Part shown: positions 1 to 64,000 of the stretch, piece by piece
Numbering within the stretch: the stretch's first letter is position 1
Layout of the letters: every line of letters begins with the position of its first letter
IMG/VR virus record: IMGVR_UViG_3300025687_000024
Span: 32,001 to 96,000 of that record
Direction: 5' to 3' (one strand)
DNA from: a virus
Length of the DNA: 64,000 bases
The notes under the pieces: model-generated
The model's database searches: none
The model's input: only the letters and a program-made list of their open reading frames with translations
What the model was told of the DNA's origin: nothing
Made by a program: the position numbers and the translations under genes

Positions 1-1
1 G

Positions 2-562
2 GAGGACGACTACACCATCTTCCGCCCGGTGTCTGCCGTGCTGGTGCGCGATGGCGGCGTGCTCTACTACGCGAACGGCACGACGCGGGTGGCGCGAGAG
101 AGCACCGAGGACTGGTACACGGGCCCGGGCTTGCTGGACCCCTTCGGGGCGTCGGCCAACGGGGTGCCGCTGCACAGCTTGGTCACCGCGGTACACTGCA
201 TCGTCCCGCGAGGCACGGACTACTACGTGGGCACCGACCTCGGTGTGTTCTTCGCCCCGGATGCGTCCTTCGACACGCAGACTGCCGCCGAGCTGCGCTA
301 CGCCGCTTCCGAGGGCAGCGTGGCGGTCACCTACCCGGTCTTGGAGGGAGTGATCAACGAAGTGGTCGCCCTGGCAGTCGACCCGGAGACCGGGCACGTG
401 CTGGTGGCCGCCACGGACGAGGCGGCCTCTTGCGTGACCGAGATCGACGTGAGCATCCACCAGGCGTTCCGCTACTTCGCGACCGACGACCTCGGGGGAA
501 CAGTCAACGCCCTGGCGGCTTTCCGCAACCCCCAAGGCCCGCCTGACGCGGAGGTGAGCTGA
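2..562 (+). CDS. Virion structural protein, C-terminal part (beta-propeller-like), 5'-truncated
   Basis: Frame is open from position 2. Propeller-like motifs YYVGTDLGVF and VVALAVDP. TGATG coupling to the next gene. Confidence 0.5.
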   Translation, partial: EDDYTIFRPVSAVLVRDGGVLYYANGTTRVARESTEDWYTGPGLLDPFGASANGVPLHSLVTAVHCIVPRGTDYYVGTDLGVFFAPDASFDTQTAAELRYAASEGSVAVTYPVLEGVINEVVALAVDPETGHVLVAATDEAASCVTEIDVSIHQAFRYFATDDLGGTVNALAAFRNPQGPPDAEVS

Positions 563-3537
563 TGGCGTACGTTCTGGGAGGATCGTTTGGCGGGGTGTTC
601 GAAGCAGCCTCGCTCTCGGTCATCGAGCAGCAGTACGATCCCGTCTACGGGACGGCCATCGACACCAGCTTCCTCTGGAACCTCTTGGGGAGCTACTACC
701 GCACGGTCATGGCCGATCACGAGGTGTTCGAGGCCGTGTGGGACGCCATGCTTCGCGTGCAAGCGGCGGACCTGCTGCACCTCTGGGAGGTGGACTACTC
801 CAAGAGCCTGCGAGACGTTCCGGTCTACTCGCAGCGGATGTGGCTGAAGTACGAGTTCATGCAGGACGTGGCGTTCACGGAGGACCCGGGCTTCCTCGAA
901 GCGGGGACGCCGGACATGTTCGCCTACGGGAGCAGTGAGCTCGCAAGCGTCTGGACGAACCGTGCGGCGTTGTCCGATGGAGCTTGGCTGGAGCTGCGGG
1001 GAGAAGTCACCGAGGCGGCCTCGCTGGCGTGGACTGCGCGCATGCGGTTCGACGCGGTGGAGCGGCACGGGACGGCGCTGTGCGGCTACGGCAGCTCGAC
1101 GGCGACGGGCATGGCAGGGATGATCCTGGCGGGCGTCGTCGGGGACTCGTCCAGCGAGGATGCCCCGTACCCGGTCCTCGTGCACCTGGATCCCGCCGGC
1201 GGGTTGACCTACCGGAAGGCCGCTGCCGTGCTGTCGACCGAGGTCGAGTACGACTTCGTGGTCGCCTACCGGGCAGCCGATGGCGCCCTGACCCTCGAAG
1301 TGCTCGAGGTAGAGGCGGTGAAGGTCTCCGGGGTGAGCGGGTACACCGGGGACGAGAACGAGATCTACTCGTCGGAGTTCGCCGATGACACGGCCGAGTT
1401 CGTGTCGGAGGGGGTCGTGCCCGGGGACTACCTGGTCTACGCCGGTACGAGCTACGAGATCCTGACGGTGACGGAGACCACCCTGACCGTCACCACCGGC
1501 CTGCTCCCCGCCAGCGCTACTGGACTGAGCTACGAAGTGCGCGGAGCGCACCAGGTGGCGGCGTTGGCCATGACGCTACCGGCAGTGGCGGCTGACCCGG
1601 GGTTCACCGTGGACAGGTTCGGTACGTGCGCGTTCGACTTGAGGCACCGCGCGGCGGGCTTCATAGGGACCGTGGCTGTGGCGAATCGCCGGCGAGTGCG
1701 CGGCGCCGTGACTGGACTGAGCTACTTCGACCCGGTCGACGCCAACACGGTTGTCTCCGTGCCGTTGCTGCAGGACAAGGTGGGCGCCCCGACGGCGATG
1801 CTCTACGAGGGCACGGACTTCACCATCCAGGACTCGGTGTTCCTCTTCCAGGAGCCGCCCACGGCCGCCTGGTGGGCGCCGTACGCTCGCTACGACGAGG
1901 CCTTCATCGAGAACAACTTCGGCGTCGCCGTCGGCTTGTCGGAGGCGTCGTCCGAGGACTACCTGGCCAAGGTGCGCGGCCTCTTCTACGCCTACTACAA
2001 GGGCCCCACCCCCGCGGCGCTTCGGACAGGAGTGCAGATCATGCTCGGGCTCCCCATTGCGGCGAGCGCGGGCGCAGTCGAGGCGGTCAACCCGAGCTAC
2101 TCGGGGCAGTACGGGCAGATCGTGATCGGCGGGAAGGGGTACCTGTACCCGCTGGCTGTGGGGACCGACCTCGTAGTCGGGGACGAGGTGGATGCCTACC
2201 AGCCGCTCTCCCTTGGCGTGGAGATCCGGGACTGGCTGAGTCACCCCGAGTGGTTCCTTCCCCTGGGGCTCTCGGAGATCGAGAAGTACCACACCTTCTG
2301 TGTGCTGGTGAACCTCGATGCGTTCAACACCGCCGACCTCACGCAGGCCGCCAGCTTCGTCGAGCGGCTCCGGCCTACGTGGAAGTCTGCCCTCTTCGTG
2401 GGCTACAAGGAGGTCGCGGACACCATCGATATCGACGACAGCATGACGGTGGCCATCGCGTACACCTTGGTGGACACGCTGTGCTCCGGTCCCCTGGTGG
2501 CCTACGACGACGCTGAGTGGGAAGGCGACGAGGCCGACTGGAGGTTCGACCAGGGGGAGGTTGACTGGGAGGCCACGAGTGCGGCCATGCGGGGGAGTGC
2601 CGTGCACCGTACCAAGGTGCTGACGCTCGGACTGTACGGCCCTGCTGGGCAGCGTGAGCGCCTCTCGGGAGTGCTCACGCTCACGGATGCCAGCGCGGTG
2701 GTTCTGGGCACGGGTACGGCCTTCCTCTCCGAGATCGGAGGCCCCGGCGCTGTGACGGACACCTACCTGCTGTTCGAGGACCCGGTGACCGGCGAGCTCG
2801 CTACCTGGTGCCGCGTGCTCGCCGTGCTCGACGATGAGACCCTCACGCTCACCGCGGCCTTCTCGGGAGACACCGGGGACTACCTGGCCGCTCTCGGGGA
2901 TCCTGACTACCGCAAGGTCTACTTCGACCAGTACCACGAGCTGCATCCGGAGGAGCGCCTCACGGTGGTGCTGGGAACTTCCCCCGGCATCGCGGAGACC
3001 ATGCTGACCGGGAGAGCCAGCTGCGGCGTCGGGGAGACCTGGCTCCACGGAGAGCTGTCGGACTGGCTGGCAGAGATCGGCAGTGGAGCCGTGGTGGACA
3101 AGTACGTCGTCTTCCCGGACGGGGAGTGGGTGCGCGTGTCCTTCGTGGACGACCCCGAGTCCGCTACGCTGGCCTCCCCCGCGCCCGCGACGCACACCGA
3201 GGTGCTCATCTTCTTGGCAGACGATGTGCTCGCCGGGACGCTGGACTTCCTCGCCGGCAGCGCCACGGTGGCGACGACGGACAACCTCGTAGGCGTCGTG
3301 GCCCCTGGTGACTGCGTGCAAGCGGTCCCCGGGAGCGGGCCGGTGGTCGAGGTGCAGAGCGTCGCGGCCGGAAGCCTCACGCTGGTGGACGACTACCCGG
3401 GCGCCGACGCTCTCGGGACCAAGGCCATCAACCGGGGCGCGTGGTCCGACGTCGTGACGGGGCTCGGGGACCTCACAGGGTGGTACGGGACGGCTGGAGG
3501 GACTGCCACCTACCAGGTGCCCGAGGAGTCCCCATGA
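562..3537 (+). CDS. Baseplate wedge / tail structural protein
   Basis: 991 aa acidic protein. EDYLAKVRGLFYAYYKGPT..ALRTGVQIMLGLP is a wedge-type motif, with FVERLRPTW further on and repeated beta modules in the C-terminal part. Confidence 0.6.
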   Translation: MAYVLGGSFGGVFEAASLSVIEQQYDPVYGTAIDTSFLWNLLGSYYRTVMADHEVFEAVWDAMLRVQAADLLHLWEVDYSKSLRDVPVYSQRMWLKYEFMQDVAFTEDPGFLEAGTPDMFAYGSSELASVWTNRAALSDGAWLELRGEVTEAASLAWTARMRFDAVERHGTALCGYGSSTATGMAGMILAGVVGDSSSEDAPYPVLVHLDPAGGLTYRKAAAVLSTEVEYDFVVAYRAADGALTLEVLEVEAVKVSGVSGYTGDENEIYSSEFADDTAEFVSEGVVPGDYLVYAGTSYEILTVTETTLTVTTGLLPASATGLSYEVRGAHQVAALAMTLPAVAADPGFTVDRFGTCAFDLRHRAAGFIGTVAVANRRRVRGAVTGLSYFDPVDANTVVSVPLLQDKVGAPTAMLYEGTDFTIQDSVFLFQEPPTAAWWAPYARYDEAFIENNFGVAVGLSEASSEDYLAKVRGLFYAYYKGPTPAALRTGVQIMLGLPIAASAGAVEAVNPSYSGQYGQIVIGGKGYLYPLAVGTDLVVGDEVDAYQPLSLGVEIRDWLSHPEWFLPLGLSEIEKYHTFCVLVNLDAFNTADLTQAASFVERLRPTWKSALFVGYKEVADTIDIDDSMTVAIAYTLVDTLCSGPLVAYDDAEWEGDEADWRFDQGEVDWEATSAAMRGSAVHRTKVLTLGLYGPAGQRERLSGVLTLTDASAVVLGTGTAFLSEIGGPGAVTDTYLLFEDPVTGELATWCRVLAVLDDETLTLTAAFSGDTGDYLAALGDPDYRKVYFDQYHELHPEERLTVVLGTSPGIAETMLTGRASCGVGETWLHGELSDWLAEIGSGAVVDKYVVFPDGEWVRVSFVDDPESATLASPAPATHTEVLIFLADDVLAGTLDFLAGSATVATTDNLVGVVAPGDCVQAVPGSGPVVEVQSVAAGSLTLVDDYPGADALGTKAINRGAWSDVVTGLGDLTGWYGTAGGTATYQVPEESP

Positions 3538-3692
3538 GCTTCCTGAAGCCCCTGGTCGACCGCCTCCGACCGCGGGACACCGTGCAGGTGTTGTTGAAGA
3601 AGGACGGGAAGCCTGTCGCCGCGGCGTACGCGGATGATAAGGTGAAGCACGCAACGACCCCGGAGAAGCCTGATGTTCGCCCTCATCGTTAA
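3534..3692 (+). CDS. Small hypothetical protein (52 aa, MSFLKPLVDR...)
   Basis: ATGA overlap with the upstream stop, GAGGAG RBS upstream, fills the gap to the next gene. Confidence 0.5.
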   Translation: MSFLKPLVDRLRPRDTVQVLLKKDGKPVAAAYADDKVKHATTPEKPDVRPHR

Positions 3693-4254
3693 GGCCAGGT
3701 TCTGGCTGCGGTCTCTGGTCAAGGCTGGCCAGGCGTTCGTGGATACGCTGAAGCCCAGCGGTCACGTTGAGGTCGTTCTGCGGTACGCAGACGGCCCGTT
3801 GGCGGGGCAGGTGGCCCGCGTGCTGCGCGGACGCAACGTGGTGACGGGGTTCGTGTCCTTCCCGGCGACGCCCCCCTACTCGGGGAGGGACATCGTCCGG
3901 CGCCTCATCGTTCCCGCGGCCCAGGCCGGGAGTCTGAGCACCAACGATGACGTCACGGTGCAGTACTGTGAGCTGGGCGACGGCACCGCCGCCGAGACCG
4001 CAGCGGACACCGACCTGCAGTCCGCCATCTCACCGAGTACCCTGAAGGCACTGGCCGAGGTGGAGTACGACACCGCCAACCCCTACGTCACCTTCATCTT
4101 CAACTACGACGAGAGCGAGGCCAACACGGAGATCTCCGAGATGTGCTTGCGCTCTGGTTCGACACCTGCCGACTTCTGGGCGCGGAAGACCATCACGCCG
4201 TTCACGAAGACCTCGGAGTTCACGATGCAGGTGCGCTGGCAGATCCGGGTGTAG
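3673..4254 (+). CDS. Baseplate / tail-fibre attachment protein
   Basis: RNVVT, YCELGDGTAAETAADTDL, EANTEISEMCL and FTKTSEFTMQVRWQI resemble tail-collar/fibre N-terminal domains. Confidence 0.6.
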   Translation: MFALIVKARFWLRSLVKAGQAFVDTLKPSGHVEVVLRYADGPLAGQVARVLRGRNVVTGFVSFPATPPYSGRDIVRRLIVPAAQAGSLSTNDDVTVQYCELGDGTAAETAADTDLQSAISPSTLKALAEVEYDTANPYVTFIFNYDESEANTEISEMCLRSGSTPADFWARKTITPFTKTSEFTMQVRWQIRV

Positions 4255-4257
4255 CGC

Positions 4258-6768
4258 ATGAGCATCTCCGACAAGCTCAGTACCCATGCCGAGATGACGG
4301 CGGACCTCGAGTTCGTCCAGTACCTCGAGCAGCTCGTCTCGGGCTCCGAGGCATCCGGCACGGGCGTCAACAGGTCGCTGGAGCGCCTGGCCTACGGGCT
4401 CGACGCGCTGCTGGATACGGTCCAGGGGACCAAGGGGCTGTTCATCACGGGCGGGGGTGTCATCGCCTGGAGCCATGCCACCAACCAGCTGACGTGGTCG
4501 GCCCACATCTACTTCTACTTCCCCCACGAGCTCGGCGGCGCCGCCTGGAATCGCCTCCCCGTGGGGTCGAGTCCTCTCACCATCGACGCTTCCGGGAAGG
4601 TGGCCTACGTCGTCTTTGACCGTACGACGGACGCCAACGTGGCATCCGTGGGCGTGGCGAACAGCATGGCGGCGTTCATGGCCACGCTCTCGGGGGACAA
4701 GGACCGCCTGGACTACCACCCTGTGGCCTACCGGGACGGCGACGACCTCATCCTGTGGGACGGCCGTAGGGTGCGCTCGGGCTACTCCCTCTCGGTCAAC
4801 GGCTTCCGGGACACCCAGTATGCGCAGCAGACCGAGGTCACGGCCATGCGCGCCCGGGAACGGGATGACCTCAAGCTGAGGCTGCACGGCGGAGGTACGG
4901 TCTCCTGGGACGAGGGTACTGGGGAGCTCGCTTGGGACGGCCAGCTGCACATCGCCTTCCCCCACAAGAGCGGGGACAACTACATCCCGGCCGGGAGCGT
5001 GACCCTGACTGCGGGTGACGTGGCCTACGTGACTCTGAACAGGGCGCCCGGGGGAGGGAGCATCGATCTCGGAGCCCCTACGGTCGTCGCAGACGGGTCT
5101 GTCCCCGACGGGGACGGGCAGGAGGATGTCTTCGTCATCGCCCTGCGCGACGCGACAGACGGCCGCGTGTACCTGGCGGACGGGACGGCCCTGTCCGACG
5201 GCGAAGCGGTGCTGCTCGGCGGCGTGCGTTCCGGGCTCCAGTGGGCCTACTTCTCTGCGGGGGATGACGCTCAGGTCACGGACCTGACCGAGGGAGGGGC
5301 CTACAGCAACCGGGCCTATCGGGTTGGCTCCAAGGAGCTGATGGTCTACAGGAACGGTGCGAAGGCTCGCGGGGCGCTGAACTGCTACTGGGCAGGCGGG
5401 GTCTACCCCTTCACGGGGGCGCTGGTGGGGACGTACACCGACGAGGACCACTACGTCGAGTACGACGACGGAGACGGCACGGGGTCCAAGATCATCTGGA
5501 TCGCTGACCTGCAGGCCGTGGCAGAGCCCATCTACCACGCCCCGGGCGCTCGCCTTCCTGCTACGCGCGCGCTCTTCACGTGGCCCAGCACGGACGACTG
5601 GCTGGAGGTCTTCGTCGGGCTGCACGGTGAAGGGCCCAGCCCGGTCGAGTCCATCGGCTTGGAGCCCGAGCCGGGTGACGGTCCCTTGGAGGGTGCCGTC
5701 AAGCTGAAGGAAGGCACCAACATCACGATGACCTACGAGTTGGCGACGAACTCGATCATCATCTCCGCGTCGGTCACCGCTGGCGTGAACAGCCTCTCCG
5801 TGGATGGCGGAGACCAGCGCACGGGCAACATCGATATCGTCAGCGGGCCGGGGATCGAGGTCGTCGACGGCGAGACCACGTTCACCATCAACAACCTCAT
5901 CACGTCCCTGGCGGACCTGACCGGGGTCGATGCAGACCTCGAGGATGCCATCCTCGATGCCGGGGACTCTCCCCTGGGTACCTTCCCGCCCAGCGCGGAC
6001 AACCCCCTGGTGACCTACGAGGGCCTGCTCGCGTCGCTGGGCGTGAGCTCGACGACGTCCCCTGTGTGGGGCTTCGACGTGATCCTGTTCACGGCGGATG
6101 CAGTCCACCTCGGGATCGGTGCGGTTCACCTCGACGGAACGGTCTACCAGGCAACCGCCGCCCTCTCGGTCGAAGTCTCCGACGTCGTGGCCGGCGAAGC
6201 TGTGTTGACCGACGACTGGAACTTCATCTACGTGGGCTACGACGAGGGCGCCGGCGCGCTGGCGGGCTTCGTCTCGCCGACGGCCCCAGGCCTCGGAGGG
6301 CTGCACCCATCGCCGCCCGGGGACTACGCTCTGCGGTGCCTCACCAGCGTCTACGTGACCTCGGGCAGTGAGTTCAAGCGGGGGGTGAAGCAGGGCGGCT
6401 GGGTCACGCTCGAAGACCCGGTCAGCACCGGGACGTCCGTGGACATCGCCGGCGGGAGTGCGCTGAACGACATCGGCGCGGCGCTCCCCGACGGCGGGAG
6501 TCACGTGCCCGCTGTTGCGCTGCGCATCTCCCTCCTGCTGTACAGCTCGGGGAGCCTTCGGCTCGGCTACGACGGCTCGGAGGGGACGGACTACACCTAC
6601 GTCTACCAGGGCGGGGATGCTGGGGAGTACGTCACCTACGACATCAAGACCACCATCGGAGCTGAGCGGAAGGTGCGGACGATCCTCAACGCTCAGGTCA
6701 GTGCCCAGCTCGGCTACTGGCTCGTCGGGTATGCCGAGAGCTTCCACGCGTTCGGGGACTGGAGGTAG
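4258..6768 (+). CDS. Tail fibre / virion structural protein
   Basis: 836 aa Gly/Thr/Asp-rich with a duplicated GGG-x-I/V-x-W...L-x-W module and GVNSLSVDGG fibre-like segments. Lies in the tail operon. Confidence 0.55.
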   Translation: MSISDKLSTHAEMTADLEFVQYLEQLVSGSEASGTGVNRSLERLAYGLDALLDTVQGTKGLFITGGGVIAWSHATNQLTWSAHIYFYFPHELGGAAWNRLPVGSSPLTIDASGKVAYVVFDRTTDANVASVGVANSMAAFMATLSGDKDRLDYHPVAYRDGDDLILWDGRRVRSGYSLSVNGFRDTQYAQQTEVTAMRARERDDLKLRLHGGGTVSWDEGTGELAWDGQLHIAFPHKSGDNYIPAGSVTLTAGDVAYVTLNRAPGGGSIDLGAPTVVADGSVPDGDGQEDVFVIALRDATDGRVYLADGTALSDGEAVLLGGVRSGLQWAYFSAGDDAQVTDLTEGGAYSNRAYRVGSKELMVYRNGAKARGALNCYWAGGVYPFTGALVGTYTDEDHYVEYDDGDGTGSKIIWIADLQAVAEPIYHAPGARLPATRALFTWPSTDDWLEVFVGLHGEGPSPVESIGLEPEPGDGPLEGAVKLKEGTNITMTYELATNSIIISASVTAGVNSLSVDGGDQRTGNIDIVSGPGIEVVDGETTFTINNLITSLADLTGVDADLEDAILDAGDSPLGTFPPSADNPLVTYEGLLASLGVSSTTSPVWGFDVILFTADAVHLGIGAVHLDGTVYQATAALSVEVSDVVAGEAVLTDDWNFIYVGYDEGAGALAGFVSPTAPGLGGLHPSPPGDYALRCLTSVYVTSGSEFKRGVKQGGWVTLEDPVSTGTSVDIAGGSALNDIGAALPDGGSHVPAVALRISLLLYSSGSLRLGYDGSEGTDYTYVYQGGDAGEYVTYDIKTTIGAERKVRTILNAQVSAQLGYWLVGYAESFHAFGDWR

Positions 6769-6770
6769 AC

Positions 6771-8294
6771 ATGACCGGTGGTGGACTGAAGCGCGAGCAG
6801 ACCGCATCGGCGGAGAGCACGCAGAACACGCGGCAGGACAGGAACCTCTTCATCACCGATGGCGGGGTGTTCACCTGGGACGCCTCGACGGGCATCGTGG
6901 AGTGGGACGCGCCCATCAAGGTGCGCGTAGGCACCTTGGGGGAGCACACCATCCCGGCGGGGAGCCAGCCGGGCCTGGCTTCGGACGGCTTCGCTGCGGT
7001 CATCCAGCTCGACCGGGAGGCCGAGGATCCCACGCTCAGCGTGGTGCTCCGGGAGATGGACAACACCACCATGCTCCAGTCGGACACGGGGCTCGTGCTC
7101 TGCGTGCGCGCGGCTGACGGGCGGCTGCACTTCCGGGACGGCACGGTGTTCAACTCAGGAGACCAGCGGCGCCTCGGAACCACGCAGCCGTCGGACGTCG
7201 AGCGCACCGACTTCGAGTCGGACGGGCGCGCCTGGCCGGCTACCTACTACGCTCTCGGGGACACGGTGATCGCTGGCAGTGACGGCGTCATCTCGGCTGA
7301 CGGCAACACCTTCAGCAGCGCCACGGGTGGCTTCCTGGCCGCTGTGGCCGAGGGCGACTACGTCGCTCTGCGCGCGTACCAGGAGCACGTCGAGGTCATC
7401 TCCGTCGACGACGACAACACCCTCACCATCGACGGCTCCGCGAACGGGCCCTCGACCGGGGAGCCCTTCCGGGTGATTCGGGCGCCTGTCGTCTACTTGA
7501 CCGGGGCCGAGCAGCTGCGCGTGGAGGTCGGTGGACTGGGCCAGGTCGCCGGGACTCACTACAACGAGGTCGGACCTCTCGGGACCCTTTCTTCGTGGAT
7601 CCGGTTCGCGAACGGGGAGGAGCCCGGTGCGGGCGAGAGCATCACGGCCTACAACCTGGCAGGCGCACAGGGGCCTGCCGGGCCCGCCCAGTACCAGGAC
7701 CTCCAAGAGGTCTACGACCATGGTAGCTCCAAGAAGGTCGATACGACGGCGGACGACGAGCCTGTCGTGCTGACGGGTTCGGGAGCGAACCCTGTGATCG
7801 AGGTCGGAACCGAGGGCGGAGTCGAGGACCTCATCAAGCTCTGCGCTGATGGCACCATCGAGTGCGCGGGGTTGCGCATCCCAGACGGTACGGGATCCTA
7901 CTGGGTCTTCGGCATCGGCGGGGCCGCTTCGCTGAGCGTGGCGAACGACGGCGACGCGGACAGCCAGGCCCGCTTCCACAAGACGGGAGGCCTCGGCTGG
8001 GGAGCAGGAGACGAGCTCCGCTGGGCCGAGTTCGCGGGGTCCATGAACGCCGGCGGCGCTACGATCATCGCAACGGGCTTGGCGGGCATCAAGGGGTGCC
8101 TGCTGCTCCTCGAGGACACGGTCACCGGGTTCCACTACGCGGTGGAGATGCAGCTCGCCGACAACGCCAACCGGCGGAGCGTCGTCTCCTGGGACCCTGC
8201 GGGCAATCTCCAGATCTCGGGGGACTGGCTGGTGACCGCTCCGGTAGGGGTCAACCTGCAGGGCGGAGACTACACCCTCATCGTCTTCTACTGA
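6771..8294 (+). CDS. Tail fibre-related protein
   Basis: Shares the GGVFTWD module with the upstream gene. Short collagen-like GAQGPAGPA and a DLQEVYD motif. Confidence 0.55.
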   Translation: MTGGGLKREQTASAESTQNTRQDRNLFITDGGVFTWDASTGIVEWDAPIKVRVGTLGEHTIPAGSQPGLASDGFAAVIQLDREAEDPTLSVVLREMDNTTMLQSDTGLVLCVRAADGRLHFRDGTVFNSGDQRRLGTTQPSDVERTDFESDGRAWPATYYALGDTVIAGSDGVISADGNTFSSATGGFLAAVAEGDYVALRAYQEHVEVISVDDDNTLTIDGSANGPSTGEPFRVIRAPVVYLTGAEQLRVEVGGLGQVAGTHYNEVGPLGTLSSWIRFANGEEPGAGESITAYNLAGAQGPAGPAQYQDLQEVYDHGSSKKVDTTADDEPVVLTGSGANPVIEVGTEGGVEDLIKLCADGTIECAGLRIPDGTGSYWVFGIGGAASLSVANDGDADSQARFHKTGGLGWGAGDELRWAEFAGSMNAGGATIIATGLAGIKGCLLLLEDTVTGFHYAVEMQLADNANRRSVVSWDPAGNLQISGDWLVTAPVGVNLQGGDYTLIVFY

Positions 8295-8301
8295 GGTCGC
8301 G

Positions 8302-8637
8302 ATGTTCTACTACGTGGTGAACGTGAAGAGTGAGCAGGTGCTGCTGCGAGGGTCGCGCCCGATCACTCCCCGGCAGGGCGAAGCAGTCATCGGAAGTGCG
8401 CTGAAGCTCAAGCCGCGAGAGGCGGCGGTGGTGGATGGCGTGATCGTCCGCAAGCCCCCCAGTGAGGTGGCGCAGGAGCGCAGGCAGCATGCCGAGGCCG
8501 CAGACGTGGTCGAGATGCAGACGATGCGGGACCTCTCCGAGTTCGAGCAGCTGTACGCCGCTCAGTCGGAGGACATGAAGCGGCTCATCTGCTTGGCCCT
8601 GATGCTCCCCCGGGACCTCGTACTGGGCCGCATGTAG
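8302..8637 (+). CDS. Hypothetical protein (possible fibre assembly chaperone)
   Basis: Last gene of the tail operon, GAGG RBS. Confidence 0.5.
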   Translation: MFYYVVNVKSEQVLLRGSRPITPRQGEAVIGSALKLKPREAAVVDGVIVRKPPSEVAQERRQHAEAADVVEMQTMRDLSEFEQLYAAQSEDMKRLICLALMLPRDLVLGRM

Positions 8638-8660
8638 GCGAAAGGCGACCCTAAGCAGGT

Positions 8661-8693
8661 GGAGGGGTCGCCCTTTCTCGGGGCGACCCCTCC
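8661..8693. terminator. Perfect 13-bp hairpin between convergent operons
   Basis: GGAGGGGTCGCCC-TTTCTCG-GGGCGACCCCTCC. No clear U-tract. Confidence 0.55.
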
Positions 8694-8721
8694 GGGGTTG
8701 CGGGAGGAGGCAGTACCCGCG

Positions 8722-10071
8722 CTACTGGTTGAGAGCCGCGGCCTGGCGGAGGATCTTCCGGATCAGGCCCTTCTCGTACATGTGGGCGTAGGGGTCCGGG
8801 ACACCGACGTGATCGGCCACGCGCTGCAGCTCCTGCAGGGAGAGCGTGCGGAGCCAGTCCGCGGTGATCTCGTCGGGGATCTCGACGTCAGCGGAGCCGC
8901 TGGCGGCCGGCTGCTGGACCTGCTGCCGCGGGGCCTCCGGCTTCGGGTCCGCGGGCTGCTGGACGAGCTGCGCCTGATGCGCCGCCACCTGCACGGGGGA
9001 GGGCTCGGTGTTCTCGGCGGGCGCGGCCTCGTCCGCCCCGGCGTCGCCGATGAGGTTCGCGACCGCGCGCATGTCGTTCTTGATGTCGTTCGGCACCTCG
9101 GCGGGCTCGGCGTGCTCATCGACGAACATCATGAGCGTGGCGATCTGCTCGAGCACGATCTCCTGCATGCCGTAGAGGCTGACGAAGCCGCGAGCGAGCG
9201 TGCTGCGTGCCGTGGTGTTGAGGTCGTGCAGGTCGCCGAACATGCTCCGGAGCTCCTCGACCTGGCCCTGCATGGCCTCGGTCAGGCGCCCCTCCAGCTC
9301 CTCGAGGGCACCCGCGAGGGCCTCTCCGTCGATGCCCACCTGGACCTGCTGGACCGGCTGCTGCTGGACCTGCGGGGAGGGGTGCTCGGTGTGCGGGATG
9401 ATGACCTCATCCTCGGGGACCTGCTGCTGCTGCTGCTGCTGGACCTGCTGCGGGACCTGGGCCGCGTCTCCGATGAGCGCCTCCAAGCCCTCGACCAGCT
9501 TGGCGCGGTTGCGCCCGGCCTTCTCGACCTGCAGGAGGCTCTGGAGCGCGGGAACGTCCCAGTCGCCCACATGGCGGATGATGCTGGGGAAGCGCTTCCC
9601 GAGCAGCTCGTCGTAGTTCGGGGCCGCGGCGGCCTGCTGCTGGGCCTGCGGAGGCGGCTGGACCTGCTGCTGCTGAACCTGCTGCTCCTGCTGCTGCGGG
9701 GCCTGGCCCTGCTGCGGGGCAGCGCCGTCGGCCTGGGGGAACACCTGGGGGAAGAGCGAGACGTCGAGCCCCAGCTCGGTCATGATGCTCTCGTCGGCCA
9801 GGTCGTTCCGGGCGGCGGCCAGCGCCTCCATGACGGCGTCGGACTTGGGCCACTGGAGCCCGTTGTCGCCTTCCACGATGCAGGCCTTGTAGGAGAAGAT
9901 GCCCTCACGCTCGGCGTCGATGAGGGAGGCGAGGTCGGCGTTCCTGAACTGGGTGACGGACTTGGCCGCGGCCAGGCCGTTGCCGATGCCGAACACCAGC
10001 TGGGCGAGAGCGAGGATGTTCGGGCGCCGCTTGGCGGCGTCGGCGGTGGGGGTGTTGATGTCGATACTCAT
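8722..10071 (-). CDS. Gln-rich low-complexity protein with C-terminal HeH/Rho-N-like motif
   Basis: Poly-Q/QP linkers. C-terminal LRTLSLQELQRVADHVGV...KGLIRKIL. Confidence 0.6.
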   Translation of the reverse strand: MSIDINTPTADAAKRRPNILALAQLVFGIGNGLAAAKSVTQFRNADLASLIDAEREGIFSYKACIVEGDNGLQWPKSDAVMEALAAARNDLADESIMTELGLDVSLFPQVFPQADGAAPQQGQAPQQQEQQVQQQQVQPPPQAQQQAAAAPNYDELLGKRFPSIIRHVGDWDVPALQSLLQVEKAGRNRAKLVEGLEALIGDAAQVPQQVQQQQQQQVPEDEVIIPHTEHPSPQVQQQPVQQVQVGIDGEALAGALEELEGRLTEAMQGQVEELRSMFGDLHDLNTTARSTLARGFVSLYGMQEIVLEQIATLMMFVDEHAEPAEVPNDIKNDMRAVANLIGDAGADEAAPAENTEPSPVQVAAHQAQLVQQPADPKPEAPRQQVQQPAASGSADVEIPDEITADWLRTLSLQELQRVADHVGVPDPYAHMYEKGLIRKILRQAAALNQ

Positions 10072-10083
10072 CTTCTGCGTCCT

Positions 10084-10533
10084 CTACTGTGGGGTCACCT
10101 TGCGGTGGTTGGCGGTGTAGCACTCAACGACGCGGTTGTGCGGGCACTGGAAGCACTCGAAGCCGCAGGTGCTGGCGGAAGGCATGATCTGGGTGTTGCC
10201 GTGGGTGAACTCGTAGGTGCGCTCGCGCACTACTTCGAGTGGGTCGGGGGTCTCGATGGGCTCTCCCAGTAGGAGAGCGATGAGGTCTTCTCGGGGGAGC
10301 TGCCTGCTGGCCGACGCGTGCCCTTGCATCTGGCACAACTGGGCGATCTCCGTGGTGCTCATATCGTTGACGAGGGTGAAGTCGAGGCAGATTTCGTCCG
10401 CCTTCTTCTTTCGCTTCCGGGCCATGGGTCCTTCCTCGGGGAACAGCTCTTCCAGCTCGGCGATCCGGCTCTCCATGCGCTCGAGCTGGGAGTGCATGTC
10501 GAGTACGAGCCTAACCAGCCGCTCCTGCTTCAT
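10084..10533 (-). CDS. Hypothetical protein with C-terminal Cys cluster
   Basis: CGFECFQCPH...EC. An internal second Met (MARKRKKK) is a possible alternative start. Confidence 0.55.
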   Translation of the reverse strand: MKQERLVRLVLDMHSQLERMESRIAELEELFPEEGPMARKRKKKADEICLDFTLVNDMSTTEIAQLCQMQGHASASRQLPREDLIALLLGEPIETPDPLEVVRERTYEFTHGNTQIMPSASTCGFECFQCPHNRVVECYTANHRKVTPQ

Positions 10534-10969
10534 GGGGGTCGTCCTCCAGCGCGGAAGGGTAGAGGTAAGCGACCACGCGTGGTCCTTGTGAGTAGGCTTC
10601 CCGCTTATGCAGGAGAACGTCGAAGTTATTCCGGTCGCTCAGGCCCACCAGCTTGGCGATGCAGTCCTCTACCAGCTTGATGAGGTTGGACACGTCGACG
10701 TTCTTGTAGGGGTGCTTGGTCTTCGCCTTCACGCCCCAGGAGAGGTTGTAGAGGTCTTCGGGGGCGATGTAGAACCAGACCTCGAGGGTGTAGGCCTGCT
10801 CCCGCTCTACTCGGATAGCGAGGAAGTCCTTGGTGGACATCCCTCCTTGGGCGGCGAGGAAGGCCTGCCTCCAGTTCCTACCTGCCGTGGTGAGGATCTT
10901 GCGTCCCCGGGCCACGGTGTAGAGCTTGTTGACGGACACGGGGAGGGCGGGGAACTGGAAGCAGTACAT
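10511..10969 (-). CDS. rusA: RusA-like Holliday junction resolvase
   Basis: P.SVNKLY...ILTTAGRNW and DVSNLIKLVED match the RusA catalytic D..N..K...D motif. Confidence 0.75.
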   Translation of the reverse strand: MYCFQFPALPVSVNKLYTVARGRKILTTAGRNWRQAFLAAQGGMSTKDFLAIRVEREQAYTLEVWFYIAPEDLYNLSWGVKAKTKHPYKNVDVSNLIKLVEDCIAKLVGLSDRNNFDVLLHKREAYSQGPRVVAYLYPSALEDDPHEAGAAG

Positions 10970-11592
10970 CAGCGGGGCCTACGCCAGCGCTGGGGGTTGA
11001 CGACCGGCGCGGTGCGCTCCTGCCGATCCTGGTTCTCGACGTCCTGGGCCTTCCTGGTCTGCTCACGGGAGATGAGGTTGAGGGAGCGCTTCATCTGCTC
11101 GAACCGCTCCTGCGTCTTGCGCATGTAGACCTCCATGCGCAGCAGGCCAGCGTCGGCGGAGACGAAGCGCTCATCCATGTCGATCTTGGCGTCCAGCATG
11201 GCCGCTGCGATGCCGCAGTCCTCCTTGTAGTAGATCTTCAGCGCACTCTGAAGCACCCGGACAGTTCGGGACTGGACCAGGTGCATGGCCTTGGAGCGCA
11301 TGTACTCGGCGGACAGGTAGTTGGTCCAGCCGCTGGCGTAGCCGAAGAGCTTGCCCAGTGTGACCAGGTCGAGCTCGGTGACGTCGGCGGGCACGATGGG
11401 GTCCCCGTTCTCAGCGAACTCGATGTGGCCCTCGAGGCCAGTCGGGAGCGCGGGGATGGGGAGCCTGTCGCTGATCGCACGTTCGGCCAAGCTGCGGTCG
11501 ACATCGTCGATGATGTTGTCGTAGATGTCGATGAGCTCGTCGATGCGGACGTTGCTCGGGACGGGGAACGCGGCACCGCCTGTGTGGGACAT
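10969..11592 (-). CDS. Hypothetical helical protein (possible recombination mediator, UvsY-like)
   Basis: Start MSHTGG with GAGG RBS and TGATG overlap. Coiled C-terminus, located among recombination genes. Function is a guess. Confidence 0.45.
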   Translation of the reverse strand: MSHTGGAAFPVPSNVRIDELIDIYDNIIDDVDRSLAERAISDRLPIPALPTGLEGHIEFAENGDPIVPADVTELDLVTLGKLFGYASGWTNYLSAEYMRSKAMHLVQSRTVRVLQSALKIYYKEDCGIAAAMLDAKIDMDERFVSADAGLLRMEVYMRKTQERFEQMKRSLNLISREQTRKAQDVENQDRQERTAPVVNPQRWRRPR

Positions 11593-12911
11593 CAGAACCT
11601 CCTCTGCCGCTTGTACGCAGCGGGCTTGCAGGTCCACATGTAGGGGCACTCCCCGCACTTGGACTTGATGTCGATCTGCGGGGGGAGCAGGCCCTGTTGG
11701 ACCGTCTTGATGATGTGGGCGCAGCGGGTGGCTGTCTTCTTCCAGGACACCCGGTTGTGCGGCGTCACGAACTGCTTCATGACGCCCTCTTCCTTGTTGA
11801 CGTAGAGGTAGAGGACGCGCTCCAAGCCGAGCAAGGCGCAGTAGATGTTGGCCTGGTCAACATGCTCGCGCTTCGCCTTGGTGAACTTCTTGTAGCTGCT
11901 GCCCCCCGCACTCTTGATCTCGTAGCCGAGCACGTCTTCCTGCCCGTCACAGTGCCCGGTGATCTTGAGTTGCTCGTGCTGGACACGCACTTCCTCCTGG
12001 AAGGCGTCTCCCTTGGCGATGGCCAGGGCCATCTGCACGATGTCGTGGAGCGCGTGCCCGGCGTTGAAGATGCGGCGCAGGTGCGACGAGATCTGCCCCA
12101 TCTGACGGATGCCCATGAGGCCATAGGCGATGCGGCGGTCGCAGGGCGTCATGGAGAGCTCGGACGGATGGATGCAGTGCGTAGCCCGCCCCGAGTCCTT
12201 GAAGTTCAGGCTGAACAGGTACCTGTCGAGCTCGATGATGATGTCGGTGGTGGGCACCGCCCGGATGCCGTTGCTCGGCCAAGGGTCGGGAGGGCCGAAG
12301 CGGTCTGCATCACACTTGGTGGCGTAGGGGCAGGCCGCGCAGTCGTTGTCGGACGCTGTCCCGCCGGGGAAGCCCTCACCGCGCCAGAGGCTCGCCAGGT
12401 AGGCAGGTACCTTCGCCACAGCTTTCCCGGCCTCGTCGATGTCCGTGAGCGTCCAGGCTGACCACTTCTGCGTGTTGCGGTCCACCAGGATGACGATGAC
12501 TGCCTCCGCGCCGAGCATGTGGGCGCGGGCCGCTGCGATGAGCTTGGAGCGCGCAGGGAACTGGGGGAACACCCGGGTGGACTCGTGGGAGAGCATCACG
12601 GGAAGTCCGTCGAGGTAGCCCAGGTGCTGTACTTGTACCCCGGAGTACAGCGTAGGAGCTGCGCGAGAGAAGCGGGTGGGGAAGCACGCGGCCAGGTAGC
12701 GCTGCACGTGCTCCCCGAACTTGTACTCGTAGAGCCGCAGCAGGACCTTGGCGGGATCCTCGAGGCGGTCGGGTTCTTCCCCGATGAGCTGTAGGTAGAG
12801 GCGCCAGCTGCACGGCGTCTTGACGACGTCAGCGACCTCTACCTCTTGGGGGTAGCTGCCGATGCGGCTCAGCACCTGCTCAACGGCTGCTACTGCGTCC
12901 ACTGTCTGCAT
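11592..12911 (-). CDS. Cas4-like / PD-(D/E)xK exonuclease with two tandem Fe-S domains
   Basis: C-terminal domain HPSEL..TPC, GHCDG, EIKS, QANIY, CGECPY..C. N-terminal copy TPC...CAACPYATKC. Confidence 0.75.
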   Translation of the reverse strand: MQTVDAVAAVEQVLSRIGSYPQEVEVADVVKTPCSWRLYLQLIGEEPDRLEDPAKVLLRLYEYKFGEHVQRYLAACFPTRFSRAAPTLYSGVQVQHLGYLDGLPVMLSHESTRVFPQFPARSKLIAAARAHMLGAEAVIVILVDRNTQKWSAWTLTDIDEAGKAVAKVPAYLASLWRGEGFPGGTASDNDCAACPYATKCDADRFGPPDPWPSNGIRAVPTTDIIIELDRYLFSLNFKDSGRATHCIHPSELSMTPCDRRIAYGLMGIRQMGQISSHLRRIFNAGHALHDIVQMALAIAKGDAFQEEVRVQHEQLKITGHCDGQEDVLGYEIKSAGGSSYKKFTKAKREHVDQANIYCALLGLERVLYLYVNKEEGVMKQFVTPHNRVSWKKTATRCAHIIKTVQQGLLPPQIDIKSKCGECPYMWTCKPAAYKRQRRF

Positions 12912-13487
12912 GGAATCTCCTGAAGGCGGCTTCCGACATGACCACGGCCCGGGGTTCCAAGGGGATCTCCAAGGGCTCGGGGTAGTCGTGTCGTGCGAAG
13001 GTCACACCCCCGCGGGTGAGCGGGAGGGCCCCGCGGTCGGGTAGGTGCCCCTCCAAAGCTGCAGCTCGGGCGAGGACGATGGTGATGTGGGGGTGCTGGG
13101 TGAACACGACACGCAGGAGGGGTTCCTCGCCGGCGGCGAGGGCTCCTTGGACGAAGTCAGTCCAGGTGGAGCCCTTCAGCCGGTAGCGGTCGCTGCGAGT
13201 ACTCTTGTTCTCGACGCGCCACGCGCCGAGCGTCCGGACGTCGCCGTCCATGTTCTCGGCGCCAGAGCGCAGGGTCTCTCGGCCTCCAACCAGGGCGGCA
13301 GCTCCCTTCTCGGTAGAGCGCCAGGCCTGCTTCTTGAGGTGCTTGGGTTGTGCCCGCTTCTTGCGTGGGCAGTCGTCGGCGTGGTCGATCCCGTCCAGGA
13401 TGTTGGCGGTCCTGTTCTTCAGGACGCGCTTGACCCGGACGGGTCCCTCGCGGCCGCACAGTAGGCAGCGGCTCTGGCGCCAGTCGC

Positions 13488-13491
<4 letters not shown>
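12880..13491 (-). CDS. Hjc-like PD-(D/E)xK endonuclease/resolvase with N-terminal Zn motif
   Basis: TEK.AA..VGG....SGA...GDV......ENKST and CLLC...HADDC. Confidence 0.65.
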
Positions 13492-14554
<1,063 letters not shown>

Positions 14555-14555
<1 letters not shown>

Positions 14556-14701
14556 TACTTCTTCTCCTCACGCACGGGCTGCTTGCGCTCGCGGACTTCG
14601 CCCTTCTCGGGGCGGGACAGCTGCTTGGCCTGGGCTTCGGCCGCGGCGTGGGCCTTCTTCTCCATGTCGGTCTGGACGACACCGTGCTTCTCGATGGTCA
14701 T
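14555..14701 (-). CDS. Small protein (48 aa, [17 protein letters not shown]...), absent from the ORF track
   Basis: AGGAG RBS, TAGTG overlap with the recA start, fills the pol-recA gap. Confidence 0.6.
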
Positions 14702-14720
14702 GGCGGACTCCTGGTGGGCC

Positions 14721-16613
14721 TTAGCCCTTGGCGGCTCCCCAGTTCTCCACAGCGGCAGGCTCTGCCGGCAGGGGAACGGGGAGGGGTTGATCGAAGGGAC
14801 GCTCCATCACGTACTGGACGTACTCCATGGCCTCGGCGTGGGTTTCCCGCGGGCCGCAGAAGACGAGCTCGTCGTGCACCTGCAGGCGCAGGGTCGTACC
14901 GAGCTCGTGCACGAGGTAGGCGTCGTTGTTGAGGCGGATCATCGCTTTCTTCACGATGTCCGCAGCGCTGCCCTGGATGGGCGCGTTGATGGCCTGGTTC
15001 TCTGCGTGCCCTCGCAGGCGCCAGTTCTTGGCCTTCGCTTTGGACAGCCGCCGCAGGCGGCCACAGATGGTCTGCACGTACCCCTTCTTGCGCGCGTGCT
15101 CGATCATCGAGTCCATGTAGGTCTGCACCCCGGGGTAGATGGCGAGGTACTGGTCGATGTAGCCCTGGGCCTCTTCCCGAGACACTACGCGACCCAGCTT
15201 CTGCGTGAGCTGGACAGCCAGGCCCACCGAGGTGATCCCGTAGACGATACCGAAGCCGACGTTCTTGGCTCCCTGACGCATCTGGAGCGCGATGGCGTCC
15301 CCGATGGCCTTGAGCGCGACGAACTCGTCGTATTCGATGCCCATCATCATCGCCGCCGTGAACGAGTGCATGTCCAGGCCTTCGTTGATGGCACGGATCA
15401 TGGTCGGGTCGTTCGCGAAGCACGCGAGGATGCGCATCTCCAGCTGGGCATAGTCTGCGACGATGAGCAACTGGCTCGGGTCGTCAGGCACGAAGACGGA
15501 GCGGATGCCGTGGGGGTCGTTGTCCGGGCGAGGGACGTTCTGGAGGTTGGGGTCGGACGAGCCGAGACGGCCCGTGAGCTTCGTAGCGGAGTACGTAGTG
15601 TGGATGCGCCCGTCGGCCTGAATCCACTTCGCCAGGCCCTCGGCGTAGGTGCCCTTGAGCTTCGACGCCTTTCGGTACTGCAGGATGAGCTCGCACTCCT
15701 TGACTCCCTGGCCCACGAAGTACTTCAGCGTCTTCTCGTCACAGCTCGGGTCCCCTCCGGGGGTCTTGCTTCGCGGCGTCAGGCCGAGGTCGCGGAACAG
15801 CAGTTCGCGCACCTGCTTGGTGCTGTTCGGGTTGAAAGGCTTCCCGACCATGCAGTTGAGCTCGAAGGCGACATCGTCCATCTCCCGCTGGAGAGAGACT
15901 CCCATGTGCTCGAGCCCATCCCGGTCCACGCGGATACCGCGCCGTTCCATGTCGAAGAGGCACAGCAGCTGCGGTTCTTCGGTGTCCCAGTAGTGGCTGA
16001 GCAGGGTGGTGTCGAGGTCAGGCCACAGGCGCACCTGGCCCAGCTTCTCCATGTGGTGCTCGGCCAGCTTGCGGGTCACCCACGGGTCCAGGGACGCATA
16101 GTCGAGGAACTTGGCCCAGAGGGCGTGCCCAGGCTGGACCTCGCGAGGGTCGGCCTTGCCGAACAGCTCCTTGTACTTGCCCATCGGGATGCCGAAGTAG
16201 TCCCACGAGCACTGGTCGAGGCTGTGGCGGTTCTCCCGCGTGTCCTCGTCGTAGAGGAAGTCCCCCATGAGCGTGTCGAAGGTGTGGCCCCCCACCGCGA
16301 TGCCTGCGTTGGCGAAGCGGTGGAAGTCGTACTTCATGTTGTGCATCGCCTTGACGCTGTGCTCGTTCTCCAGCACGGGGGCGAAGTGGCGCAGGTAGCG
16401 GTACGGCACCAGGTAGCGGGTGTACTCGTCCGGACTCAGGCCCGTGTACAGGGCCTGGTCCGTCATGTTGGTGTAGATGGTGGTGCTGAGGATCTGCAGG
16501 GTCTCGGTGTCGGCACCCAGCAGGGTAGCGTCCATGCAGCGCCGTACACTCTCCTCCACAGCTTCGGGGGTGTCCACATAGACGGGCGGCGGCGCCGCGG
16601 TCACGAACTCCAT
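14721..16613 (-). CDS. polA: DNA polymerase, family A (3'-5' exonuclease plus polymerase, no 5'-3' exonuclease domain)
   Basis: DTET, HNMKYD, TGRLGSSDPNLQN, ADYAQLEMR, R..AK.VGFGIVYG, IQGSAAD, QVHDELV. Confidence 0.95.
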   Translation of the reverse strand: MEFVTAAPPPVYVDTPEAVEESVRRCMDATLLGADTETLQILSTTIYTNMTDQALYTGLSPDEYTRYLVPYRYLRHFAPVLENEHSVKAMHNMKYDFHRFANAGIAVGGHTFDTLMGDFLYDEDTRENRHSLDQCSWDYFGIPMGKYKELFGKADPREVQPGHALWAKFLDYASLDPWVTRKLAEHHMEKLGQVRLWPDLDTTLLSHYWDTEEPQLLCLFDMERRGIRVDRDGLEHMGVSLQREMDDVAFELNCMVGKPFNPNSTKQVRELLFRDLGLTPRSKTPGGDPSCDEKTLKYFVGQGVKECELILQYRKASKLKGTYAEGLAKWIQADGRIHTTYSATKLTGRLGSSDPNLQNVPRPDNDPHGIRSVFVPDDPSQLLIVADYAQLEMRILACFANDPTMIRAINEGLDMHSFTAAMMMGIEYDEFVALKAIGDAIALQMRQGAKNVGFGIVYGITSVGLAVQLTQKLGRVVSREEAQGYIDQYLAIYPGVQTYMDSMIEHARKKGYVQTICGRLRRLSKAKAKNWRLRGHAENQAINAPIQGSAADIVKKAMIRLNNDAYLVHELGTTLRLQVHDELVFCGPRETHAEAMEYVQYVMERPFDQPLPVPLPAEPAAVENWGAAKG

Positions 16614-17767
16614 CAGGCGACTCCTTCGAGCTGATCGGTGAGTTGTACGAGGGCCGGGAGATCTCCCATGGGGAGGTCCTCGCCGAGCAGGGCAGATAGG
16701 GTCTCGAGGGCGGTGCAGTACAGCCTGGCGTTACGCTGCATGTTCTTGACCCACCAGTCCGCGGGAGGCTCTCGGCGGTGCTGGATGTCGTCTACGCGGG
16801 CAGCGACATTCTCGAGCAGCCGGCGGTGGTTCTCCCGGTAGGCCTCGGGCGCGCGCGCCTCTATCTCCTGCACGATGTCTGCGTCGGAGATGCCGTGCCA
16901 GCGTAGCGACGAGACGGCGACCTTCATCTCCCAGGAGATCTGCCCGTTCTCCAGGCGCAGCTTCCACGGGTTGTCCTGGTCGAAGCGCAGGGGATCGTAG
17001 GTCTCCAGGCAGGACAGCAGGCGCTCCCAGGACAGCATCTCACCTGCCCAGCAGGCGCGGGAGGCGTGCACCCACAGGGGCCTCCCGTCTGCCGACGTGG
17101 TGCCGCTGTGCGCCTTCGCGTTGCGGTCCCGTTCGGGGTGGAGGTACCCCATGACCTGGTGCTCCGGGTGGAACAGCACGAGGGGAGGTGGGGCGTCGAG
17201 CGGGGGCTCGCTGTCGTAGATCGCTTCGGGGGAGGGCACGAATACCTGGACACCCGCCGCATGCAGGTGGCGGAACACCGGAGCGCTGATGCTCGCGTAG
17301 ATCTCGCCGTCGTTGTAGACGTAGTAGAGCTCCTTGTCGCGCAGGGGAACGGGGGTGTCGCGCTCCTGCTCGGAGTCGTACACCGTCGTCATCTTGCCCG
17401 CGACGTACGCTTCGGTCATCGAAGCGTGCATGTCTCGGCGGGTGAGCACGTCGTAGCGGGGTAGGCCTGCAGTCGCGGCGGTGATGGTGGGGACGTTGTA
17501 GCCCTCGGCCATCACGGGGACGAACTTGCGGCAGTAGGGGGGAAGGAACCTGTCAGGAGTGATGCTGCTGGCGTAGATGACGCGCCAGTCAACCGGGGCA
17601 TCGCCCGCCTGGGCCAGGATGTCCCTGGCGTGGGCGGGCAGCAAGCCGCTGTGCGGGAGGAGTAGGCACCACTGCGTGTTGCCCAGGTACACCCGCCCGT
17701 CGTCGAGCTGCAGCAGCACGACGTTGTCACCCATCTGGCGGGTTGACTCCTTGCTCAAAAAGAACAC
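16613..17767 (-). CDS. Hypothetical protein
   Basis: 384 aa ORF in the operon frame, TGATG-coupled to the polymerase gene, AGGAGG RBS. Confidence 0.6.
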   Translation of the reverse strand: MFFLSKESTRQMGDNVVLLQLDDGRVYLGNTQWCLLLPHSGLLPAHARDILAQAGDAPVDWRVIYASSITPDRFLPPYCRKFVPVMAEGYNVPTITAATAGLPRYDVLTRRDMHASMTEAYVAGKMTTVYDSEQERDTPVPLRDKELYYVYNDGEIYASISAPVFRHLHAAGVQVFVPSPEAIYDSEPPLDAPPPLVLFHPEHQVMGYLHPERDRNAKAHSGTTSADGRPLWVHASRACWAGEMLSWERLLSCLETYDPLRFDQDNPWKLRLENGQISWEMKVAVSSLRWHGISDADIVQEIEARAPEAYRENHRRLLENVAARVDDIQHRREPPADWWVKNMQRNARLYCTALETLSALLGEDLPMGDLPALVQLTDQLEGVA

Positions 17768-17942
17768 TCAGCCTCCTCTTGGGACGCACGGCGAGGGTGT
17801 GGCACAGGCGGAGGTAGGCCTCGTAGGACCTCCTCGCCTGTGCCACGTCACCGAGCTCGAGTTGTACGAGGGTGTGCATGTGGGCCAGGGCCAAGCGGTG
17901 CCTCAAGCACCGCAGGGCGTCTGACCGCTCATGCCAGCCCAT
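17727..17942 (-). CDS. Hypothetical small protein
   Basis: Fills the gap after the SSB gene and overlaps the next start by about 40 nt. Weak support. Confidence 0.35.
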   Translation of the reverse strand: MGWHERSDALRCLRHRLALAHMHTLVQLELGDVAQARRSYEAYLRLCHTLAVRPKRRLSVLFEQGVNPPDG

Positions 17943-17946
17943 CTAT

Positions 17947-19137
17947 CTACTGGGGCCGGCGGAACTGCCGCTGGCCTCCGCCACCGCCCCAGGGGGCGGA
18001 GCGGGTCTGGGTCTGGGCCTGGTAGGGGTTGGGGCGCTTGAGCTGCTTGGCCTGCACGTCCAGCACGGCCGCCACGTACTCGGCGTCGGAGCTGAACTTG
18101 GAGCGGTCCACGCGCTCGGGACGGAAGCGGTGGTGCAGGTCCCAGTGCTGGAGCAGCGCCTTGAGCTCGGCGTCGTCCAGCCCGTAGCCCTGCAGGTCGT
18201 TGTGGATGTTGGAGAAGGGCTGGCTGCGGTCGAAGTTCAGCGTGGTGTACTTCCGCTGACGGCCCGAACGGTCGGTCTTGACCTCGCCCGCGCAGTTGAC
18301 CTCGAGGGTCTTGTCGAACACGGTAGCCGGGACGGGGTCATGCGCCTCGCTGGCGCACATCTGGATCTCCTTGGGGTAGCCGCGCTTCCCGCACTTGGGG
18401 CACTCGTGCTCCTGCTCGATGAACTCCAGGATCTTCTCGGGGGGTTCGGTCTGCAGGTGATGCTCCTCGAACCAGGCGTGCATCTGGCAGTGGGGGCAGA
18501 CGAACTCGACGGGGAACACGTCCTGACCGCAGACCTGGCCCGTGGCCTGGTCGTAGTGCAGGCAGGTCTGCCCGAGGATGTCGTTGACCGCGTACAGCTG
18601 CTGGAAGTGGGTCTTGCCCATCTCCCAGACCTTGTGCCCGCCCATGAAGCGCTCGGCGACGGAGGGGTCGTGGCTGTTGCAGAAGCGGCAGCGGTTGCGC
18701 TGGGGCAGGATCTCGTCGGACATGCAGCGCTCGAAGGCGATCTTGCCGTCGGAGCCCTTGACCCGGTGGTAGAAGCGCAGGTCGATGACCTCGATGGCGT
18801 AGACCAGGCGCGGGTACAGCTTGTCGATGTCCTTCTGCTGCTGTTCCGTGAGGCTACCTCCGGCGTTCCGGGCCTGCTGGGCCTGGTGGAGGTAGTGGCA
18901 GTAGACGCAGTGACCCTCGAACCCGGGCCACTCGCTGGTGCAGGTACGGGGCCCGGCGCCGGGCAGCCAGTGACGCTTGAGCACGAGCAGCTCATCGTTG
19001 GCCGGCGCGAGCACGCGCACCATGCCACGCTCGCCCGCAGCGATCTTGTAGATCTCGGCCTCCCACGGATCGTAGGCCGTGGTCGGCGCGAGCTGCTCCG
19101 CCTGGCGGCGGGCATTGCGGAATGCACTCCAGCTCAT
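17947..19137 (-). CDS. Single-stranded DNA-binding protein (gp32-like) with extra Zn ribbons
   Basis: VRVL...KRHW...CTS......CVYC, YAIEVID, KVWEMG. Lies next to primase and helicase. Confidence 0.6.
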   Translation of the reverse strand: MSWSAFRNARRQAEQLAPTTAYDPWEAEIYKIAAGERGMVRVLAPANDELLVLKRHWLPGAGPRTCTSEWPGFEGHCVYCHYLHQAQQARNAGGSLTEQQQKDIDKLYPRLVYAIEVIDLRFYHRVKGSDGKIAFERCMSDEILPQRNRCRFCNSHDPSVAERFMGGHKVWEMGKTHFQQLYAVNDILGQTCLHYDQATGQVCGQDVFPVEFVCPHCQMHAWFEEHHLQTEPPEKILEFIEQEHECPKCGKRGYPKEIQMCASEAHDPVPATVFDKTLEVNCAGEVKTDRSGRQRKYTTLNFDRSQPFSNIHNDLQGYGLDDAELKALLQHWDLHHRFRPERVDRSKFSSDAEYVAAVLDVQAKQLKRPNPYQAQTQTRSAPWGGGGGQRQFRRPQ

Positions 19138-20186
19138 GGGGTACTCCTTCTTCGACTTCGTCGTGTCCAGGCAACGCCTGGTAGGGTGGCCAGCTGACCG
19201 ATGGTCTTGGCGTTTGTCACGGCAGCTGAGAGGTGAGTGGTGTCAAGGTCATCCGGGCTCGTTCCTTCGGGGGAACCGTCCGGGTAGAGGCAGACGTAGG
19301 CACGCCCACTTCGCGATAGGCGCTGTGCAATCCTTATCGCAGAACACCGCCGGTTTTTGTCCGGGTCGGGGAAGTAGACGCCCTTTCCAGGCTCGTGATC
19401 CAAGAGGACGTAGTAGGGTCCCCGGAGCCGTGTGATGAGGCGCTCCTGCTGCTTGGTCAGCGTGGAGCCCTGCAGGGCTACGGTGTGCGGGAAGCCGTGC
19501 TCTATGCACCACAGGCATCCCTTGTAGCCCTCGACGATGACCAGCGGCGGCCGCGCTCCCTCATCTGCGAAGAAGCGCGCGGCGTAGATGCGGTCGAAGG
19601 CGTACAGGTGCTTGCGGTTGGCCCCCGTGTAGCCGGGAACGATATCGTGGAACTCCTTCTCGTAGACGTAGTAGCGAGGCTCTACCCAGTCGTCGTAGGC
19701 GCGTCCGCTGATACCCACGAGCCTCCCGAGATAGTCTCGGATGGGGAAGGTGATGCGGTCGCGGCTCGCGTCATACCCGATGAACATCTCTTGGAGGATG
19801 TCTTCGGAGAAGCCCAGGTCGAGCATCTTGAGGGGGCACTGGTTGTAGGCGCCGAGCACGTACTCGGGCAGGACGTGCCACTCCCACCCCTGCTTCCCCT
19901 CCAGCTTCCGCTGGGCCAGTTCGGGCAGGGGAGGCGGGAGCCGCAGCTCCCCGATCTCCTGCTGTACGCGCTCTCCGGAGAGGCCCAGCTTGTAGAGGAG
20001 GTGGTAGACGGACCCGCCCGCGTGGCAGGAGAAGCAGGTCCAGCTCCCTTCCTTGGTGACGTAGAGCGAGCGCGAGGCTGACTTGGACTTGTGGAACGGG
20101 CACTCTGCACGCAGGTTCCCTTCACCAGAAGGGCGCACGTTGCGCAAGTAGCGCTCTGCCAGCCTCCTGATCTTGTCCGAGAGCAT
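19134..20186 (-). CDS. dnaG: DNA primase (CHC2 Zn finger plus TOPRIM)
   Basis: CPFH...CFSC, RITFPIRD..GR, IVEGY, LLDHE. Confidence 0.85.
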   Translation of the reverse strand: MLSDKIRRLAERYLRNVRPSGEGNLRAECPFHKSKSASRSLYVTKEGSWTCFSCHAGGSVYHLLYKLGLSGERVQQEIGELRLPPPLPELAQRKLEGKQGWEWHVLPEYVLGAYNQCPLKMLDLGFSEDILQEMFIGYDASRDRITFPIRDYLGRLVGISGRAYDDWVEPRYYVYEKEFHDIVPGYTGANRKHLYAFDRIYAARFFADEGARPPLVIVEGYKGCLWCIEHGFPHTVALQGSTLTKQQERLITRLRGPYYVLLDHEPGKGVYFPDPDKNRRCSAIRIAQRLSRSGRAYVCLYPDGSPEGTSPDDLDTTHLSAAVTNAKTIGQLATLPGVAWTRRSRRRSTP

Positions 20187-20195
20187 CGGCTTCGG

Positions 20196-21548
20196 CTATC
20201 CTCCAGTCGGCCGGCGAGGGGGCTTGAAGCTGCTCAGGTCCACCTTCGTGGGAATGTCCCCAGCGGGGGCGGCCCCTGTGCGCTTCTTGCTCTGCTCGGC
20301 AGACGTTTCGTTGGCGTTGTACTCTTCGACCCACGAGGTGTTGTCGGCTACGGCCTGGCCGAAGCCGTCACACAGGCGAGCGCTGATGGTGAGGGAGATC
20401 TCCTCGTTCATGCCACGAGCGGCGTTGGGGATGAGGGCGAGGAGGTCCTGTTGCTTGTTGCAGATGATGCGCAGCGCGAGGTCCACCTTGCGGGCGATGT
20501 GGTCCGACCAGGCGTGCTCCACCGAGCTGCGCCCACGGGTCTTGTCCCCTTCCCGGTTGGCGTGCCCGCAGATGATAGCCGGCAGCTTCGCCTTGGAGAT
20601 CAGGTAGGCCTTGAGCATGTCGATGGTGCGCGCCACGTAGACGTGCTCGCGTGCGTTGGACTTCTCGGCCATCGCATCGTCGGCCATCGCCTTCCAGTAG
20701 TCGTGGATGATGATGTGCGGCTTGACGTCCTCGACCTTGCCCTTGAACCCGCTCAGCCCACCTTCGACATCGGTGAAGATGAGCTTGCCTCGCGTCCGGA
20801 GGTCGCGGAGGAGCTGCTCTATGCGCTGCATCCCAGCGGGCGAGACGTCTCCCTTGAGCAGGCGCCCGTAGTCGAACTGCCCTCGGATAGCGATGACACG
20901 CCACTCCAGCTCTTCGGCGGTCATCTCCCGCGTGAAGAAGAGCACACGGAGGCCGAGAGCCTCATAGAACAGGGCGAGGAACAGCAGGAGGAAGGTCTTC
21001 CGGGTCTTGTGTCTCCCGTAGATGTAGATGAGGTTGCCAGGACAGAGCCCGGCCGAGTTGTTGTTGAACAGGTCCCAGGGCCAGGGGTAGCCCAGGAGGC
21101 CTTGCCCGGTCTGGAGACGCTCGAGCTTCTTGAAGATGGCGTCCGGATCGGACCCGACCACGAGGTCCGTGCGTCCCCGTTGGTTGAGTAGGTTGATCCG
21201 ATCGGCAGCGTCCACCAGGAACTTCTTGGCTGCCCAGGGATCGCCTACGTTGACCTCTGCCGTGCGGTGCAGAGCGTCGTCGATCTCGGAGCCGAGCTTG
21301 TAGGTCTGGAGCTCAGCGATGATGGCCGAGAGGCCGTCGGACGGGGTGTGGTGCTGGTAGGTGGGGCAGAGTCCCTGGAAGTAGGGGACGGACGGCACTT
21401 CGTGGTGGTTCTCGTAGTGCTCGGTGATCACGTCCCAGAACAGCTTGGCTTCGTCGCCGAGCAGCGAGGGATGCGCCCCCGCTTTCAGCGCCTCCGCCAA
21501 GTCTCTACTTTCCAGCACTGCTGCGACCAGCGCCAGATCGAGGTTCAT
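20196..21548 (-). CDS. dnaB: Replicative DnaB-like helicase
   Basis: Walker A-like GRHKTRKT, FFTREM, IIIHDY, HANR, SDHIARKVD. Adjacent to primase. Confidence 0.8.
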   Translation of the reverse strand: MNLDLALVAAVLESRDLAEALKAGAHPSLLGDEAKLFWDVITEHYENHHEVPSVPYFQGLCPTYQHHTPSDGLSAIIAELQTYKLGSEIDDALHRTAEVNVGDPWAAKKFLVDAADRINLLNQRGRTDLVVGSDPDAIFKKLERLQTGQGLLGYPWPWDLFNNNSAGLCPGNLIYIYGRHKTRKTFLLLFLALFYEALGLRVLFFTREMTAEELEWRVIAIRGQFDYGRLLKGDVSPAGMQRIEQLLRDLRTRGKLIFTDVEGGLSGFKGKVEDVKPHIIIHDYWKAMADDAMAEKSNAREHVYVARTIDMLKAYLISKAKLPAIICGHANREGDKTRGRSSVEHAWSDHIARKVDLALRIICNKQQDLLALIPNAARGMNEEISLTISARLCDGFGQAVADNTSWVEEYNANETSAEQSKKRTGAAPAGDIPTKVDLSSFKPPRRPTGG

Positions 21549-21630
21549 GCCTCCTCCGCGTACTGGACCCTCCCTGCTCTGCGCCGCAGGGGGTCCGCTG
21601 CTTCAGGTGAAGTGAGTGCGCAGCTCGCTG

Positions 21631-21659
21631 ACTCTAGAGGGCTGGGAGGAGACCGTCAA
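21631..21659 (-). promoter_or_regulatory. sigma70-like promoter upstream of the helicase gene
   Basis: TTGACG-N17-TAGAGT on the minus strand in an intergenic gap. Confidence 0.55.
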
Positions 21660-21661
21660 CC

Positions 21662-21976
21662 CTATCCCGCAAAGGAGAGCCCCCCGCTGGGCTGCGGCGG
21701 TTCATCGAAGGGGTCGTCGTCGAGGGGCCGGTGGGCCGGCGGCGGGGTGTGCCGCGTCAGGTGTGCGGCCACGTCGTCCTCGATGGACTCCTTGAGGGCG
21801 TGCAGGATCTGCAGGGACCGCTCGCTCCATGCCCCGTAGGTGAGGAAGGAGACGGTGTTGCCGTTTGGGTCCATGAAGGACATCTTGGCGAGGGGGTTGA
21901 GCCCGCCGATGAAGCGAACGCGAAGCTCGCCCACCACGACGTGCGCGATGTCGTTGTTGGGGGGAATCTGGGCCAT
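21662..21976 (-). CDS. Hypothetical protein (104 aa, MAQIPPNND...)
   Basis: GGAGG RBS. The start lies inside the longer track ORF. Confidence 0.6.
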   Translation of the reverse strand: MAQIPPNNDIAHVVVGELRVRFIGGLNPLAKMSFMDPNGNTVSFLTYGAWSERSLQILHALKESIEDDVAAHLTRHTPPPAHRPLDDDPFDEPPQPSGGLSFAG

Positions 21977-21977
21977 G

Positions 21978-22346
21978 TCAGCCTCCGCTGGAAGCGATGT
22001 CCGGGAAGAACTCGGCGACGATCTCGTCGCGCCGAGCGTGCAGCTCCGACTTGACGAAGTCCACGCAGTCTTGAAGGGCCGCGCGCTTCTCTGGCTCGGT
22101 AATCCCGCAAGGGACCGTGCACCAGGCCGTGACCTCGACCTTCTCTCGGGAGAACTCGGTCGAGGTGCCGATAGCGATGGAGATGCCGACGCTGGCAGGG
22201 TGCGGGGGGAGCGCCTTTCGCGGGTCGAGCGGAGGCGCCTCGGTCGGGCGAGCGATCTGGTGAGGAGGGGAGCCCGGGCGCCGGGCCGTGGCCACGGAGC
22301 CGCGCTTGCCCGAGTCGGGCGGGCGGCGGAACGGAGAGTCACTCAT
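21978..22346 (-). CDS. Hypothetical protein
   Basis: Tiles the operon with short overlaps. Confidence 0.55.
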   Translation of the reverse strand: MSDSPFRRPPDSGKRGSVATARRPGSPPHQIARPTEAPPLDPRKALPPHPASVGISIAIGTSTEFSREKVEVTAWCTVPCGITEPEKRAALQDCVDFVKSELHARRDEIVAEFFPDIASSGG

Positions 22347-22905
22347 CGGAGAGCTCCTTGATACGGATCTGAGGGTGCTTGCGGCGCGAGGTGCGCTTGA
22401 AGGGGGCGACGACGTCTTCCGTCAGGTCGCCCTGGGCCACGAGGCGGTCCACCAGGTCGGCGTCGATGACCTGGCGCACTACGGGGTCGCCGTCCACCTC
22501 GAGCGTGCGCAGCTCGGGGCACTGGACGAGCAGGCCGTCCGAGTAGGAGCTGTCCACCTGGATGCGCGACGAGGTGACCTGCCACGGGGTGTTGTCAGCC
22601 TCGAGGCGGAGGCCTGCGGCCAGGTCGGTGTCCGGGAGGGCGCGGATGTTCTCCTTGATGCGCTCTTCGGTGGCTGCGATCTCTTCGGTCACGGTGTCGA
22701 GGTCCTGGTAGGTGTCCAGTTCCTGCTCGCGCAGAAGGAGCTGCTCTTGAGCGATCTGGCCCTCGAGCAGGGAGATGTGATCGCGGAGCTCGCGCACCTT
22801 CGCCGCTCTGGCGTTGTCCTCCAGGTACTCCTCGATGTCGCGCCGTCTGCGGTGCAGCTTGGCGAGGGCCTGTAGGTCGTGTTCGATGGAAGTGGTGTCC
22901 GGCAC
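22339..22905 (-). CDS. Coiled-coil hypothetical protein
   Basis: GAGGAG RBS, heptad-rich N-terminal half. Confidence 0.6.
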   Translation of the reverse strand: MPDTTSIEHDLQALAKLHRRRRDIEEYLEDNARAAKVRELRDHISLLEGQIAQEQLLLREQELDTYQDLDTVTEEIAATEERIKENIRALPDTDLAAGLRLEADNTPWQVTSSRIQVDSSYSDGLLVQCPELRTLEVDGDPVVRQVIDADLVDRLVAQGDLTEDVVAPFKRTSRRKHPQIRIKELSDE

Positions 22906-22906
22906 G

Positions 22907-23617
22907 TCACTCTCCTCGGGTGGGCAGGGTGGCCCCGGTGTAGATGTGGTGGTACATGTCGGCGGTCTGGAACGCCTTGAGCCAGGTACGGAAGGCGTGG
23001 TGGCGGTCGCTCCCGTGCTCCATGGCAGCGTTCTCGGGGCGCAGCAGGTACTGCATGGGGAAGCTCACGTAGGCCGTGCGCTTCACGAGCGTGCATTGGC
23101 CCTGCGTGTAGGCGTCGTAGGTGGGTACCGTCGGGTTGCGCGCCATGGAGGTGACGCTGGGGCGCACCTTGAGGAGCGCCTTGATGGCCGTGTTCCCGAG
23201 CACCAGGAGGACGTAGGGGTCGATGATCTCGATGACCCGGTGCAGCCGTGCCTGGCAGGCCTGCACCTCTTCCTTGGCCGCGGGCCTGTGCCGCAGGTAG
23301 CCGTCGTCCTCTGCGCGGGTGGCGCGGCAGCCTACGGCCTTGAGCAGGAACACCTCCGCTCGGCTGGAGTGCACGCCGGCGAGGTAGCTGTCGAGCAGGG
23401 CACCGTCGTTCCCGCTGAAGATCTTGCCCGAGGCGTCCTCGTGCTCGTCGGGAGCCTCGTCGATGATGACGACCTTCGCATCGGGGTTGCCGCTGCCGAA
23501 GACCATGTGACGTCGGTCGCGGCCTTCCGGGTGGGCCAGTGCGCACAGCTCGCAGGCAGCGTACTCTTCCCAGAGGGCCATGAGGAGGTCTTGCTTCTCC
23601 TGGGTGGGCATGGTCAT
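22907..23617 (-). CDS. Uracil-DNA glycosylase family 4-like protein, degenerate active site
   Basis: CELC.L...R..VFGSGNPDAKVVII(D)EAP..ED.SG..F.G, CR...C. Start set at the ATGA overlap at 23617. Confidence 0.75.
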   Translation of the reverse strand: MTMPTQEKQDLLMALWEEYAACELCALAHPEGRDRRHMVFGSGNPDAKVVIIDEAPDEHEDASGKIFSGNDGALLDSYLAGVHSSRAEVFLLKAVGCRATRAEDDGYLRHRPAAKEEVQACQARLHRVIEIIDPYVLLVLGNTAIKALLKVRPSVTSMARNPTVPTYDAYTQGQCTLVKRTAYVSFPMQYLLRPENAAMEHGSDRHHAFRTWLKAFQTADMYHHIYTGATLPTRGE

Positions 23618-24972
23618 ACTGCGGGTCTCTCCTGAACAGCGTAGGGGTACTGGAAGCCGGCGAGGTGGTGCATGAGCTTGTTGCACATGTTTCGCGCGGA
23701 TGGGATCAAGTTGTCGTAGATGACCACGACGACAGGCGGCTTCTTCCCGGCGCATTTGCGCTGGATGCGCCCGATGATCTGGCGGAGGCGTCCTTCGTCT
23801 ACGAAGGGCATGCAGATGAAGATGGTGTCGAGGTCCTTGCGGTCGAGACCTTCCTTGGCCAGCGGTGTCGTAGCGAAGACGAGGTCGTAGCTCTGCAGGA
23901 TCTCTTCCCGGGCCTCTCCCTTCACGCCGCCGTAGATGAGCCCGTGTGGGGTGGGCCACTGGAAGGACGCCATGAACTTCAGGTGGTTGACCCGCTCCGA
24001 GAGCACGAGGGGCTTGCGCCCGTCCTGCACAGCGCCCCAGAGCATGTTGCAGATGATGTCGTTGCGCTCGTCGCAGTCGGCCAACCAGTTGTAGAGCTTG
24101 GCCAGGTTCGCCCCAGAGGACGTAGACATCGACGCCAGGTCTTCCTTCGTAGGGTTGATGTCCGTCTTCACGAAGAAGACTTCCGGTACGATGTCTGCTT
24201 GCATGCTCTCGAACAGCACCCCGCCGATGTGCGCCATGTAGAGCCGGTCGAGGCCATCGGCCCGCAGCGGCGTCCCGGACAGTCCCCAACGAACACCTCC
24301 GCAGAGGGGAGCCGTCGTGTTGAACCAGGGCGCTCCCAGGTGGTGCACCTCGTCGTAGACCGCGATCCCGAAGTGGTTCCGCATCTCGACGGGGAGGTCA
24401 TCGTACTTGGCTGCGAGGGTCTGAATCATGGCCAGGGTGACAGGCTTCTCCCAGTCCATGGTCGTCCCCTGGACGATGCCGATGTCCTCGCGCTCCAAGG
24501 ATGCGTGCTCCGTCAGGCGAGTGATCCACTGGTAGAGCAGGTCCTTGGTATGAACGACCACGAGCGCAGGCATGCCGAGCGCGGCCATGGCGTGAATGGC
24601 GACGACCGTCTTGCCCTTGCCTGGCAGCAAGGCGAGCACACCGTCCCCCTCGTCCACCATCGAGGCGTAGCCCATGCGCTGAATGGGCCCGCGGAGATCG
24701 TAGGTCAGGGGGCCGATCTCCACCTGGGGGAACCTCTTGGGCCGGATATCCACGATCTCGAAGTCGTACTGGTCCTCATCGCTGGGCGGGATGAATGCAC
24801 GAGGCACCACGAGGTGCGTGCTGGTGGTTCCCCAGGCACACACAGGCGCCTTGTCGGAGAGCGGGAAGGTCAGGGAGGCTTGGATACCCGCTCGGTTGGG
24901 TACGTGCTCCAGGGGCAGCCAGAGGTAGTCCCCTCGGTAGCCCTTGCGCGGGTCCATGCGGCGGTACTTCAT
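23614..24972 (-). CDS. Superfamily 2 (DExH) helicase, UvsW/XPB-like
   Basis: PGKGKT, DEVHH, LSGTP.R.DG, EGLD, QIIGRIQR. Confidence 0.9.
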   Translation of the reverse strand: MKYRRMDPRKGYRGDYLWLPLEHVPNRAGIQASLTFPLSDKAPVCAWGTTSTHLVVPRAFIPPSDEDQYDFEIVDIRPKRFPQVEIGPLTYDLRGPIQRMGYASMVDEGDGVLALLPGKGKTVVAIHAMAALGMPALVVVHTKDLLYQWITRLTEHASLEREDIGIVQGTTMDWEKPVTLAMIQTLAAKYDDLPVEMRNHFGIAVYDEVHHLGAPWFNTTAPLCGGVRWGLSGTPLRADGLDRLYMAHIGGVLFESMQADIVPEVFFVKTDINPTKEDLASMSTSSGANLAKLYNWLADCDERNDIICNMLWGAVQDGRKPLVLSERVNHLKFMASFQWPTPHGLIYGGVKGEAREEILQSYDLVFATTPLAKEGLDRKDLDTIFICMPFVDEGRLRQIIGRIQRKCAGKKPPVVVVIYDNLIPSARNMCNKLMHHLAGFQYPYAVQERPAV

Positions 24973-25370
24973 GGGCGACTCACTGCGGCGGTCAGCTTCT
25001 GCTCGAGGGCCTCCCGTAGCGCCTTGCGCTCCCGGGCGTCCAGCTGCAGGCGCAGGACGTTCTCGGCTTCGACGGCAGCCAGGGCTGCGATGTCTCTGAG
25101 CAGAACATCTGGGTGTGGAGAGAGGGTGACGTGGGCACGCACCTCGGGGTCGAGCTGGTGCTCGGCGAGGAGGCGCCAGGCGACCAAGCGCCTGTCGGGC
25201 GGAACCTCGAGGGCGTTGAGCAAGTACTCCAGCAGCTCCCCCGACGGGTAGGACGTTCCGAGGAAGATGCGGCGAATGTGCTCCGGGGACACGCCGACCC
25301 CGGCCGCTACTTCATGCTGGGCTATCCACGGGGCCTTGGCTGCCGCCAGTAGCTTCCCCAGGGACATCAT
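24969..25370 (-). CDS. XRE-type helix-turn-helix protein
   Basis: QHEVAAGVGVSPEHIRRIFLGTSYPS. ATGA overlap start at 25370. Confidence 0.65.
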   Translation of the reverse strand: MMSLGKLLAAAKAPWIAQHEVAAGVGVSPEHIRRIFLGTSYPSGELLEYLLNALEVPPDRRLVAWRLLAEHQLDPEVRAHVTLSPHPDVLLRDIAALAAVEAENVLRLQLDARERKALREALEQKLTAAVSRP

Positions 25371-25828
25371 GACGTGCCCTGGTGGTACTTGGAGCCGAAG
25401 CGCCGACGTGTGAAGAAGTAGGCGACCTCGGCGGCGATCGCCTGCACCCCGGCTTCGACCATGCGTAGGCCGAGGTCCTTCATGATGTCCCAGAACGAGG
25501 GGCGTTTCCACTTGCGCACTTCCCCCGGCTTCTGGGCGGCGACGGGAGCGTAGGCGGAGGGGCGGTCACCGTCGGCTTGACGGGGCGGCGTGGCGGCCGG
25601 CGGCGGGGCGGGGGCGACGTTGGTGCGGACGGTAGGCTGGCGGAGGGTCTGGGTGGTAGTTCTCACGGGAGCCTGCACGGGTGCTGGTGTGGGAGCGGCG
25701 GGAGCAGCTCGCGGGGGACGAAAAGGACTGCTGGAGCTTCCCTGGAAGGAGAACTGCTCTTGCGGAGGGGGCTGCGCCGCCGTGTTACCCCGGCGGAGCT
25801 GCTGGTAGAGCCTGTCGTTCGGTGGCAA
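25367..25828 (-). CDS. Pro/Gln-rich hypothetical protein, first gene of the leftward block
   Basis: TTG start with an AGGAGGAG RBS 6 nt upstream. C-terminal amphipathic helix. Confidence 0.55.
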   Translation of the reverse strand: MPPNDRLYQQLRRGNTAAQPPPQEQFSFQGSSSSPFRPPRAAPAAPTPAPVQAPVRTTTQTLRQPTVRTNVAPAPPPAATPPRQADGDRPSAYAPVAAQKPGEVRKWKRPSFWDIMKDLGLRMVEAGVQAIAAEVAYFFTRRRFGSKYHQGTS

Positions 25829-25871
25829 CGGGGGCTCCTCCTGTGCTAATGGTGTTGATGCGACCAGTCTC

Positions 25872-25896
25872 CTTATGCGCGATATTCGGCATCCTG
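25872..25896 (-). promoter_or_regulatory. Candidate phage promoter (GCATAAGG)
   Basis: One of five ATAAG sites upstream of minus-strand genes. This copy lacks the upstream A-tract. Confidence 0.5.
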
Positions 25897-25919
25897 TGCC
25901 CCCAGCCGAGAGAGTACCC

Positions 25920-27017
25920 ATGGACCTTCGGACCCAGGTGATCGACTTCTACGACGACCGAGAAGGTCGGATCCTCCAAGGCTTCGTTCCTGACCCCTCG
26001 GACCTCCCGCCGCTGGTCAAGACTGCTGCGGTCCTGGCGGAGAGCGCGCACAACAACCAGTACGCCTTGGTGATGAGCGATCAGCAGGGCACGCTGAGGC
26101 GTTTCCCCACCAACGACGTGGGGAACACCTGGTTGTCGGCGCTCTACTTCCACGCCACCCATGACGTGCTGCCGGAAGAGGCGGAGAAGGTCGCGGCGGC
26201 CAACCTCCTGCTCGCCTGCAATCACTTCCAGATCGACCCCCCGCAGAGCTTGGTGGAGGCAGCCTCGAGGCACGACGGACCCCCCACGACCAACCTGGTC
26301 GACATCACGGGTCAGCGTCGCGAGATCATCAAGGAGGCCGAGGCTCTTCCCGAGGACGACGTCGTCTACGCCCTCGAGGACGAGAAGCGATACCCCCTGG
26401 CCAGCGCGCAGGACGCCCGCACCGCTATGACCTACCTGGACAGGCACCTGCGGGGCTTTGCCCCCGGCCAGCGACGCGAGTTCGCCACCAAGGTCGCCAG
26501 TGTGGCCGAGCGTGCAGGGCTCCCAGTGGAGGGGGCGGTCGCGCAGTACGCGGGCAACGACTACTCCCCCGGGCTGCAGGGACACCTCACCGCCCGCGCC
26601 GCGTACCTGGTGGACATCGGGGCCACGCCCAAGGTGCGCGCCGAGTTGACCAAGGTCGCGGCCCAGCGCACCGCGCTCCCGCCCGACGAGTTCGCCGCGG
26701 CGCTGCAGACCTTCGATGAGAGCCACGGGCTGGATCGTCTGTGGGACCAGGGCATCGCGGATCCCTACTACTCCACCTTCGGGTGGACGGTGAAGACCGC
26801 TGCCGACAAGGCGCGCTACGAGGCGGGCATCCTCTCCGTGTCCGAGGATGAGCTCCGCTCGCTGGCGGAGTACGGGCGCAAGGTGCTGGTCGAGCGCTTC
26901 GGAGAGAAGCTCGCCAACGCCTTCTGCAAGAACCCGGTCGCCATCTTCACGTCCATGCCGCTCCCGCAGCGGCAGATCCTGGCCAACATGGCCTCCAGCG
27001 TCACCGACTTGCAGTAG
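25920..27017 (+). CDS. Head-associated protein with multiple K-x-A-[AS] sites
   Basis: RFPT and YPLASAQDARTA repeats. VKTAA, EKVAA, TKVAS, TKVAA, VKTAA. Confidence 0.6.
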   Translation: MDLRTQVIDFYDDREGRILQGFVPDPSDLPPLVKTAAVLAESAHNNQYALVMSDQQGTLRRFPTNDVGNTWLSALYFHATHDVLPEEAEKVAAANLLLACNHFQIDPPQSLVEAASRHDGPPTTNLVDITGQRREIIKEAEALPEDDVVYALEDEKRYPLASAQDARTAMTYLDRHLRGFAPGQRREFATKVASVAERAGLPVEGAVAQYAGNDYSPGLQGHLTARAAYLVDIGATPKVRAELTKVAAQRTALPPDEFAAALQTFDESHGLDRLWDQGIADPYYSTFGWTVKTAADKARYEAGILSVSEDELRSLAEYGRKVLVERFGEKLANAFCKNPVAIFTSMPLPQRQILANMASSVTDLQ

Positions 27018-27025
27018 GAGGGCAC

Positions 27026-27700
27026 GTGAAGCCCCTCTTCCAGCCCGCGAGACCGTTCGAGGACGGGATGGGGCTTCACGTGCAGCCCCTCACAACGCTG
27101 CTTCTGCAGTTGCTCGGCCCCGAGTACATCGACTGGGACTCCGAGGCGCTCTTCCTCGAGTTGGAAGAGCGTGGAGGCGTCCCCGTGGGTGCGATGACGC
27201 AGGAGCGCATCCAGGCGGTGCGTCTGATGCACCGGCAGCCCTCGTTCTGGCACGACTGGGGAGTGTTCGAGAACGTGACGGCGGCCATCCTCGGACACGG
27301 CGCGGTCTTCAGCCACGCTCAGCCCCCCGATGCGCACGAGATCGCGATCGCGTTGGACGTGGCGCGCGTCTTGGACGCCTCGCGTGCCTACTCGGCCGAG
27401 GTGCTGCAGTACATCGTCAGTGCGCTGCTCTACGACGGCGTGTGGTACCTCGAGGAGCCTCTCGACCTTGCACAGGCGACCTTGGCGGACCACGATAGCA
27501 CCAAGGGCATCCTTCGGGACGTAGGTCAGGTGGCTGCCGTGCTACAGCGTGTTGGGAACCGCTACATCACGACGCCTTCGACAGCGGCCGAGGTGCAGGC
27601 CAACCACGTCATAGAGGTCAGGAAGGCACGAGCGGAGTACAATCAGCAGGTGCAGGCGCAGTTGCGCCAACTTCCGCAGATCCTCCAGGAGCTACGATGA
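27026..27700 (+). CDS. Hypothetical protein
   Basis: GGAGG RBS, tiles the operon. Confidence 0.6.
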   Translation: MKPLFQPARPFEDGMGLHVQPLTTLLLQLLGPEYIDWDSEALFLELEERGGVPVGAMTQERIQAVRLMHRQPSFWHDWGVFENVTAAILGHGAVFSHAQPPDAHEIAIALDVARVLDASRAYSAEVLQYIVSALLYDGVWYLEEPLDLAQATLADHDSTKGILRDVGQVAAVLQRVGNRYITTPSTAAEVQANHVIEVRKARAEYNQQVQAQLRQLPQILQELR

Positions 27701-28068
27701 GCCAGTACGACACCGTCAGGGAACAGATCATCCTCATGGCGTTCGAGGAAGAGCTCGAGAAGATCGCCGCCGGCTGGTTCACCCCCATCAAGAAGGGGCT
27801 GAAGTCGGCGGGCCACCGCATCATCTCCAAGGCGGCGCCCACGGGCAGCGGGGCGGCTACCGCTGGCATCCGCGGCCTGCGGAAGGGCGTGAAGCAGGGC
27901 AAGCGTGGCTACTGGAAGGCCGGCAAGAAGGCCAGCTTCAAGACGCGGGCGCGGGTCTTCGGAGCCAACGCCATGAACTTCGCCGCGCGGAACCCCGGTA
28001 CCGCTGCTGCGGGCGTCGGCCTGGGAGCGGTCGGTGCGGGTGCTGTGGGCGCCAAGGTCCTGAGCTAA
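27697..28068 (+). CDS. Leader-bearing cationic/amphipathic small protein (putative head cargo)
   Basis: AFEEELEKIA leader followed by 99 aa with no D/E and a C-terminal Gly-zipper. Confidence 0.65.
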   Translation: MSQYDTVREQIILMAFEEELEKIAAGWFTPIKKGLKSAGHRIISKAAPTGSGAATAGIRGLRKGVKQGKRGYWKAGKKASFKTRARVFGANAMNFAARNPGTAAAGVGLGAVGAGAVGAKVLS

Positions 28069-28072
28069 GCCT

Positions 28073-30004
28073 ATGTCGGGTAGCGGCTTCGGTCCATCCT
28101 CCGGGTACCGCATGAGCGGCAGCAGCAGCTACGCCTTCGGTTCACTGGATGGGAGGAACAACAGCTTCAAGTACCCCTCGGCCTGGTGGGATGCGGCTCA
28201 CATGGAGCTGCCCACCACGGTCAAGCACCTCTTCAAGTGGTGCCGCTACCATGCCGTCGCCAACCCGCTCATCAGCTCGACGACCCGCAAGATGGCGTCG
28301 TACCCCATCACGCGGCTCATCATCGAAGACGAGCCCATGGAGGGGTTCGGCAAGAACAAGGAGCGCTGGGAGGACTTGCTCTTCCGGGTGCTGAACATCC
28401 AGCGGTTCATGTTCGAGGGTGGACTGGACTACCACACCTACGGCAACTGCATCGTCAGCCTGCTCTACCCCTTCCACAAGTACCTCGGGTGCCGCTCTTG
28501 CGGCTTCCGCGAGCGCATCAAGCGGCTGAAGTACCAGCAGGAGTGGACGTTCCGCAACTTCAGCTACGAGCTCAACTGCCCGAAGTGCGGCACCACGGCG
28601 CCGGCCGAGGTCAAGGATGAGTGGTACCTCTCTTACAGAGGCATCAAGATCATCCGCTGGGACCCCTCGTCGATCTCCATCGAGTTCAACCCCATCACCC
28701 AGGCATCCGAGTACGCCTACACGATCCCCGAGCGCATCCGGGCCAAGATCGTGAACAAGCACAAGCCCTACCTCGAGGAGATGCCGCACACCTTCATCCG
28801 GGCGGCGCGTCACCGGCGCCCTGTGCAGCTCGTGGCGGGCAACGTCTTCCACTTCCGAGCGCCGACACCCTCCGTCAGCGGGAACGACTCCGGTTGGGGC
28901 TACCCGCCCATCCTGCCTGCGCTCAAGGACAGCTTCTACCTGCAGGTGCTCAAGAAGGCGAACGAAGCCATCATGCTCGAGCACCTGGTCCCGCTGGACA
29001 TCCTGTTCCCCAGCACGGCCGACGCCCACGCCAACCCCTACCTGCACGTCAACCTCTCCGACTGGAAGCGGCGCATCGAGACCGAGCTGGTCAAGTGGCG
29101 CATGGACCCCAACCACAAGCCGATCCTGCCGCTCCCCGTGGGGTACCAGCGTGTGGGCGGCACGGGGCGCAGCTTGATGCCTGTGCAGGAGATCCGAGCC
29201 TGGTCCGAGCACATCGTCGTGGGCATGGGGGTTCCTCAGGAGTTCGCCTTCGGGGGCTTGACCTGGTCAGGTTCGAGCGTCTCCATGCGCATGCTGGAGA
29301 ACCACTTCCTGATGTACCGGGACATGCTGCACCACTTCATCCAGCACTTCCTGATCCCGAGCGTCTCCCGGTTCATGAACTGGCAGCCAGTCTCGGCCCG
29401 GATGAAGTCCTTCAAGATGGCCGACGACATGCAGATGAAGCAGCTGCTGCTGTCGCTCAACCAGATGAAGAAGCTGTCGGACAAGAGCTTGTTGGCCGAC
29501 TTCGACAAGGACTCCCTCGAGGAGCTGCGCCTCATCGAGCAGGAGCAGCGACGCGCGCACGATGTGCAGCGGCAGGACCAGCTGGCCCAGGCGGAGGCAC
29601 AGGGCGAGTCCCAGCAGGTCGCCACCAAGTTCCAGATCCGCGCCGAGGAGATGATGCGGAAGCATCAGGAGAGCCTGCAGCGGGAGCAGACGCAGGTGAT
29701 GGGGAGCCAGCCCCCGGCACCCGGGCAGGATCCCGCACTGGCAGCAGGCCAGCCCCAGGCTCCCGGTCGACCGCCTGCCCAGCAGCACGTCAGCAACGTC
29801 AACGTCATCGAGCTGGCCGATGCTTGGGCCAAGCGCCTGCTCGGCCTGGAGCAGCACGAGCAGTCCCGGGTCCTCCAGGACATGGCTCGCCAGAGCCCCT
29901 CCCTGCACAAGCTCATCCTGCAAAAGATGAGCGAGGTGAGGGCGGCGACGCAGGAGCCGCTGCCAGAGCAGAGGCCCCCACGTCGCCAGAACGCGGTGAT
30001 CTGA
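28073..30004 (+). CDS. Portal protein
   Basis: Portal-type pattern: NPLISS..RKMASYP, DYHTYGN, NVFHFR, WGYPPILPALK, GVPQEF. Coiled-coil C-terminus. Confidence 0.75.
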   Translation: MSGSGFGPSSGYRMSGSSSYAFGSLDGRNNSFKYPSAWWDAAHMELPTTVKHLFKWCRYHAVANPLISSTTRKMASYPITRLIIEDEPMEGFGKNKERWEDLLFRVLNIQRFMFEGGLDYHTYGNCIVSLLYPFHKYLGCRSCGFRERIKRLKYQQEWTFRNFSYELNCPKCGTTAPAEVKDEWYLSYRGIKIIRWDPSSISIEFNPITQASEYAYTIPERIRAKIVNKHKPYLEEMPHTFIRAARHRRPVQLVAGNVFHFRAPTPSVSGNDSGWGYPPILPALKDSFYLQVLKKANEAIMLEHLVPLDILFPSTADAHANPYLHVNLSDWKRRIETELVKWRMDPNHKPILPLPVGYQRVGGTGRSLMPVQEIRAWSEHIVVGMGVPQEFAFGGLTWSGSSVSMRMLENHFLMYRDMLHHFIQHFLIPSVSRFMNWQPVSARMKSFKMADDMQMKQLLLSLNQMKKLSDKSLLADFDKDSLEELRLIEQEQRRAHDVQRQDQLAQAEAQGESQQVATKFQIRAEEMMRKHQESLQREQTQVMGSQPPAPGQDPALAAGQPQAPGRPPAQQHVSNVNVIELADAWAKRLLGLEQHEQSRVLQDMARQSPSLHKLILQKMSEVRAATQEPLPEQRPPRRQNAVI

Positions 30005-30005
30005 G

Positions 30006-30074
30006 CTACGAGTCGCTGACGCCCAGGAGAGCTCCCCAGGCGATGGCGCAGGTACAGAAGGCGGTGAACAGCAT
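30006..30074 (-). CDS. 22-aa hydrophobic peptide MLFTAFCTCAIAWGALLGVSDS
   Basis: TGATG-coupled to the upstream acidic peptide, with GAGGA upstream of the ATG. Confidence 0.4.
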   Translation of the reverse strand: MLFTAFCTCAIAWGALLGVSDS

Positions 30075-30202
30075 CAGTCGGTGTCCTCTTCGTCATCGAC
30101 GTCGAAGTCAGGGTCGTCGTAGTCGTCTTCGTCGTCGTAGGGGTTCAGGCCGAACTCCAGGTCATCCCAGAGCTCATCAGTGTGGGTACGGGGACCGTGC
30201 AC
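30074..30202 (-). CDS. 42-aa highly acidic peptide (MHGPRTHTDELWDDLEFGLNPYDDEDDYDDPDFDVDDEEDTD)
   Basis: GGAGGT RBS plus GTG start, preceded by an ATAAG promoter candidate. Confidence 0.55.
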   Translation of the reverse strand: MHGPRTHTDELWDDLEFGLNPYDDEDDYDDPDFDVDDEEDTD

Positions 30203-30241
30203 GCGGGTTACCTCCAAGTCGTGGTAGTTGGCGTCATAGTC

Positions 30242-30266
30242 CTTATGCGAGAATGTGAGCGCTTCC
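30242..30266 (-). promoter_or_regulatory. Candidate phage promoter GGAA-N16-ATAAG
   Basis: Intergenic, 40 nt upstream of the acidic peptide gene. Confidence 0.5.
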
Positions 30267-30279
30267 GTAGGAGCCCCTC

Positions 30280-33200
30280 ATGCCGTACCTGAGCCCTGAC
30301 GAACAGTTCGCTGACCTCAAGAGCAAGGTCTCGTCCACCCTGATGGAGCTCTTCCCCGTGGAGGGGCGCGGCGGCCGCGTCGTCCTCAAGAACGTGGAGG
30401 TCGACGACAACCTCGACACGCATGACCTGCGCTCGCAGCGGGTAGCTCTGCAGGAGGGGAAGACCTGGGCGGTGCCCGTGTACGGGGATGCTGTGCTCGA
30501 GCGCGAGGGCCAGGAGATCGACCGCAAGCGCGTCCTGCTGATGCACCTGCCCAAGACCACGGACAGGTTCGGCTACATCGTCAAGGGGCGGGAGTACCAG
30601 GCGCTCACCCAGTTCCGGCAGAAGTCCGGCGTGTACCACCGCACGGCGAGCAACGGCGCGCTGTTGGCCGAGTTCAACCTGGCCAACAGGGACCAGTTCG
30701 CCAACGGGCGTACCTTCAAGGTGCGGTTCGATCCCGAGGAGGCGGTCTACTACCTGCAGCACGGCAACTCCAACATCCCGCTGTACCACCTGTTGAAGGG
30801 TGCCGGGGTCTCCGACCGGGAACTCGAGCAGCGCTGGGGAGCTGCCATCGTGCAGAAGAATCGAGAGCGGGCCTCGGCCGAGCAGGTCTACTCCCGCTTC
30901 TACAAGGCGGTGAACAAGAAGCAGCCCGCGGATCCCATGAGGCACGCTGGGCTGTTCCGCGAGCTGCTCGGTAAGACCCGGCTGCGGGCGGACACGACCA
31001 AGAAGACGCTGGGCGCCGAGTTCGAGACTGTCGACAACGAGGTCCTCCTGCGCGCGACCGAGAACCTCCTCGACATGTCGAAGGGGCGCCGGGAGGATGA
31101 CCCGAAGACTTCGCTGGAGTTCCAGTCCGTTCACACCATCGACGACTTCATCGACGGCCGCTTGAAGCGTGCGGCGCCGAGCATTCGCCGGAAGCTGGCC
31201 AACGCTCTGGCCAGCGGGCGCACGCGCAACGTACGCCGCGTGGTGAAGGCCGATCCGTTCGACCGGGCAGTGCAGGGCTACTTCACCTCTGACCTGACGG
31301 TGAACCCCGAGCAGACCAACCCCTTGGAGATGCTCGCCGGCCAGCTCAAGACCACCATCATGGGCGAGCAGGGAGGCTACAAGTCGGCGCACGTGGTGTC
31401 CGAGGAGTCCAAGCTCATCAGCCCGTCGCACCTCGGCTTCCTCGACCCCATCCACACCCCGGAGAGCGACAAGACGGGAGTGACCCTCTCGCTGCCGCTC
31501 GGTGTGAAGAAGGTCGGCAACGAGCTCGAGACGCTGCTGGTGGACGCCCGGACGGGGAGGACGCGGCGCATGCAGCCCGCGGACGTGCTCGACCAGACGG
31601 TGGCCTTCCCCGATCAGTACGAGCGGAAGGGGAAGAAGCTGGTAGCCCGTCACGCCAAGGTCAAGGCTACTCGTGGTGGAGAGGTCGTCACGGTCCCTGC
31701 GAGCGAGGTCGACTACGTACTCCCCAGCCCACGCAGCCTGTTCGGCGTAGCGTCCAACCTGGTGCCCTTCCTGCAGAACAACCAGGGCAACCGCGCCATG
31801 ACCGCGGCCAAGCAGCAAGAACAGGCCGTGCCCCTGGAGCACCGGGAGGCTCCCCTGGTGCAGGTCGAGATGGACCGCGGGGGTACCTTCGAACAGGCTC
31901 TTGGCCTGTACGCCTCTCGCCGGGCCCCCGTAGCCGGGGTCGTCAAGACGGTGAAGAAGGACGCGGTGATCATCAACGACGGGGACAAGGACCACGAGGT
32001 CCAGATCTACCGCAACTTCCCGCTGAACGGGACCTCCCTCTACGACATGGACGTCCAGGTCAAGAAGGGTGACCAGGTCGAGAAGGGGCAGCTCCTCGCG
32101 GACTCCACCTTCACCAAGGACGGGACGCTGGCGCTCGGAACCAACCTGCGGACCGCCTACATCCCCTTCATGGGGTACAACTTCGAGGACGGCATCGTCA
32201 TCTCGGAGGCCGCTGCGAGGAAGCTGGCGTCGCGCCACCTCTACAAGAAGTCCACAGCGCGGGATGCCGACACGATCCTCAGCCGGAAGACCTTCCTGGC
32301 AGAGTACCCCTACGTCTTCGGCAAGGGGCAGCTGAGCGGTGTGGGGGAGGACGGCATCGTGAAGCCCGGCACCATCCTCAACGAGGGTGACCCGCTCATC
32401 ATGGTGCTGCGGAAGCCCCCCATGACCAAGGCACGCAAGCAGATCCGGGAGTTCCGCCGAGGGCGGCCTGACAAGTACCGGGACCGCTCCGTCGTGTGGG
32501 ACAAGCCCTACCAGGGCGAGGTCACCGAGGTCGTGCGCAAGGGCAAGGACGTCACGGTCTACGTCAAGACCCGAGAGCCCGCCCAGATCGGCGACAAGGT
32601 CGTCGGGCGGCACGGCAACAAGGGCGTCATCACGCGCATCATCCCGGTGTCCGAGATGCCCTGGAAGGAGGGAGAGAACGGCGAGAAGGAGCACGTCGAG
32701 ATCGCGCTGAACCCCCTGGGCGTGCCCGGGCGCATCAACCTCGGGCAGATCCTGGAGACCGCGGCGGGTAAGGTGGCCGAGAAGCGCGGGAAGCCCTACG
32801 GCGTGCGCAACTTCGAGGCCGAGAAGGACTACCTGGCGATGGTCAAGGAGGACCTGGCCGCCGAGGGTCTGCAGGACCGCGACGAGCTCATCGACCCTCG
32901 GACGGGGAAGCCCTTCCCCAACCGCATCCTGGCGGGCAACCAGTACATCGTCAAGCTGAAGCACCAGGTGGGCAAGAAGGTCTCTGCCCGTGCCGGCGGT
33001 CCCGGCGCGCCCTACGACATCAACCACGCGCCGGCCGGGGGCGCTCCCCACGGGGGGCAGGCTCTGGGGGAGCTCGGGATGTACTCCATGCTGGCGCACG
33101 GAGCCCGGGAGAACCTCCACGAGATGTTCGCCTACAAGTCGTCCCGCAACCACGAGCTGTGGGATGCCCTGCGAGAAGGGACGCCGCTACCGCCCCCGAA

Positions 33201-36200
33201 GGTGCCCTTCGCCTACGAGAAGTTCCTCTCCTACCTGAACGCCATGCGCGTCGACGCACGGAAGCACGGGAACAGCCTGACCTTGGTCCCGTTCACCGAG
33301 GAGCAGGTGAAGTCGATGTCGGCCGGGGAGCTCAAGGATCCCGGGCTGGTGGTGCGCGGCAAGGACTTGCGTCCGCTCAAGGGCGGGCTGTTCGACGAGG
33401 ACATCACGGGCGGCATGCTCGGGGACAAGTGGGCACACTTCAAGCTCGCCGAGCCCATGCCGAACCCGCTCTTCGAGGACGCGGTCAAGAAGCTCCTCAA
33501 CATCACCCGCAAGCGCTACGCGGACATCGTCGCGGGACGGGTGGAGGTCAAGGGCAAGCGGGGCGGGGAGGCCATCAAGGCCCTGCTGGAGGACGTCAAC
33601 GTCGCGGAGCAGCGGGAAGCCATCACTGCGAAGCTCGCGACTGCGAAGGGAGCCACGCGGAGCAAGCTGCACAAGCAGCTGCGCATCCTCAAGGCCCTGG
33701 AGGCCAACAACCTCGACCCCACGGTCTACATGATGGAGTCCGTGCCCGTCGTCCCGCCGATCATGCGCCCCGTAACGGTCAAGGACGACGGCTCCCTCTC
33801 GTCCAACGACTTGAACTACCTCTACAAGGGCATCGCGGCCTCCAACGACGTGCTCCGGAGCAACAAGCGGGCAGGCCTGCCCGCAGCCCACATGGAGACG
33901 GTGCGCTCCGAGCTGTACGATGGCGTCAAGGCCCTGATGGGTGTCGGCGCCGCGGCTGCGCCGGGCCCGCGCGACTACCAGGGAGTGCTCAAGATCATCT
34001 CGGGGGATCAGCCCAAGGAGGGCTACTTCCAGAAGCGCGTGATGAAGCGCCGCCAGGACTTCTCGGCCCGGTCCATCATCATCCCGGAGCCGGGCATGGA
34101 CCTCGACGAGCTCGGGGTGCCCGAGAAGGTGGCCTGGTCGCTGTACCAGCCCTTCATCGAGCGCGACCTCGCCCGGGCGGGCTGGAAGATGCTCGACGCC
34201 ATCAACGAGGTCAAGGCCCGCGGTCCCGCGGCCGAGAAGGCGTTGGAGCGTGCGGTGCAGGAGCGCCCCATTCTACTGAAGCGCGACCCCGCTCTGCACA
34301 TGTTCAACGTGATGGCCTTCAAGCCCAGGCTGGTGAAGGGCAGCGCCATCGAAATCCACCCCCTCGTCGTCTCGGGCTACAACGCTGACTTCGACGGCGA
34401 CGCCATGAGCGTGTACCTGCCCCTCACCTCGAAGGCGGTGAAGGAAGCGCATGGCATGTACCCGTCCAAGAACTTGTTCAGCTCGAGCACGGGTGCCGTG
34501 ATGCACACGCCCGGGCACGAAGCGTTGCTCGGCCTCTACCTGGCGTCGAAGCCCGGGAAGCGCACGCGGCACACGTTCAAGACGGGAGAAGACGCGCGGG
34601 CGGCCTGGCGTCGGGGACGTATCGACCGGACGGACATCATCCACGTGGCTGGGCACGAGACTACGGTGGGCCGGCTGGACATCGAGCGGCACCTGCCGCC
34701 GGAGCTGCGGGAGACCGGGAAGAAGCCTGTCTCCCAGATGCGGGTCTACGACAAGGGGACCACCAAGAAGGTGCTGACGGCCATCGCCAAGAAGAACCCT
34801 GACCACTACGGCAAGGTGGCCAACGCCTTCAAGGACATCGGCAACGAGCACACCTTCGACGTAGGGTTCTCCATCGGCCTCGACGACTTCGAGGTCATCA
34901 ACCGGAAGGAGCGGGACTCCATGATGCAGGCGGCCGAGGCCCAGGCGGACCGCATCCGGCAGGGTCCCGGGAGCAAGCAGCGGAAGGACGAGCGGGTCGT
35001 CAAGATCTTCCAGGACCTCGATGACTCCCTCGACCGCCTCAACACCGAGCACCTGGCCCAGAACCCCACCAACATCTCCCGCATGGTGGAGTCCGGGGCG
35101 CGCGGCAAGCCCTCGCAGCTCAAGCAGATCATCAGCAGTCCCGTGTTGGTGATGGACGCGAAGAACCGGGTGGTGCCGAGCCTCATCCCGCGGTCGTACT
35201 CCGAGGGCATGGACGTGGCGTCCTACTGGACCACGCTGCACGGTGCGCGGAAGGGCACCATCCAGAAGGTGCAGGGCGTGAAGGACCCCGGGTACATCTC
35301 CAAGCAGGTGATGAACTCCACCATGAACCAGCTCGTCACGGAGCGAGACTGCGGGACGACCGAGGGCATCTTCATGTCCGTCGATGACTCGGACATCCTG
35401 GACAGGTACACGGTGCAGGGGACGCTCATCACGCCGAAGGTGGTGGCTGATGCGCGGAAGCGCCGACAGCGCTCCCTCAAGGTGAGGTCCCCCCTGCGGT
35501 GCAAGTCGTCGCACGGCATCTGCCAGAAGTGCATGGGGCTGAGCGTGAACGGACACCACCACGATGTGGGGACCAACGTGGGGGTGCTCGCTGGGCAGGC
35601 CATCGGAGAGCCCGCGACGCAGCTCTCCCTCAACGTCTTCCACACGGGAGGCTTGGCCAAGGGGCGCGGCTCGAAGAGCGTCAACGCCTTCCACCGGCTC
35701 ACCGAAATCTTGCGGCTCCCCAAGAACCTGCCGGACGCAGCGCCGCTGGCCCTGGAGTCGGGGACGGTCACCAAGGTCGAGCGCGCGCCGCAGGGCGGCG
35801 AGTACGTGACCGTCGGCCGGACGCGCCACTACCTCCCGGCGGCTCAGGCCAGGGCGGTGAAGCGCGGGCAGCCTGTGCGCAAGGGCGCTCCGCTGACGGA
35901 TGGCGTGGTGGACCCGCGCAACCTGCTGTCCCTGCGGGGCCTCGAGGCTGTGCAAGACCACCTCACCGACGAGCTCGCCGACGTCATGGGTACGGTGGCT
36001 CCGGTGAAGCGACGCAACCTCGAGGTCGTCGTCAAGTCGCTCACGAACGTCACGCACATCGACGATGCGGGAGACCACCCGGAGTGGGTTCCGGGCGATG
36101 CGCAGCCCTACAGTGCCGTGCAGGCGTACAACCGGAAGCCCGGCACGAAGCCGGTCAAGCATACGCCCTACCTCAAGGGAGTCAACGTCCTGCCCCACGA

Positions 36201-36390
36201 GATGCAGGAAGACTGGATGGCGCGCCTGAACTACACCGACCTCTCGCGCACGCTGACCGAGGCGGCCCGCGAGGGCTGGCGGTCCAACATCCACGGCTTC
36301 CATCCGGTACCCGGGGCGGCCTACGCTGCCGAGTTCGGGCAGAAGCAGAAGGCCGTCAAGCCCGGTGAGCCCTGGAGAGGTGAGTATTGA
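30280..36390 (+). CDS. rpoBC: Single-chain beta-beta' fused DNA-directed RNA polymerase
   Basis: beta motifs TPES...G, GYNFEDG, GDKVVGRHGNKG, NPLGVPGRINLGQ, KLKH, GGQALGE. beta' motifs PVVPPIMRP, R.DFSARSII, NADFDGD (34381-34401), SGARG, GARKG, C..C Zn site, GEPATQL..NVFHTGG. Confidence 0.95.
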   Translation: MPYLSPDEQFADLKSKVSSTLMELFPVEGRGGRVVLKNVEVDDNLDTHDLRSQRVALQEGKTWAVPVYGDAVLEREGQEIDRKRVLLMHLPKTTDRFGYIVKGREYQALTQFRQKSGVYHRTASNGALLAEFNLANRDQFANGRTFKVRFDPEEAVYYLQHGNSNIPLYHLLKGAGVSDRELEQRWGAAIVQKNRERASAEQVYSRFYKAVNKKQPADPMRHAGLFRELLGKTRLRADTTKKTLGAEFETVDNEVLLRATENLLDMSKGRREDDPKTSLEFQSVHTIDDFIDGRLKRAAPSIRRKLANALASGRTRNVRRVVKADPFDRAVQGYFTSDLTVNPEQTNPLEMLAGQLKTTIMGEQGGYKSAHVVSEESKLISPSHLGFLDPIHTPESDKTGVTLSLPLGVKKVGNELETLLVDARTGRTRRMQPADVLDQTVAFPDQYERKGKKLVARHAKVKATRGGEVVTVPASEVDYVLPSPRSLFGVASNLVPFLQNNQGNRAMTAAKQQEQAVPLEHREAPLVQVEMDRGGTFEQALGLYASRRAPVAGVVKTVKKDAVIINDGDKDHEVQIYRNFPLNGTSLYDMDVQVKKGDQVEKGQLLADSTFTKDGTLALGTNLRTAYIPFMGYNFEDGIVISEAAARKLASRHLYKKSTARDADTILSRKTFLAEYPYVFGKGQLSGVGEDGIVKPGTILNEGDPLIMVLRKPPMTKARKQIREFRRGRPDKYRDRSVVWDKPYQGEVTEVVRKGKDVTVYVKTREPAQIGDKVVGRHGNKGVITRIIPVSEMPWKEGENGEKEHVEIALNPLGVPGRINLGQILETAAGKVAEKRGKPYGVRNFEAEKDYLAMVKEDLAAEGLQDRDELIDPRTGKPFPNRILAGNQYIVKLKHQVGKKVSARAGGPGAPYDINHAPAGGAPHGGQALGELGMYSMLAHGARENLHEMFAYKSSRNHELWDALREGTPLPPPKVPFAYEKFLSYLNAMRVDARKHGNSLTLVPFTEEQVKSMSAGELKDPGLVVRGKDLRPLKGGLFDEDITGGMLGDKWAHFKLAEPMPNPLFEDAVKKLLNITRKRYADIVAGRVEVKGKRGGEAIKALLEDVNVAEQREAITAKLATAKGATRSKLHKQLRILKALEANNLDPTVYMMESVPVVPPIMRPVTVKDDGSLSSNDLNYLYKGIAASNDVLRSNKRAGLPAAHMETVRSELYDGVKALMGVGAAAAPGPRDYQGVLKIISGDQPKEGYFQKRVMKRRQDFSARSIIIPEPGMDLDELGVPEKVAWSLYQPFIERDLARAGWKMLDAINEVKARGPAAEKALERAVQERPILLKRDPALHMFNVMAFKPRLVKGSAIEIHPLVVSGYNADFDGDAMSVYLPLTSKAVKEAHGMYPSKNLFSSSTGAVMHTPGHEALLGLYLASKPGKRTRHTFKTGEDARAAWRRGRIDRTDIIHVAGHETTVGRLDIERHLPPELRETGKKPVSQMRVYDKGTTKKVLTAIAKKNPDHYGKVANAFKDIGNEHTFDVGFSIGLDDFEVINRKERDSMMQAAEAQADRIRQGPGSKQRKDERVVKIFQDLDDSLDRLNTEHLAQNPTNISRMVESGARGKPSQLKQIISSPVLVMDAKNRVVPSLIPRSYSEGMDVASYWTTLHGARKGTIQKVQGVKDPGYISKQVMNSTMNQLVTERDCGTTEGIFMSVDDSDILDRYTVQGTLITPKVVADARKRRQRSLKVRSPLRCKSSHGICQKCMGLSVNGHHHDVGTNVGVLAGQAIGEPATQLSLNVFHTGGLAKGRGSKSVNAFHRLTEILRLPKNLPDAAPLALESGTVTKVERAPQGGEYVTVGRTRHYLPAAQARAVKRGQPVRKGAPLTDGVVDPRNLLSLRGLEAVQDHLTDELADVMGTVAPVKRRNLEVVVKSLTNVTHIDDAGDHPEWVPGDAQPYSAVQAYNRKPGTKPVKHTPYLKGVNVLPHEMQEDWMARLNYTDLSRTLTEAAREGWRSNIHGFHPVPGAAYAAEFGQKQKAVKPGEPWRGEY

Positions 36391-37961
36391 GTGCCCCCAA
36401 GCCCGGGTTCCCGCCTGCCTGGACCGCCTACGGCGGTGTGAGGGTACTGGCGGGCACCATCATCTCGGTCAACAAGGTGAAGTGGACCTGCACGGTCAAC
36501 TGCGGGAAGGGAGAGCACTACGAGGACGTCCCCGTGATGCCCGGGTTCGTGGGGGCCGAAGGGCAGGGCGAGTTCAAGATGCCGGAGACCAACTCTCCGG
36601 TCTGGGTCTGCAAGCCTTCGCAGGAGGGGAAGGTGTTCGTGCTGGGCGGCGCCGCGCTCCCTACCCAGATGGACGAAGGGGACGCATACGAGGACCCCAC
36701 GGACTACCGCATGAACCGTCCGGTGCTCGGCGAGGGGGACCAGGGGATGATGGGCCCTGGCGGGAGTCCGCACGTCATCCTGCGCAAGGGCGGCATGCTC
36801 GAGCTCGGTGCCGACCAGGCATGCCGCTCCTGGTACTTCCCGCTCAAGGGACTGCTGCAGCACTTCTGTCAGCGGTACGAGCTCTACGGTGCGGCCGGGT
36901 CCTGGGAGTATGGCGCGCGCCTCGAGGACCAGTCACACGGGACGGCGCGGACTCCGGTCGAGTTCAACCTGCAGCTCAAGGAGTTCGCCCAGGACGACCC
37001 CATCATCCAGCTGGGCCTAGGGCGCATCGCTGACGAGGATGACCAGCGACTGTTCCACGGCACTACGGGCGACATCGTCGCCCGGCTCATCATCAACAAC
37101 CGCTACCGCTTCTGGGTGGACAAGGCCGGCAACGTGCAGTCCTACGTGCACGGAGGCGTGGTGCGGTCCCACAACGGCCCCGTCGTGGAGTACTACCACT
37201 CTACGCTGATGCGCGAGGTCAAGGAGCTGTTCCGCCAGCGTCTCGGGAAGCGCGCCGTGGAGGTTAGCGGGAACGATGCCCTCGAGGTCACGGGAGACCG
37301 CACAGTCCGCGTGGGCGGAAACGTCTCCGAGGAGGTCACCGGCACGGTAGCCCGTCAGCTCGGCGGGGTCGCCGACGAGGTCCGCGGGAGTGTGGAGCGG
37401 AAGGTGCAGGGAAGCCTCTCCGACGAAGTGGGCGGGTCCGTCTCCCAGTCGGTAGGGGGCACGCACGAGATGTCGGTGCAGGGGGGAGCATCCGAGCTGG
37501 TGGGAGGCAAGAAGGTCACCAAGGTCCTCAACAGCCAGGCCGACGGCAACGGCTACGAGATCTACGTCTACTCGGGCAAGCTCGAGATCCACGATGCGCT
37601 GGGCAACGTGGAGTTGTCGTCGGGCGGAGGGTCCGACCCTGCGGCAGCTCTTGCGCGAGTCACGATCACGCCTGCTGGAGCCATCCAACTGAGCAGCTCC
37701 GGAGGCCTGGCTACCGTCGAGGTCAACAGCAGCGGCATCCAGATCAGCACCGCGGGCGGGGTCATCGAGCTCGACCAGGCCGGCTTGGTGCTTCTCGGAG
37801 GGGCAGTGCCCCCGCGGGGCGCTGTGGTCACCACCCTGACGCACCCGGTGGACCTCGTGACAGGCACGCCGATCCTCGGGAGTGCCACTGTGGCGGCCGG
37901 CGGGATCGCGTCCCCCGCCGCGGTACCGGCTACCAGCTTCGCCTCGGCCTTCCTGGTATGA
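36387..37961 (+). CDS. Baseplate central spike / hub protein (gp5/gpV/VgrG-like)
   Basis: N-terminal OB-fold-like region, V-x-G octapeptide beta-helix repeats, C-terminal HPVD..TG tip. Confidence 0.7.
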   Translation: MSAPKPGFPPAWTAYGGVRVLAGTIISVNKVKWTCTVNCGKGEHYEDVPVMPGFVGAEGQGEFKMPETNSPVWVCKPSQEGKVFVLGGAALPTQMDEGDAYEDPTDYRMNRPVLGEGDQGMMGPGGSPHVILRKGGMLELGADQACRSWYFPLKGLLQHFCQRYELYGAAGSWEYGARLEDQSHGTARTPVEFNLQLKEFAQDDPIIQLGLGRIADEDDQRLFHGTTGDIVARLIINNRYRFWVDKAGNVQSYVHGGVVRSHNGPVVEYYHSTLMREVKELFRQRLGKRAVEVSGNDALEVTGDRTVRVGGNVSEEVTGTVARQLGGVADEVRGSVERKVQGSLSDEVGGSVSQSVGGTHEMSVQGGASELVGGKKVTKVLNSQADGNGYEIYVYSGKLEIHDALGNVELSSGGGSDPAAALARVTITPAGAIQLSSSGGLATVEVNSSGIQISTAGGVIELDQAGLVLLGGAVPPRGAVVTTLTHPVDLVTGTPILGSATVAAGGIASPAAVPATSFASAFLV

Positions 37962-38638
37962 GCCTGAGCGCTCCCGCGATCGCTGCCCTGGTCTTCCGAG
38001 ACCACTTGGCGCAGTTCCCGCTCGCGGCGGACGCCTGTCGCGAGAACGCTGCCACCGGGGTAGCGCTCCATTGTGTGCCCGAGGCCTTCATCGAGGCGCT
38101 GTGCGCTGGGCTGGTGACCGCGGTGCAGCAGGTGCGTGTTCGCGGGGTGCTCACCGGCATCGCCATCCCCCCGGCAACGGCTTCCCCCGTCCCCTACACC
38201 CTGACGACCGTTCCCGCTGCGGCTTCCCAGTTCCTCGCGGCGCAGGGATGGACGGGTTCTGGCGCTGCGGGGGCAGTCGCTACCTTCATCACGTCCGTAC
38301 TGACGCACCTGGTGGCGACGTCCTGGCTTCAGCTCGCTCCCAGCAAGGTAGCGGGTACCGGGACCGCCCTTGTCTCCCTCGCATCGAACCCCACGCTGCA
38401 GGCCGAGCTGGAGACCCTGCTGCAAGGGACCCTCCCTGCAGCGTTCACTGCAGCAGGGGTCTTCGGGGAAGGCGATGTCCCGGGTGCCCCCGTCAATGCT
38501 ACTCTGGCAGCGCAGCTGCCCAACTACGCCGCGGCCTACTCCATGGCGTTCGCCGGGATCGTGGCTTCGGTTCCCTACGTCGGCGGCACCGGCACCTCGG
38601 TCTTGGTTACAGAGCCCGTATCGGGCAGCATCTTGTAG
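37958..38638 (+). CDS. Ala/Gly-rich virion protein
   Basis: ATGA overlap, follows the spike gene. Confidence 0.55.
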   Translation: MSLSAPAIAALVFRDHLAQFPLAADACRENAATGVALHCVPEAFIEALCAGLVTAVQQVRVRGVLTGIAIPPATASPVPYTLTTVPAAASQFLAAQGWTGSGAAGAVATFITSVLTHLVATSWLQLAPSKVAGTGTALVSLASNPTLQAELETLLQGTLPAAFTAAGVFGEGDVPGAPVNATLAAQLPNYAAAYSMAFAGIVASVPYVGGTGTSVLVTEPVSGSIL

Positions 38639-38646
38639 GAGAGCGC

Positions 38647-39852
38647 GTGGCGAGTTGGGTTCAGTTCGAGACGATGCCGGAGCAGGCGTCCCAGATCGCG
38701 GCCGCGGTCGATGAAGGGCAGGCCGCACTGAGTACGGTGGCTACGGTGCTCGACGGCGTGGCTACGGTGCTCAACGTCATCTCGGCCTTCGCCGTGAGCG
38801 ACGTCAACGCGGCGCGCGCCATCTCCCTGGCTCTCGTAGCGCTCATCGACTCCTTGATCATGGATGTGCTCCAGAACAACGTGGGGCTCTGTCTCCACCT
38901 GAACCTGGAGTGGGATCCCGACTGGACCTACGACGAGTCCTGGCTGGAGAACTCCCAGCTTCCGTGGAAGGCCCGCGGGGTGACCAACTGGCTGGCCGAT
39001 GTCGCCGCCTCCACGCGGGATGAGTCGGACCCCCTGCGCCCCCTGACGGACGACGACACCTACGTGGGTGGCTTCATCCTGCTGCAGGGCGTCTCCAGCC
39101 ACGAGGAGCTCGAAGACCTCAAGGCGCTCTTCGACATGTTCACCAACATGTCCGCGTTCCGCGAGACGCTCGACACCTACGATCGCCTGGGGAACGTCAC
39201 CGAGGCCAACAAGCCCCTCACCAGGCTGGGCCCTGCCATGGCGAGCTCGCTCATGCACGCGCTGGTCTGTGACCCCGAGCAGGAGGGAGCAGCTGTGCTG
39301 GAGCAGATCGGGGCCACCACGGTCGAGGACTTCCTCCCTCTGCGAGGCAACTACCCGAAGTGGGCGTCGTTGCCCATGGCGGCCACGGTCCCTGCGATGA
39401 AGCAGCTCATCGACAAGCTGCGCCAGCTGCGCGAGTCCATCAAGCCCTCGCTGGACAAGGCCGAGCAGATCGCCCTGCTTGCCAGCCTCATCGCGAACAA
39501 GGCAGCTCTGCTCTCCGACTCGCTGGACGAGGTGGGGGAGCTGCTCGAGAGCATCGAGAGCCTGATCGCCTTCTTGCGCAGTGGAAACGTGCATTTCATC
39601 TGGATTCCCGACGACGAGCCAGGCGGGATGGCCAACTTCATCAACCGGGCCGTTACCGCCGAGAACCTGCCTGACTTCGGATCAGATGGTATTGTTGTGG
39701 GTGTCGTCGGTATCGTGACCGGAGATGATATGGCCAACCACATGCAGCGCTTCTGGGAGATGCTGGGCCTCCAAGCCGACGCTTTCGTCACCGGAACCGA
39801 CACCCTGGCTGCGAACATCGACGCGGCCTTCGCAGACATCTTCCCCGAGTAG
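38647..39852 (+). CDS. Hypothetical virion protein (helical, 401 aa)
   Basis: AGGAG RBS plus GTG at 38647. Amphipathic helices. Confidence 0.6.
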   Translation: MASWVQFETMPEQASQIAAAVDEGQAALSTVATVLDGVATVLNVISAFAVSDVNAARAISLALVALIDSLIMDVLQNNVGLCLHLNLEWDPDWTYDESWLENSQLPWKARGVTNWLADVAASTRDESDPLRPLTDDDTYVGGFILLQGVSSHEELEDLKALFDMFTNMSAFRETLDTYDRLGNVTEANKPLTRLGPAMASSLMHALVCDPEQEGAAVLEQIGATTVEDFLPLRGNYPKWASLPMAATVPAMKQLIDKLRQLRESIKPSLDKAEQIALLASLIANKAALLSDSLDEVGELLESIESLIAFLRSGNVHFIWIPDDEPGGMANFINRAVTAENLPDFGSDGIVVGVVGIVTGDDMANHMQRFWEMLGLQADAFVTGTDTLAANIDAAFADIFPE

Positions 39853-39862
39853 GAGCCCCTCC

Positions 39863-41881
39863 ATGTCTCACCAGCCCCTCTTCCACTCCGCTGAGATCAA
39901 GCTCGAGAAGCGCGCCAGCGGCTTCGGCCTCAAGCTGGAGGGCGATGCCGACGAGTGGCCCACGGAGATCACCAAGGGGGCCTACTCCCAGCTCCCGTAC
40001 CTGCACCAGACCCAGATCGATGTCGCTCTCGAGCGCGTCGACGAGGCCCGGGGCTACGCTATCGGCAAGCTCATGGCCTACCCTCCGGGCATGACCAAGA
40101 AGGCGGCGGCCAGCAACAAGCAGCTGCTCATCTTCCCCCTGGTCGTCCGGGAGCGGGAAGTGGCTCCCCTGGACGTGATGTTCCACAAGGGGGACGCGCA
40201 CTCGGTCAACGAGGAGAAGGTGGCCAGTGCTCTGCAGAACCCCGACGTGTTCGCCGGCACGGCCAAGCCCGACAGGTTCAAGGGCACCGACATCGGCAGC
40301 CAGATGCAGCCCCCGACGAATCAGGGGTCGCCCGATGCCAGCTCGGTCATCAAGACGGGCTCCGTGCTGCTGGAGAAGGTGGCTTCGACGCTCCGTGCAG
40401 CCGACGTGGAGCGGTTCAGGGCCCAGCTCCGCGAGGACACCCCGGTGCGCGCGGCGCTCCTGCAGGATGGGGAGATGCGGCAGTCCCTCCTGTCCCTCAC
40501 CACGGCCAAGGAGAAGACCGCGGCCGAGGTCGGGCAGCTGCGGCGCGCGCTGACCCGCCCCACGGTGGTCCAGCTCCGGGAGCACGGGATGGGCTACAAG
40601 GTCAAGACGGCCAACCACGCCTGCTTCGCTCCCGTGGAGAACGAGATCACGCGCTTCGAGGCCGAGTCGATGCTCTCGGGCGAGAGCATGAAGGTGCTGC
40701 GCGAGCGCGGCTTCGTCACCTTCGCCACCGACGCGGTGGATACGGCGTCCAAGGTCAAGGTGGCCCAGGTCGCTGATCGCGTGGGGGTCTACACGACCTA
40801 CGCTGGGGGGAAGGAAGTGCAGGGTGTGGTGGTCCCCGCGGTGATGTCCATCGAGGGAGTCCCGATGAGCGGGCACATGTTCCTGGGCGGGAACGAGCAC
40901 GCGCTTCAGGAGAAGGTCGCCGGCGTGTTCGAAGCCGACCTCACGCTTCAGGGGGCGCACCCCCGCGGCCGCGGGGTCTTCGTGTACCAGGTCGGGCGTC
41001 AGGCCATCGCCACCGAGCCGGTGGACATCCAGCACGAGTACGAGCTCCCGGTCGGTGACGGCAAGACCAAGACCGCGTCGCTGCAGGCAGTCCGCCTCGG
41101 GTCCGGCCAGCCGGTGCGCATCACGCTGGTCCCGGGCATCGACAAGATCGCGGCCCTCGGGGGAGCCGAGGTGGCCGTGCCCGACTCCTTCGTCTTCGTG
41201 CCGCTGCGGGGCTCCCAGGTGGGCGTGGCGGAGGATCCACGCGACGTGGACGGGCGTGAGATGCTCAAGGTCGCCGGCGTGGACTCCGTGGAGCTGCTCT
41301 CCGACGGCGCCGCCTTCTCCCTGCGCGGGCAGAACGCGGCGTCCTTCCACGGGCAGTTCCTCTCCGAGTCCGGGGCCGAGTTCGCCCTCGGCGCCTTGGG
41401 CGTCCGGGGAAGCAGCGCCCGGCACTTCATCGAGAAGGCAGCGTCGGCCCAAGCCCCCGTGACGGTGCCCCACACGCGCCCCGTGGTCAAGGAGACCGAG
41501 CTGAAGGCGCGCACCATGATGAAGGTCGCCTCGGCCTTCCGCGAGGTGGACCGCGGGCTGCAGCGGAACCTGGTGCCCGAGCTGGCCGTTCTGCGGCGTC
41601 AGCCGTCCGAGCACTCCTCGCTCTCCAAGCATGCCTCTGTCATCATCGACCGCGAGACGGCGGACGCCATCCTCTCGCTCAACTTCGTGACCCCCGAGAA
41701 CGTGCAGGCCTACGTGGACGCCATCCCCCAGCTGGAGAAGGTCTCCAGCAAGCTGGCCGAGATCCTGGTGGCGTCCAGGCTCGGCATGGACGACGTACGG
41801 GAACAGGCGGCGCGCAACGCGCTGAGGAACGTGGACGAGGTCCTCGACGGACTGCACGAGCTGAGGGCCAAGACCCAGTAG
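39863..41881 (+). CDS. Large head/core protein rich in K-x-A sites (672 aa)
   Basis: AGGAG RBS. EKRAS, EKVAS (twice), EKTAA, VKTAN, EKVAG, TKTAS, DKIAA, LKVAG, EKAAS, MKVAS, SKHAS. Confidence 0.6.
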   Translation: MSHQPLFHSAEIKLEKRASGFGLKLEGDADEWPTEITKGAYSQLPYLHQTQIDVALERVDEARGYAIGKLMAYPPGMTKKAAASNKQLLIFPLVVREREVAPLDVMFHKGDAHSVNEEKVASALQNPDVFAGTAKPDRFKGTDIGSQMQPPTNQGSPDASSVIKTGSVLLEKVASTLRAADVERFRAQLREDTPVRAALLQDGEMRQSLLSLTTAKEKTAAEVGQLRRALTRPTVVQLREHGMGYKVKTANHACFAPVENEITRFEAESMLSGESMKVLRERGFVTFATDAVDTASKVKVAQVADRVGVYTTYAGGKEVQGVVVPAVMSIEGVPMSGHMFLGGNEHALQEKVAGVFEADLTLQGAHPRGRGVFVYQVGRQAIATEPVDIQHEYELPVGDGKTKTASLQAVRLGSGQPVRITLVPGIDKIAALGGAEVAVPDSFVFVPLRGSQVGVAEDPRDVDGREMLKVAGVDSVELLSDGAAFSLRGQNAASFHGQFLSESGAEFALGALGVRGSSARHFIEKAASAQAPVTVPHTRPVVKETELKARTMMKVASAFREVDRGLQRNLVPELAVLRRQPSEHSSLSKHASVIIDRETADAILSLNFVTPENVQAYVDAIPQLEKVSSKLAEILVASRLGMDDVREQAARNALRNVDEVLDGLHELRAKTQ

Positions 41882-41888
41882 GCCGCCC

Positions 41889-42773
41889 TTGAAGTACCCC
41901 CACCGCCTCTACTTGGTCTACCTTCTGACCAAGAAGATGACCGTCTACGACGTGCAGCAGGCCTGCACGGCGCGGGAGCTGGTACCTCCGAACGAGGACG
42001 TGCTGCGTGAGATGGCCGAGGGGTTGGGGAGTGTGCCGAAGGCCTGGCGCGCCTCGCTCAAGGGGGCGCCCGCGTCCTTCCGTCGGTGGCTGCGCCAGCA
42101 AGGGGTGCTGGCTCTGTGGAAGGACACGGGGACGGTCCAAGAGGCGAAGGACTTCCTGTTCCGGGGGCAGGTGCGCAAGGACTTCGAGGGGCTGATGCTC
42201 ATGCGGGGTGACGCGGAGGCGGCGCGCACCGAGCTGCTGGTGAAGTACCCCGAGAGCTACGTACCGGACCTCCCTGTGCTCGAGCTCTTCTGCGAGTACT
42301 TCTGGAACCTCGGGGCGCTGACTGCCCGGGAGCTGTTCGAGTACCTGCAGGTGGCCCAGAACCGGGACGAGCTGGTGGCGGCAGCCAAGGGCGACTTGGC
42401 TACCACCTACGGCAAGCTCGGGCTGCGAGAGCGCGTCTCCAAGGAGAACTTCCTCGACAACGTCATCGCGTTGGCCAACCAGCAGGTGGTCGAAGCGCGC
42501 AAGGTGGGCGGCGCCTTGTCCGGGGCGACTCTCATGGGCTTGGCAGCGATCAGCCGCCAGGGTATCGACGCCATGCGTGAGCGCGACGAGATGGACCAGC
42601 TGTCGGAGGGCAACGACGAGGACCTCCGCGAGAAGGCGTTGGCCTTCAAGCTGGGGAAGATCGAAGCGCCTGCGCGTTTCCCCACTATCGATGAACTCAG
42701 CAGTGACCCCCTACAGGGAGCCGAAGATGTGCCCAACGAGCGCGGACACCTACGCCTCATCGAGGGTTCGTAG
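41889..42773 (+). CDS. Hypothetical protein (possibly terminase small subunit-related)
   Basis: 294 aa helical protein upstream of the terminase gene. Function inferred from position only. Confidence 0.45.
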   Translation: MKYPHRLYLVYLLTKKMTVYDVQQACTARELVPPNEDVLREMAEGLGSVPKAWRASLKGAPASFRRWLRQQGVLALWKDTGTVQEAKDFLFRGQVRKDFEGLMLMRGDAEAARTELLVKYPESYVPDLPVLELFCEYFWNLGALTARELFEYLQVAQNRDELVAAAKGDLATTYGKLGLRERVSKENFLDNVIALANQQVVEARKVGGALSGATLMGLAAISRQGIDAMRERDEMDQLSEGNDEDLREKALAFKLGKIEAPARFPTIDELSSDPLQGAEDVPNERGHLRLIEGS

Positions 42774-43242
42774 CCCTCTCGCCCTCACCTTCACCCACCG
42801 CGACTACGAGACGTTTCACGTCGAGTACGTCGTGCAGGGGAAGGACTTCATCTACCACTTCTGGCCGGCAGAGGGGCGCGATGCGTTCTGCCCCAACTTC
42901 CACCGGATCCTCGAGGACGGGTTCAAGGAGGTCCTACCCGAGTCCGCGCAGGTCGCTGCGGAGTTCTTCGACAAGGTGGACTGCGCCCGCAACGAGCTGA
43001 TGCGATCGGACAAGGCCATCTTCGTCCCGATGCCCAGCTTCTACGTCCGCGTGATAGGATGGGCCGGTAAGCCCATGGCAGACCAGTTCCTCACCACGAC
43101 GGTCTTCGAGTTCGTCAACAACAAGGCCCGGGAGCTCACCGATGATCATCAGCCGGAAGTTCGACAGCTACAAGGCGCTGACCCAGGCCCTCAACGGGCA
43201 GCTGATCGCCGAAGGCACCGGCGGCGTCCTCGCCGCCGCTGA
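42727..43242 (+). CDS. Hypothetical protein (boundaries uncertain)
   Basis: Protein-like core DYETFHVEYVVQGKDFIYHFWP. Overlaps both neighbours. Confidence 0.45.
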   Translation: MCPTSADTYASSRVRSPLALTFTHRDYETFHVEYVVQGKDFIYHFWPAEGRDAFCPNFHRILEDGFKEVLPESAQVAAEFFDKVDCARNELMRSDKAIFVPMPSFYVRVIGWAGKPMADQFLTTTVFEFVNNKARELTDDHQPEVRQLQGADPGPQRAADRRRHRRRPRRR

Positions 43243-43540
43243 CGAGACCTTCACCGACGCCGAGGCCACCTTCGAGGCAGACCTCGTGGCGGCGGGAGAT
43301 GTGCTGTACATCGGGGGGTCCGACGGCGAGGCGGGGGTAGGCACCTTCGCGGTTGACTCGGTCACCGATGAGACCAACCTGGAGATGACCGAGGTGGGCG
43401 GCGTCGACCGTACCGGCCTGTCTTGGCGCATCTGCCGGAACCCCATCGCCATGGACGACGTGCACTTCCTGGGGCAGTGTGCCCAGTCGCTCAAGTGGGT
43501 GCTCATCTACGAGACCGACACCTTCTACGTCAGCGGGTAG
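43142..43540 (+). CDS. Small virion protein carrying the tail beta module
   Basis: TFTDAEATFEADLVAAGDVLYI...VDSVTDETNL resembles modules in the baseplate and sheath proteins. Confidence 0.55.
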   Translation: MIISRKFDSYKALTQALNGQLIAEGTGGVLAAADETFTDAEATFEADLVAAGDVLYIGGSDGEAGVGTFAVDSVTDETNLEMTEVGGVDRTGLSWRICRNPIAMDDVHFLGQCAQSLKWVLIYETDTFYVSG

Positions 43541-43834
43541 TCAGCGCTTCCGCTTCGGGCTGTGCATAGGCCTTGGCGTCTCGTCCTCGTCGTCTTCCTC
43601 GTCCTCGCTCTTCTCGGGCTTCGCCCACCAGGTGATCTCGATCTGGGCAACGACGGGGTACTCCTCCCCCGCGTGGTAGAAGGACACGCCGACTCCGAGC
43701 TCGACGAATCGGGCTTCCACCCCCACCCGACCGGGGGCGTTCCGCTTCACCCAGTCCTTGGCGAAGCGTCGCATGGCGACGTCCTTCATGTCCCCCGAGT
43801 TCTGCCGAGCTACGGGGATCAGTACCTTGGTCAC
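43541..43834 (-). CDS. Hypothetical protein (start uncertain)
   Basis: Convergent small ORF filling the gap before the terminase gene, with an acidic then basic tail. Confidence 0.4.
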   Translation of the reverse strand: MTKVLIPVARQNSGDMKDVAMRRFAKDWVKRNAPGRVGVEARFVELGVGVSFYHAGEEYPVVAQIEITWWAKPEKSEDEEDDEDETPRPMHSPKRKR

Positions 43835-43933
43835 GTCATCTTCGGTGGTCTGCTCGCAGTGAGGTAGGATGCGTCCACCGGAGACAGAGGCCAGGCTACG
43901 GAGTAGACTATCGAGCTGCACGAGGTTCCCTGC

Positions 43934-45631
43934 ATGAGTACAGCGGCCGCCGAGAAGTACGACGCCCTGGAGTTCTCGCCCTACGAGTTCACGGAGTTCG
44001 CGATTCGGCTGAAGGGCGAGCCCATCGACTTGTCGCGTCGTCCGTGGCTCCAGGGCATCTACACCATACCCATCAGGCACTTTCCCGGCGAAGAAATCAT
44101 GCGCCGGAAGCTGATGCTCATGTTCGGGCGCCAGTCCGAGAAGTCAACGACTCTCGGGAACGCTCTGATTTCCTACTCCAACCTCATCCCCTACCTGCGC
44201 TCGCTCTACGTCACGGCATCCAACGTGCAGATGCGTGAGTTCTCTGACGAGCGCCTCCGCGCCGTAGTGCAGGACAGCCCGGTGTTGATGCGCCTGGCGG
44301 GGATGACCGGCCCTGGCGTCCGCCACACGCAGAACGTCCTGACGAAGCGCTGGAGGAACTTCTCCAAGATCACGCTGCGCTCGGTGTACAAGAACGCCGA
44401 CCGTGCTCGCGGTATCCCGGCCGACCTGCTGTGCATCGACGAGATTCAGGACATCCACATCGACGACCTCCCGGTCATCGAGGAGACGCTCTTCCACTGC
44501 GAACTGGACGACGGGCCGATCTCGGTCTACTCCGGCACGCCCAAGACGTTCGACAACCCCATCGAGGAGTACTGGGGGAGGTTCTCGACCCAGAACGAGT
44601 GGCTTCCTCGCTGCAGCTGTGGCGAGTGGGTCCTCCCGGACATGCGCAACATCGGAGAGCGGGGCCTCATCTGCCACCACTGCAGCCGTGAGCTCAATCC
44701 GGTGGACGGCGTGGCGCAGTGGGTCACCTACGGCAGGCAGAGTGCCGAGTGGGAAGGGTTCCACCTCTGTCAGCCCATCGTCGTCTACGCGTACAAGAAC
44801 AAGCCCCGGGTGTTCAACCGGCTCTGGCAGGAGATCCTCCAGAAGAAGAAGCGCTACCCCCGTCCCCGTTTCATGAACGAGGTCATGGGGCGCAGCTACG
44901 ATGCAGGCACCAAGCCGGTCACGCTCGATGAGGTTCGGCGTTGCTGCCTCAGCGAGTACGACTGCGTCTACGAGCCTGACCGGCGTATCCAGTCTACGAA
45001 GACCTGGGCTGGCGTGGACTGGGGGACCGGCGACGCGTCCTACACGGTGCTCTCCATCTTCCGCTACGACTCCAAGGGAAGGTTCAGCCTGGTCTTCGCC
45101 AAGCGGTACGAAGGCGAAGAGAGCGACGGCGACTACGCCGTGCGGGACATCGCCAACTGGTGCCGGCGCTTCAAGGTCAACCGGGTGGGGGCCGACTGGG
45201 GATTCGGCTTCGGCAGCAACGCCGAGCTGCGGCGCATTCTAGGCGCGGGGCAGGTGGTGCTGTTCAACCACGTGGGGAAGCAGAAGGAGAAGATCAAGGT
45301 CGACAAGCTCGGCGGGAAGTTCACTACGCACAGGTCCCGCGTACTCCAGGACGTCTTCACCCTCATCAAGAAGGGACCGCGTTCGGGGGGCATGGCCTTC
45401 TTCAACTGGGACGAGGCCGAGACCTTCATGAACGACATCCTGTGCGTGTCGATGGAGCTGTCGGAGACCAAGGGCGAGATCGTCTACAACCACCCGCGTG
45501 GGGTCCCCGACGACTTCCTCCACACGGTCTGCTACGCTCTTCTGGTGAGCCAGTTCGATGTCCGCCGGCCCGACCTGCACGCCCCGGACCCGGCTACGGA
45601 CTTCACTCGATCACGGCGGCGGAAGCGCTGA
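43934..45631 (+). CDS. Terminase large subunit (lambda GpA-like)
   Basis: GRQSEKST, RGIPADLLCIDE, SGTP, C.C...C..C, GVDWG, ADWGFG, PDDFLH. Confidence 0.85.
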   Translation: MSTAAAEKYDALEFSPYEFTEFAIRLKGEPIDLSRRPWLQGIYTIPIRHFPGEEIMRRKLMLMFGRQSEKSTTLGNALISYSNLIPYLRSLYVTASNVQMREFSDERLRAVVQDSPVLMRLAGMTGPGVRHTQNVLTKRWRNFSKITLRSVYKNADRARGIPADLLCIDEIQDIHIDDLPVIEETLFHCELDDGPISVYSGTPKTFDNPIEEYWGRFSTQNEWLPRCSCGEWVLPDMRNIGERGLICHHCSRELNPVDGVAQWVTYGRQSAEWEGFHLCQPIVVYAYKNKPRVFNRLWQEILQKKKRYPRPRFMNEVMGRSYDAGTKPVTLDEVRRCCLSEYDCVYEPDRRIQSTKTWAGVDWGTGDASYTVLSIFRYDSKGRFSLVFAKRYEGEESDGDYAVRDIANWCRRFKVNRVGADWGFGFGSNAELRRILGAGQVVLFNHVGKQKEKIKVDKLGGKFTTHRSRVLQDVFTLIKKGPRSGGMAFFNWDEAETFMNDILCVSMELSETKGEIVYNHPRGVPDDFLHTVCYALLVSQFDVRRPDLHAPDPATDFTRSRRRKR

Positions 45632-45637
45632 GAGGGC

Positions 45638-45662
45638 AAAAGAAGAAGGGGGTGTCCCCCTT
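45638..45662 (-). terminator. Intrinsic terminator for the leftward transcript
   Basis: Minus strand AAGGGGG-ACA-CCCCCTT followed by CTTCTTTT. Confidence 0.6.
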
Positions 45663-45689
45663 GCTTCCTGTGCCCCCCTCGGAGTACGC

Positions 45690-45760
45690 GCTCCGGTGAG
45701 TCCCTACGACCGCCCGTGAGGTGCTGCCTCTTGGGGATGGGTCTGCGGACTCACCGGAGC
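45690..45760. repeat. 14-bp perfect inverted repeat closing a 71-nt stem-loop
   Basis: GCTCCGGTGAGTCC...GGACTCACCGGAGC, with inner pairings GACC/GGTC, CCC/GGG and GAGG/CCTC. Confidence 0.65.
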
Positions 45761-45801
45761 CTCCTGTTCCGGGGGCTCTGTAGTGTGACGCTCGCCGAGT
45801 G

Positions 45802-46236
45802 CTACAGCGCCTGGAGCTCGGCCTGGGCCTCGGGGGCCTCCTCGGCCTTGGCGTTGGCCTTGGCCTTGCCGACCTTGGAGCCGACCGCGAAGCCGATGCC
45901 GCCGCCGATGACCAGCGCCGTGGCGCCGACCAGGTAGGTGGCGGGCTCGTTGCGGGGGGTCCAGGAGCGCTTGCCGTTCTTCCAGCGCTTCACGTCGCCC
46001 TCGGTGGGGACGATCTCGATGGCCTCGCCGGCCTTGAGCTCGGCGGGGATGCCCGTGGTGTTCTTCTTGTCGCTCATGTTGGAGTCTCCGTGGGTGGTCC
46101 CCTGGTTCTCGAGCAGATGGATGATGCGGTCCAGCTTCGCGACCGACTGCGGGAGCGCCCGCAGTGCGGCAGGAAGATGCTCCGCCATCAACCGATCCAC
46201 CTGGGCAGCCGGGGGGACGTTGGTCTTGTCGGACAT
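45802..46236 (-). CDS. Single-TM membrane protein
   Basis: GGAGG RBS. TM segment YLVGATALVIGGGIGFAVG. Possible second start at MSDKKN. Confidence 0.6.
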   Translation of the reverse strand: MSDKTNVPPAAQVDRLMAEHLPAALRALPQSVAKLDRIIHLLENQGTTHGDSNMSDKKNTTGIPAELKAGEAIEIVPTEGDVKRWKNGKRSWTPRNEPATYLVGATALVIGGGIGFAVGSKVGKAKANAKAEEAPEAQAELQAL

Positions 46237-46284
46237 GCTGCCTCCGTGCAGCTCGAGCGTGGGTGTTCTTCCTCGCTCACAGAG

Positions 46285-46312
46285 CTTATAGAGGCAAAGC
46301 GTTGATTTTTTT
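46285..46312 (-). promoter_or_regulatory. Candidate phage promoter A7-N16-ATAAG
   Basis: AAAAAAA-TCAACGCTTTGCCTCT-ATAAG in an intergenic gap. Confidence 0.55.
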
Positions 46313-47022
46313 CAGTTTTCCCGCGATTCCCCGTAGGCGCGGACGTAGCGCGCCACGAAGCGGTCGATCTCGGTTGGCGTCAGCTCGAGCTGCGCGTGCA
46401 GGCTGGTTGCAAGGGTCGCAGGCACCTCCGTAGCGACCACGGTGGAGGCGTGGAGCATTCCAAGCATGCGATCCCGGGCGCGGATGAGGCGCTGGTGCAG
46501 TGTGTCCAGTCCGTGCTCGGGAAAGGCGTCCTGGTGCTCGACCCAGGTGACCATGCGCTTCACCAGGTCGAAGAGCGGAGCCCACGCAGTAGGTCCCACC
46601 GCGTCGCAGAGCGTCGTGATCTCCTCTTCGGTCAAGGAGAGCATCTCGTCAGCCACCTCGGCTATGCGCCGGGTAGCCCAGCCTGGCTTGGCCAAGTCGT
46701 CGAGGTACAGCGCGCGGAGAGTCAACAGCTCGGCCTCGTCTCGGTTTCTGGCTGGGGCGCCGACGCCGAGGCCGAGCTTGATGACTTCGACCTCCGACTG
46801 GAGCTTGGCGACCATCTGCTCGAGCCGGCGGAACTCCACCCGGCTCGGAGCAACCCCCTTGGTCTTGCTGTCGTACAGGTTGTGCACGTCGGCTTTGGGG
46901 ATCCAGACCTTCCCTGCGTGCGGTACACGTCGCAGAAGGCCCTCGCTCAAGTAGTTGGTCACCTGCCTGGGTGTTACTCCCAGGACAGACGCCGCTCCGT
47001 TCTTGTCGTAGAATCCTTCCAT
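46312..47022 (-). CDS. MerR/excisionase-type HTH DNA-binding protein
   Basis: AASVLGVTPRQVTNYLSEGLL...GKVWIPKADV followed by a coiled coil. Confidence 0.7.
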   Translation of the reverse strand: MEGFYDKNGAASVLGVTPRQVTNYLSEGLLRRVPHAGKVWIPKADVHNLYDSKTKGVAPSRVEFRRLEQMVAKLQSEVEVIKLGLGVGAPARNRDEAELLTLRALYLDDLAKPGWATRRIAEVADEMLSLTEEEITTLCDAVGPTAWAPLFDLVKRMVTWVEHQDAFPEHGLDTLHQRLIRARDRMLGMLHASTVVATEVPATLATSLHAQLELTPTEIDRFVARYVRAYGESREN

Positions 47023-47065
47023 GGACCGACGATAACACGAAGCTCGGGTCACTCACAGAGCCCCG

Positions 47066-47095
47066 TTGACGTAAAATCCAGTCGGCCACTACACT
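47066..47095 (+). promoter_or_regulatory. sigma70-like promoter of the head operon
   Basis: TTGACG-N18-TACACT immediately before the GGAG RBS of 47105. Confidence 0.55.
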
Positions 47096-47104
47096 GGAGA
47101 CACC

Positions 47105-47989
47105 ATGCAGGACTTCCTCACCAAGCTCGCCGAGGGCACCACCGGCGGGACTACCTCCGAGCATCTCTCCCTGTTGGGCAAGCGAGCGGCCAGTCGCTTC
47201 ATGACCAAGGAGGCGGACTCGCTGAGTGCGGCTGTGCGGAGCGTGGTCGGCGAGGAATCGCTGAACCGTGACCAGGTGGAGCGCGTCACCCAGGCCGCAA
47301 ACCAGGCTGCCTGGCGCGGACTGTTCCACGAGGGTGAGCAGGACCCCAACATCGAATTCTCCCCGGCCAAGATCGACGAGGTGATCCAGCAGCCCGAGGC
47401 TTCGCCGGCTCCCCTTCAGCAGAGCATGGACTTCCTGGAGCCCCCGGTGGGGGAGCAGCTGCCGTCGGATGTCTCTCTGGAGGAGGCCTTCGGGGTGGAC
47501 AAGACGGCCTCCCAGGACGAGTACCCCGAGCTCAACCCCGCGGCCGGGGCGGCGGCGCTGCACACCAAGACGGCTGCGGCGGAAGGCTTCCTGCGCTCTG
47601 ACGCGGACCGGCTGGAGATCGAGGTGGGGCGCCTCGAGGACACCTTCTACGAGCTGGTCAAGCAGGCGCACCTGCAGCACGGGCACGGCATCCTCCAGAT
47701 CGCCGGCGCCGTCGGTGAGATCTGCGAGGAGCCCCCCTTCGCTCGGGCGGCCATGGAGAAGGTGGCCCAGCGTCTTCAGCGCAACGGGGTGATCATCAAC
47801 CGCGCCAGCGAGATGCAGAAGCTCGCGATGGCGGTCACGGTCGATACCGAGCACCCCATCCTGACCACCTACGCCTCTCTCGAGAAGACCGCGCATGCGG
47901 CTCGGGTGGCGCGCAGCGCGGCCCAGCAGGCCGCCGACGCCCGCAAGCTCTCCGGAGACTACCTGCGGGACAAGCTCAGGACGGCCTGA
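47105..47989 (+). CDS. Head/core protein with K-x-A sites
   Basis: TKLAE, DKTAS, TKTAA, EKVAQ, QKLAM, EKTAH. Confidence 0.6.
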   Translation: MQDFLTKLAEGTTGGTTSEHLSLLGKRAASRFMTKEADSLSAAVRSVVGEESLNRDQVERVTQAANQAAWRGLFHEGEQDPNIEFSPAKIDEVIQQPEASPAPLQQSMDFLEPPVGEQLPSDVSLEEAFGVDKTASQDEYPELNPAAGAAALHTKTAAAEGFLRSDADRLEIEVGRLEDTFYELVKQAHLQHGHGILQIAGAVGEICEEPPFARAAMEKVAQRLQRNGVIINRASEMQKLAMAVTVDTEHPILTTYASLEKTAHAARVARSAAQQAADARKLSGDYLRDKLRTA

Positions 47990-48534
47990 TGAACGTGGTG
48001 CTCGCCCTGGCGTTCCAGCAGGAGCTGGAGAAGATCGCAGACGCGACGGCCGACTCGTGGTTCGGGCAGTACCGAAGCCACTGGCGGGGGGCGGCTGAAT
48101 CGTCGCGGCCCGGAGCCAAGCGCTTCAACAAGGCGCTGGACATGCTCTGGAGCGGCAAGGAAGTTCAGACGCCCGGCATCGGGGGGAAGCTCGGGAAGCT
48201 TCCCTTCATCGGAGGTCCGTCGACGGTCCGTGTGGGCGGCATCGGCGGGGGCATCCAAGCTGGCGGCGAGGGCGTAGGCCGCGCCTTGCGCACGCCTGCC
48301 AGGATGCTCGTGGGTGTTCCGGCCAAGGCCGTGTGGCAGGGCACGAAGGCGGTCACCAAGGGAGTCGCCCGTACCGCGGGGACGGTCATCCGCAAGCAGC
48401 CCCTCGGCGCCGCGATGACGGGCTACTTCGCCTACGCCGGAGCTGGGCACGGCGCCAGTGCGCTCCGACGAGGGACCGCACAAGCGAGAACGGCTACCAA
48501 GCGATACATGGGGCAAGTCAGGAGGCCGACGTGA
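47989..48534 (+). CDS. Leader-bearing cationic Gly-rich protein (putative head cargo)
   Basis: AFQQELEKIA leader, basic Gly/Ala-rich body. Confidence 0.65.
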   Translation: MNVVLALAFQQELEKIADATADSWFGQYRSHWRGAAESSRPGAKRFNKALDMLWSGKEVQTPGIGGKLGKLPFIGGPSTVRVGGIGGGIQAGGEGVGRALRTPARMLVGVPAKAVWQGTKAVTKGVARTAGTVIRKQPLGAAMTGYFAYAGAGHGASALRRGTAQARTATKRYMGQVRRPT

Positions 48535-49139
48535 GCCACATCTACGAAAGCGACCTGCAACGAGCCATGGCGGTGAGGTCCATCCTCTCCGCTCGCCCGC
48601 TGGAGAAGACCGCGGGGCCCTTCCGCCTCCCCAAGAGCCTGCTGCTCGGGTCTGGAAGTGGCGTCGGGGCCGCGGCTGGGCAAGCGGCCCAGGAGGGAGC
48701 CAAGCAGGGCAAGCGGAAGGCCAAGATGAGCGTGGGGCGCTGGGCACTCACCGTGCTCGGCCTGGCGGCGCTCGGTACCGGGCTCGGCGCTGGGCAGCAG
48801 CTGGCGGGGCACGGCGTGGGTCGGGTGATGGACAAGATGCGGAAGAACCGCATGGGGACGGACTACCAGGCCATGCTCAAGGCCGATCCGTCGCTGGACA
48901 ACACGCCCCACACCCAGGCCTACTTCCGCGTGCTCCATCGGGCCAGCCCCTACCTGGCAAGCGAGCCGGTCATCGCCGCGGCTACCGTGCGCTCCATGGT
49001 CGACTCCGCGGCCATCGACGAGCGGAAGGTGAAGAGCATCCTCGACACCGAGCGGGCCGCTCAGGAGACGCGCTACCCCTTCCTGCGCAAGGTGACGGAC
49101 AGCGGCAAGATGATCGCGATGCCGCCGTTCCCTGGCTGA
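48531..49139 (+). CDS. Putative head-cargo membrane protein (202 aa)
   Basis: AGGAGG RBS plus GTG. LEKTAG site followed by a TM-like WALTVLGLAALGTGLGAG. Confidence 0.6.
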   Translation: MSHIYESDLQRAMAVRSILSARPLEKTAGPFRLPKSLLLGSGSGVGAAAGQAAQEGAKQGKRKAKMSVGRWALTVLGLAALGTGLGAGQQLAGHGVGRVMDKMRKNRMGTDYQAMLKADPSLDNTPHTQAYFRVLHRASPYLASEPVIAAATVRSMVDSAAIDERKVKSILDTERAAQETRYPFLRKVTDSGKMIAMPPFPG

Positions 49140-49142
49140 GAC

Positions 49143-50828
49143 ATGTCCGACTTCCCAGGCATCCCCAAGACGCTTCCCGTCACCGTCGGCGGCTCCGATC
49201 CGCTGGGGCGGTGCTTCGCCGAGGCGGTCGACGTCACGCGCGCGGGCGGTGGGGGCCTGGAGAAGATCGCCGGCGTGCGCGAGCTGCATCCCGAGATCGA
49301 CGCCTACCTGAAGCAGCTGCGGCCGGATCCGGCCTACCAGTTCGTGCTCATGACCCCGCTGGGGGCCTACGAGTACTGGGGGATGAACGTCAACGGGGAC
49401 ATCTTCCCCGAGATCGCGCTGGCGCACGACCACCTCAAGCAGAACCCCCGAGACGTCATCAGGCGCCTCGAGGCACGCTGGGTGACCCCGCACGGGCGAC
49501 GCCTCCCCCCGGGCAACTACCACGAGTTCGGGCACAAGACGTTCCTGAACGCCAAGCGCTACCTGCACCACGTCAACAAGAACCCCGAGATCGCCTACGG
49601 GGACATCGTGGTGGCGGTCTACAACCCCGCGATGCACCGCGTGGAGGTCATCGTCCGGCACGACCGGGAGATGGCCAAGAAGGTGGGGGCGCAGGATGTC
49701 ATCGACGACATCGACGAGCGCAAGCCTCGCCAGATCTCGATGGGGTGCAAGGTTCCCTTCGACGTCTGCACCAAGTGCGGCTCCATCTCGAAGACCACGC
49801 GCGACTACTGCGAGTGCCTGCTCACGCAGCGGGCACAGATCCTGCCTGACGGGCGGATCGTCGGCATGGTCAACCTCTTCCCCCGCTTCTTCGACCTCTC
49901 GGACGTCTTCGTTCCGGCAGCGAAGGAGTCCGGGGTACTGCTCAAGGTGGCCTCGGCGGCAGGGACCCGCTTCTTCGTGCCGCACTCCTACTTCGAGCGC
50001 ATTGGTACGCGGCCGCCAGCGGACGCCATCGAGGTGACGCGCGAAGGCGTGCTGGTCAAGGTGGCGCACGACAAGCAGGCCGAAGCTGCCAAGAGCGCCG
50101 AAGTGACCAAGGAGATCCTCCCCAACGCTGGCCCGAATGTGGAGCGCCTGACTGCGCGCGAACCCGACATTCCAACCGGCCTGTTGGGGGGCGACTTCGA
50201 GCAGCTCGTCAACACGCTGGCGCTGCTGGGGATCGTGCTCAAGCCACACGAGTTCCAGCACGGAGCGCTCACAGGCGCGGGCCTGGGTGACCTGGCGTCC
50301 CAGCTGAGCGCGAAGCGCCAGGTGTTCACGCCGGCTACCTCCGAGAGTGCGCTTCGCCTGAGCTGCGAGAGCTACAGTCCGAACCTCGCGCGCCTGTTGG
50401 CGTCCTTGCTGGCGTCCCGGTCTGCCTTCCATCCGCACCTTCCCGCGCGCTCGTTGCAGCTCGTCGTGGTGAAGTCTCCCAAGCTCCCGCCCAAGCGAGA
50501 GCAGGTCGAGAACACGCCACCTCTGCAGAAGGTTGCGGAGGCCTACGACGCCTACAGGAAGGCACTTGTCTACCTTCCAGGCCTGCTACCGCAGGCTATC
50601 GACAACGACCCGGCCTTCTACCGGGAGCACTATCTGGGAGAACTCTTCGAGAACTCCTGGGAGAAGCTCGCGTCGGGGAGTACCGAGAAGGGGTTGTCTC
50701 CGCCCCCCGTATCGGTATACCTTACGGCTGCGCACCGTGATCGCGGTGGTGTTCCTTCTTCGTGGGATCGGGTACTACCTCCACACACAGCCGCACGGGC
50801 ACTGCTCGGAATCGAGGATCTCTCATGA
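49143..50828 (+). CDS. Prohead maturation protease (HK97/assemblin-like) with Zn-binding insert
   Basis: NVNGDIFP, YLHHVNK (His), ISMGC (Ser), CTKC...CEC, FFDLSDVFVPA. Upstream of scaffold and capsid genes. Confidence 0.7.
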   Translation: MSDFPGIPKTLPVTVGGSDPLGRCFAEAVDVTRAGGGGLEKIAGVRELHPEIDAYLKQLRPDPAYQFVLMTPLGAYEYWGMNVNGDIFPEIALAHDHLKQNPRDVIRRLEARWVTPHGRRLPPGNYHEFGHKTFLNAKRYLHHVNKNPEIAYGDIVVAVYNPAMHRVEVIVRHDREMAKKVGAQDVIDDIDERKPRQISMGCKVPFDVCTKCGSISKTTRDYCECLLTQRAQILPDGRIVGMVNLFPRFFDLSDVFVPAAKESGVLLKVASAAGTRFFVPHSYFERIGTRPPADAIEVTREGVLVKVAHDKQAEAAKSAEVTKEILPNAGPNVERLTAREPDIPTGLLGGDFEQLVNTLALLGIVLKPHEFQHGALTGAGLGDLASQLSAKRQVFTPATSESALRLSCESYSPNLARLLASLLASRSAFHPHLPARSLQLVVVKSPKLPPKREQVENTPPLQKVAEAYDAYRKALVYLPGLLPQAIDNDPAFYREHYLGELFENSWEKLASGSTEKGLSPPPVSVYLTAAHRDRGGVPSSWDRVLPPHTAARALLGIEDLS

Positions 50829-51256
50829 GCGACATGGCCTCCCTCCTGGACTCCATCTACAACTCCGACCAGCGGGTGAGCCCCCTCGAGAAGACCGCCG
50901 AGGCGGCCATGCTCGAGCAGCTGGGGCAGTCCGGACAGACCGCCGGCGCGCTGCGCGACATGAGCACCGCCGAGCTCATCGCCCTGGCCACGCAGCTCGA
51001 GGCCGACGAGGGCACCGAGAAGACGGCCTCCGCCCAGCCGGCCGCGGCGGAGCCCGAGGACACCTCCGAGCTCGAGAAGGTGGCCTACGACACCTTCGGC
51101 GGGCAGCTGATGGCCCACGCCTTCACCCACGAGCTGGGGCTCATGAAGGTCGCCATGATCAACGGCAAGTGCCGCGTGTGCAAGGAGAACGCCATGGACA
51201 TCCAGGGCAGCTCCATCTGCAGCGCCTGCCACGCCGAGGCAGACAGCGCCGAATAG
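50825..51256 (+). CDS. Acidic head protein with K-x-A sites and C-terminal CxxC-CxxC
   Basis: LEKTAE, EKTAS, EKVAY, GQLMAHAFTHELGLMKVA. Confidence 0.6.
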   Translation: MSDMASLLDSIYNSDQRVSPLEKTAEAAMLEQLGQSGQTAGALRDMSTAELIALATQLEADEGTEKTASAQPAAAEPEDTSELEKVAYDTFGGQLMAHAFTHELGLMKVAMINGKCRVCKENAMDIQGSSICSACHAEADSAE

Positions 51257-51260
51257 CGCT

Positions 51261-51560
51261 ATGCTGGAATCCTTCGCCACGGAGCTCGAGAAGTTGGCCA
51301 ACACCGCCACCAAGAACGTCCCTCAAGTCGGCCTGGGCATGACCCTGCCGTCTGGGAACAGCGGTGCTGGTGTGCGAACTTCGTCGGCGCGCGGCCTGGG
51401 AATCAAGCACCAGCCTCCGATGCCTCGACCGCCGCGGGGAATGAGCAGCAAGGCGGTCAAGACCCCCAGCACGGGACGGCTTGGCACCAAGATCGACCCC
51501 GCTCGCGGGATCAAGACTGTACCAACCCCGCTCCGAGGTGATACCTTGGTGCGTGCGTGA
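51261..51560 (+). CDS. Leader-bearing basic protein (putative head cargo)
   Basis: SFATELEKLA leader, basic Pro-rich body. Confidence 0.6.
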   Translation: MLESFATELEKLANTATKNVPQVGLGMTLPSGNSGAGVRTSSARGLGIKHQPPMPRPPRGMSSKAVKTPSTGRLGTKIDPARGIKTVPTPLRGDTLVRA

Positions 51561-51576
51561 CCTACGAGGACCACCC

Positions 51577-52266
51577 ATGCTCTCTCTGAACGACATGATC
51601 CGTCAGGCCATCGGGGACGCGGAAGAGGCCGAGCAGTCGGCCCCGACCACTCCCGAGGTGCAGGCGGCTCCCCCCGCCTCTTCCGGTGCGAGCATCGACC
51701 ACGGTGAGCTGAGCAAGCTCGCCAGCGCGCTGGAGTTCGTCGGTACCCGCGGTGTCGAGTCCCTGCTGGTGCTCGAGAAGGACGCCAGCGCCGCCGCGCC
51801 GCCCGCGGGCACCAACGCCGGGCAGACGCACGGCGAGAAGAAGCAGTCCCAGGTGCAGCCGCACAAGGGCGCTCCTCCCATGAAGCCCAAGGCCACGGGT
51901 GCTCCCGACGACAACGAGCACCAGCGCCCGGGCGGCAACGCCCCCTCGCCCGACACCTCGAGCACCCAGAAGGGCGCCAGCCACCCCGGCCTCAAGAGCA
52001 ACGAAGCCGCCATCGGCGTCACCAAGGCCGACAAGGCCAAGCTCGTCGCCCCCGCGCTCTCCAAGCTGCTCTCCGCCACCCCCTTCGCGGACCCCAAGGT
52101 GAAGGAGAACCTGCGCAACGCGGGCAAGGCCGGCGAGCGCAACATCAACGCGGGCAAGGCCAAGACCGCCTCGGGCGAGGCCGCTCCCCAGCTCCCCCCG
52201 GGGGTCAACCTCGAGCAGGTGCGCGAAGAGCTCGCGCGCCGCGTCAACGACGGAGGGCAGGCCTGA
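51577..52266 (+). CDS. Scaffold/core-like protein
   Basis: Low complexity. SKLAS, EKDAS, AKTAS. GAGG RBS. Confidence 0.55.
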   Translation: MLSLNDMIRQAIGDAEEAEQSAPTTPEVQAAPPASSGASIDHGELSKLASALEFVGTRGVESLLVLEKDASAAAPPAGTNAGQTHGEKKQSQVQPHKGAPPMKPKATGAPDDNEHQRPGGNAPSPDTSSTQKGASHPGLKSNEAAIGVTKADKAKLVAPALSKLLSATPFADPKVKENLRNAGKAGERNINAGKAKTASGEAAPQLPPGVNLEQVREELARRVNDGGQA

Positions 52267-52652
52267 TGCTCACCAAGATCGGATCCGCCGAGCTCAACGG
52301 GCTCCTCATCAAGTCCGCCGCCGCCATCCGCGACCTCTCCGCCGAGAACGAGCAGCTGCGTGCTCAGCTCGCCAAGAAGGACCGGCGCGAGCACGCCGTC
52401 AAGATCGCCAGCGTGGCGGTCGAGCGCGGCATCGTGGCCGAGGACGCGCAGGCCGAGTACGCGCAGACCCTCGCTTCCGGCTCCCGGAACCTCGATGACG
52501 TCGAGGAACTGGTCAGCCACGCCGCCGCTGGACTCCCCCTGGGCGAACTCACCAAGGAGGCTGCCGACGGCGACGGCGCTTCCGGAGTCGTCCCGGGCGC
52601 CGCCGAGCAGAAGTTCGCCTCCTTCCTCACGAACAGTGGCATCGTCCACTAG
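52266..52652 (+). CDS. Capsid scaffolding-like coiled-coil protein
   Basis: Coiled coil, VKIAS, C-terminal amphipathic AEQKFASFL. Lies upstream of the capsid genes. Confidence 0.55.
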   Translation: MLTKIGSAELNGLLIKSAAAIRDLSAENEQLRAQLAKKDRREHAVKIASVAVERGIVAEDAQAEYAQTLASGSRNLDDVEELVSHAAAGLPLGELTKEAADGDGASGVVPGAAEQKFASFLTNSGIVH

Positions 52653-52679
52653 ACCGCTTTCCCTCCGCAGGAGCATCCC

Positions 52680-53150
52680 ATGCTGAACCTCATCAGCTCC
52701 GTGAGCGACAACTTCCGTCGCGACATCCCCGTGGCGGACGAGACCTACCTCAACCCGACCGAGGCCGAGGCCTACGACCAGGGCGAGTGGCTCGTGCGCG
52801 ATTCCTCCGGCAACCTCGAGCGCGTGGGCGCGGACTCGGTGTCCGACGCCATGCAGATCTGGACCCAGAAGGGCGACACCGCCGCCCAGGCCATCTCCAA
52901 GATCGCCGTGATCCAGCTGCACGAGTACGAGGCCGAGACCGACATGTTCGAGGACGGCGGCGCCGGCTTCGCCCCCGGCACCAAGCTCACCGTGAAGACC
53001 CTCTCCGACGTCGATGGCGAGGACTTCCGCACCGGTCTCACCCAGGCCGCCGCGGGTGAGTACGTCTACGGCGTGGTCATCACCGACCCCGACGACAACG
53101 GCGGGCTGATCAAGTACCGTCGCTCCCCCGCCTACCTCTGGGTCAGCTGA
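52680..53150 (+). CDS. Capsid decoration/cement protein
   Basis: Small acidic beta protein directly upstream of the major capsid gene. Confidence 0.55.
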   Translation: MLNLISSVSDNFRRDIPVADETYLNPTEAEAYDQGEWLVRDSSGNLERVGADSVSDAMQIWTQKGDTAAQAISKIAVIQLHEYEAETDMFEDGGAGFAPGTKLTVKTLSDVDGEDFRTGLTQAAAGEYVYGVVITDPDDNGGLIKYRRSPAYLWVS

Positions 53151-53170
53151 CGGGTAGCTCCCCGTCAGCT
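53145..53170 (+). other. 10-bp RNA hairpin upstream of the major capsid gene
   Basis: AGCTGACGGG-TAGCTC-CCCGTCAGCT. Confidence 0.45.
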
Positions 53171-53225
53171 TGACCTCCACCCTGCTCTCTCCACCTTCCG
53201 GAGAACCTCCCACCAGGAGACCAAC

Positions 53226-54254
53226 ATGAGCACCGACGCTGCCACCCTGAACCAGCTCTTCCTGGCCCATCTGGAGCACCCCGAGGGCAAGGAGAAGCTC
53301 GCGGCCGTGGGCCGTACCTACGTGCGTGACAAGCTGCGCGAGAACAGCTTCGCCCGCAAGATCCTCCCGCCCCAGATGGTCACCAAGGCCGACATGCAGG
53401 TGTCCGTGAACCACGACACCCTCGTCTACATCGACGAGATCGAGCCCAACTCCAGGGCCATGTCGCTGACCTTCCGCGGCCAGCCCACCGCGCGCTACAT
53501 CCGCGCCTCCCGCTACGAGATCCCCATCTTCACCATCTCGAGCGAGCGCTTCGAGAAGACGGAGCAGGAGCTCCTCGCCTACCGGATGCCCATCACCCGG
53601 GTGATCGAGGACAACTCGGTCAAGGACATCCAGGAGATCGAGGACTACCGCTTCCTGGTCTACGTCGATGCGGCCATCTCCAACACCGAGCAGATCGTCA
53701 AGGGCACCCAGGCCCAGGACGATATCGAGGCCAACGGGCTGAACTCCGGCTTCCGCGGCACCCTCGAGCGCGCCGACCTGGTCCTGCTGTTCAAGGAGCT
53801 CGACTCCCGTCGTCGCCGCCTGGCCACGGTGCTGATGAACGAGGAGAACTGGGACGATGTCCTGAACTGGACCATCGAGGACTTCGGCGACAAGCAGGCC
53901 TCGGTGACCGTCGACGGCTACACCTACGACCGCCTGATGGGTCGGAAGATCATCCGTACCATCAAGACGGACATCCTCCAGACCGGCAACATCTACGGCT
54001 TCTGCGCGCCCGAGTGGCTCGGCAAGTTCCTCATCCTGAACGCCACCAAGTTCTACATCGACAAGGTGTACAACCTGGTCATGTGGCAGGCCTGGGAGGA
54101 CATCGGCATGGGCATCGGCAACATCGCCAGCATGGCCAAGCTCGAGCTCTACAACGACACCACCGACGTCCTGATCTCCGAGGATGAGGTCGGCACCACG
54201 GTCTACAACGAGGCCGACGATGGTCTGACCTTCCCGCAGGTCAGCCACTACTAG
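53226..54254 (+). CDS. Major capsid protein (HK97 fold)
   Basis: 342 aa with very strong codon bias. RDKLRENSFARKILPP, IQEIED..F, WEDIGMGIGN. Order protease-scaffold-decoration-MCP. Confidence 0.75.
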   Translation: MSTDAATLNQLFLAHLEHPEGKEKLAAVGRTYVRDKLRENSFARKILPPQMVTKADMQVSVNHDTLVYIDEIEPNSRAMSLTFRGQPTARYIRASRYEIPIFTISSERFEKTEQELLAYRMPITRVIEDNSVKDIQEIEDYRFLVYVDAAISNTEQIVKGTQAQDDIEANGLNSGFRGTLERADLVLLFKELDSRRRRLATVLMNEENWDDVLNWTIEDFGDKQASVTVDGYTYDRLMGRKIIRTIKTDILQTGNIYGFCAPEWLGKFLILNATKFYIDKVYNLVMWQAWEDIGMGIGNIASMAKLELYNDTTDVLISEDEVGTTVYNEADDGLTFPQVSHY

Positions 54255-54274
54255 GCCCGGACGGAGGCTGAGCG

Positions 54275-54772
54275 ATGCCTGTGATGGTGACCATCAGGAA
54301 CCGGCGCCCGCGCAAGACCGTCAAGGTCTGCGGGCGCTACCTCGCCTGTACCCGCGTCCAGAAGGCCGCGGGGAAGGGCGGTACCCTGGACATCACCGAG
54401 GAGCAGCTCGCCTCCAGCACCGTGCAACGCCTGCTCGCGCTGAAGCGCATCGAGATCGTCGGGCGGTCCGGGACGGCGGTGACGCCGCCTCGCGACGAGC
54501 CCCCAGCTCCTGCAGCAGCGTCGGAGGAGCCGACGCCCGTCGAAGAGGAGCCCGCCCCCGAGCCGCCTGTCGATCCCGAGCCGGAGCCCGAGCCGGAGCC
54601 TGCACCTGCGCCAGAACCCTCTCCCCCGCCCAAGCAGTGGACGCGGGATGAGCTCGAGGGCAAGACCCTCCCCGAGCTTCGCCCGCTCTACACGCGCCTG
54701 ACCGACGCCAGCCCGAGCGGTCTCCGCAAGGCTGACATCATCGACGGCATCATCGGCGCCCAGGAGGCCTGA
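54275..54772 (+). CDS. Protein with PE-rich linker and C-terminal HeH/Rho-N domain
   Basis: ELEGKTLPELR...SGLRKADIIDGI. Confidence 0.6.
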   Translation: MPVMVTIRNRRPRKTVKVCGRYLACTRVQKAAGKGGTLDITEEQLASSTVQRLLALKRIEIVGRSGTAVTPPRDEPPAPAAASEEPTPVEEEPAPEPPVDPEPEPEPEPAPAPEPSPPPKQWTRDELEGKTLPELRPLYTRLTDASPSGLRKADIIDGIIGAQEA

Positions 54773-54972
54773 TGTCCAAGCTCTCGTCTCCTCTGCGCAC
54801 CAAGCGGCCCGACTCCGTCTCGGTGTGCGGCAAGCTGCTGCGCAAGGGGCAGTCCACCACCGTGGATGAGTCCGCTGTCGGCCCCTCCGAGCGTCGGAAG
54901 GAAGCCAACGGCCTCATCAAGATCCGCAGGGCACGCGAGCGTGGCAAGCTCAAGGTGACCTGCGTCAAGTGA
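54772..54972 (+). CDS. Small basic hypothetical protein
   Basis: TGATG coupling. Shares V.VCG with the upstream gene. Confidence 0.5.
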   Translation: MSKLSSPLRTKRPDSVSVCGKLLRKGQSTTVDESAVGPSERRKEANGLIKIRRARERGKLKVTCVK

Positions 54973-54976
54973 GCCT

Positions 54977-55441
54977 GTGGCAACTCCTATCTCCGAGGAC
55001 CAGTTCATCTCCGAAGTCCGCGGCTTCATGCGGGACCACCCGGACCTGAACCAGCTGATCTACGGCGAGGAGAGTACCAACAGGCAGATTCGCTTCGCCG
55101 CCTGGCTGGCCATCGACGAGTGGAACGTGCGGCCTCCGGTCAGCTCGGCCACCTTCGCGACGTTCCCGTCGCGGTTCATCCTTCTCTTTCTCACCATCAT
55201 CCACCTCCTCACGTCCGTCGGGCTGCTGAAGGCCAGGAACTCCATCACCTACAACGATGGCGGCTTCTCGGTGCAGGACAACGAGGCCCAGGAACGTCTC
55301 TACAAGCAGTGGATTCAGGTCCTGCGCGCTCAAGTCGACCCTGTGATGCGGGACCTCAAGATCTCGCTGAACATTGCAGGCGGTTGGGGAGCCGGAGTGG
55401 GCTCTACCTACGGGCAACTCCACGGGTGGTATGGTAGTTGA
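54977..55441 (+). CDS. Head-tail adaptor / neck protein
   Basis: Helical 154-aa protein after the capsid genes, with YNDGGFSV and KISLNI motifs. Confidence 0.55.
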   Translation: MATPISEDQFISEVRGFMRDHPDLNQLIYGEESTNRQIRFAAWLAIDEWNVRPPVSSATFATFPSRFILLFLTIIHLLTSVGLLKARNSITYNDGGFSVQDNEAQERLYKQWIQVLRAQVDPVMRDLKISLNIAGGWGAGVGSTYGQLHGWYGS

Positions 55442-55466
55442 CTCGTCTTCCTTTTCCCCATACGCT
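55438..55466 (+). promoter_or_regulatory. sigma70-like promoter
   Basis: TTGACT-N17-TACGCT upstream of 55503. Confidence 0.5.
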
Positions 55467-55502
55467 GCAAGCGTGCCGACCAATCCTCCCCCGGAGTTCC
55501 TC

Positions 55503-56435
55503 ATGGCCATCCACGACGTCCTCGCCCGCATCTACGGCCTCGACAAGACCGCCTCCGAGCAGGAGACGGAGCTCGACCTCGACAACATGAGCGCCGTCGA
55601 CTTCCTCGCCGGCATCGAGAGCGGCGAGATCGTCTACGTCGACGGTGACGAGCCCGAGGCCGAGAAGACCGCCGGCGACGAGGGAGAGCTCGACCTCGAC
55701 AACATGAGCGCGACCCAGCTCCTGCAGGGGCTCGAGAGCGGCGAGATCGTGTTCGACGACGGCAGCGATCCCGAGGCCGAGAAGACCGCGGGCTTCGACC
55801 TCGACAGCCTCACCCAGGAGCAGCTCGAGAGCATGTCGGCCGAGGAGCTCATCGAGCTGGCCAACTCGCTCGACGAGGATCCCGGGGAGCAGGAGAAGGT
55901 CGCCGCCGAGCAGCAGTACTGGCTCGACGCCGGGGCCCTGATGGCGCGCGGCTACGCCTCCGAGCTGGAGAAGCTGTCCTCCGAGCAGATGCCCGACGAG
56001 CTCGAGATCGACATGAGCAAGATCACCGGCGCCGATCTCGTGGAGCTCATGGAGCACTACGAGTTCGTCGAGGACGACGAGCCCCAGGTGGAGAAGACCG
56101 CCGGCGGGCTGGGCAGCCTCCTGAAGTTCAAGGGCGCCCGGAAGGCCTTCAAGGGCTCCCGGAAGGCCGGCGAGACGGCCGAGGAGGCCCTGAAGGCGCG
56201 CAAGAGCGCCGCCAAGGACGCCGCCAAGGCGGCGGGCAAGGGCGACGACAAGGCCGTCGTCGATGCCTTCAAGCGCGGCCGCGACGCCCACAAGGCCGGC
56301 AAGGCCGCCAAGAAGGAAGCCCGCAAGCTGCGCCGCAAGGGCTACAAGAAGGCCGGGCAGAGCGCCGCGGTCTACGGCGGTGGCCTGGCCGCCGCTGGCG
56401 GACTCGCCGCGGGCACCAAGGCCGCGCTGGACTAG
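55503..56435 (+). CDS. Bipartite acidic-repeat / cationic protein (putative processed head protein)
   Basis: Start MAIHDVL with GGAG RBS. Acidic repeats ending in EKTA/EKVA, Lys/Ala-rich C-terminus with Gly-zipper. Confidence 0.65.
   Translation: MAIHDVLARIYGLDKTASEQETELDLDNMSAVDFLAGIESGEIVYVDGDEPEAEKTAGDEGELDLDNMSATQLLQGLESGEIVFDDGSDPEAEKTAGFDLDSLTQEQLESMSAEELIELANSLDEDPGEQEKVAAEQQYWLDAGALMARGYASELEKLSSEQMPDELEIDMSKITGADLVELMEHYEFVEDDEPQVEKTAGGLGSLLKFKGARKAFKGSRKAGETAEEALKARKSAAKDAAKAAGKGDDKAVVDAFKRGRDAHKAGKAAKKEARKLRRKGYKKAGQSAAVYGGGLAAAGGLAAGTKAALD
55569..55802 (+). repeat. 117-nt (39-aa) tandem direct repeat
   Basis: GAGCTCGACCTCGACAACATGAGCGC at 55569 and 55686. CCCGAGGCCGAGAAGACCGC occurs in both units. 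Confidence 0.8.
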
Positions 56436-56505
56436 GCCCCTACCCCTACCCCCCACGACTGGGTGCCTGCGTCAAGGGCACCATGCCCCAAGCAGGAGGC
56501 ACCCC

Positions 56506-56889
56506 ATGAACGAACTGCTCGCAGGCATCTACGGCACCGGCGACATGGAGAAGGTCGCCTCCCCCGTGGACCCGACCCGCCAGATGACCCTCGACGACCT
56601 GGCCACCGTCATCGTCGTCGACAGTCTCGGTGACGGCGCGGACATGGAGAAGGTCGCCGAGGCGCACCAGGAGGTCTTCGCCGACCTGGTGTCCTTCGAT
56701 CGCGCCGGACGCGCCATGGCCCACCACGAGTTCACCGAGATGGAGAAGATGGCGGCCGCGGGTGACACGGAGGCCCTCGAGGCCTTCTTCGCCGATGTCG
56801 AGTTCGACGACGGCGGTGAGCCCGACCCCCGTCACGCCGCGCGCGAAGCCATCGCCGCGGAGCTGCAGCGCCGCGCCGGCCTGCAGTAG
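56506..56889 (+). CDS. Acidic head protein with EKVA/EKMA sites
   Basis: AGGAGG RBS. DMEKVA twice and GRAMAHHEFTEMEKMA. Confidence 0.65.
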   Translation: MNELLAGIYGTGDMEKVASPVDPTRQMTLDDLATVIVVDSLGDGADMEKVAEAHQEVFADLVSFDRAGRAMAHHEFTEMEKMAAAGDTEALEAFFADVEFDDGGEPDPRHAAREAIAAELQRRAGLQ

Positions 56890-56898
56890 GAGGGCGGC

Positions 56899-57537
56899 GT
56901 GCACCGCCCCGGCGCCTTCGTCCGGGTTGCGGGCACCCTGGAGAAGGTCGCTCGCATCTACGGCAACATCCCCCTGACTCCTGGGGAGTACTCCTGGTCT
57001 GATCGCTACAAGGGCACCCCCTTCTACCGGGAGGCCCTGGAGATCGAACGCCAGGAGGCTCTCGAGGAGGCGCAGGAGGCCCGCGAGCACGTCGAGCAGG
57101 AGTCCTCGCACGCGGCCGAGTCTGCTCTCCGAGTCGAGATCGCCCAGCTGGAGGCCGCTCTCGTGGAGTGGCGCTACCAGAACATGGGGCTCTCCAAGGG
57201 GCAGGCCACCGCGCTGGCCAAGACCGCGGCCCTGTGCGGTCACGTGGCCAAGTGCGTCGAGGGTGGCGGTCCCGTCGAGTGGTCTGACGCCTTCAAGGGG
57301 TCGCCCTACTACCAGCAGGCCATCGAGCTGGAGAAGCGCGACGCCGAGATGGAGGCTGCTCGTGCAGCCAAGCAGGCGGCCAGGCCGGTGTCCAACCGCT
57401 GGGCCGTTCGTCGAGCGCGCCGCACGGCCCTCGAGGCCAAGTACCTGGCCTGGAAGCAGCAACAGCAGGGCGGCGCCCCCACCCAACCTCAACGGGAGGC
57501 GGAGCCGGCGGTTCAGGTCTCCGTCCCACGCGAGTAG
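56899..57537 (+). CDS. Coiled-coil protein with internal duplication
   Basis: WSDRYKGTPFYREALEIE and WSDAFKGSPYYQQAIELE, preceded by LEKVA and AKTAA respectively. Confidence 0.6.
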   Translation: MHRPGAFVRVAGTLEKVARIYGNIPLTPGEYSWSDRYKGTPFYREALEIERQEALEEAQEAREHVEQESSHAAESALRVEIAQLEAALVEWRYQNMGLSKGQATALAKTAALCGHVAKCVEGGGPVEWSDAFKGSPYYQQAIELEKRDAEMEAARAAKQAARPVSNRWAVRRARRTALEAKYLAWKQQQQGGAPTQPQREAEPAVQVSVPRE

Positions 57538-57540
57538 ATC

Positions 57541-58131
57541 ATGAGCCACTCCTTGCCCCCCGAGCTCGCCCGCGGGTTCTTCTCCGAGCTGGAGAAGGTT
57601 GCCATCCTCCTCGGTGCCGGCACCGGAGCGGTCGCTGCCGGTCAAGGGAACCGGGGCGAGGGTGCGCTGTACGGAGGTGCCGGAGGCATCTTGGGCGCCA
57701 TGGCTGGCGCGACCCCGGGCGCTCTCGCTCAGATGGCGCGCGACACTCCCAAGAAGGCACGCCGTGGGCGAGGGAAGATCTCGGCCCTGACCGCTCTCGG
57801 CGTCCTCACTGGAGAGGCTCTGGGCGGCGTCGCCGGCGGGCGCCTGGCCAAGAAGCACGCCCAGGAGCGCCGGGCAAAGCACCGGGAAGCCACCAAGAAG
57901 GCCGTGCGCGAAGCCCTCGCCGAGCAGAAGGAGAAGAAGGGCTCGGTCGAGAAGGTCGCTATCTCCGTCGCCGGTCCGGCGCAGCCGGGGGGCGCTGCGT
58001 TCGTGTTCCAGCTGGCCCGGAGTTCCCAGCGAGAGACCCAGCGCAACCTGCTGCGCCGCACCGGCAAGAAGGCGGTCAAGCTGCGCAAGAAGATCCCGGC
58101 TCCCCAGCAGGTGCCCGCCGCCGCCAAGTAG
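57541..58131 (+). CDS. Leader-bearing Gly-zipper cationic protein (putative head cargo)
   Basis: GFFSELEKVA leader, GxxxG helices, second site EKVAI. Confidence 0.65.
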   Translation: MSHSLPPELARGFFSELEKVAILLGAGTGAVAAGQGNRGEGALYGGAGGILGAMAGATPGALAQMARDTPKKARRGRGKISALTALGVLTGEALGGVAGGRLAKKHAQERRAKHREATKKAVREALAEQKEKKGSVEKVAISVAGPAQPGGAAFVFQLARSSQRETQRNLLRRTGKKAVKLRKKIPAPQQVPAAAK

Positions 58132-58138
58132 GTGACCC

Positions 58139-58627
58139 ATGCTCTCTGCGCCGCTACAGGATGCCTTCATCGCCGAGCTGGAGAAGATCGCCTTCCTCAA
58201 GACCCTCCGGCGGGCCAAGCCCAAGACGCCGCCGAAGCGCGTACGTCGCTTCCGGGTGAAGGCCAACTCCGGGCACCAGCCCGGGGTCGTGCGCAACGGC
58301 TACCTCGAGGCACCGCCCTCCCAAGCGGAGACCAACCGCATCGCTCGGCAGTTCCTCAAGGACCTCGAGAAGCGGTCCTTCGCCAAGGTGGTCACGAAGA
58401 ACACCACCCGCGTGGCCCGTAGTGGTTGGGAGAAGGCAGTGCGCCCCAATCCGTCCGGGATGATCAACCAGACACGCGCCTGGACCATCCGCCCGCGTGG
58501 AGCCCCCGCCGCATCCCAGCGCGCCACCTCCAAGCCCACCAAGCTGAAGGGGTGGGTGCGTCGCAGCACCAAGGAAGAGGTCCGTGCGGGGCCGCGCCCC
58601 GCGCTGGCGCGGGGCGCAGTCAGCTGA
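58139..58627 (+). CDS. Leader-bearing highly basic protein (putative head cargo)
   Basis: AFIAELEKIA leader, Arg/Lys-rich body. Confidence 0.65.
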   Translation: MLSAPLQDAFIAELEKIAFLKTLRRAKPKTPPKRVRRFRVKANSGHQPGVVRNGYLEAPPSQAETNRIARQFLKDLEKRSFAKVVTKNTTRVARSGWEKAVRPNPSGMINQTRAWTIRPRGAPAASQRATSKPTKLKGWVRRSTKEEVRAGPRPALARGAVS

Positions 58628-58646
58628 CGTGGGGTAGTATGGGGCC

Positions 58647-59558
58647 ATGCTCGTTCCCGTCAACATCCGGGTCTGGACCCTCTCCCGCGACTCCCTGACC
58701 ATCTCCTGGGCGTTCCGCAACACCACGGCAGCGCTGGGCGACTACAGCATCACGGTGCTGCGGTCTGGTTCCGCTGCGGGAGGGTACGAGGAGATCTCGA
58801 GCGCCTTCGCGGCAGACGCGACCGTGGAGTTCGTGGACTCCGAGGTAGTCCTGCACTCCAAGTGGCGGGAGTATTTCTACCGGCTGCGGGTCACGGCGCC
58901 CGATGGCTCGACCACGGACTTCGGCTCGGTGGACTACAAGAGGGTCCTGGCTGGAGACGACGCCGGCGGCGTCGTGCTGGAGAGCTTGCCCGACCTGGTG
59001 GCCCTCGAGGCCATCCGGCGTTTCGACATGCTCCTGCAGACCAAGATCGGGCGGGAGCTCCTGGTGCTCAACCACAGGTCCACTGGGCAGCGCTGTGCCG
59101 AGTGTTGGGACAACTTGAAGAGGCGACGTACCAAGAGCAAGTGCCTGACCTGCTACGGCGTGGGGGTCTCCGGGGGGTACTACTTCCCCAAGCAGGCCTG
59201 GGCCGCCAAGGTACCCCACCGGGCATCCGTACAGCTCACCCCGCTGTTCGAGATGCAGAACAACGACGCGCTCCTGTGGATGTCGTCGCGTCCACGGGTG
59301 GTCCCGCGTGACCTGGTCATCGATGCTGATGGGCGGCGCTGGCGCGTCATCGACATTCAGCGGCACGAGAAGCTGTGGGCTCTCACCCGACAGACCGTGC
59401 AGGTGCGCGAGCTGTCCAAGGACCAGGTGGAGTACGACATCCCGATCTCGGCTGACGAGTGGGACATCGACCCGGTGGCGGCCACGCCCTACAGGCAGTA
59501 CATCAATGCTACGAACCTCGACAGTCACCGTCGAGCGAAGCGGGAGCTTGGCCTATGA
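58647..59558 (+). CDS. Head closure / neck protein with Zn finger
   Basis: FN3-like N-terminus, CAEC...CLTCYGVG.SGGY, PRDLVID.DGRRWRV. Confidence 0.6.
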   Translation: MLVPVNIRVWTLSRDSLTISWAFRNTTAALGDYSITVLRSGSAAGGYEEISSAFAADATVEFVDSEVVLHSKWREYFYRLRVTAPDGSTTDFGSVDYKRVLAGDDAGGVVLESLPDLVALEAIRRFDMLLQTKIGRELLVLNHRSTGQRCAECWDNLKRRRTKSKCLTCYGVGVSGGYYFPKQAWAAKVPHRASVQLTPLFEMQNNDALLWMSSRPRVVPRDLVIDADGRRWRVIDIQRHEKLWALTRQTVQVRELSKDQVEYDIPISADEWDIDPVAATPYRQYINATNLDSHRRAKRELGL

Positions 59559-60106
59559 TCATGCCCACCCTCTCCGTCGCAACCGTCCGCGCCTTCCAAG
59601 GCGAGCTGGTCAAGATCGCGAAGGTGACCCCAGCTACCGTGGCCCTCGGGGCGCTCGCGGGAGGCAGCGCTGGGGCACTGGCGCACAAGCACTACACCAA
59701 GGACGAGCGGTCGAAGGACGAACTGCTGCGGGACCTGAAGCGCATGCCCGAGAAGACCTACCAGGCTCGGCGCAAGGAGCGGGGTGCGCGCACGGCAGGC
59801 GCGGCGGCGCTCGGCGCCATGACGGGCGCGGGGGCTCCCGTGCTCTACAGGGAGGCGGCCCGAGCTGTTGGGCGCGCAGTGGACCGCACGGTCAAGCCCA
59901 CGCTGCAGACGGCCAAGAGCGGGATCGACGACTCCGTTGAGAAGGGCGTCGCCGAGTACGACCGCATGCTGCAGCGCCAGGCCGACTACCTGCTCGACCA
60001 GCTCCGCGGTCCGCGGGGGGCACGCGCCGCCGAGACCCTCGGGGAGAGTGCGCGCAAGGGCTTCCTGCCCAGGTTCCTCCGCCGGCGGAGGGCCAACCCG
60101 CAGTGA
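59555..60106 (+). CDS. Leader-bearing Gly-zipper protein (putative head cargo)
   Basis: AFQGELVKIA leader, two hydrophobic GxxxG segments. Confidence 0.65.
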   Translation: MIMPTLSVATVRAFQGELVKIAKVTPATVALGALAGGSAGALAHKHYTKDERSKDELLRDLKRMPEKTYQARRKERGARTAGAAALGAMTGAGAPVLYREAARAVGRAVDRTVKPTLQTAKSGIDDSVEKGVAEYDRMLQRQADYLLDQLRGPRGARAAETLGESARKGFLPRFLRRRRANPQ

Positions 60107-60696
60107 GCCTCTCCCTGACCAGACACGCCTTCGAGGTCGAGCTCACCAAGATCGCCCAGCACAAGTGGCGCAAGGTGGAGAAGCCTCCTGTCGCCCTCGA
60201 TGCCGCGGCGGCCATCGCTACCGGGCTCGGGCTCGGCGCGACGGGCTACATGGGCGCGCGTTTCGGGTACCCGAAGCTGATGAAGCTCCTCGGACGGCCG
60301 GTGGAGCGCCCCTCCAAGAAGGCTCGCGCCATCGCTGCCCTCTTGGCAGGGCTGGCAGGAATGGGCACACTGGAACTCGGCAGGAGATGGGTGAATGACA
60401 AGACCCGGCCAGCAAGCGGCATACGAGCTCGTCGAGCAGTACAACCCGATCACGGGCAACTGGCTCGCGGACACGAAGGACATCCTGCTCAGGTTCCTCC
60501 AAGACTTCTTCTATCAGATGCCGGCGGGGATGGACCTGTTCCACTTCGAACCGGGGGAGGAGGACTACAGCACGGCGGAGACGGAGACGGAGCTGATCGT
60601 TTCCGACGCCGGAGCGGTAGGTACCGATACCGTGGAGACGCGCCCGGCGATCTTGATTTCGCGGGGCCCATTCGCCTACGGCAACGTCAGTCTTGA
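60103..60696 (+). CDS. Leader-bearing two-TM protein (3' end overlaps the next gene)
   Basis: AFEVELTKIA leader, hydrophobic AAAAIATGLGLGATG and AIAALLAGLAGMG. Confidence 0.55.
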   Translation: MSLSLTRHAFEVELTKIAQHKWRKVEKPPVALDAAAAIATGLGLGATGYMGARFGYPKLMKLLGRPVERPSKKARAIAALLAGLAGMGTLELGRRWVNDKTRPASGIRARRAVQPDHGQLARGHEGHPAQVPPRLLLSDAGGDGPVPLRTGGGGLQHGGDGDGADRFRRRSGRYRYRGDAPGDLDFAGPIRLRQRQS

Positions 60697-61168
60697 CCAG
60701 CTGCTCGAGCAGGACCTCGCCTCTGGAAATCGCACGCACACGGATCTGCTCTCGGGCTCCTTCGTGGTAAACTGCGTCTCGAAGATCGGCCTGGAGGCCG
60801 AGAAGCTGGCGTTGCTGGTGGCCAAGGCCATCCGCATGTACCGGCGTCAGCTGCAGGTGGCTGGGTTCTTCTACATCGGTCACATGATCCAGGTCGGCCA
60901 GGAATCGCCCGCCGGCACCCTCGTCTCCGGTGACTCCGAAGAGGATTTCGTCACCGTCTCCGTCACCTTCCCTGTCTACTACCAGGAGTCCTGGACCGTC
61001 ACACAGGATGCAGAAACCCTCGCGAGGATCCGCTTCATCGTGGCCCACCTCGCGCGAAAGATGGACGGCTCCCTCGTCTACCCCGACTCGGTGGATGACA
61101 ACGGAGATCCCATCGAGGGCGCTGATGGCGTTATACTGACCACCTGGACCTACCCGGAAGAGTCCTAG
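60395..61168 (+). CDS. Tail completion / sheath terminator-like protein
   Basis: RPAILISRG and VNCVS...EAEKLA. Directly upstream of the sheath gene. Confidence 0.6.
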   Translation: MTRPGQQAAYELVEQYNPITGNWLADTKDILLRFLQDFFYQMPAGMDLFHFEPGEEDYSTAETETELIVSDAGAVGTDTVETRPAILISRGPFAYGNVSLDQLLEQDLASGNRTHTDLLSGSFVVNCVSKIGLEAEKLALLVAKAIRMYRRQLQVAGFFYIGHMIQVGQESPAGTLVSGDSEEDFVTVSVTFPVYYQESWTVTQDAETLARIRFIVAHLARKMDGSLVYPDSVDDNGDPIEGADGVILTTWTYPEES

Positions 61169-61186
61169 CCCTCCGAAGGAGCCCTC

Positions 61187-64000
61187 ATGTCCATCACCCG
61201 CCCCGGCATCCAGGTCAGCACGACCGAGACCACGTCCAGCCCCACCATCGTCCAGCCCACGCTGAGGGCCTGCCTCATCGGCCCCTGCTTCCGGCTCATC
61301 GATGCCTTCGACGACGAGGGTGCGCTGGACAGCGATGCCTACGCCGGGACCTACCGTGACGGGTACGGCACCATCGCCTACGACCTCCCCTCCTTCGGGG
61401 CCGAGGACGACCTGACCGGCTTCGACGACGAGGTCCGGGTGTTCCTGGTCAACTCGGACGACAGCTACACCGAGCTCAACAGCTCGTCCGACGAGGAGAC
61501 CCTCGAGGCCGGCACGGGGGACTACACCCAGGCATCGGGCGTGTTCGAGGATGGAGCGGCGCTGTTCGAGAGCGAAGGCGTCGAGGCCGGCGACGTGGTG
61601 CGGCTCGCCTACATGGGCGTGACCTACGACATCGTGATCGAGTCGGTCGATGGCGAGACCCTGCTCACCATCGACAACACCGGGGTACCCGAGAACCTCA
61701 GCAACGTCGCCTACACGGTGGTGCGCAACCCTGCGCAGTTCGCCTACCAGTCCTCGGCGCAGCAGTCCTACGTCCTGCTCGGCGAGGAGGGGGACTACCT
61801 CTCCATCCAGACCCAGCCGTTGGGCGACTACGCCGGCTCGACCGGCGACGGCCTCTCCTTGACCCTGCAGGAGACCTCGGCCTACACCTCCGGTGCAGAC
61901 CTGGCCTACGGCGACTGCGTCTTCTACGACTCCGACGCGGACAAGTCCTTCGAGACCGCGGTGGACCTCGAGGACACCAACTACCTGTTCATCGGGGCAG
62001 GCCCCGGAACGACCCTCACCGCCATCACCGCGGTCTACGACGACAACACCCTGATCGTGGCCACGGGCGAAGGCGCGGACCAGACCGGGCTGAGCTACGT
62101 GGTCGGCAAGCAGACCGACAGCGGCGACAACGGCGCCACCGCGGGCGGGGACGAGACCGCCTTCTCTGCCGCGGGGCAGAACTTCCTGACCTCCATCCCC
62201 CAGGTCGGTGGGGCGGGCACGGCCCCGCTGGCGGACACCTTCCTCTACATCAGCGGCGTCGGCGTGTACCAGATCACCGAGGTGACCAGCGACGAGGCGC
62301 TGGTCATCGCGGCGGGCGCCGGAGCGGGCCTGTCGGGCAAGGACTTCGAGACCGTCGAGGTCATCCAGGCCGACACCACGGGCTGCTTCTTCGACGACGA
62401 TGAGCTGCTCTCCCCGTCCGACGACTTCTCCGACGTCCCGGCCGAGGTGACCGACTACGACGTGGTCGTGGGCGGTGTGGGCTACACCATCGCCTCCATC
62501 GCCGCGGGTAAGGTCACCGTCGATGCGGCCCTGCCCGGGGACGGCGGAGCCGCGCAGAGCTACGGGGTCTACATCACCGACGCGGACCTGCTGGTGCAGT
62601 GGGATGCCACGGCCGAGACCCTGACCGTGACCCTCGCCCGGGCCGACGGCCTGAGTGTCGGCACTCTGGACAGCCTCTACGATGCGCTCACCAATGACGA
62701 GGCCGAGGGCTACGATGCGGACGTGGCCGAGGTGTTCACCGCGGCCGAGGAGGTCGGAAGCGGTGACCTGACCGACTACCTGGGCACCTACACCTTCGAC
62801 GGCGGCGCCGACGCGGACCAGCTCCTGCTCGATGCCGATCTGATGGGGTCCACGGTCCCCACCGGGCGGGTCTACGTCAGCTACAAGGCGCTGCGCCTGG
62901 ACGTCACCCCGGCGGCCGAGGAGCCGCAGCTGCTGTCCTACGAGAGCACCACCGAGTCGGTGGCTGCTCTGGGCGCGGCCAACGCCGAGAACCCCCTCTC
63001 CCTGGCCTTCTACAAGGCGCTGCAGAACGCCACCGGCAAGAGCGTGGCGGGCATCGGCGTCGATGACGTCTCGGCCGCGCGCCCCATGGGCACCGCCGAG
63101 GCCTACGACGCCGCCTTCTCGTTCCTCGAGGGCGAGAGCGTGTACTTCCTGGTACCGCTCACCCAGGACGTGGTGGTCCAGCAGGCCCTGCAGGTCCACG
63201 TCGAGGCCATGTCGGAGCCGGAGAACAAGGCGTTCCGCTGCTGCCTCATCAACCAGGTGCTCCCCGAGTACTCCTCGGCCACCCTGGTCAGCTCGGGCAC
63301 CGACCTGAACACCGAGGCGGACTTCGCCACCACCGGGACCATGACGGCCAGCGTGGACTTCGTGGCCGCGGGGGTCGAGGCGGGCGACATCGTCATCGTG
63401 GCGGCGTTGGCCGACTCCGCCAGCTCCCCGGACGTGGCCTACGGCACCCAGGGGCCGCTGTACGGCTTCGTGGTCGAGGAGGTCGGTCCGGACGACGACA
63501 ACTTCACCCTCACCCTGGACGTCGCGGACCACGCTGCATTGGCGGCGCTCTGGGCTTCCCAGGTGGACGTCAGCTTCTCCATCTACCGCAGTGGGTCGGC
63601 GATCTCCACGGCGTCCGCCCAGGCCACCGCGCTGGCCGAGATCGGCCCCAACTTCGACTCCGCTCGCGTGGTCCTGGTGTGGCCCGACGAGGTCCTGGCC
63701 AGCATCGACAGCACCGAGCAGGCCATCGAGGGCTTCTACCTGGCGGCCGCGGTCGCCGGCAAGAAGTCCAGGCTGCCTCCGCAGCGCGGGCTGACCAACT
63801 CCACCGTGGCGGGCTTCACCGGCCTGCGGCACTCCAGCGGGTACTTCAGCAGCAGCCAGCTCGACGAGATCGCGGGCGGCGGTACGATGATCTTCATGCA
63901 GGAGACGGCTGGGGGTGCGCTCAAGTGCCGCCACCAGCTGACCACCGACGTCGCCAGCATCGAGCGGCGTGAGTGGTCCATCCGGACGACCATCGACTAC
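61187..64000 (+). CDS. Contractile tail sheath protein, 3'-truncated (absent from the ORF track)
   Basis: AAGGAG RBS. N-terminus MSITRPGIQV...LIGP. Sheath C-terminal motifs VYFLVPL, YLAAAVAG, GLTN, RHQLTTD...REWSI...DY. Frame is open to the window end. Confidence 0.8.
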   Translation, partial: MSITRPGIQVSTTETTSSPTIVQPTLRACLIGPCFRLIDAFDDEGALDSDAYAGTYRDGYGTIAYDLPSFGAEDDLTGFDDEVRVFLVNSDDSYTELNSSSDEETLEAGTGDYTQASGVFEDGAALFESEGVEAGDVVRLAYMGVTYDIVIESVDGETLLTIDNTGVPENLSNVAYTVVRNPAQFAYQSSAQQSYVLLGEEGDYLSIQTQPLGDYAGSTGDGLSLTLQETSAYTSGADLAYGDCVFYDSDADKSFETAVDLEDTNYLFIGAGPGTTLTAITAVYDDNTLIVATGEGADQTGLSYVVGKQTDSGDNGATAGGDETAFSAAGQNFLTSIPQVGGAGTAPLADTFLYISGVGVYQITEVTSDEALVIAAGAGAGLSGKDFETVEVIQADTTGCFFDDDELLSPSDDFSDVPAEVTDYDVVVGGVGYTIASIAAGKVTVDAALPGDGGAAQSYGVYITDADLLVQWDATAETLTVTLARADGLSVGTLDSLYDALTNDEAEGYDADVAEVFTAAEEVGSGDLTDYLGTYTFDGGADADQLLLDADLMGSTVPTGRVYVSYKALRLDVTPAAEEPQLLSYESTTESVAALGAANAENPLSLAFYKALQNATGKSVAGIGVDDVSAARPMGTAEAYDAAFSFLEGESVYFLVPLTQDVVVQQALQVHVEAMSEPENKAFRCCLINQVLPEYSSATLVSSGTDLNTEADFATTGTMTASVDFVAAGVEAGDIVIVAALADSASSPDVAYGTQGPLYGFVVEEVGPDDDNFTLTLDVADHAALAALWASQVDVSFSIYRSGSAISTASAQATALAEIGPNFDSARVVLVWPDEVLASIDSTEQAIEGFYLAAAVAGKKSRLPPQRGLTNSTVAGFTGLRHSSGYFSSSQLDEIAGGGTMIFMQETAGGALKCRHQLTTDVASIERREWSIRTTIDY

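What the first reader, a model, noticed from the sequence alone, without database searches (positions are those of the whole stretch)
27739..60156. Shared N-terminal leader [AGS]F-x-x-EL-x-K[IVL]A on seven unrelated cationic or membrane-type proteins: candidate capsid-targeting signal and cargo set
Leaders: AFEEELEKIA (27739), AFQQELEKIA (48010), SFATELEKLA (51270), GFFSELEKVA (57574), AFIAELEKIA (58163), AFQGELVKIA (59591), AFEVELTKIA (60127). Each lies within the first ~25 residues, and the sequences downstream are non-homologous. All are basic, and most carry GxxxG hydrophobic helices. The genes are scattered among portal, protease, capsid and neck genes. This resembles the T4 capsid-targeting sequence (MKTYQEFIAE, cleaved on maturation) but has a different helix and cleavage end. 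Inference: a modular address tag loads a diverse set of proteins into the prohead, and the protease releases them as DNA-condensing or membrane-active ejection effectors. This is my best candidate for an undescribed system in the window.
Basis: partly seen in the sequence, partly recalled or inferred. Interest (0 to 1): 0.92.

Follow-up and report, generated by a model that had tools for sequence, protein, structure and literature searches.

The report
Shared head-loading leader on phage proteins
An uncultured high-GC phage puts the same ten-residue N-terminal tag on at least 13 unrelated, mostly very basic proteins, and the tag ends in a short motif that looks like the cutting site of the phage's own head-maturation protease. 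The proteins are therefore probably loaded into the capsid and trimmed there, as phage T4 does with its internal proteins, but no loading or cutting has been measured.

Summary
All seven leaders sit at the stated coordinates, on the + strand, within 4-16 residues of a start codon. The 110.7-kb genome has 11 strict copies and at least two loose ones, against 0.0005 expected by chance.

- **Conservation:** The tag ([AS]-F-x-[DE]-E-L-x-K-I-[AG]) is conserved at the peptide level across a large uncultivated phage clade. It heads at least 40 unrelated, mostly basic cargo families.
- **Short motif:** The last five residues of the tag, [LM]-x-K-[IVT]-A, recur 25 times in head and neck proteins, against 0.8 expected.
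- **Protease:** ORF 49143-50828 is shown here to be a T4 gp21 / herpesvirus-type prohead protease. The short motif lies at conserved linker positions flanking its catalytic domain.
- **Scaffold link:** A scaffold-like protein family carries the full tag internally.

Best reading (about 0.55): a T4-CTS-like loading leader that ends in the cut site of the phage's own protease, here Lys-x-Ala rather than T4's x-Glu. Packaging, cleavage and injection are unmeasured, and the receptor for the F-x-x-E half is unknown.

I class it as a new variant of a known kind. This scan has already reported comparable leader-tagged cargo sets on other phage DNA, with different motifs.

The parts
27697..28068 (+). 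Tagged protein T5 (123 aa, pI 10.9, G/A-rich tail). Leader AFEEELEKIA lies at 27739-27768. The gene sits directly upstream of the portal gene. An alternative start at 27736 would give MAFEEELEKIA.
28073..30004 (+). Portal protein
   Evidence: tblastn to Salmonella phage Arash gp204 'portal protein': 29% identity over 505 aa, E 1e-74
25875..27017 (+). Head-module protein of 380 aa with two short-motif sites (PLVKTA, ELTKVA)
39725..41881 (+). Protein of 718 aa with six short-motif sites (3 strict, 6 loose). Candidate multi-site protease substrate.
   Evidence: no Pfam family
47105..47989 (+). Conserved head protein of 294 aa with four short-motif sites, two of them conserved across 31 orthologs. 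In the cultured relatives Arash and Vibrio phage D69, the protein at the matching position (gp220 and a 311-aa protein; orthology not tested) has six sites each.
47989..48534 (+). Tagged protein T6 (181 aa, pI 11.4). Leader AFQQELEKIA lies at 48010-48039. The coding signal leaves this frame near 48430-48530, and relatives have one longer ORF here.
49143..50828 (+). Prohead maturation protease of 561 aa. The catalytic domain spans about residues 60-270 and is followed by a helical C-terminal extension. Short-motif sites lie at residues 39-43, 266-270, 304-308 and 461-465.
   Evidence: AF2 model from 28 orthologs. Best structural match is T4 gp21 5jbl_B, Z 9.4, rmsd 3.0 A, 139 of 164 residues, followed by herpesvirus proteases at Z 5-7.4. 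In BFVD, many of the 60 hits at E<=1e-3 are annotated as prohead protease. H142, H143 and S199 are invariant. Site conservation is 28/28, 24/28 and 27/28.
50825..51256 (+). Scaffold-like protein (N-terminal half of the family) ending in a Cys-rich segment. It carries the module GGQLMAHAFTHELGLMKVA and two more sites (PLEKTA, ELEKVA at 51068).
   Evidence: Alignment A3 with 31 relatives. G93 and A97 are invariant; M96, H98 and E103 are nearly so.
51261..51560 (+). Tagged protein T7 (99 aa, pI 11.6). Leader SFATELEKLA lies at 51270-51299. A tagged ORF of about 100 aa sits at the same position in 14 related loci.
51577..52266 (+). Charged, Pro/Ala-rich head-module protein with one site (ELSKLA at 51706). 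The start is inferred from relatives (MLSLNDMIRQ...).
52266..52652 (+). Small coiled-coil protein, a candidate scaffold
   Evidence: Weak Pfam DUF4355 (capsid assembly scaffolding protein Gp46), E 0.022, below the cutoff
53226..54254 (+). Major capsid protein. Its N-terminus carries EGKEKLA, and 66 of 80 orthologs have EK[IVLT]A in the first 60 residues (consensus EGKEKIA).
   Evidence: phrog_2522, E 1e-12; Arash major capsid protein, 34% identity
55374..56435 (+). Protein with an internal full-type module (ALMARGYASELEKLS at 55953) and two more sites. The start is uncertain.
   Evidence: relatives have WDMAGRVMAHAYADEIDKTA at the matching place
56263..57537 (+). Two ORFs (56263-56889 and 56899-57537) with five short-motif sites (MEKVA twice, MEKMA, LEKVA, LAKTA)
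57541..58131 (+). Tagged protein T8 (196 aa, pI 11.3, glycine-zipper-like segments). Leader GFFSELEKVA lies at 57574-57603. A second site, SVEKVA, lies at residue 131.
   Evidence: no BLASTP homolog in 80 related loci
58139..58627 (+). Tagged protein T9 (162 aa, pI 11.9, 23% Lys+Arg, no hydrophobic segment). Leader AFIAELEKIA lies at 58163-58192.
59555..60106 (+). Tagged protein T10 (183 aa, pI 10.7). Leader AFQGELVKIA lies at 59591-59620.
60103..60696 (+). Tagged protein T11 (197 aa, GTG start, pI 11.2). Leader AFEVELTKIA lies at 60127-60156. Its last 100 codons overlap the conserved gene 60395-61168 in another frame.

Best explanation
The leader is a two-part N-terminal propeptide, analogous to the capsid-targeting sequence of phage T4.

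**The two halves.**
- The C-terminal half, [LM]-x-K-[IVT]-[AG], is the recognition site of the phage's own prohead protease (ORF 49143-50828, T4 gp21 / herpesvirus assemblin fold).
- The N-terminal half, [AS]-F-x-[DE]-E, together with the rest, forms a short amphipathic acidic helix. This helix copies a module of the scaffold-like head protein (GR-x-MAHAYV-x-EL-x-KIA).
- I infer that the helix docks the tagged protein onto the assembling scaffold core.

**Proposed sequence of events.**
1. Tagged proteins join the prohead interior during assembly. They are small, very basic, G/A-rich proteins, plus an HExxH protein and a P-loop NTPase encoded outside the window.
2. The protease cuts the scaffold-like proteins, cuts itself, and removes the leaders.
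3. The mature cargo stays in the head with the DNA. It is available for ejection into the host.

**Shown here.**
- The tag, its statistics and its conservation.
- The identity of the protease.
- The distribution and conservation of the short motif.

**Inferred.**
- That the motif is cut, and where.
- That the leader causes loading.
- That the cargo is ejected.
For: **The tag.**
- There are 11 strict copies against 0.0005 expected. All are N-terminal and sit on mutually unrelated proteins.
- The tag is conserved with synonymous codon turnover in contigs of 42-68% GC. All 33 IMG/VR stretches carrying exact FFDELEKI[AG] have it at or near ORF starts.
- One cargo family of about 600 aa with an HELGH motif keeps the leader at residue 8 in nearly all of 42 homologs that are only 32-42% identical.

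**The protease.**
- The AF2 model of 49143-50828 matches T4 gp21 at Z 9.4, rmsd 3.0 A, over 139 of 164 residues. Herpesvirus proteases follow at Z 5-7.4.
- BFVD returns many annotated prohead proteases.
- His142, His143 and Ser199 are invariant.

**The short motif behaves like a cleavage site.**
- Strict [LM]xK[IVT]A occurs 25 times in 26 head/neck proteins, against 0.8 expected (maximum 4 in 500 shuffles).
- It occurs 3 times in the other 71 proteins, against 1.9 expected. Those three are themselves tagged proteins.
- In the protease family it is conserved in low-confidence linkers at residues 41 (28/28), 268 (24/28), 463 (27/28) and about 508 (21/28). These positions lie before and after the catalytic domain and near the C-terminus.
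- Among independent representatives, 81 of 89 keep it about 30 residues before the domain.
- Conserved neck and tail proteins used as controls have no conserved site.

**Only N-terminal copies carry the extra F / [AS] / D / E positions**.

**Scaffold link.**
- The scaffold-like family carries the full module internally.
- Nineteen loci have the canonical internal form and no tagged ORF downstream. Fourteen have a variant form plus a tagged ORF of about 100 aa. None has both.

**Cargo behaves like T4 internal-protein loci.**
- Flanking head and neck genes are conserved in 27-80 loci, while T6, T8, T9 and T10 have no homolog there.
- Cargo pI is mostly 9.4-12.

**Cultured distant relatives.**
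- Arash virions contain 116 proteins, including the RNA polymerase, the protease homolog and neighbouring G/A-rich proteins (PMC10585845).
- Arash and Vibrio phage D69 show the same short motif in their head modules.
- D69 has an ORF starting MDNVDTLLEKIA followed by a poly-basic protein.

**Established precedent.** T4 capsid-targeting sequences are 10-20-residue propeptides removed by gp21, and all T4 internal head proteins join the core through them (PMC5694885).
Against: - No proteomic, structural or genetic measurement exists for any phage that carries the full tag.
- The receptor of the F-x-x-E half is not identified.
- Not every occurrence of the short motif can be a cut site. KFYIDK[IV]AN lies inside the capsid-protein fold in 62 of 66 orthologs.
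- The Arash virion proteome reports 100% peptide coverage for several motif-bearing proteins (gp221, gp223, gp224). This argues against complete cleavage there. That preparation also contained ribonucleotide reductase and many other enzymes, so it may include unprocessed material.
- Several tagged genes lie outside the head module. These are at genome 8-13 kb and at 99 kb on the opposite strand.
- Some cargo has hydrophobic segments that would also fit a membrane destination.
- I partly chose the 'head/neck module' used for the enrichment test after seeing the sites. The contrast (25 against 3) is large enough to survive that.
Confidence: 0.55

Rival explanations
1. The leader is only a protease-removable propeptide. 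It may keep membrane-active or DNA-binding proteins inert until maturation. It has no addressing role, and loading depends on charge, other regions, or timing of expression.
For: The best-supported part of the leader is the cleavage-like LxK[IV]A half. No receptor for the rest was found. The cargo is extremely basic, so it could be co-packaged electrostatically with DNA or with acidic scaffold proteins.
Against: The positions upstream of the site (F at K-6, A/S at K-7, D/E at K-4 and K-3) are conserved only in the N-terminal copies and in the scaffold module. They are not conserved in ordinary internal sites. This is more sequence than a gp21- or assemblin-type protease groove normally reads. 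The leader is kept at a fixed position over 32-42% identity in the HELGH family.
Confidence: 0.2
2. The tagged proteins are disposable core or scaffold components, like T4 gp67 and gp68, rather than delivered cargo. They help build the prohead, are degraded at the motif sites, and leave.
For: The tag is homologous to a scaffold module. T7 occupies the gene position between the scaffold-like gene and the next head gene, as gp67 and gp68 do in T4. T8 has a second internal site. Low-complexity G/A-rich sequence is common in such fillers.
Against: Most tagged proteins have only the leader site, so they would survive as one large fragment. Some are enzyme-like, with an invariant HELGH in one and a Walker A motif in another. 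Scaffold parts would be expected to be conserved, yet these evolve fast while their neighbours are conserved.
Confidence: 0.15
3. The leader addresses proteins to a destination other than the head interior. Possibilities include the neck or tail lumen, the cell membrane, or an intracellular phage compartment. On this view the resemblance to the head-protein motif reflects a shared binding helix, not cleavage.
For: T8-T11 lie among neck and tail genes. Several cargo proteins have glycine-zipper or hydrophobic segments. One tagged gene is on the opposite strand, away from the late genes.
Against: The leader is acidic and amphipathic, unlike Sec, Tat or membrane-targeting sequences. The short motif sits in the disordered linkers flanking the protease's catalytic domain, which a binding-helix reading does not explain. 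No chimallin-type or secretion genes were noticed.
Confidence: 0.1

Closest known systems
Phage T4 capsid-targeting sequence (CTS) on internal proteins IPI-III and Alt, removed by prohead protease gp21 (Mullaney and Black 1996, as summarised in PMC5694885 and PMC9026906)
   Same: A short N-terminal leader of 10-20 residues is shared by unrelated, basic, fast-evolving proteins. The leader ends in the cleavage motif of the phage's own protease. The protease has the gp21 fold. Scaffold and core proteins and the protease itself carry the same cleavage motif.
   Different: There is no sequence relationship to MKTYQEFIAE; the FIAE in one leader is coincidental. The inferred site is [LM]-x-K-[IVT]-A rather than L/I-x-Glu. 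The protease carries a helical C-terminal extension of about 290 residues. The tag is homologous to an internal scaffold module. There are at least 13 tagged proteins in a partial genome, including HExxH and P-loop proteins. Nothing has been measured.
Propeptides of head and ejection proteins in phiKZ-like giant phages (phiKZ gp175, SPN3US gp245; PMC5694885, PMC10052503)
   Same: Many head-internal proteins are processed by a gp21-type protease. The protease cleaves itself. A virion RNA polymerase is packaged; in the cultured relative Arash, the homolog of this genome's 2036-aa polymerase is the most abundant virion protein.
   Different: In those phages the cut follows Glu (S/A/G-x-E). Propeptides are mostly over 100 residues and are not one shared short tag.
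Herpesvirus protease-scaffold polyprotein (assemblin, pUL26) with release and maturation sites (V/L/I)-x-Ala|Ser. The site consensus is from my own knowledge and was not checked in a paper here.
   Same: The layout is a catalytic domain, then a linker, then a scaffold-like C-terminal part. Conserved sites lie just after the domain and near the C-terminus. Small residues follow the conserved Ala (S, A or G are common at K+3).
   Different: The residue order differs (K-[IV]-A against [VLI]-x-A). This is a phage, not a herpesvirus. The exact scissile bond is unknown.
Leader-tagged cargo sets reported earlier by this scan on other phage genomes (e1-3862018, e1-5951120, e1-5895423 and others)
   Same: Many unrelated small proteins share an N-terminal tag that ends in the presumed cut site of a T4-type head protease.
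   Different: Those tags end in aliphatic-x-Glu or hydrophobic-x-His. This one ends in Lys-[IV]-Ala, belongs to another clade, and has a scaffold-derived helix.

Membership tests
T4-type capsid-targeting-sequence system | One short N-terminal leader shared by otherwise unrelated proteins | tested here: met
   Eleven strict copies against 0.0005 expected. All cargo sequences are singletons in all-against-all BLASTP. Alignment A2 of 35 leaders has E and K invariant and F at 90% or more.
T4-type capsid-targeting-sequence system | The phage encodes a gp21-type prohead protease | tested here: met
   Model of 49143-50828 against 5jbl_B: Z 9.4, rmsd 3.0 A, 139 of 164 residues. Prohead proteases appear in BFVD.
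T4-type capsid-targeting-sequence system | The leader ends in the motif at which that protease cuts head proteins | tested here: inconclusive
   The leader ends in [LM]xK[IVT]A. That motif is about 30-fold enriched in head proteins and conserved in the linkers flanking the protease domain. No cleavage has been observed.
T4-type capsid-targeting-sequence system | Cleavage after Glu in L/I-x-E, with sequence similarity to MKTYQEFIAE | tested here: not met
   The conserved end of the leader is K-[IVL]-[AG]. The Glu residues lie upstream and are not followed by variable sequence. Only one leader contains FIAE.
T4-type capsid-targeting-sequence system | The leader is sufficient to load a protein into proheads, and mature cargo in virions lacks it | not testable with these tools
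   This needs virion proteomics or leader-reporter packaging. No cultured phage with the full tag was found.
Assemblin / gp21-like serine protease (herpesvirus-type fold) | Catalytic His and Ser in the conserved fold | tested here: inconclusive
   H142, H143 and S199 are invariant in 28 orthologs. The spacing of 56-57 residues resembles what I recall for T4 gp21 (His85 to Ser140). Residue-by-residue superposition on the catalytic residues was not available.
Encapsulin cargo-loading peptide | A short peptide that binds the inner face of an HK97-fold shell of a tail-less nanocompartment | tested here: not met
   The element is a tailed phage with portal, terminase, protease and tail genes. Whether the leader binds the capsid protein itself was not tested.
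Sec or Tat signal peptide / membrane-targeting helix | A basic n-region followed by a hydrophobic h-region, or a cationic amphipathic helix | tested here: not met
   The leader is acidic (consensus AFxDELEKIA) and has no hydrophobic core.

The most novel reading that the evidence does not exclude
A very large uncultivated phage clade has a gp21-fold head protease whose specificity has moved from x-Glu to Lys-[Ile/Val/Thr]-Ala. The protease family has 3,274 representatives at 50% clustering. The clade has turned a helix of its own scaffold protein into a portable ten-residue loading tag. With this tag it packs a fast-changing arsenal into the capsid for delivery with the DNA. That arsenal includes glycine-zipper proteins, an HExxH protein and a P-loop NTPase. 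The tag could then serve as a ready-made handle for loading foreign proteins into such phages.
Probability: 0.4. Interest if true: 0.65.

Novelty: new variant of a known kind. Interest (0 to 1): 0.55.

Why it matters
If the reading is right, three things follow.

- **A second capsid-loading tag.** It would be a sequence-defined tag outside the T4 family. It would come from a clade that is abundant in soil, freshwater and marine metagenomes but almost unstudied.
- **A new protease specificity.** It predicts a substrate motif (Lys-x-Ala) for a gp21-fold protease. All characterised phage members of that fold cut after Glu.
- **An annotation rule.** A simple sequence rule would identify virion-delivered proteins in thousands of uncultured genomes. 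These are candidates for early host takeover and anti-defence functions.

It also suggests how such tags arise, by copying a scaffold module. All of this still depends on a proteomic or biochemical test. The principle is known from T4, and this scan has found similar tag sets elsewhere, so the surprise is moderate.

Tried and rejected
**Searches that found nothing**
- **DNA search of the head region against 50,697 phage records:** no match.
- **Pfam and PHROGs on the seven tagged proteins and most neighbours:** no significant family and no family for the leader itself.
- **Profile of the protease family against PDB sequences:** no hit. Foldseek alone was weak, with best E 0.23. The fold became clear only with VIA-align and BFVD.
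- **Literature search for the peptide strings:** only unrelated words were found.
- **Search for a described Lys-x-Ala phage protease site:** nothing found.

**Structure predictions that did not help**
- **Complex prediction:** scaffold-like protein (50825-51256, alignment A3) with the leader (alignment A2) gave no answer, score 0.00 against a mark of 0.32. This is neither support nor evidence against binding.
- **Fold search of the HELGH cargo model:** only generic helical membrane proteins at rmsd of about 28 A, so no assignment.

**Cultured relative**
- **Arash as a source of proteomic evidence for the tag:** it has the short motif but no N-terminal leader set.

**Ideas considered and dropped**
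- **A nucleotide-level signal.** The peptide is kept through synonymous changes.
- **Homology to the T4 CTS.** There is none.
- **A secretion signal.** The composition is wrong.

Full report
**What the window is.**
- The window is bases 32001-96000 of a single 110,689-bp virus contig with 67% GC.
- Relatives flagged complete are 185-193 kb, and relatives of 107-120 kb are rated 58-65% complete. The contig is therefore probably a partial genome.
- Gene functions came from comparison with the cultured but distant Salmonella phage Arash:

| Window coordinates | Assignment |
|---|---|
| 28073-30004 | portal |
| 30280-36390 | 2036-aa RNA polymerase, homolog of Arash gp206 |
| 43934-45631 | large terminase |
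| 49143-50828 | homolog of Arash 'structural protein' gp222 |
| 53226-54254 | major capsid protein (also phrog_2522) |
| after 54977 | neck, tube and sheath homologs |

**The observation.**
- The regex [AGS]F..EL.K[IVL]A hits exactly the seven stated coordinates. All are on the + strand and lie 4-16 residues after a start codon.
- The whole genome has 11 strict hits. The extra ones lie at genome 9335, 12142, 96264 and 99981 on the minus strand.
- Looser copies are YFNELEKIA, FEDELEKIA and SFAAALEKYA.
- From composition, 0.0005 hits are expected, and 200 shuffles gave none.
- Downstream sequences are mutually unrelated.
- The seven window proteins have pI 10.7-11.9.
- Four of the seven have G/A-rich, moderately hydrophobic segments. 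One is G-rich only. Two have none.

**Conservation elsewhere.**
- The capsid protein found 227 related IMG/VR contigs at 50-75% identity.
- In their head regions the same leader recurs at ORF starts, with consensus M-x(1-10)-[AS]-F-[FW]-D-E-L-E-K-I-[AG].
- Across 80 loci and three longer genomes I collected 83 unique tagged ORFs in 49 cargo clusters. A few are false or internal calls. Most cargo has pI 9.4-12.
- A collection-wide scan for exact FFDELEKI[AG] returned 33 stretches on contigs of 42-68% GC, essentially all at ORF starts. They comprise 31 DNA versions that use every synonymous Leu and Ile codon, so the peptide is what is selected.
- One complete 193-kb relative has about ten tagged genes scattered along the genome.
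- Flanking head and neck genes are conserved in 27-80 loci. T6, T8, T9 and T10 have no detectable homolog there. This is the pattern of T4's variable internal-protein loci.

**The protease.**
- ORF 49143-50828 has no Pfam hit and no PDB sequence hit.
- An AF2 model was built from 28 orthologs. It gives a confident domain at about residues 60-255. Residues 1-46 and 256-330 are disordered, and the C-terminal part is helical.
- Realignment of the Foldseek candidates puts T4 gp21 first: 5jbl_B, Z 9.4, rmsd 3.0 A, 139 of 164 residues. Some thirty herpesvirus protease entries follow at Z 5-7.4.
- The viral structure library returns 60 hits at E<=1e-3, many annotated as prohead protease.
- H142, H143 and S199 are invariant.
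- The family is very large, with 3,274 representatives at 50% clustering. Many are interrupted by intein-like insertions.

**The short motif.** This lead came from another first-stage note on this genome.
- The last five residues of the leader, [LM]-x-K-[IVT]-A, occur 25 times in 26 head and neck proteins. The expectation is 0.8, with a maximum of 4 in 500 shuffles.
- They occur 3 times in the other 71 proteins, against 1.9 expected. Those three are tagged proteins.
- In the protease family the motif is conserved at four places:
  - in the disordered N-terminal stretch (28 of 28 sequences);
  - immediately after the catalytic domain (24 of 28);
  - at about residue 463 (27 of 28);
  - at about residue 508 (21 of 28).
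- Of 89 independent representatives with an intact N-terminus, 81 keep the motif about 30 residues before the domain.
- This is the layout expected for autoprocessing sites. It recalls the herpesvirus protease-scaffold precursor.
- Other proteins with several sites are 39725-41881, 47105-47989, 50825-51256, 55374-56435 and 56263-57537.
- Conserved neck and tail proteins have no conserved site.
- The capsid protein N-terminus carries EGKEKLA. In 66 of 80 orthologs, EK[IVLT]A lies in the first 60 residues (consensus EGKEKIA).
- One conserved occurrence inside the capsid fold shows that not every match is a cut site.
- Arash and Vibrio phage D69 show the same short motif in the corresponding proteins.
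- D69 has a neck-region ORF beginning MDNVDTLLEKIA followed by AKSKKPRKKK.

**What is special about the leader.**
- N-terminal sites have F at K-6, A/S at K-7, D at K-4 and E at K-3. Internal sites do not.
- The exceptions are informative. A scaffold-like family upstream of the capsid gene carries AEAD-x-LGR-x-MAHAYV-x-EL-x-KIA internally. The window's member is 50825-51256.
- Two further proteins carry the same module, at 55953 and at genome 97514.
- Nineteen loci have the canonical internal form and no tagged ORF downstream. Fourteen have a variant form plus a tagged ORF of about 100 aa at the position of the window's 51261-51560. None has both. These groups are probably two subclades, so this is not an independent test.
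- The leader thus looks like a copy of a scaffold helix.
- In the AF2 model of the HELGH cargo family, the leader is a detached helix (residues 4-22, low confidence) ahead of an all-helical body.

**Mechanism proposed.**
- By analogy with T4, all internal head proteins join the scaffold core through a 10-20-residue leader that gp21 later removes (PMC5694885).
- I propose that the leader docks cargo to the scaffold core and is cut at or next to K-[IV]-A by the gp21-fold protease.
- Shown: the tag, its conservation, the protease fold and the behaviour of the motif.
- Inferred: cleavage, the scissile bond, loading, the docking partner, and ejection.
- The Arash particle proteome shows that this wider group packs many proteins, including the RNA polymerase. 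That preparation is too inclusive to inform on processing.

**Rivals.**
- A cleavable propeptide with no addressing role.
- Disposable core proteins rather than delivered cargo.
- A different destination, such as the neck, tail or membrane.

Each is compatible with part of the data. None explains as well the combination of extra conserved leader positions, scaffold homology, single-site cargo and enzyme-like cargo.

**Comparison and novelty.**
- The logic is that of the T4 CTS.
- Membership in the T4 family in the strict sense fails on sequence and on the Glu rule.
- The inferred Lys-x-Ala specificity, the scaffold-derived helix and the clade are new.
- This scan has already reported similar tag sets with other motifs on other phage DNA.
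- I therefore rate this a new variant of a known kind, of moderate interest.

Noticed in passing
window 60103-61168; L003:15657-16731: The tagged ORF 60103-60696 overlaps the conserved gene 60395-61168 by 100 codons in another frame, and third-position GC switches frame at 60395. In a 48%-GC relative the counterpart is also exactly 197 aa. It aligns end to end at 34% identity, including the overlapped part. This may be a conserved overlapping gene or a frameshift product.
   Followed up: partly
window 47989-49139: The coding signal leaves the frame of tagged ORF 47989-48534 near 48430, and another frame takes over near 48530. Close relatives (L001:5258-6256, L002:5105-6061, L003:5189-6049) have one ORF of 290-330 aa here, with a G/A-rich front and a conserved back half. 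The window may hold a split gene, a frameshift or a sequencing error.
   Followed up: partly
L056:2827-6846, L073:16-3579, L020:435-3560, L059:3661-6651, L060:4067-6931, L026:3810-6623: Many orthologs of the prohead protease are 900-1700 aa with the match split into two to four stretches. This suggests insertions; an intein-like insertion is my reading, and it was not tested. The same pattern is seen in much of the top 150 representatives.
   Followed up: no
window 30280-36390: The 2036-aa ORF next to the portal gene is 33% identical over 1548 aa to Arash gp206, annotated as RNA polymerase beta subunit. Gp206 is the most abundant protein in the Arash virion proteome (3516 spectra; PMC10585845). 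It carries no leader.
   Followed up: partly
L102:9317-11152 (genome 9317-11152, outside the window): This is a tagged 611-aa protein with an invariant HELGH motif and hydrophobic helices. It has 42 metagenomic homologs at 32-42% identity, and nearly all carry the leader at residue 8. The AF2 model is all-helical with no PDB fold match. Pfam gives only weak metallopeptidase hits.
   Followed up: partly
L104:2905-4002:- (genome 98905-100002, minus strand): This is a tagged 365-aa protein with a Walker A motif (GATGGTGKT) and weak kinase/AAA Pfam hits. It is the only tagged gene on the opposite strand.
   Followed up: partly
window 36387-37961: This ORF has T4 gp5 C-terminal repeat matches (PF06715, E 4e-5) and is probably the tail spike or hub protein. 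It sits between the RNA polymerase and other structural genes.
   Followed up: no
L138:12181-12636 (Vibrio phage D69): This cultured phage has an ORF starting MDNVDTLLEKIA followed by AKSKKPRKKKPSGGRKAK, located among neck genes. It is a simpler form of the leader-plus-basic-cargo arrangement that could be tested at the bench.
   Followed up: partly
window 53226-54254 and 80 orthologs: The capsid protein N-terminus carries EGKEKIA about 20-27 residues from the start (EK[IVLT]A within the first 60 residues in 66 of 80 orthologs). This may be a short capsid propeptide, or it may simply be a conserved N-arm.
   Followed up: partly
whole contig: The 110.7-kb contig is probably only about 60% of the genome. 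Related contigs rated complete are 185-193 kb, so more tagged genes are likely to exist.
   Followed up: no
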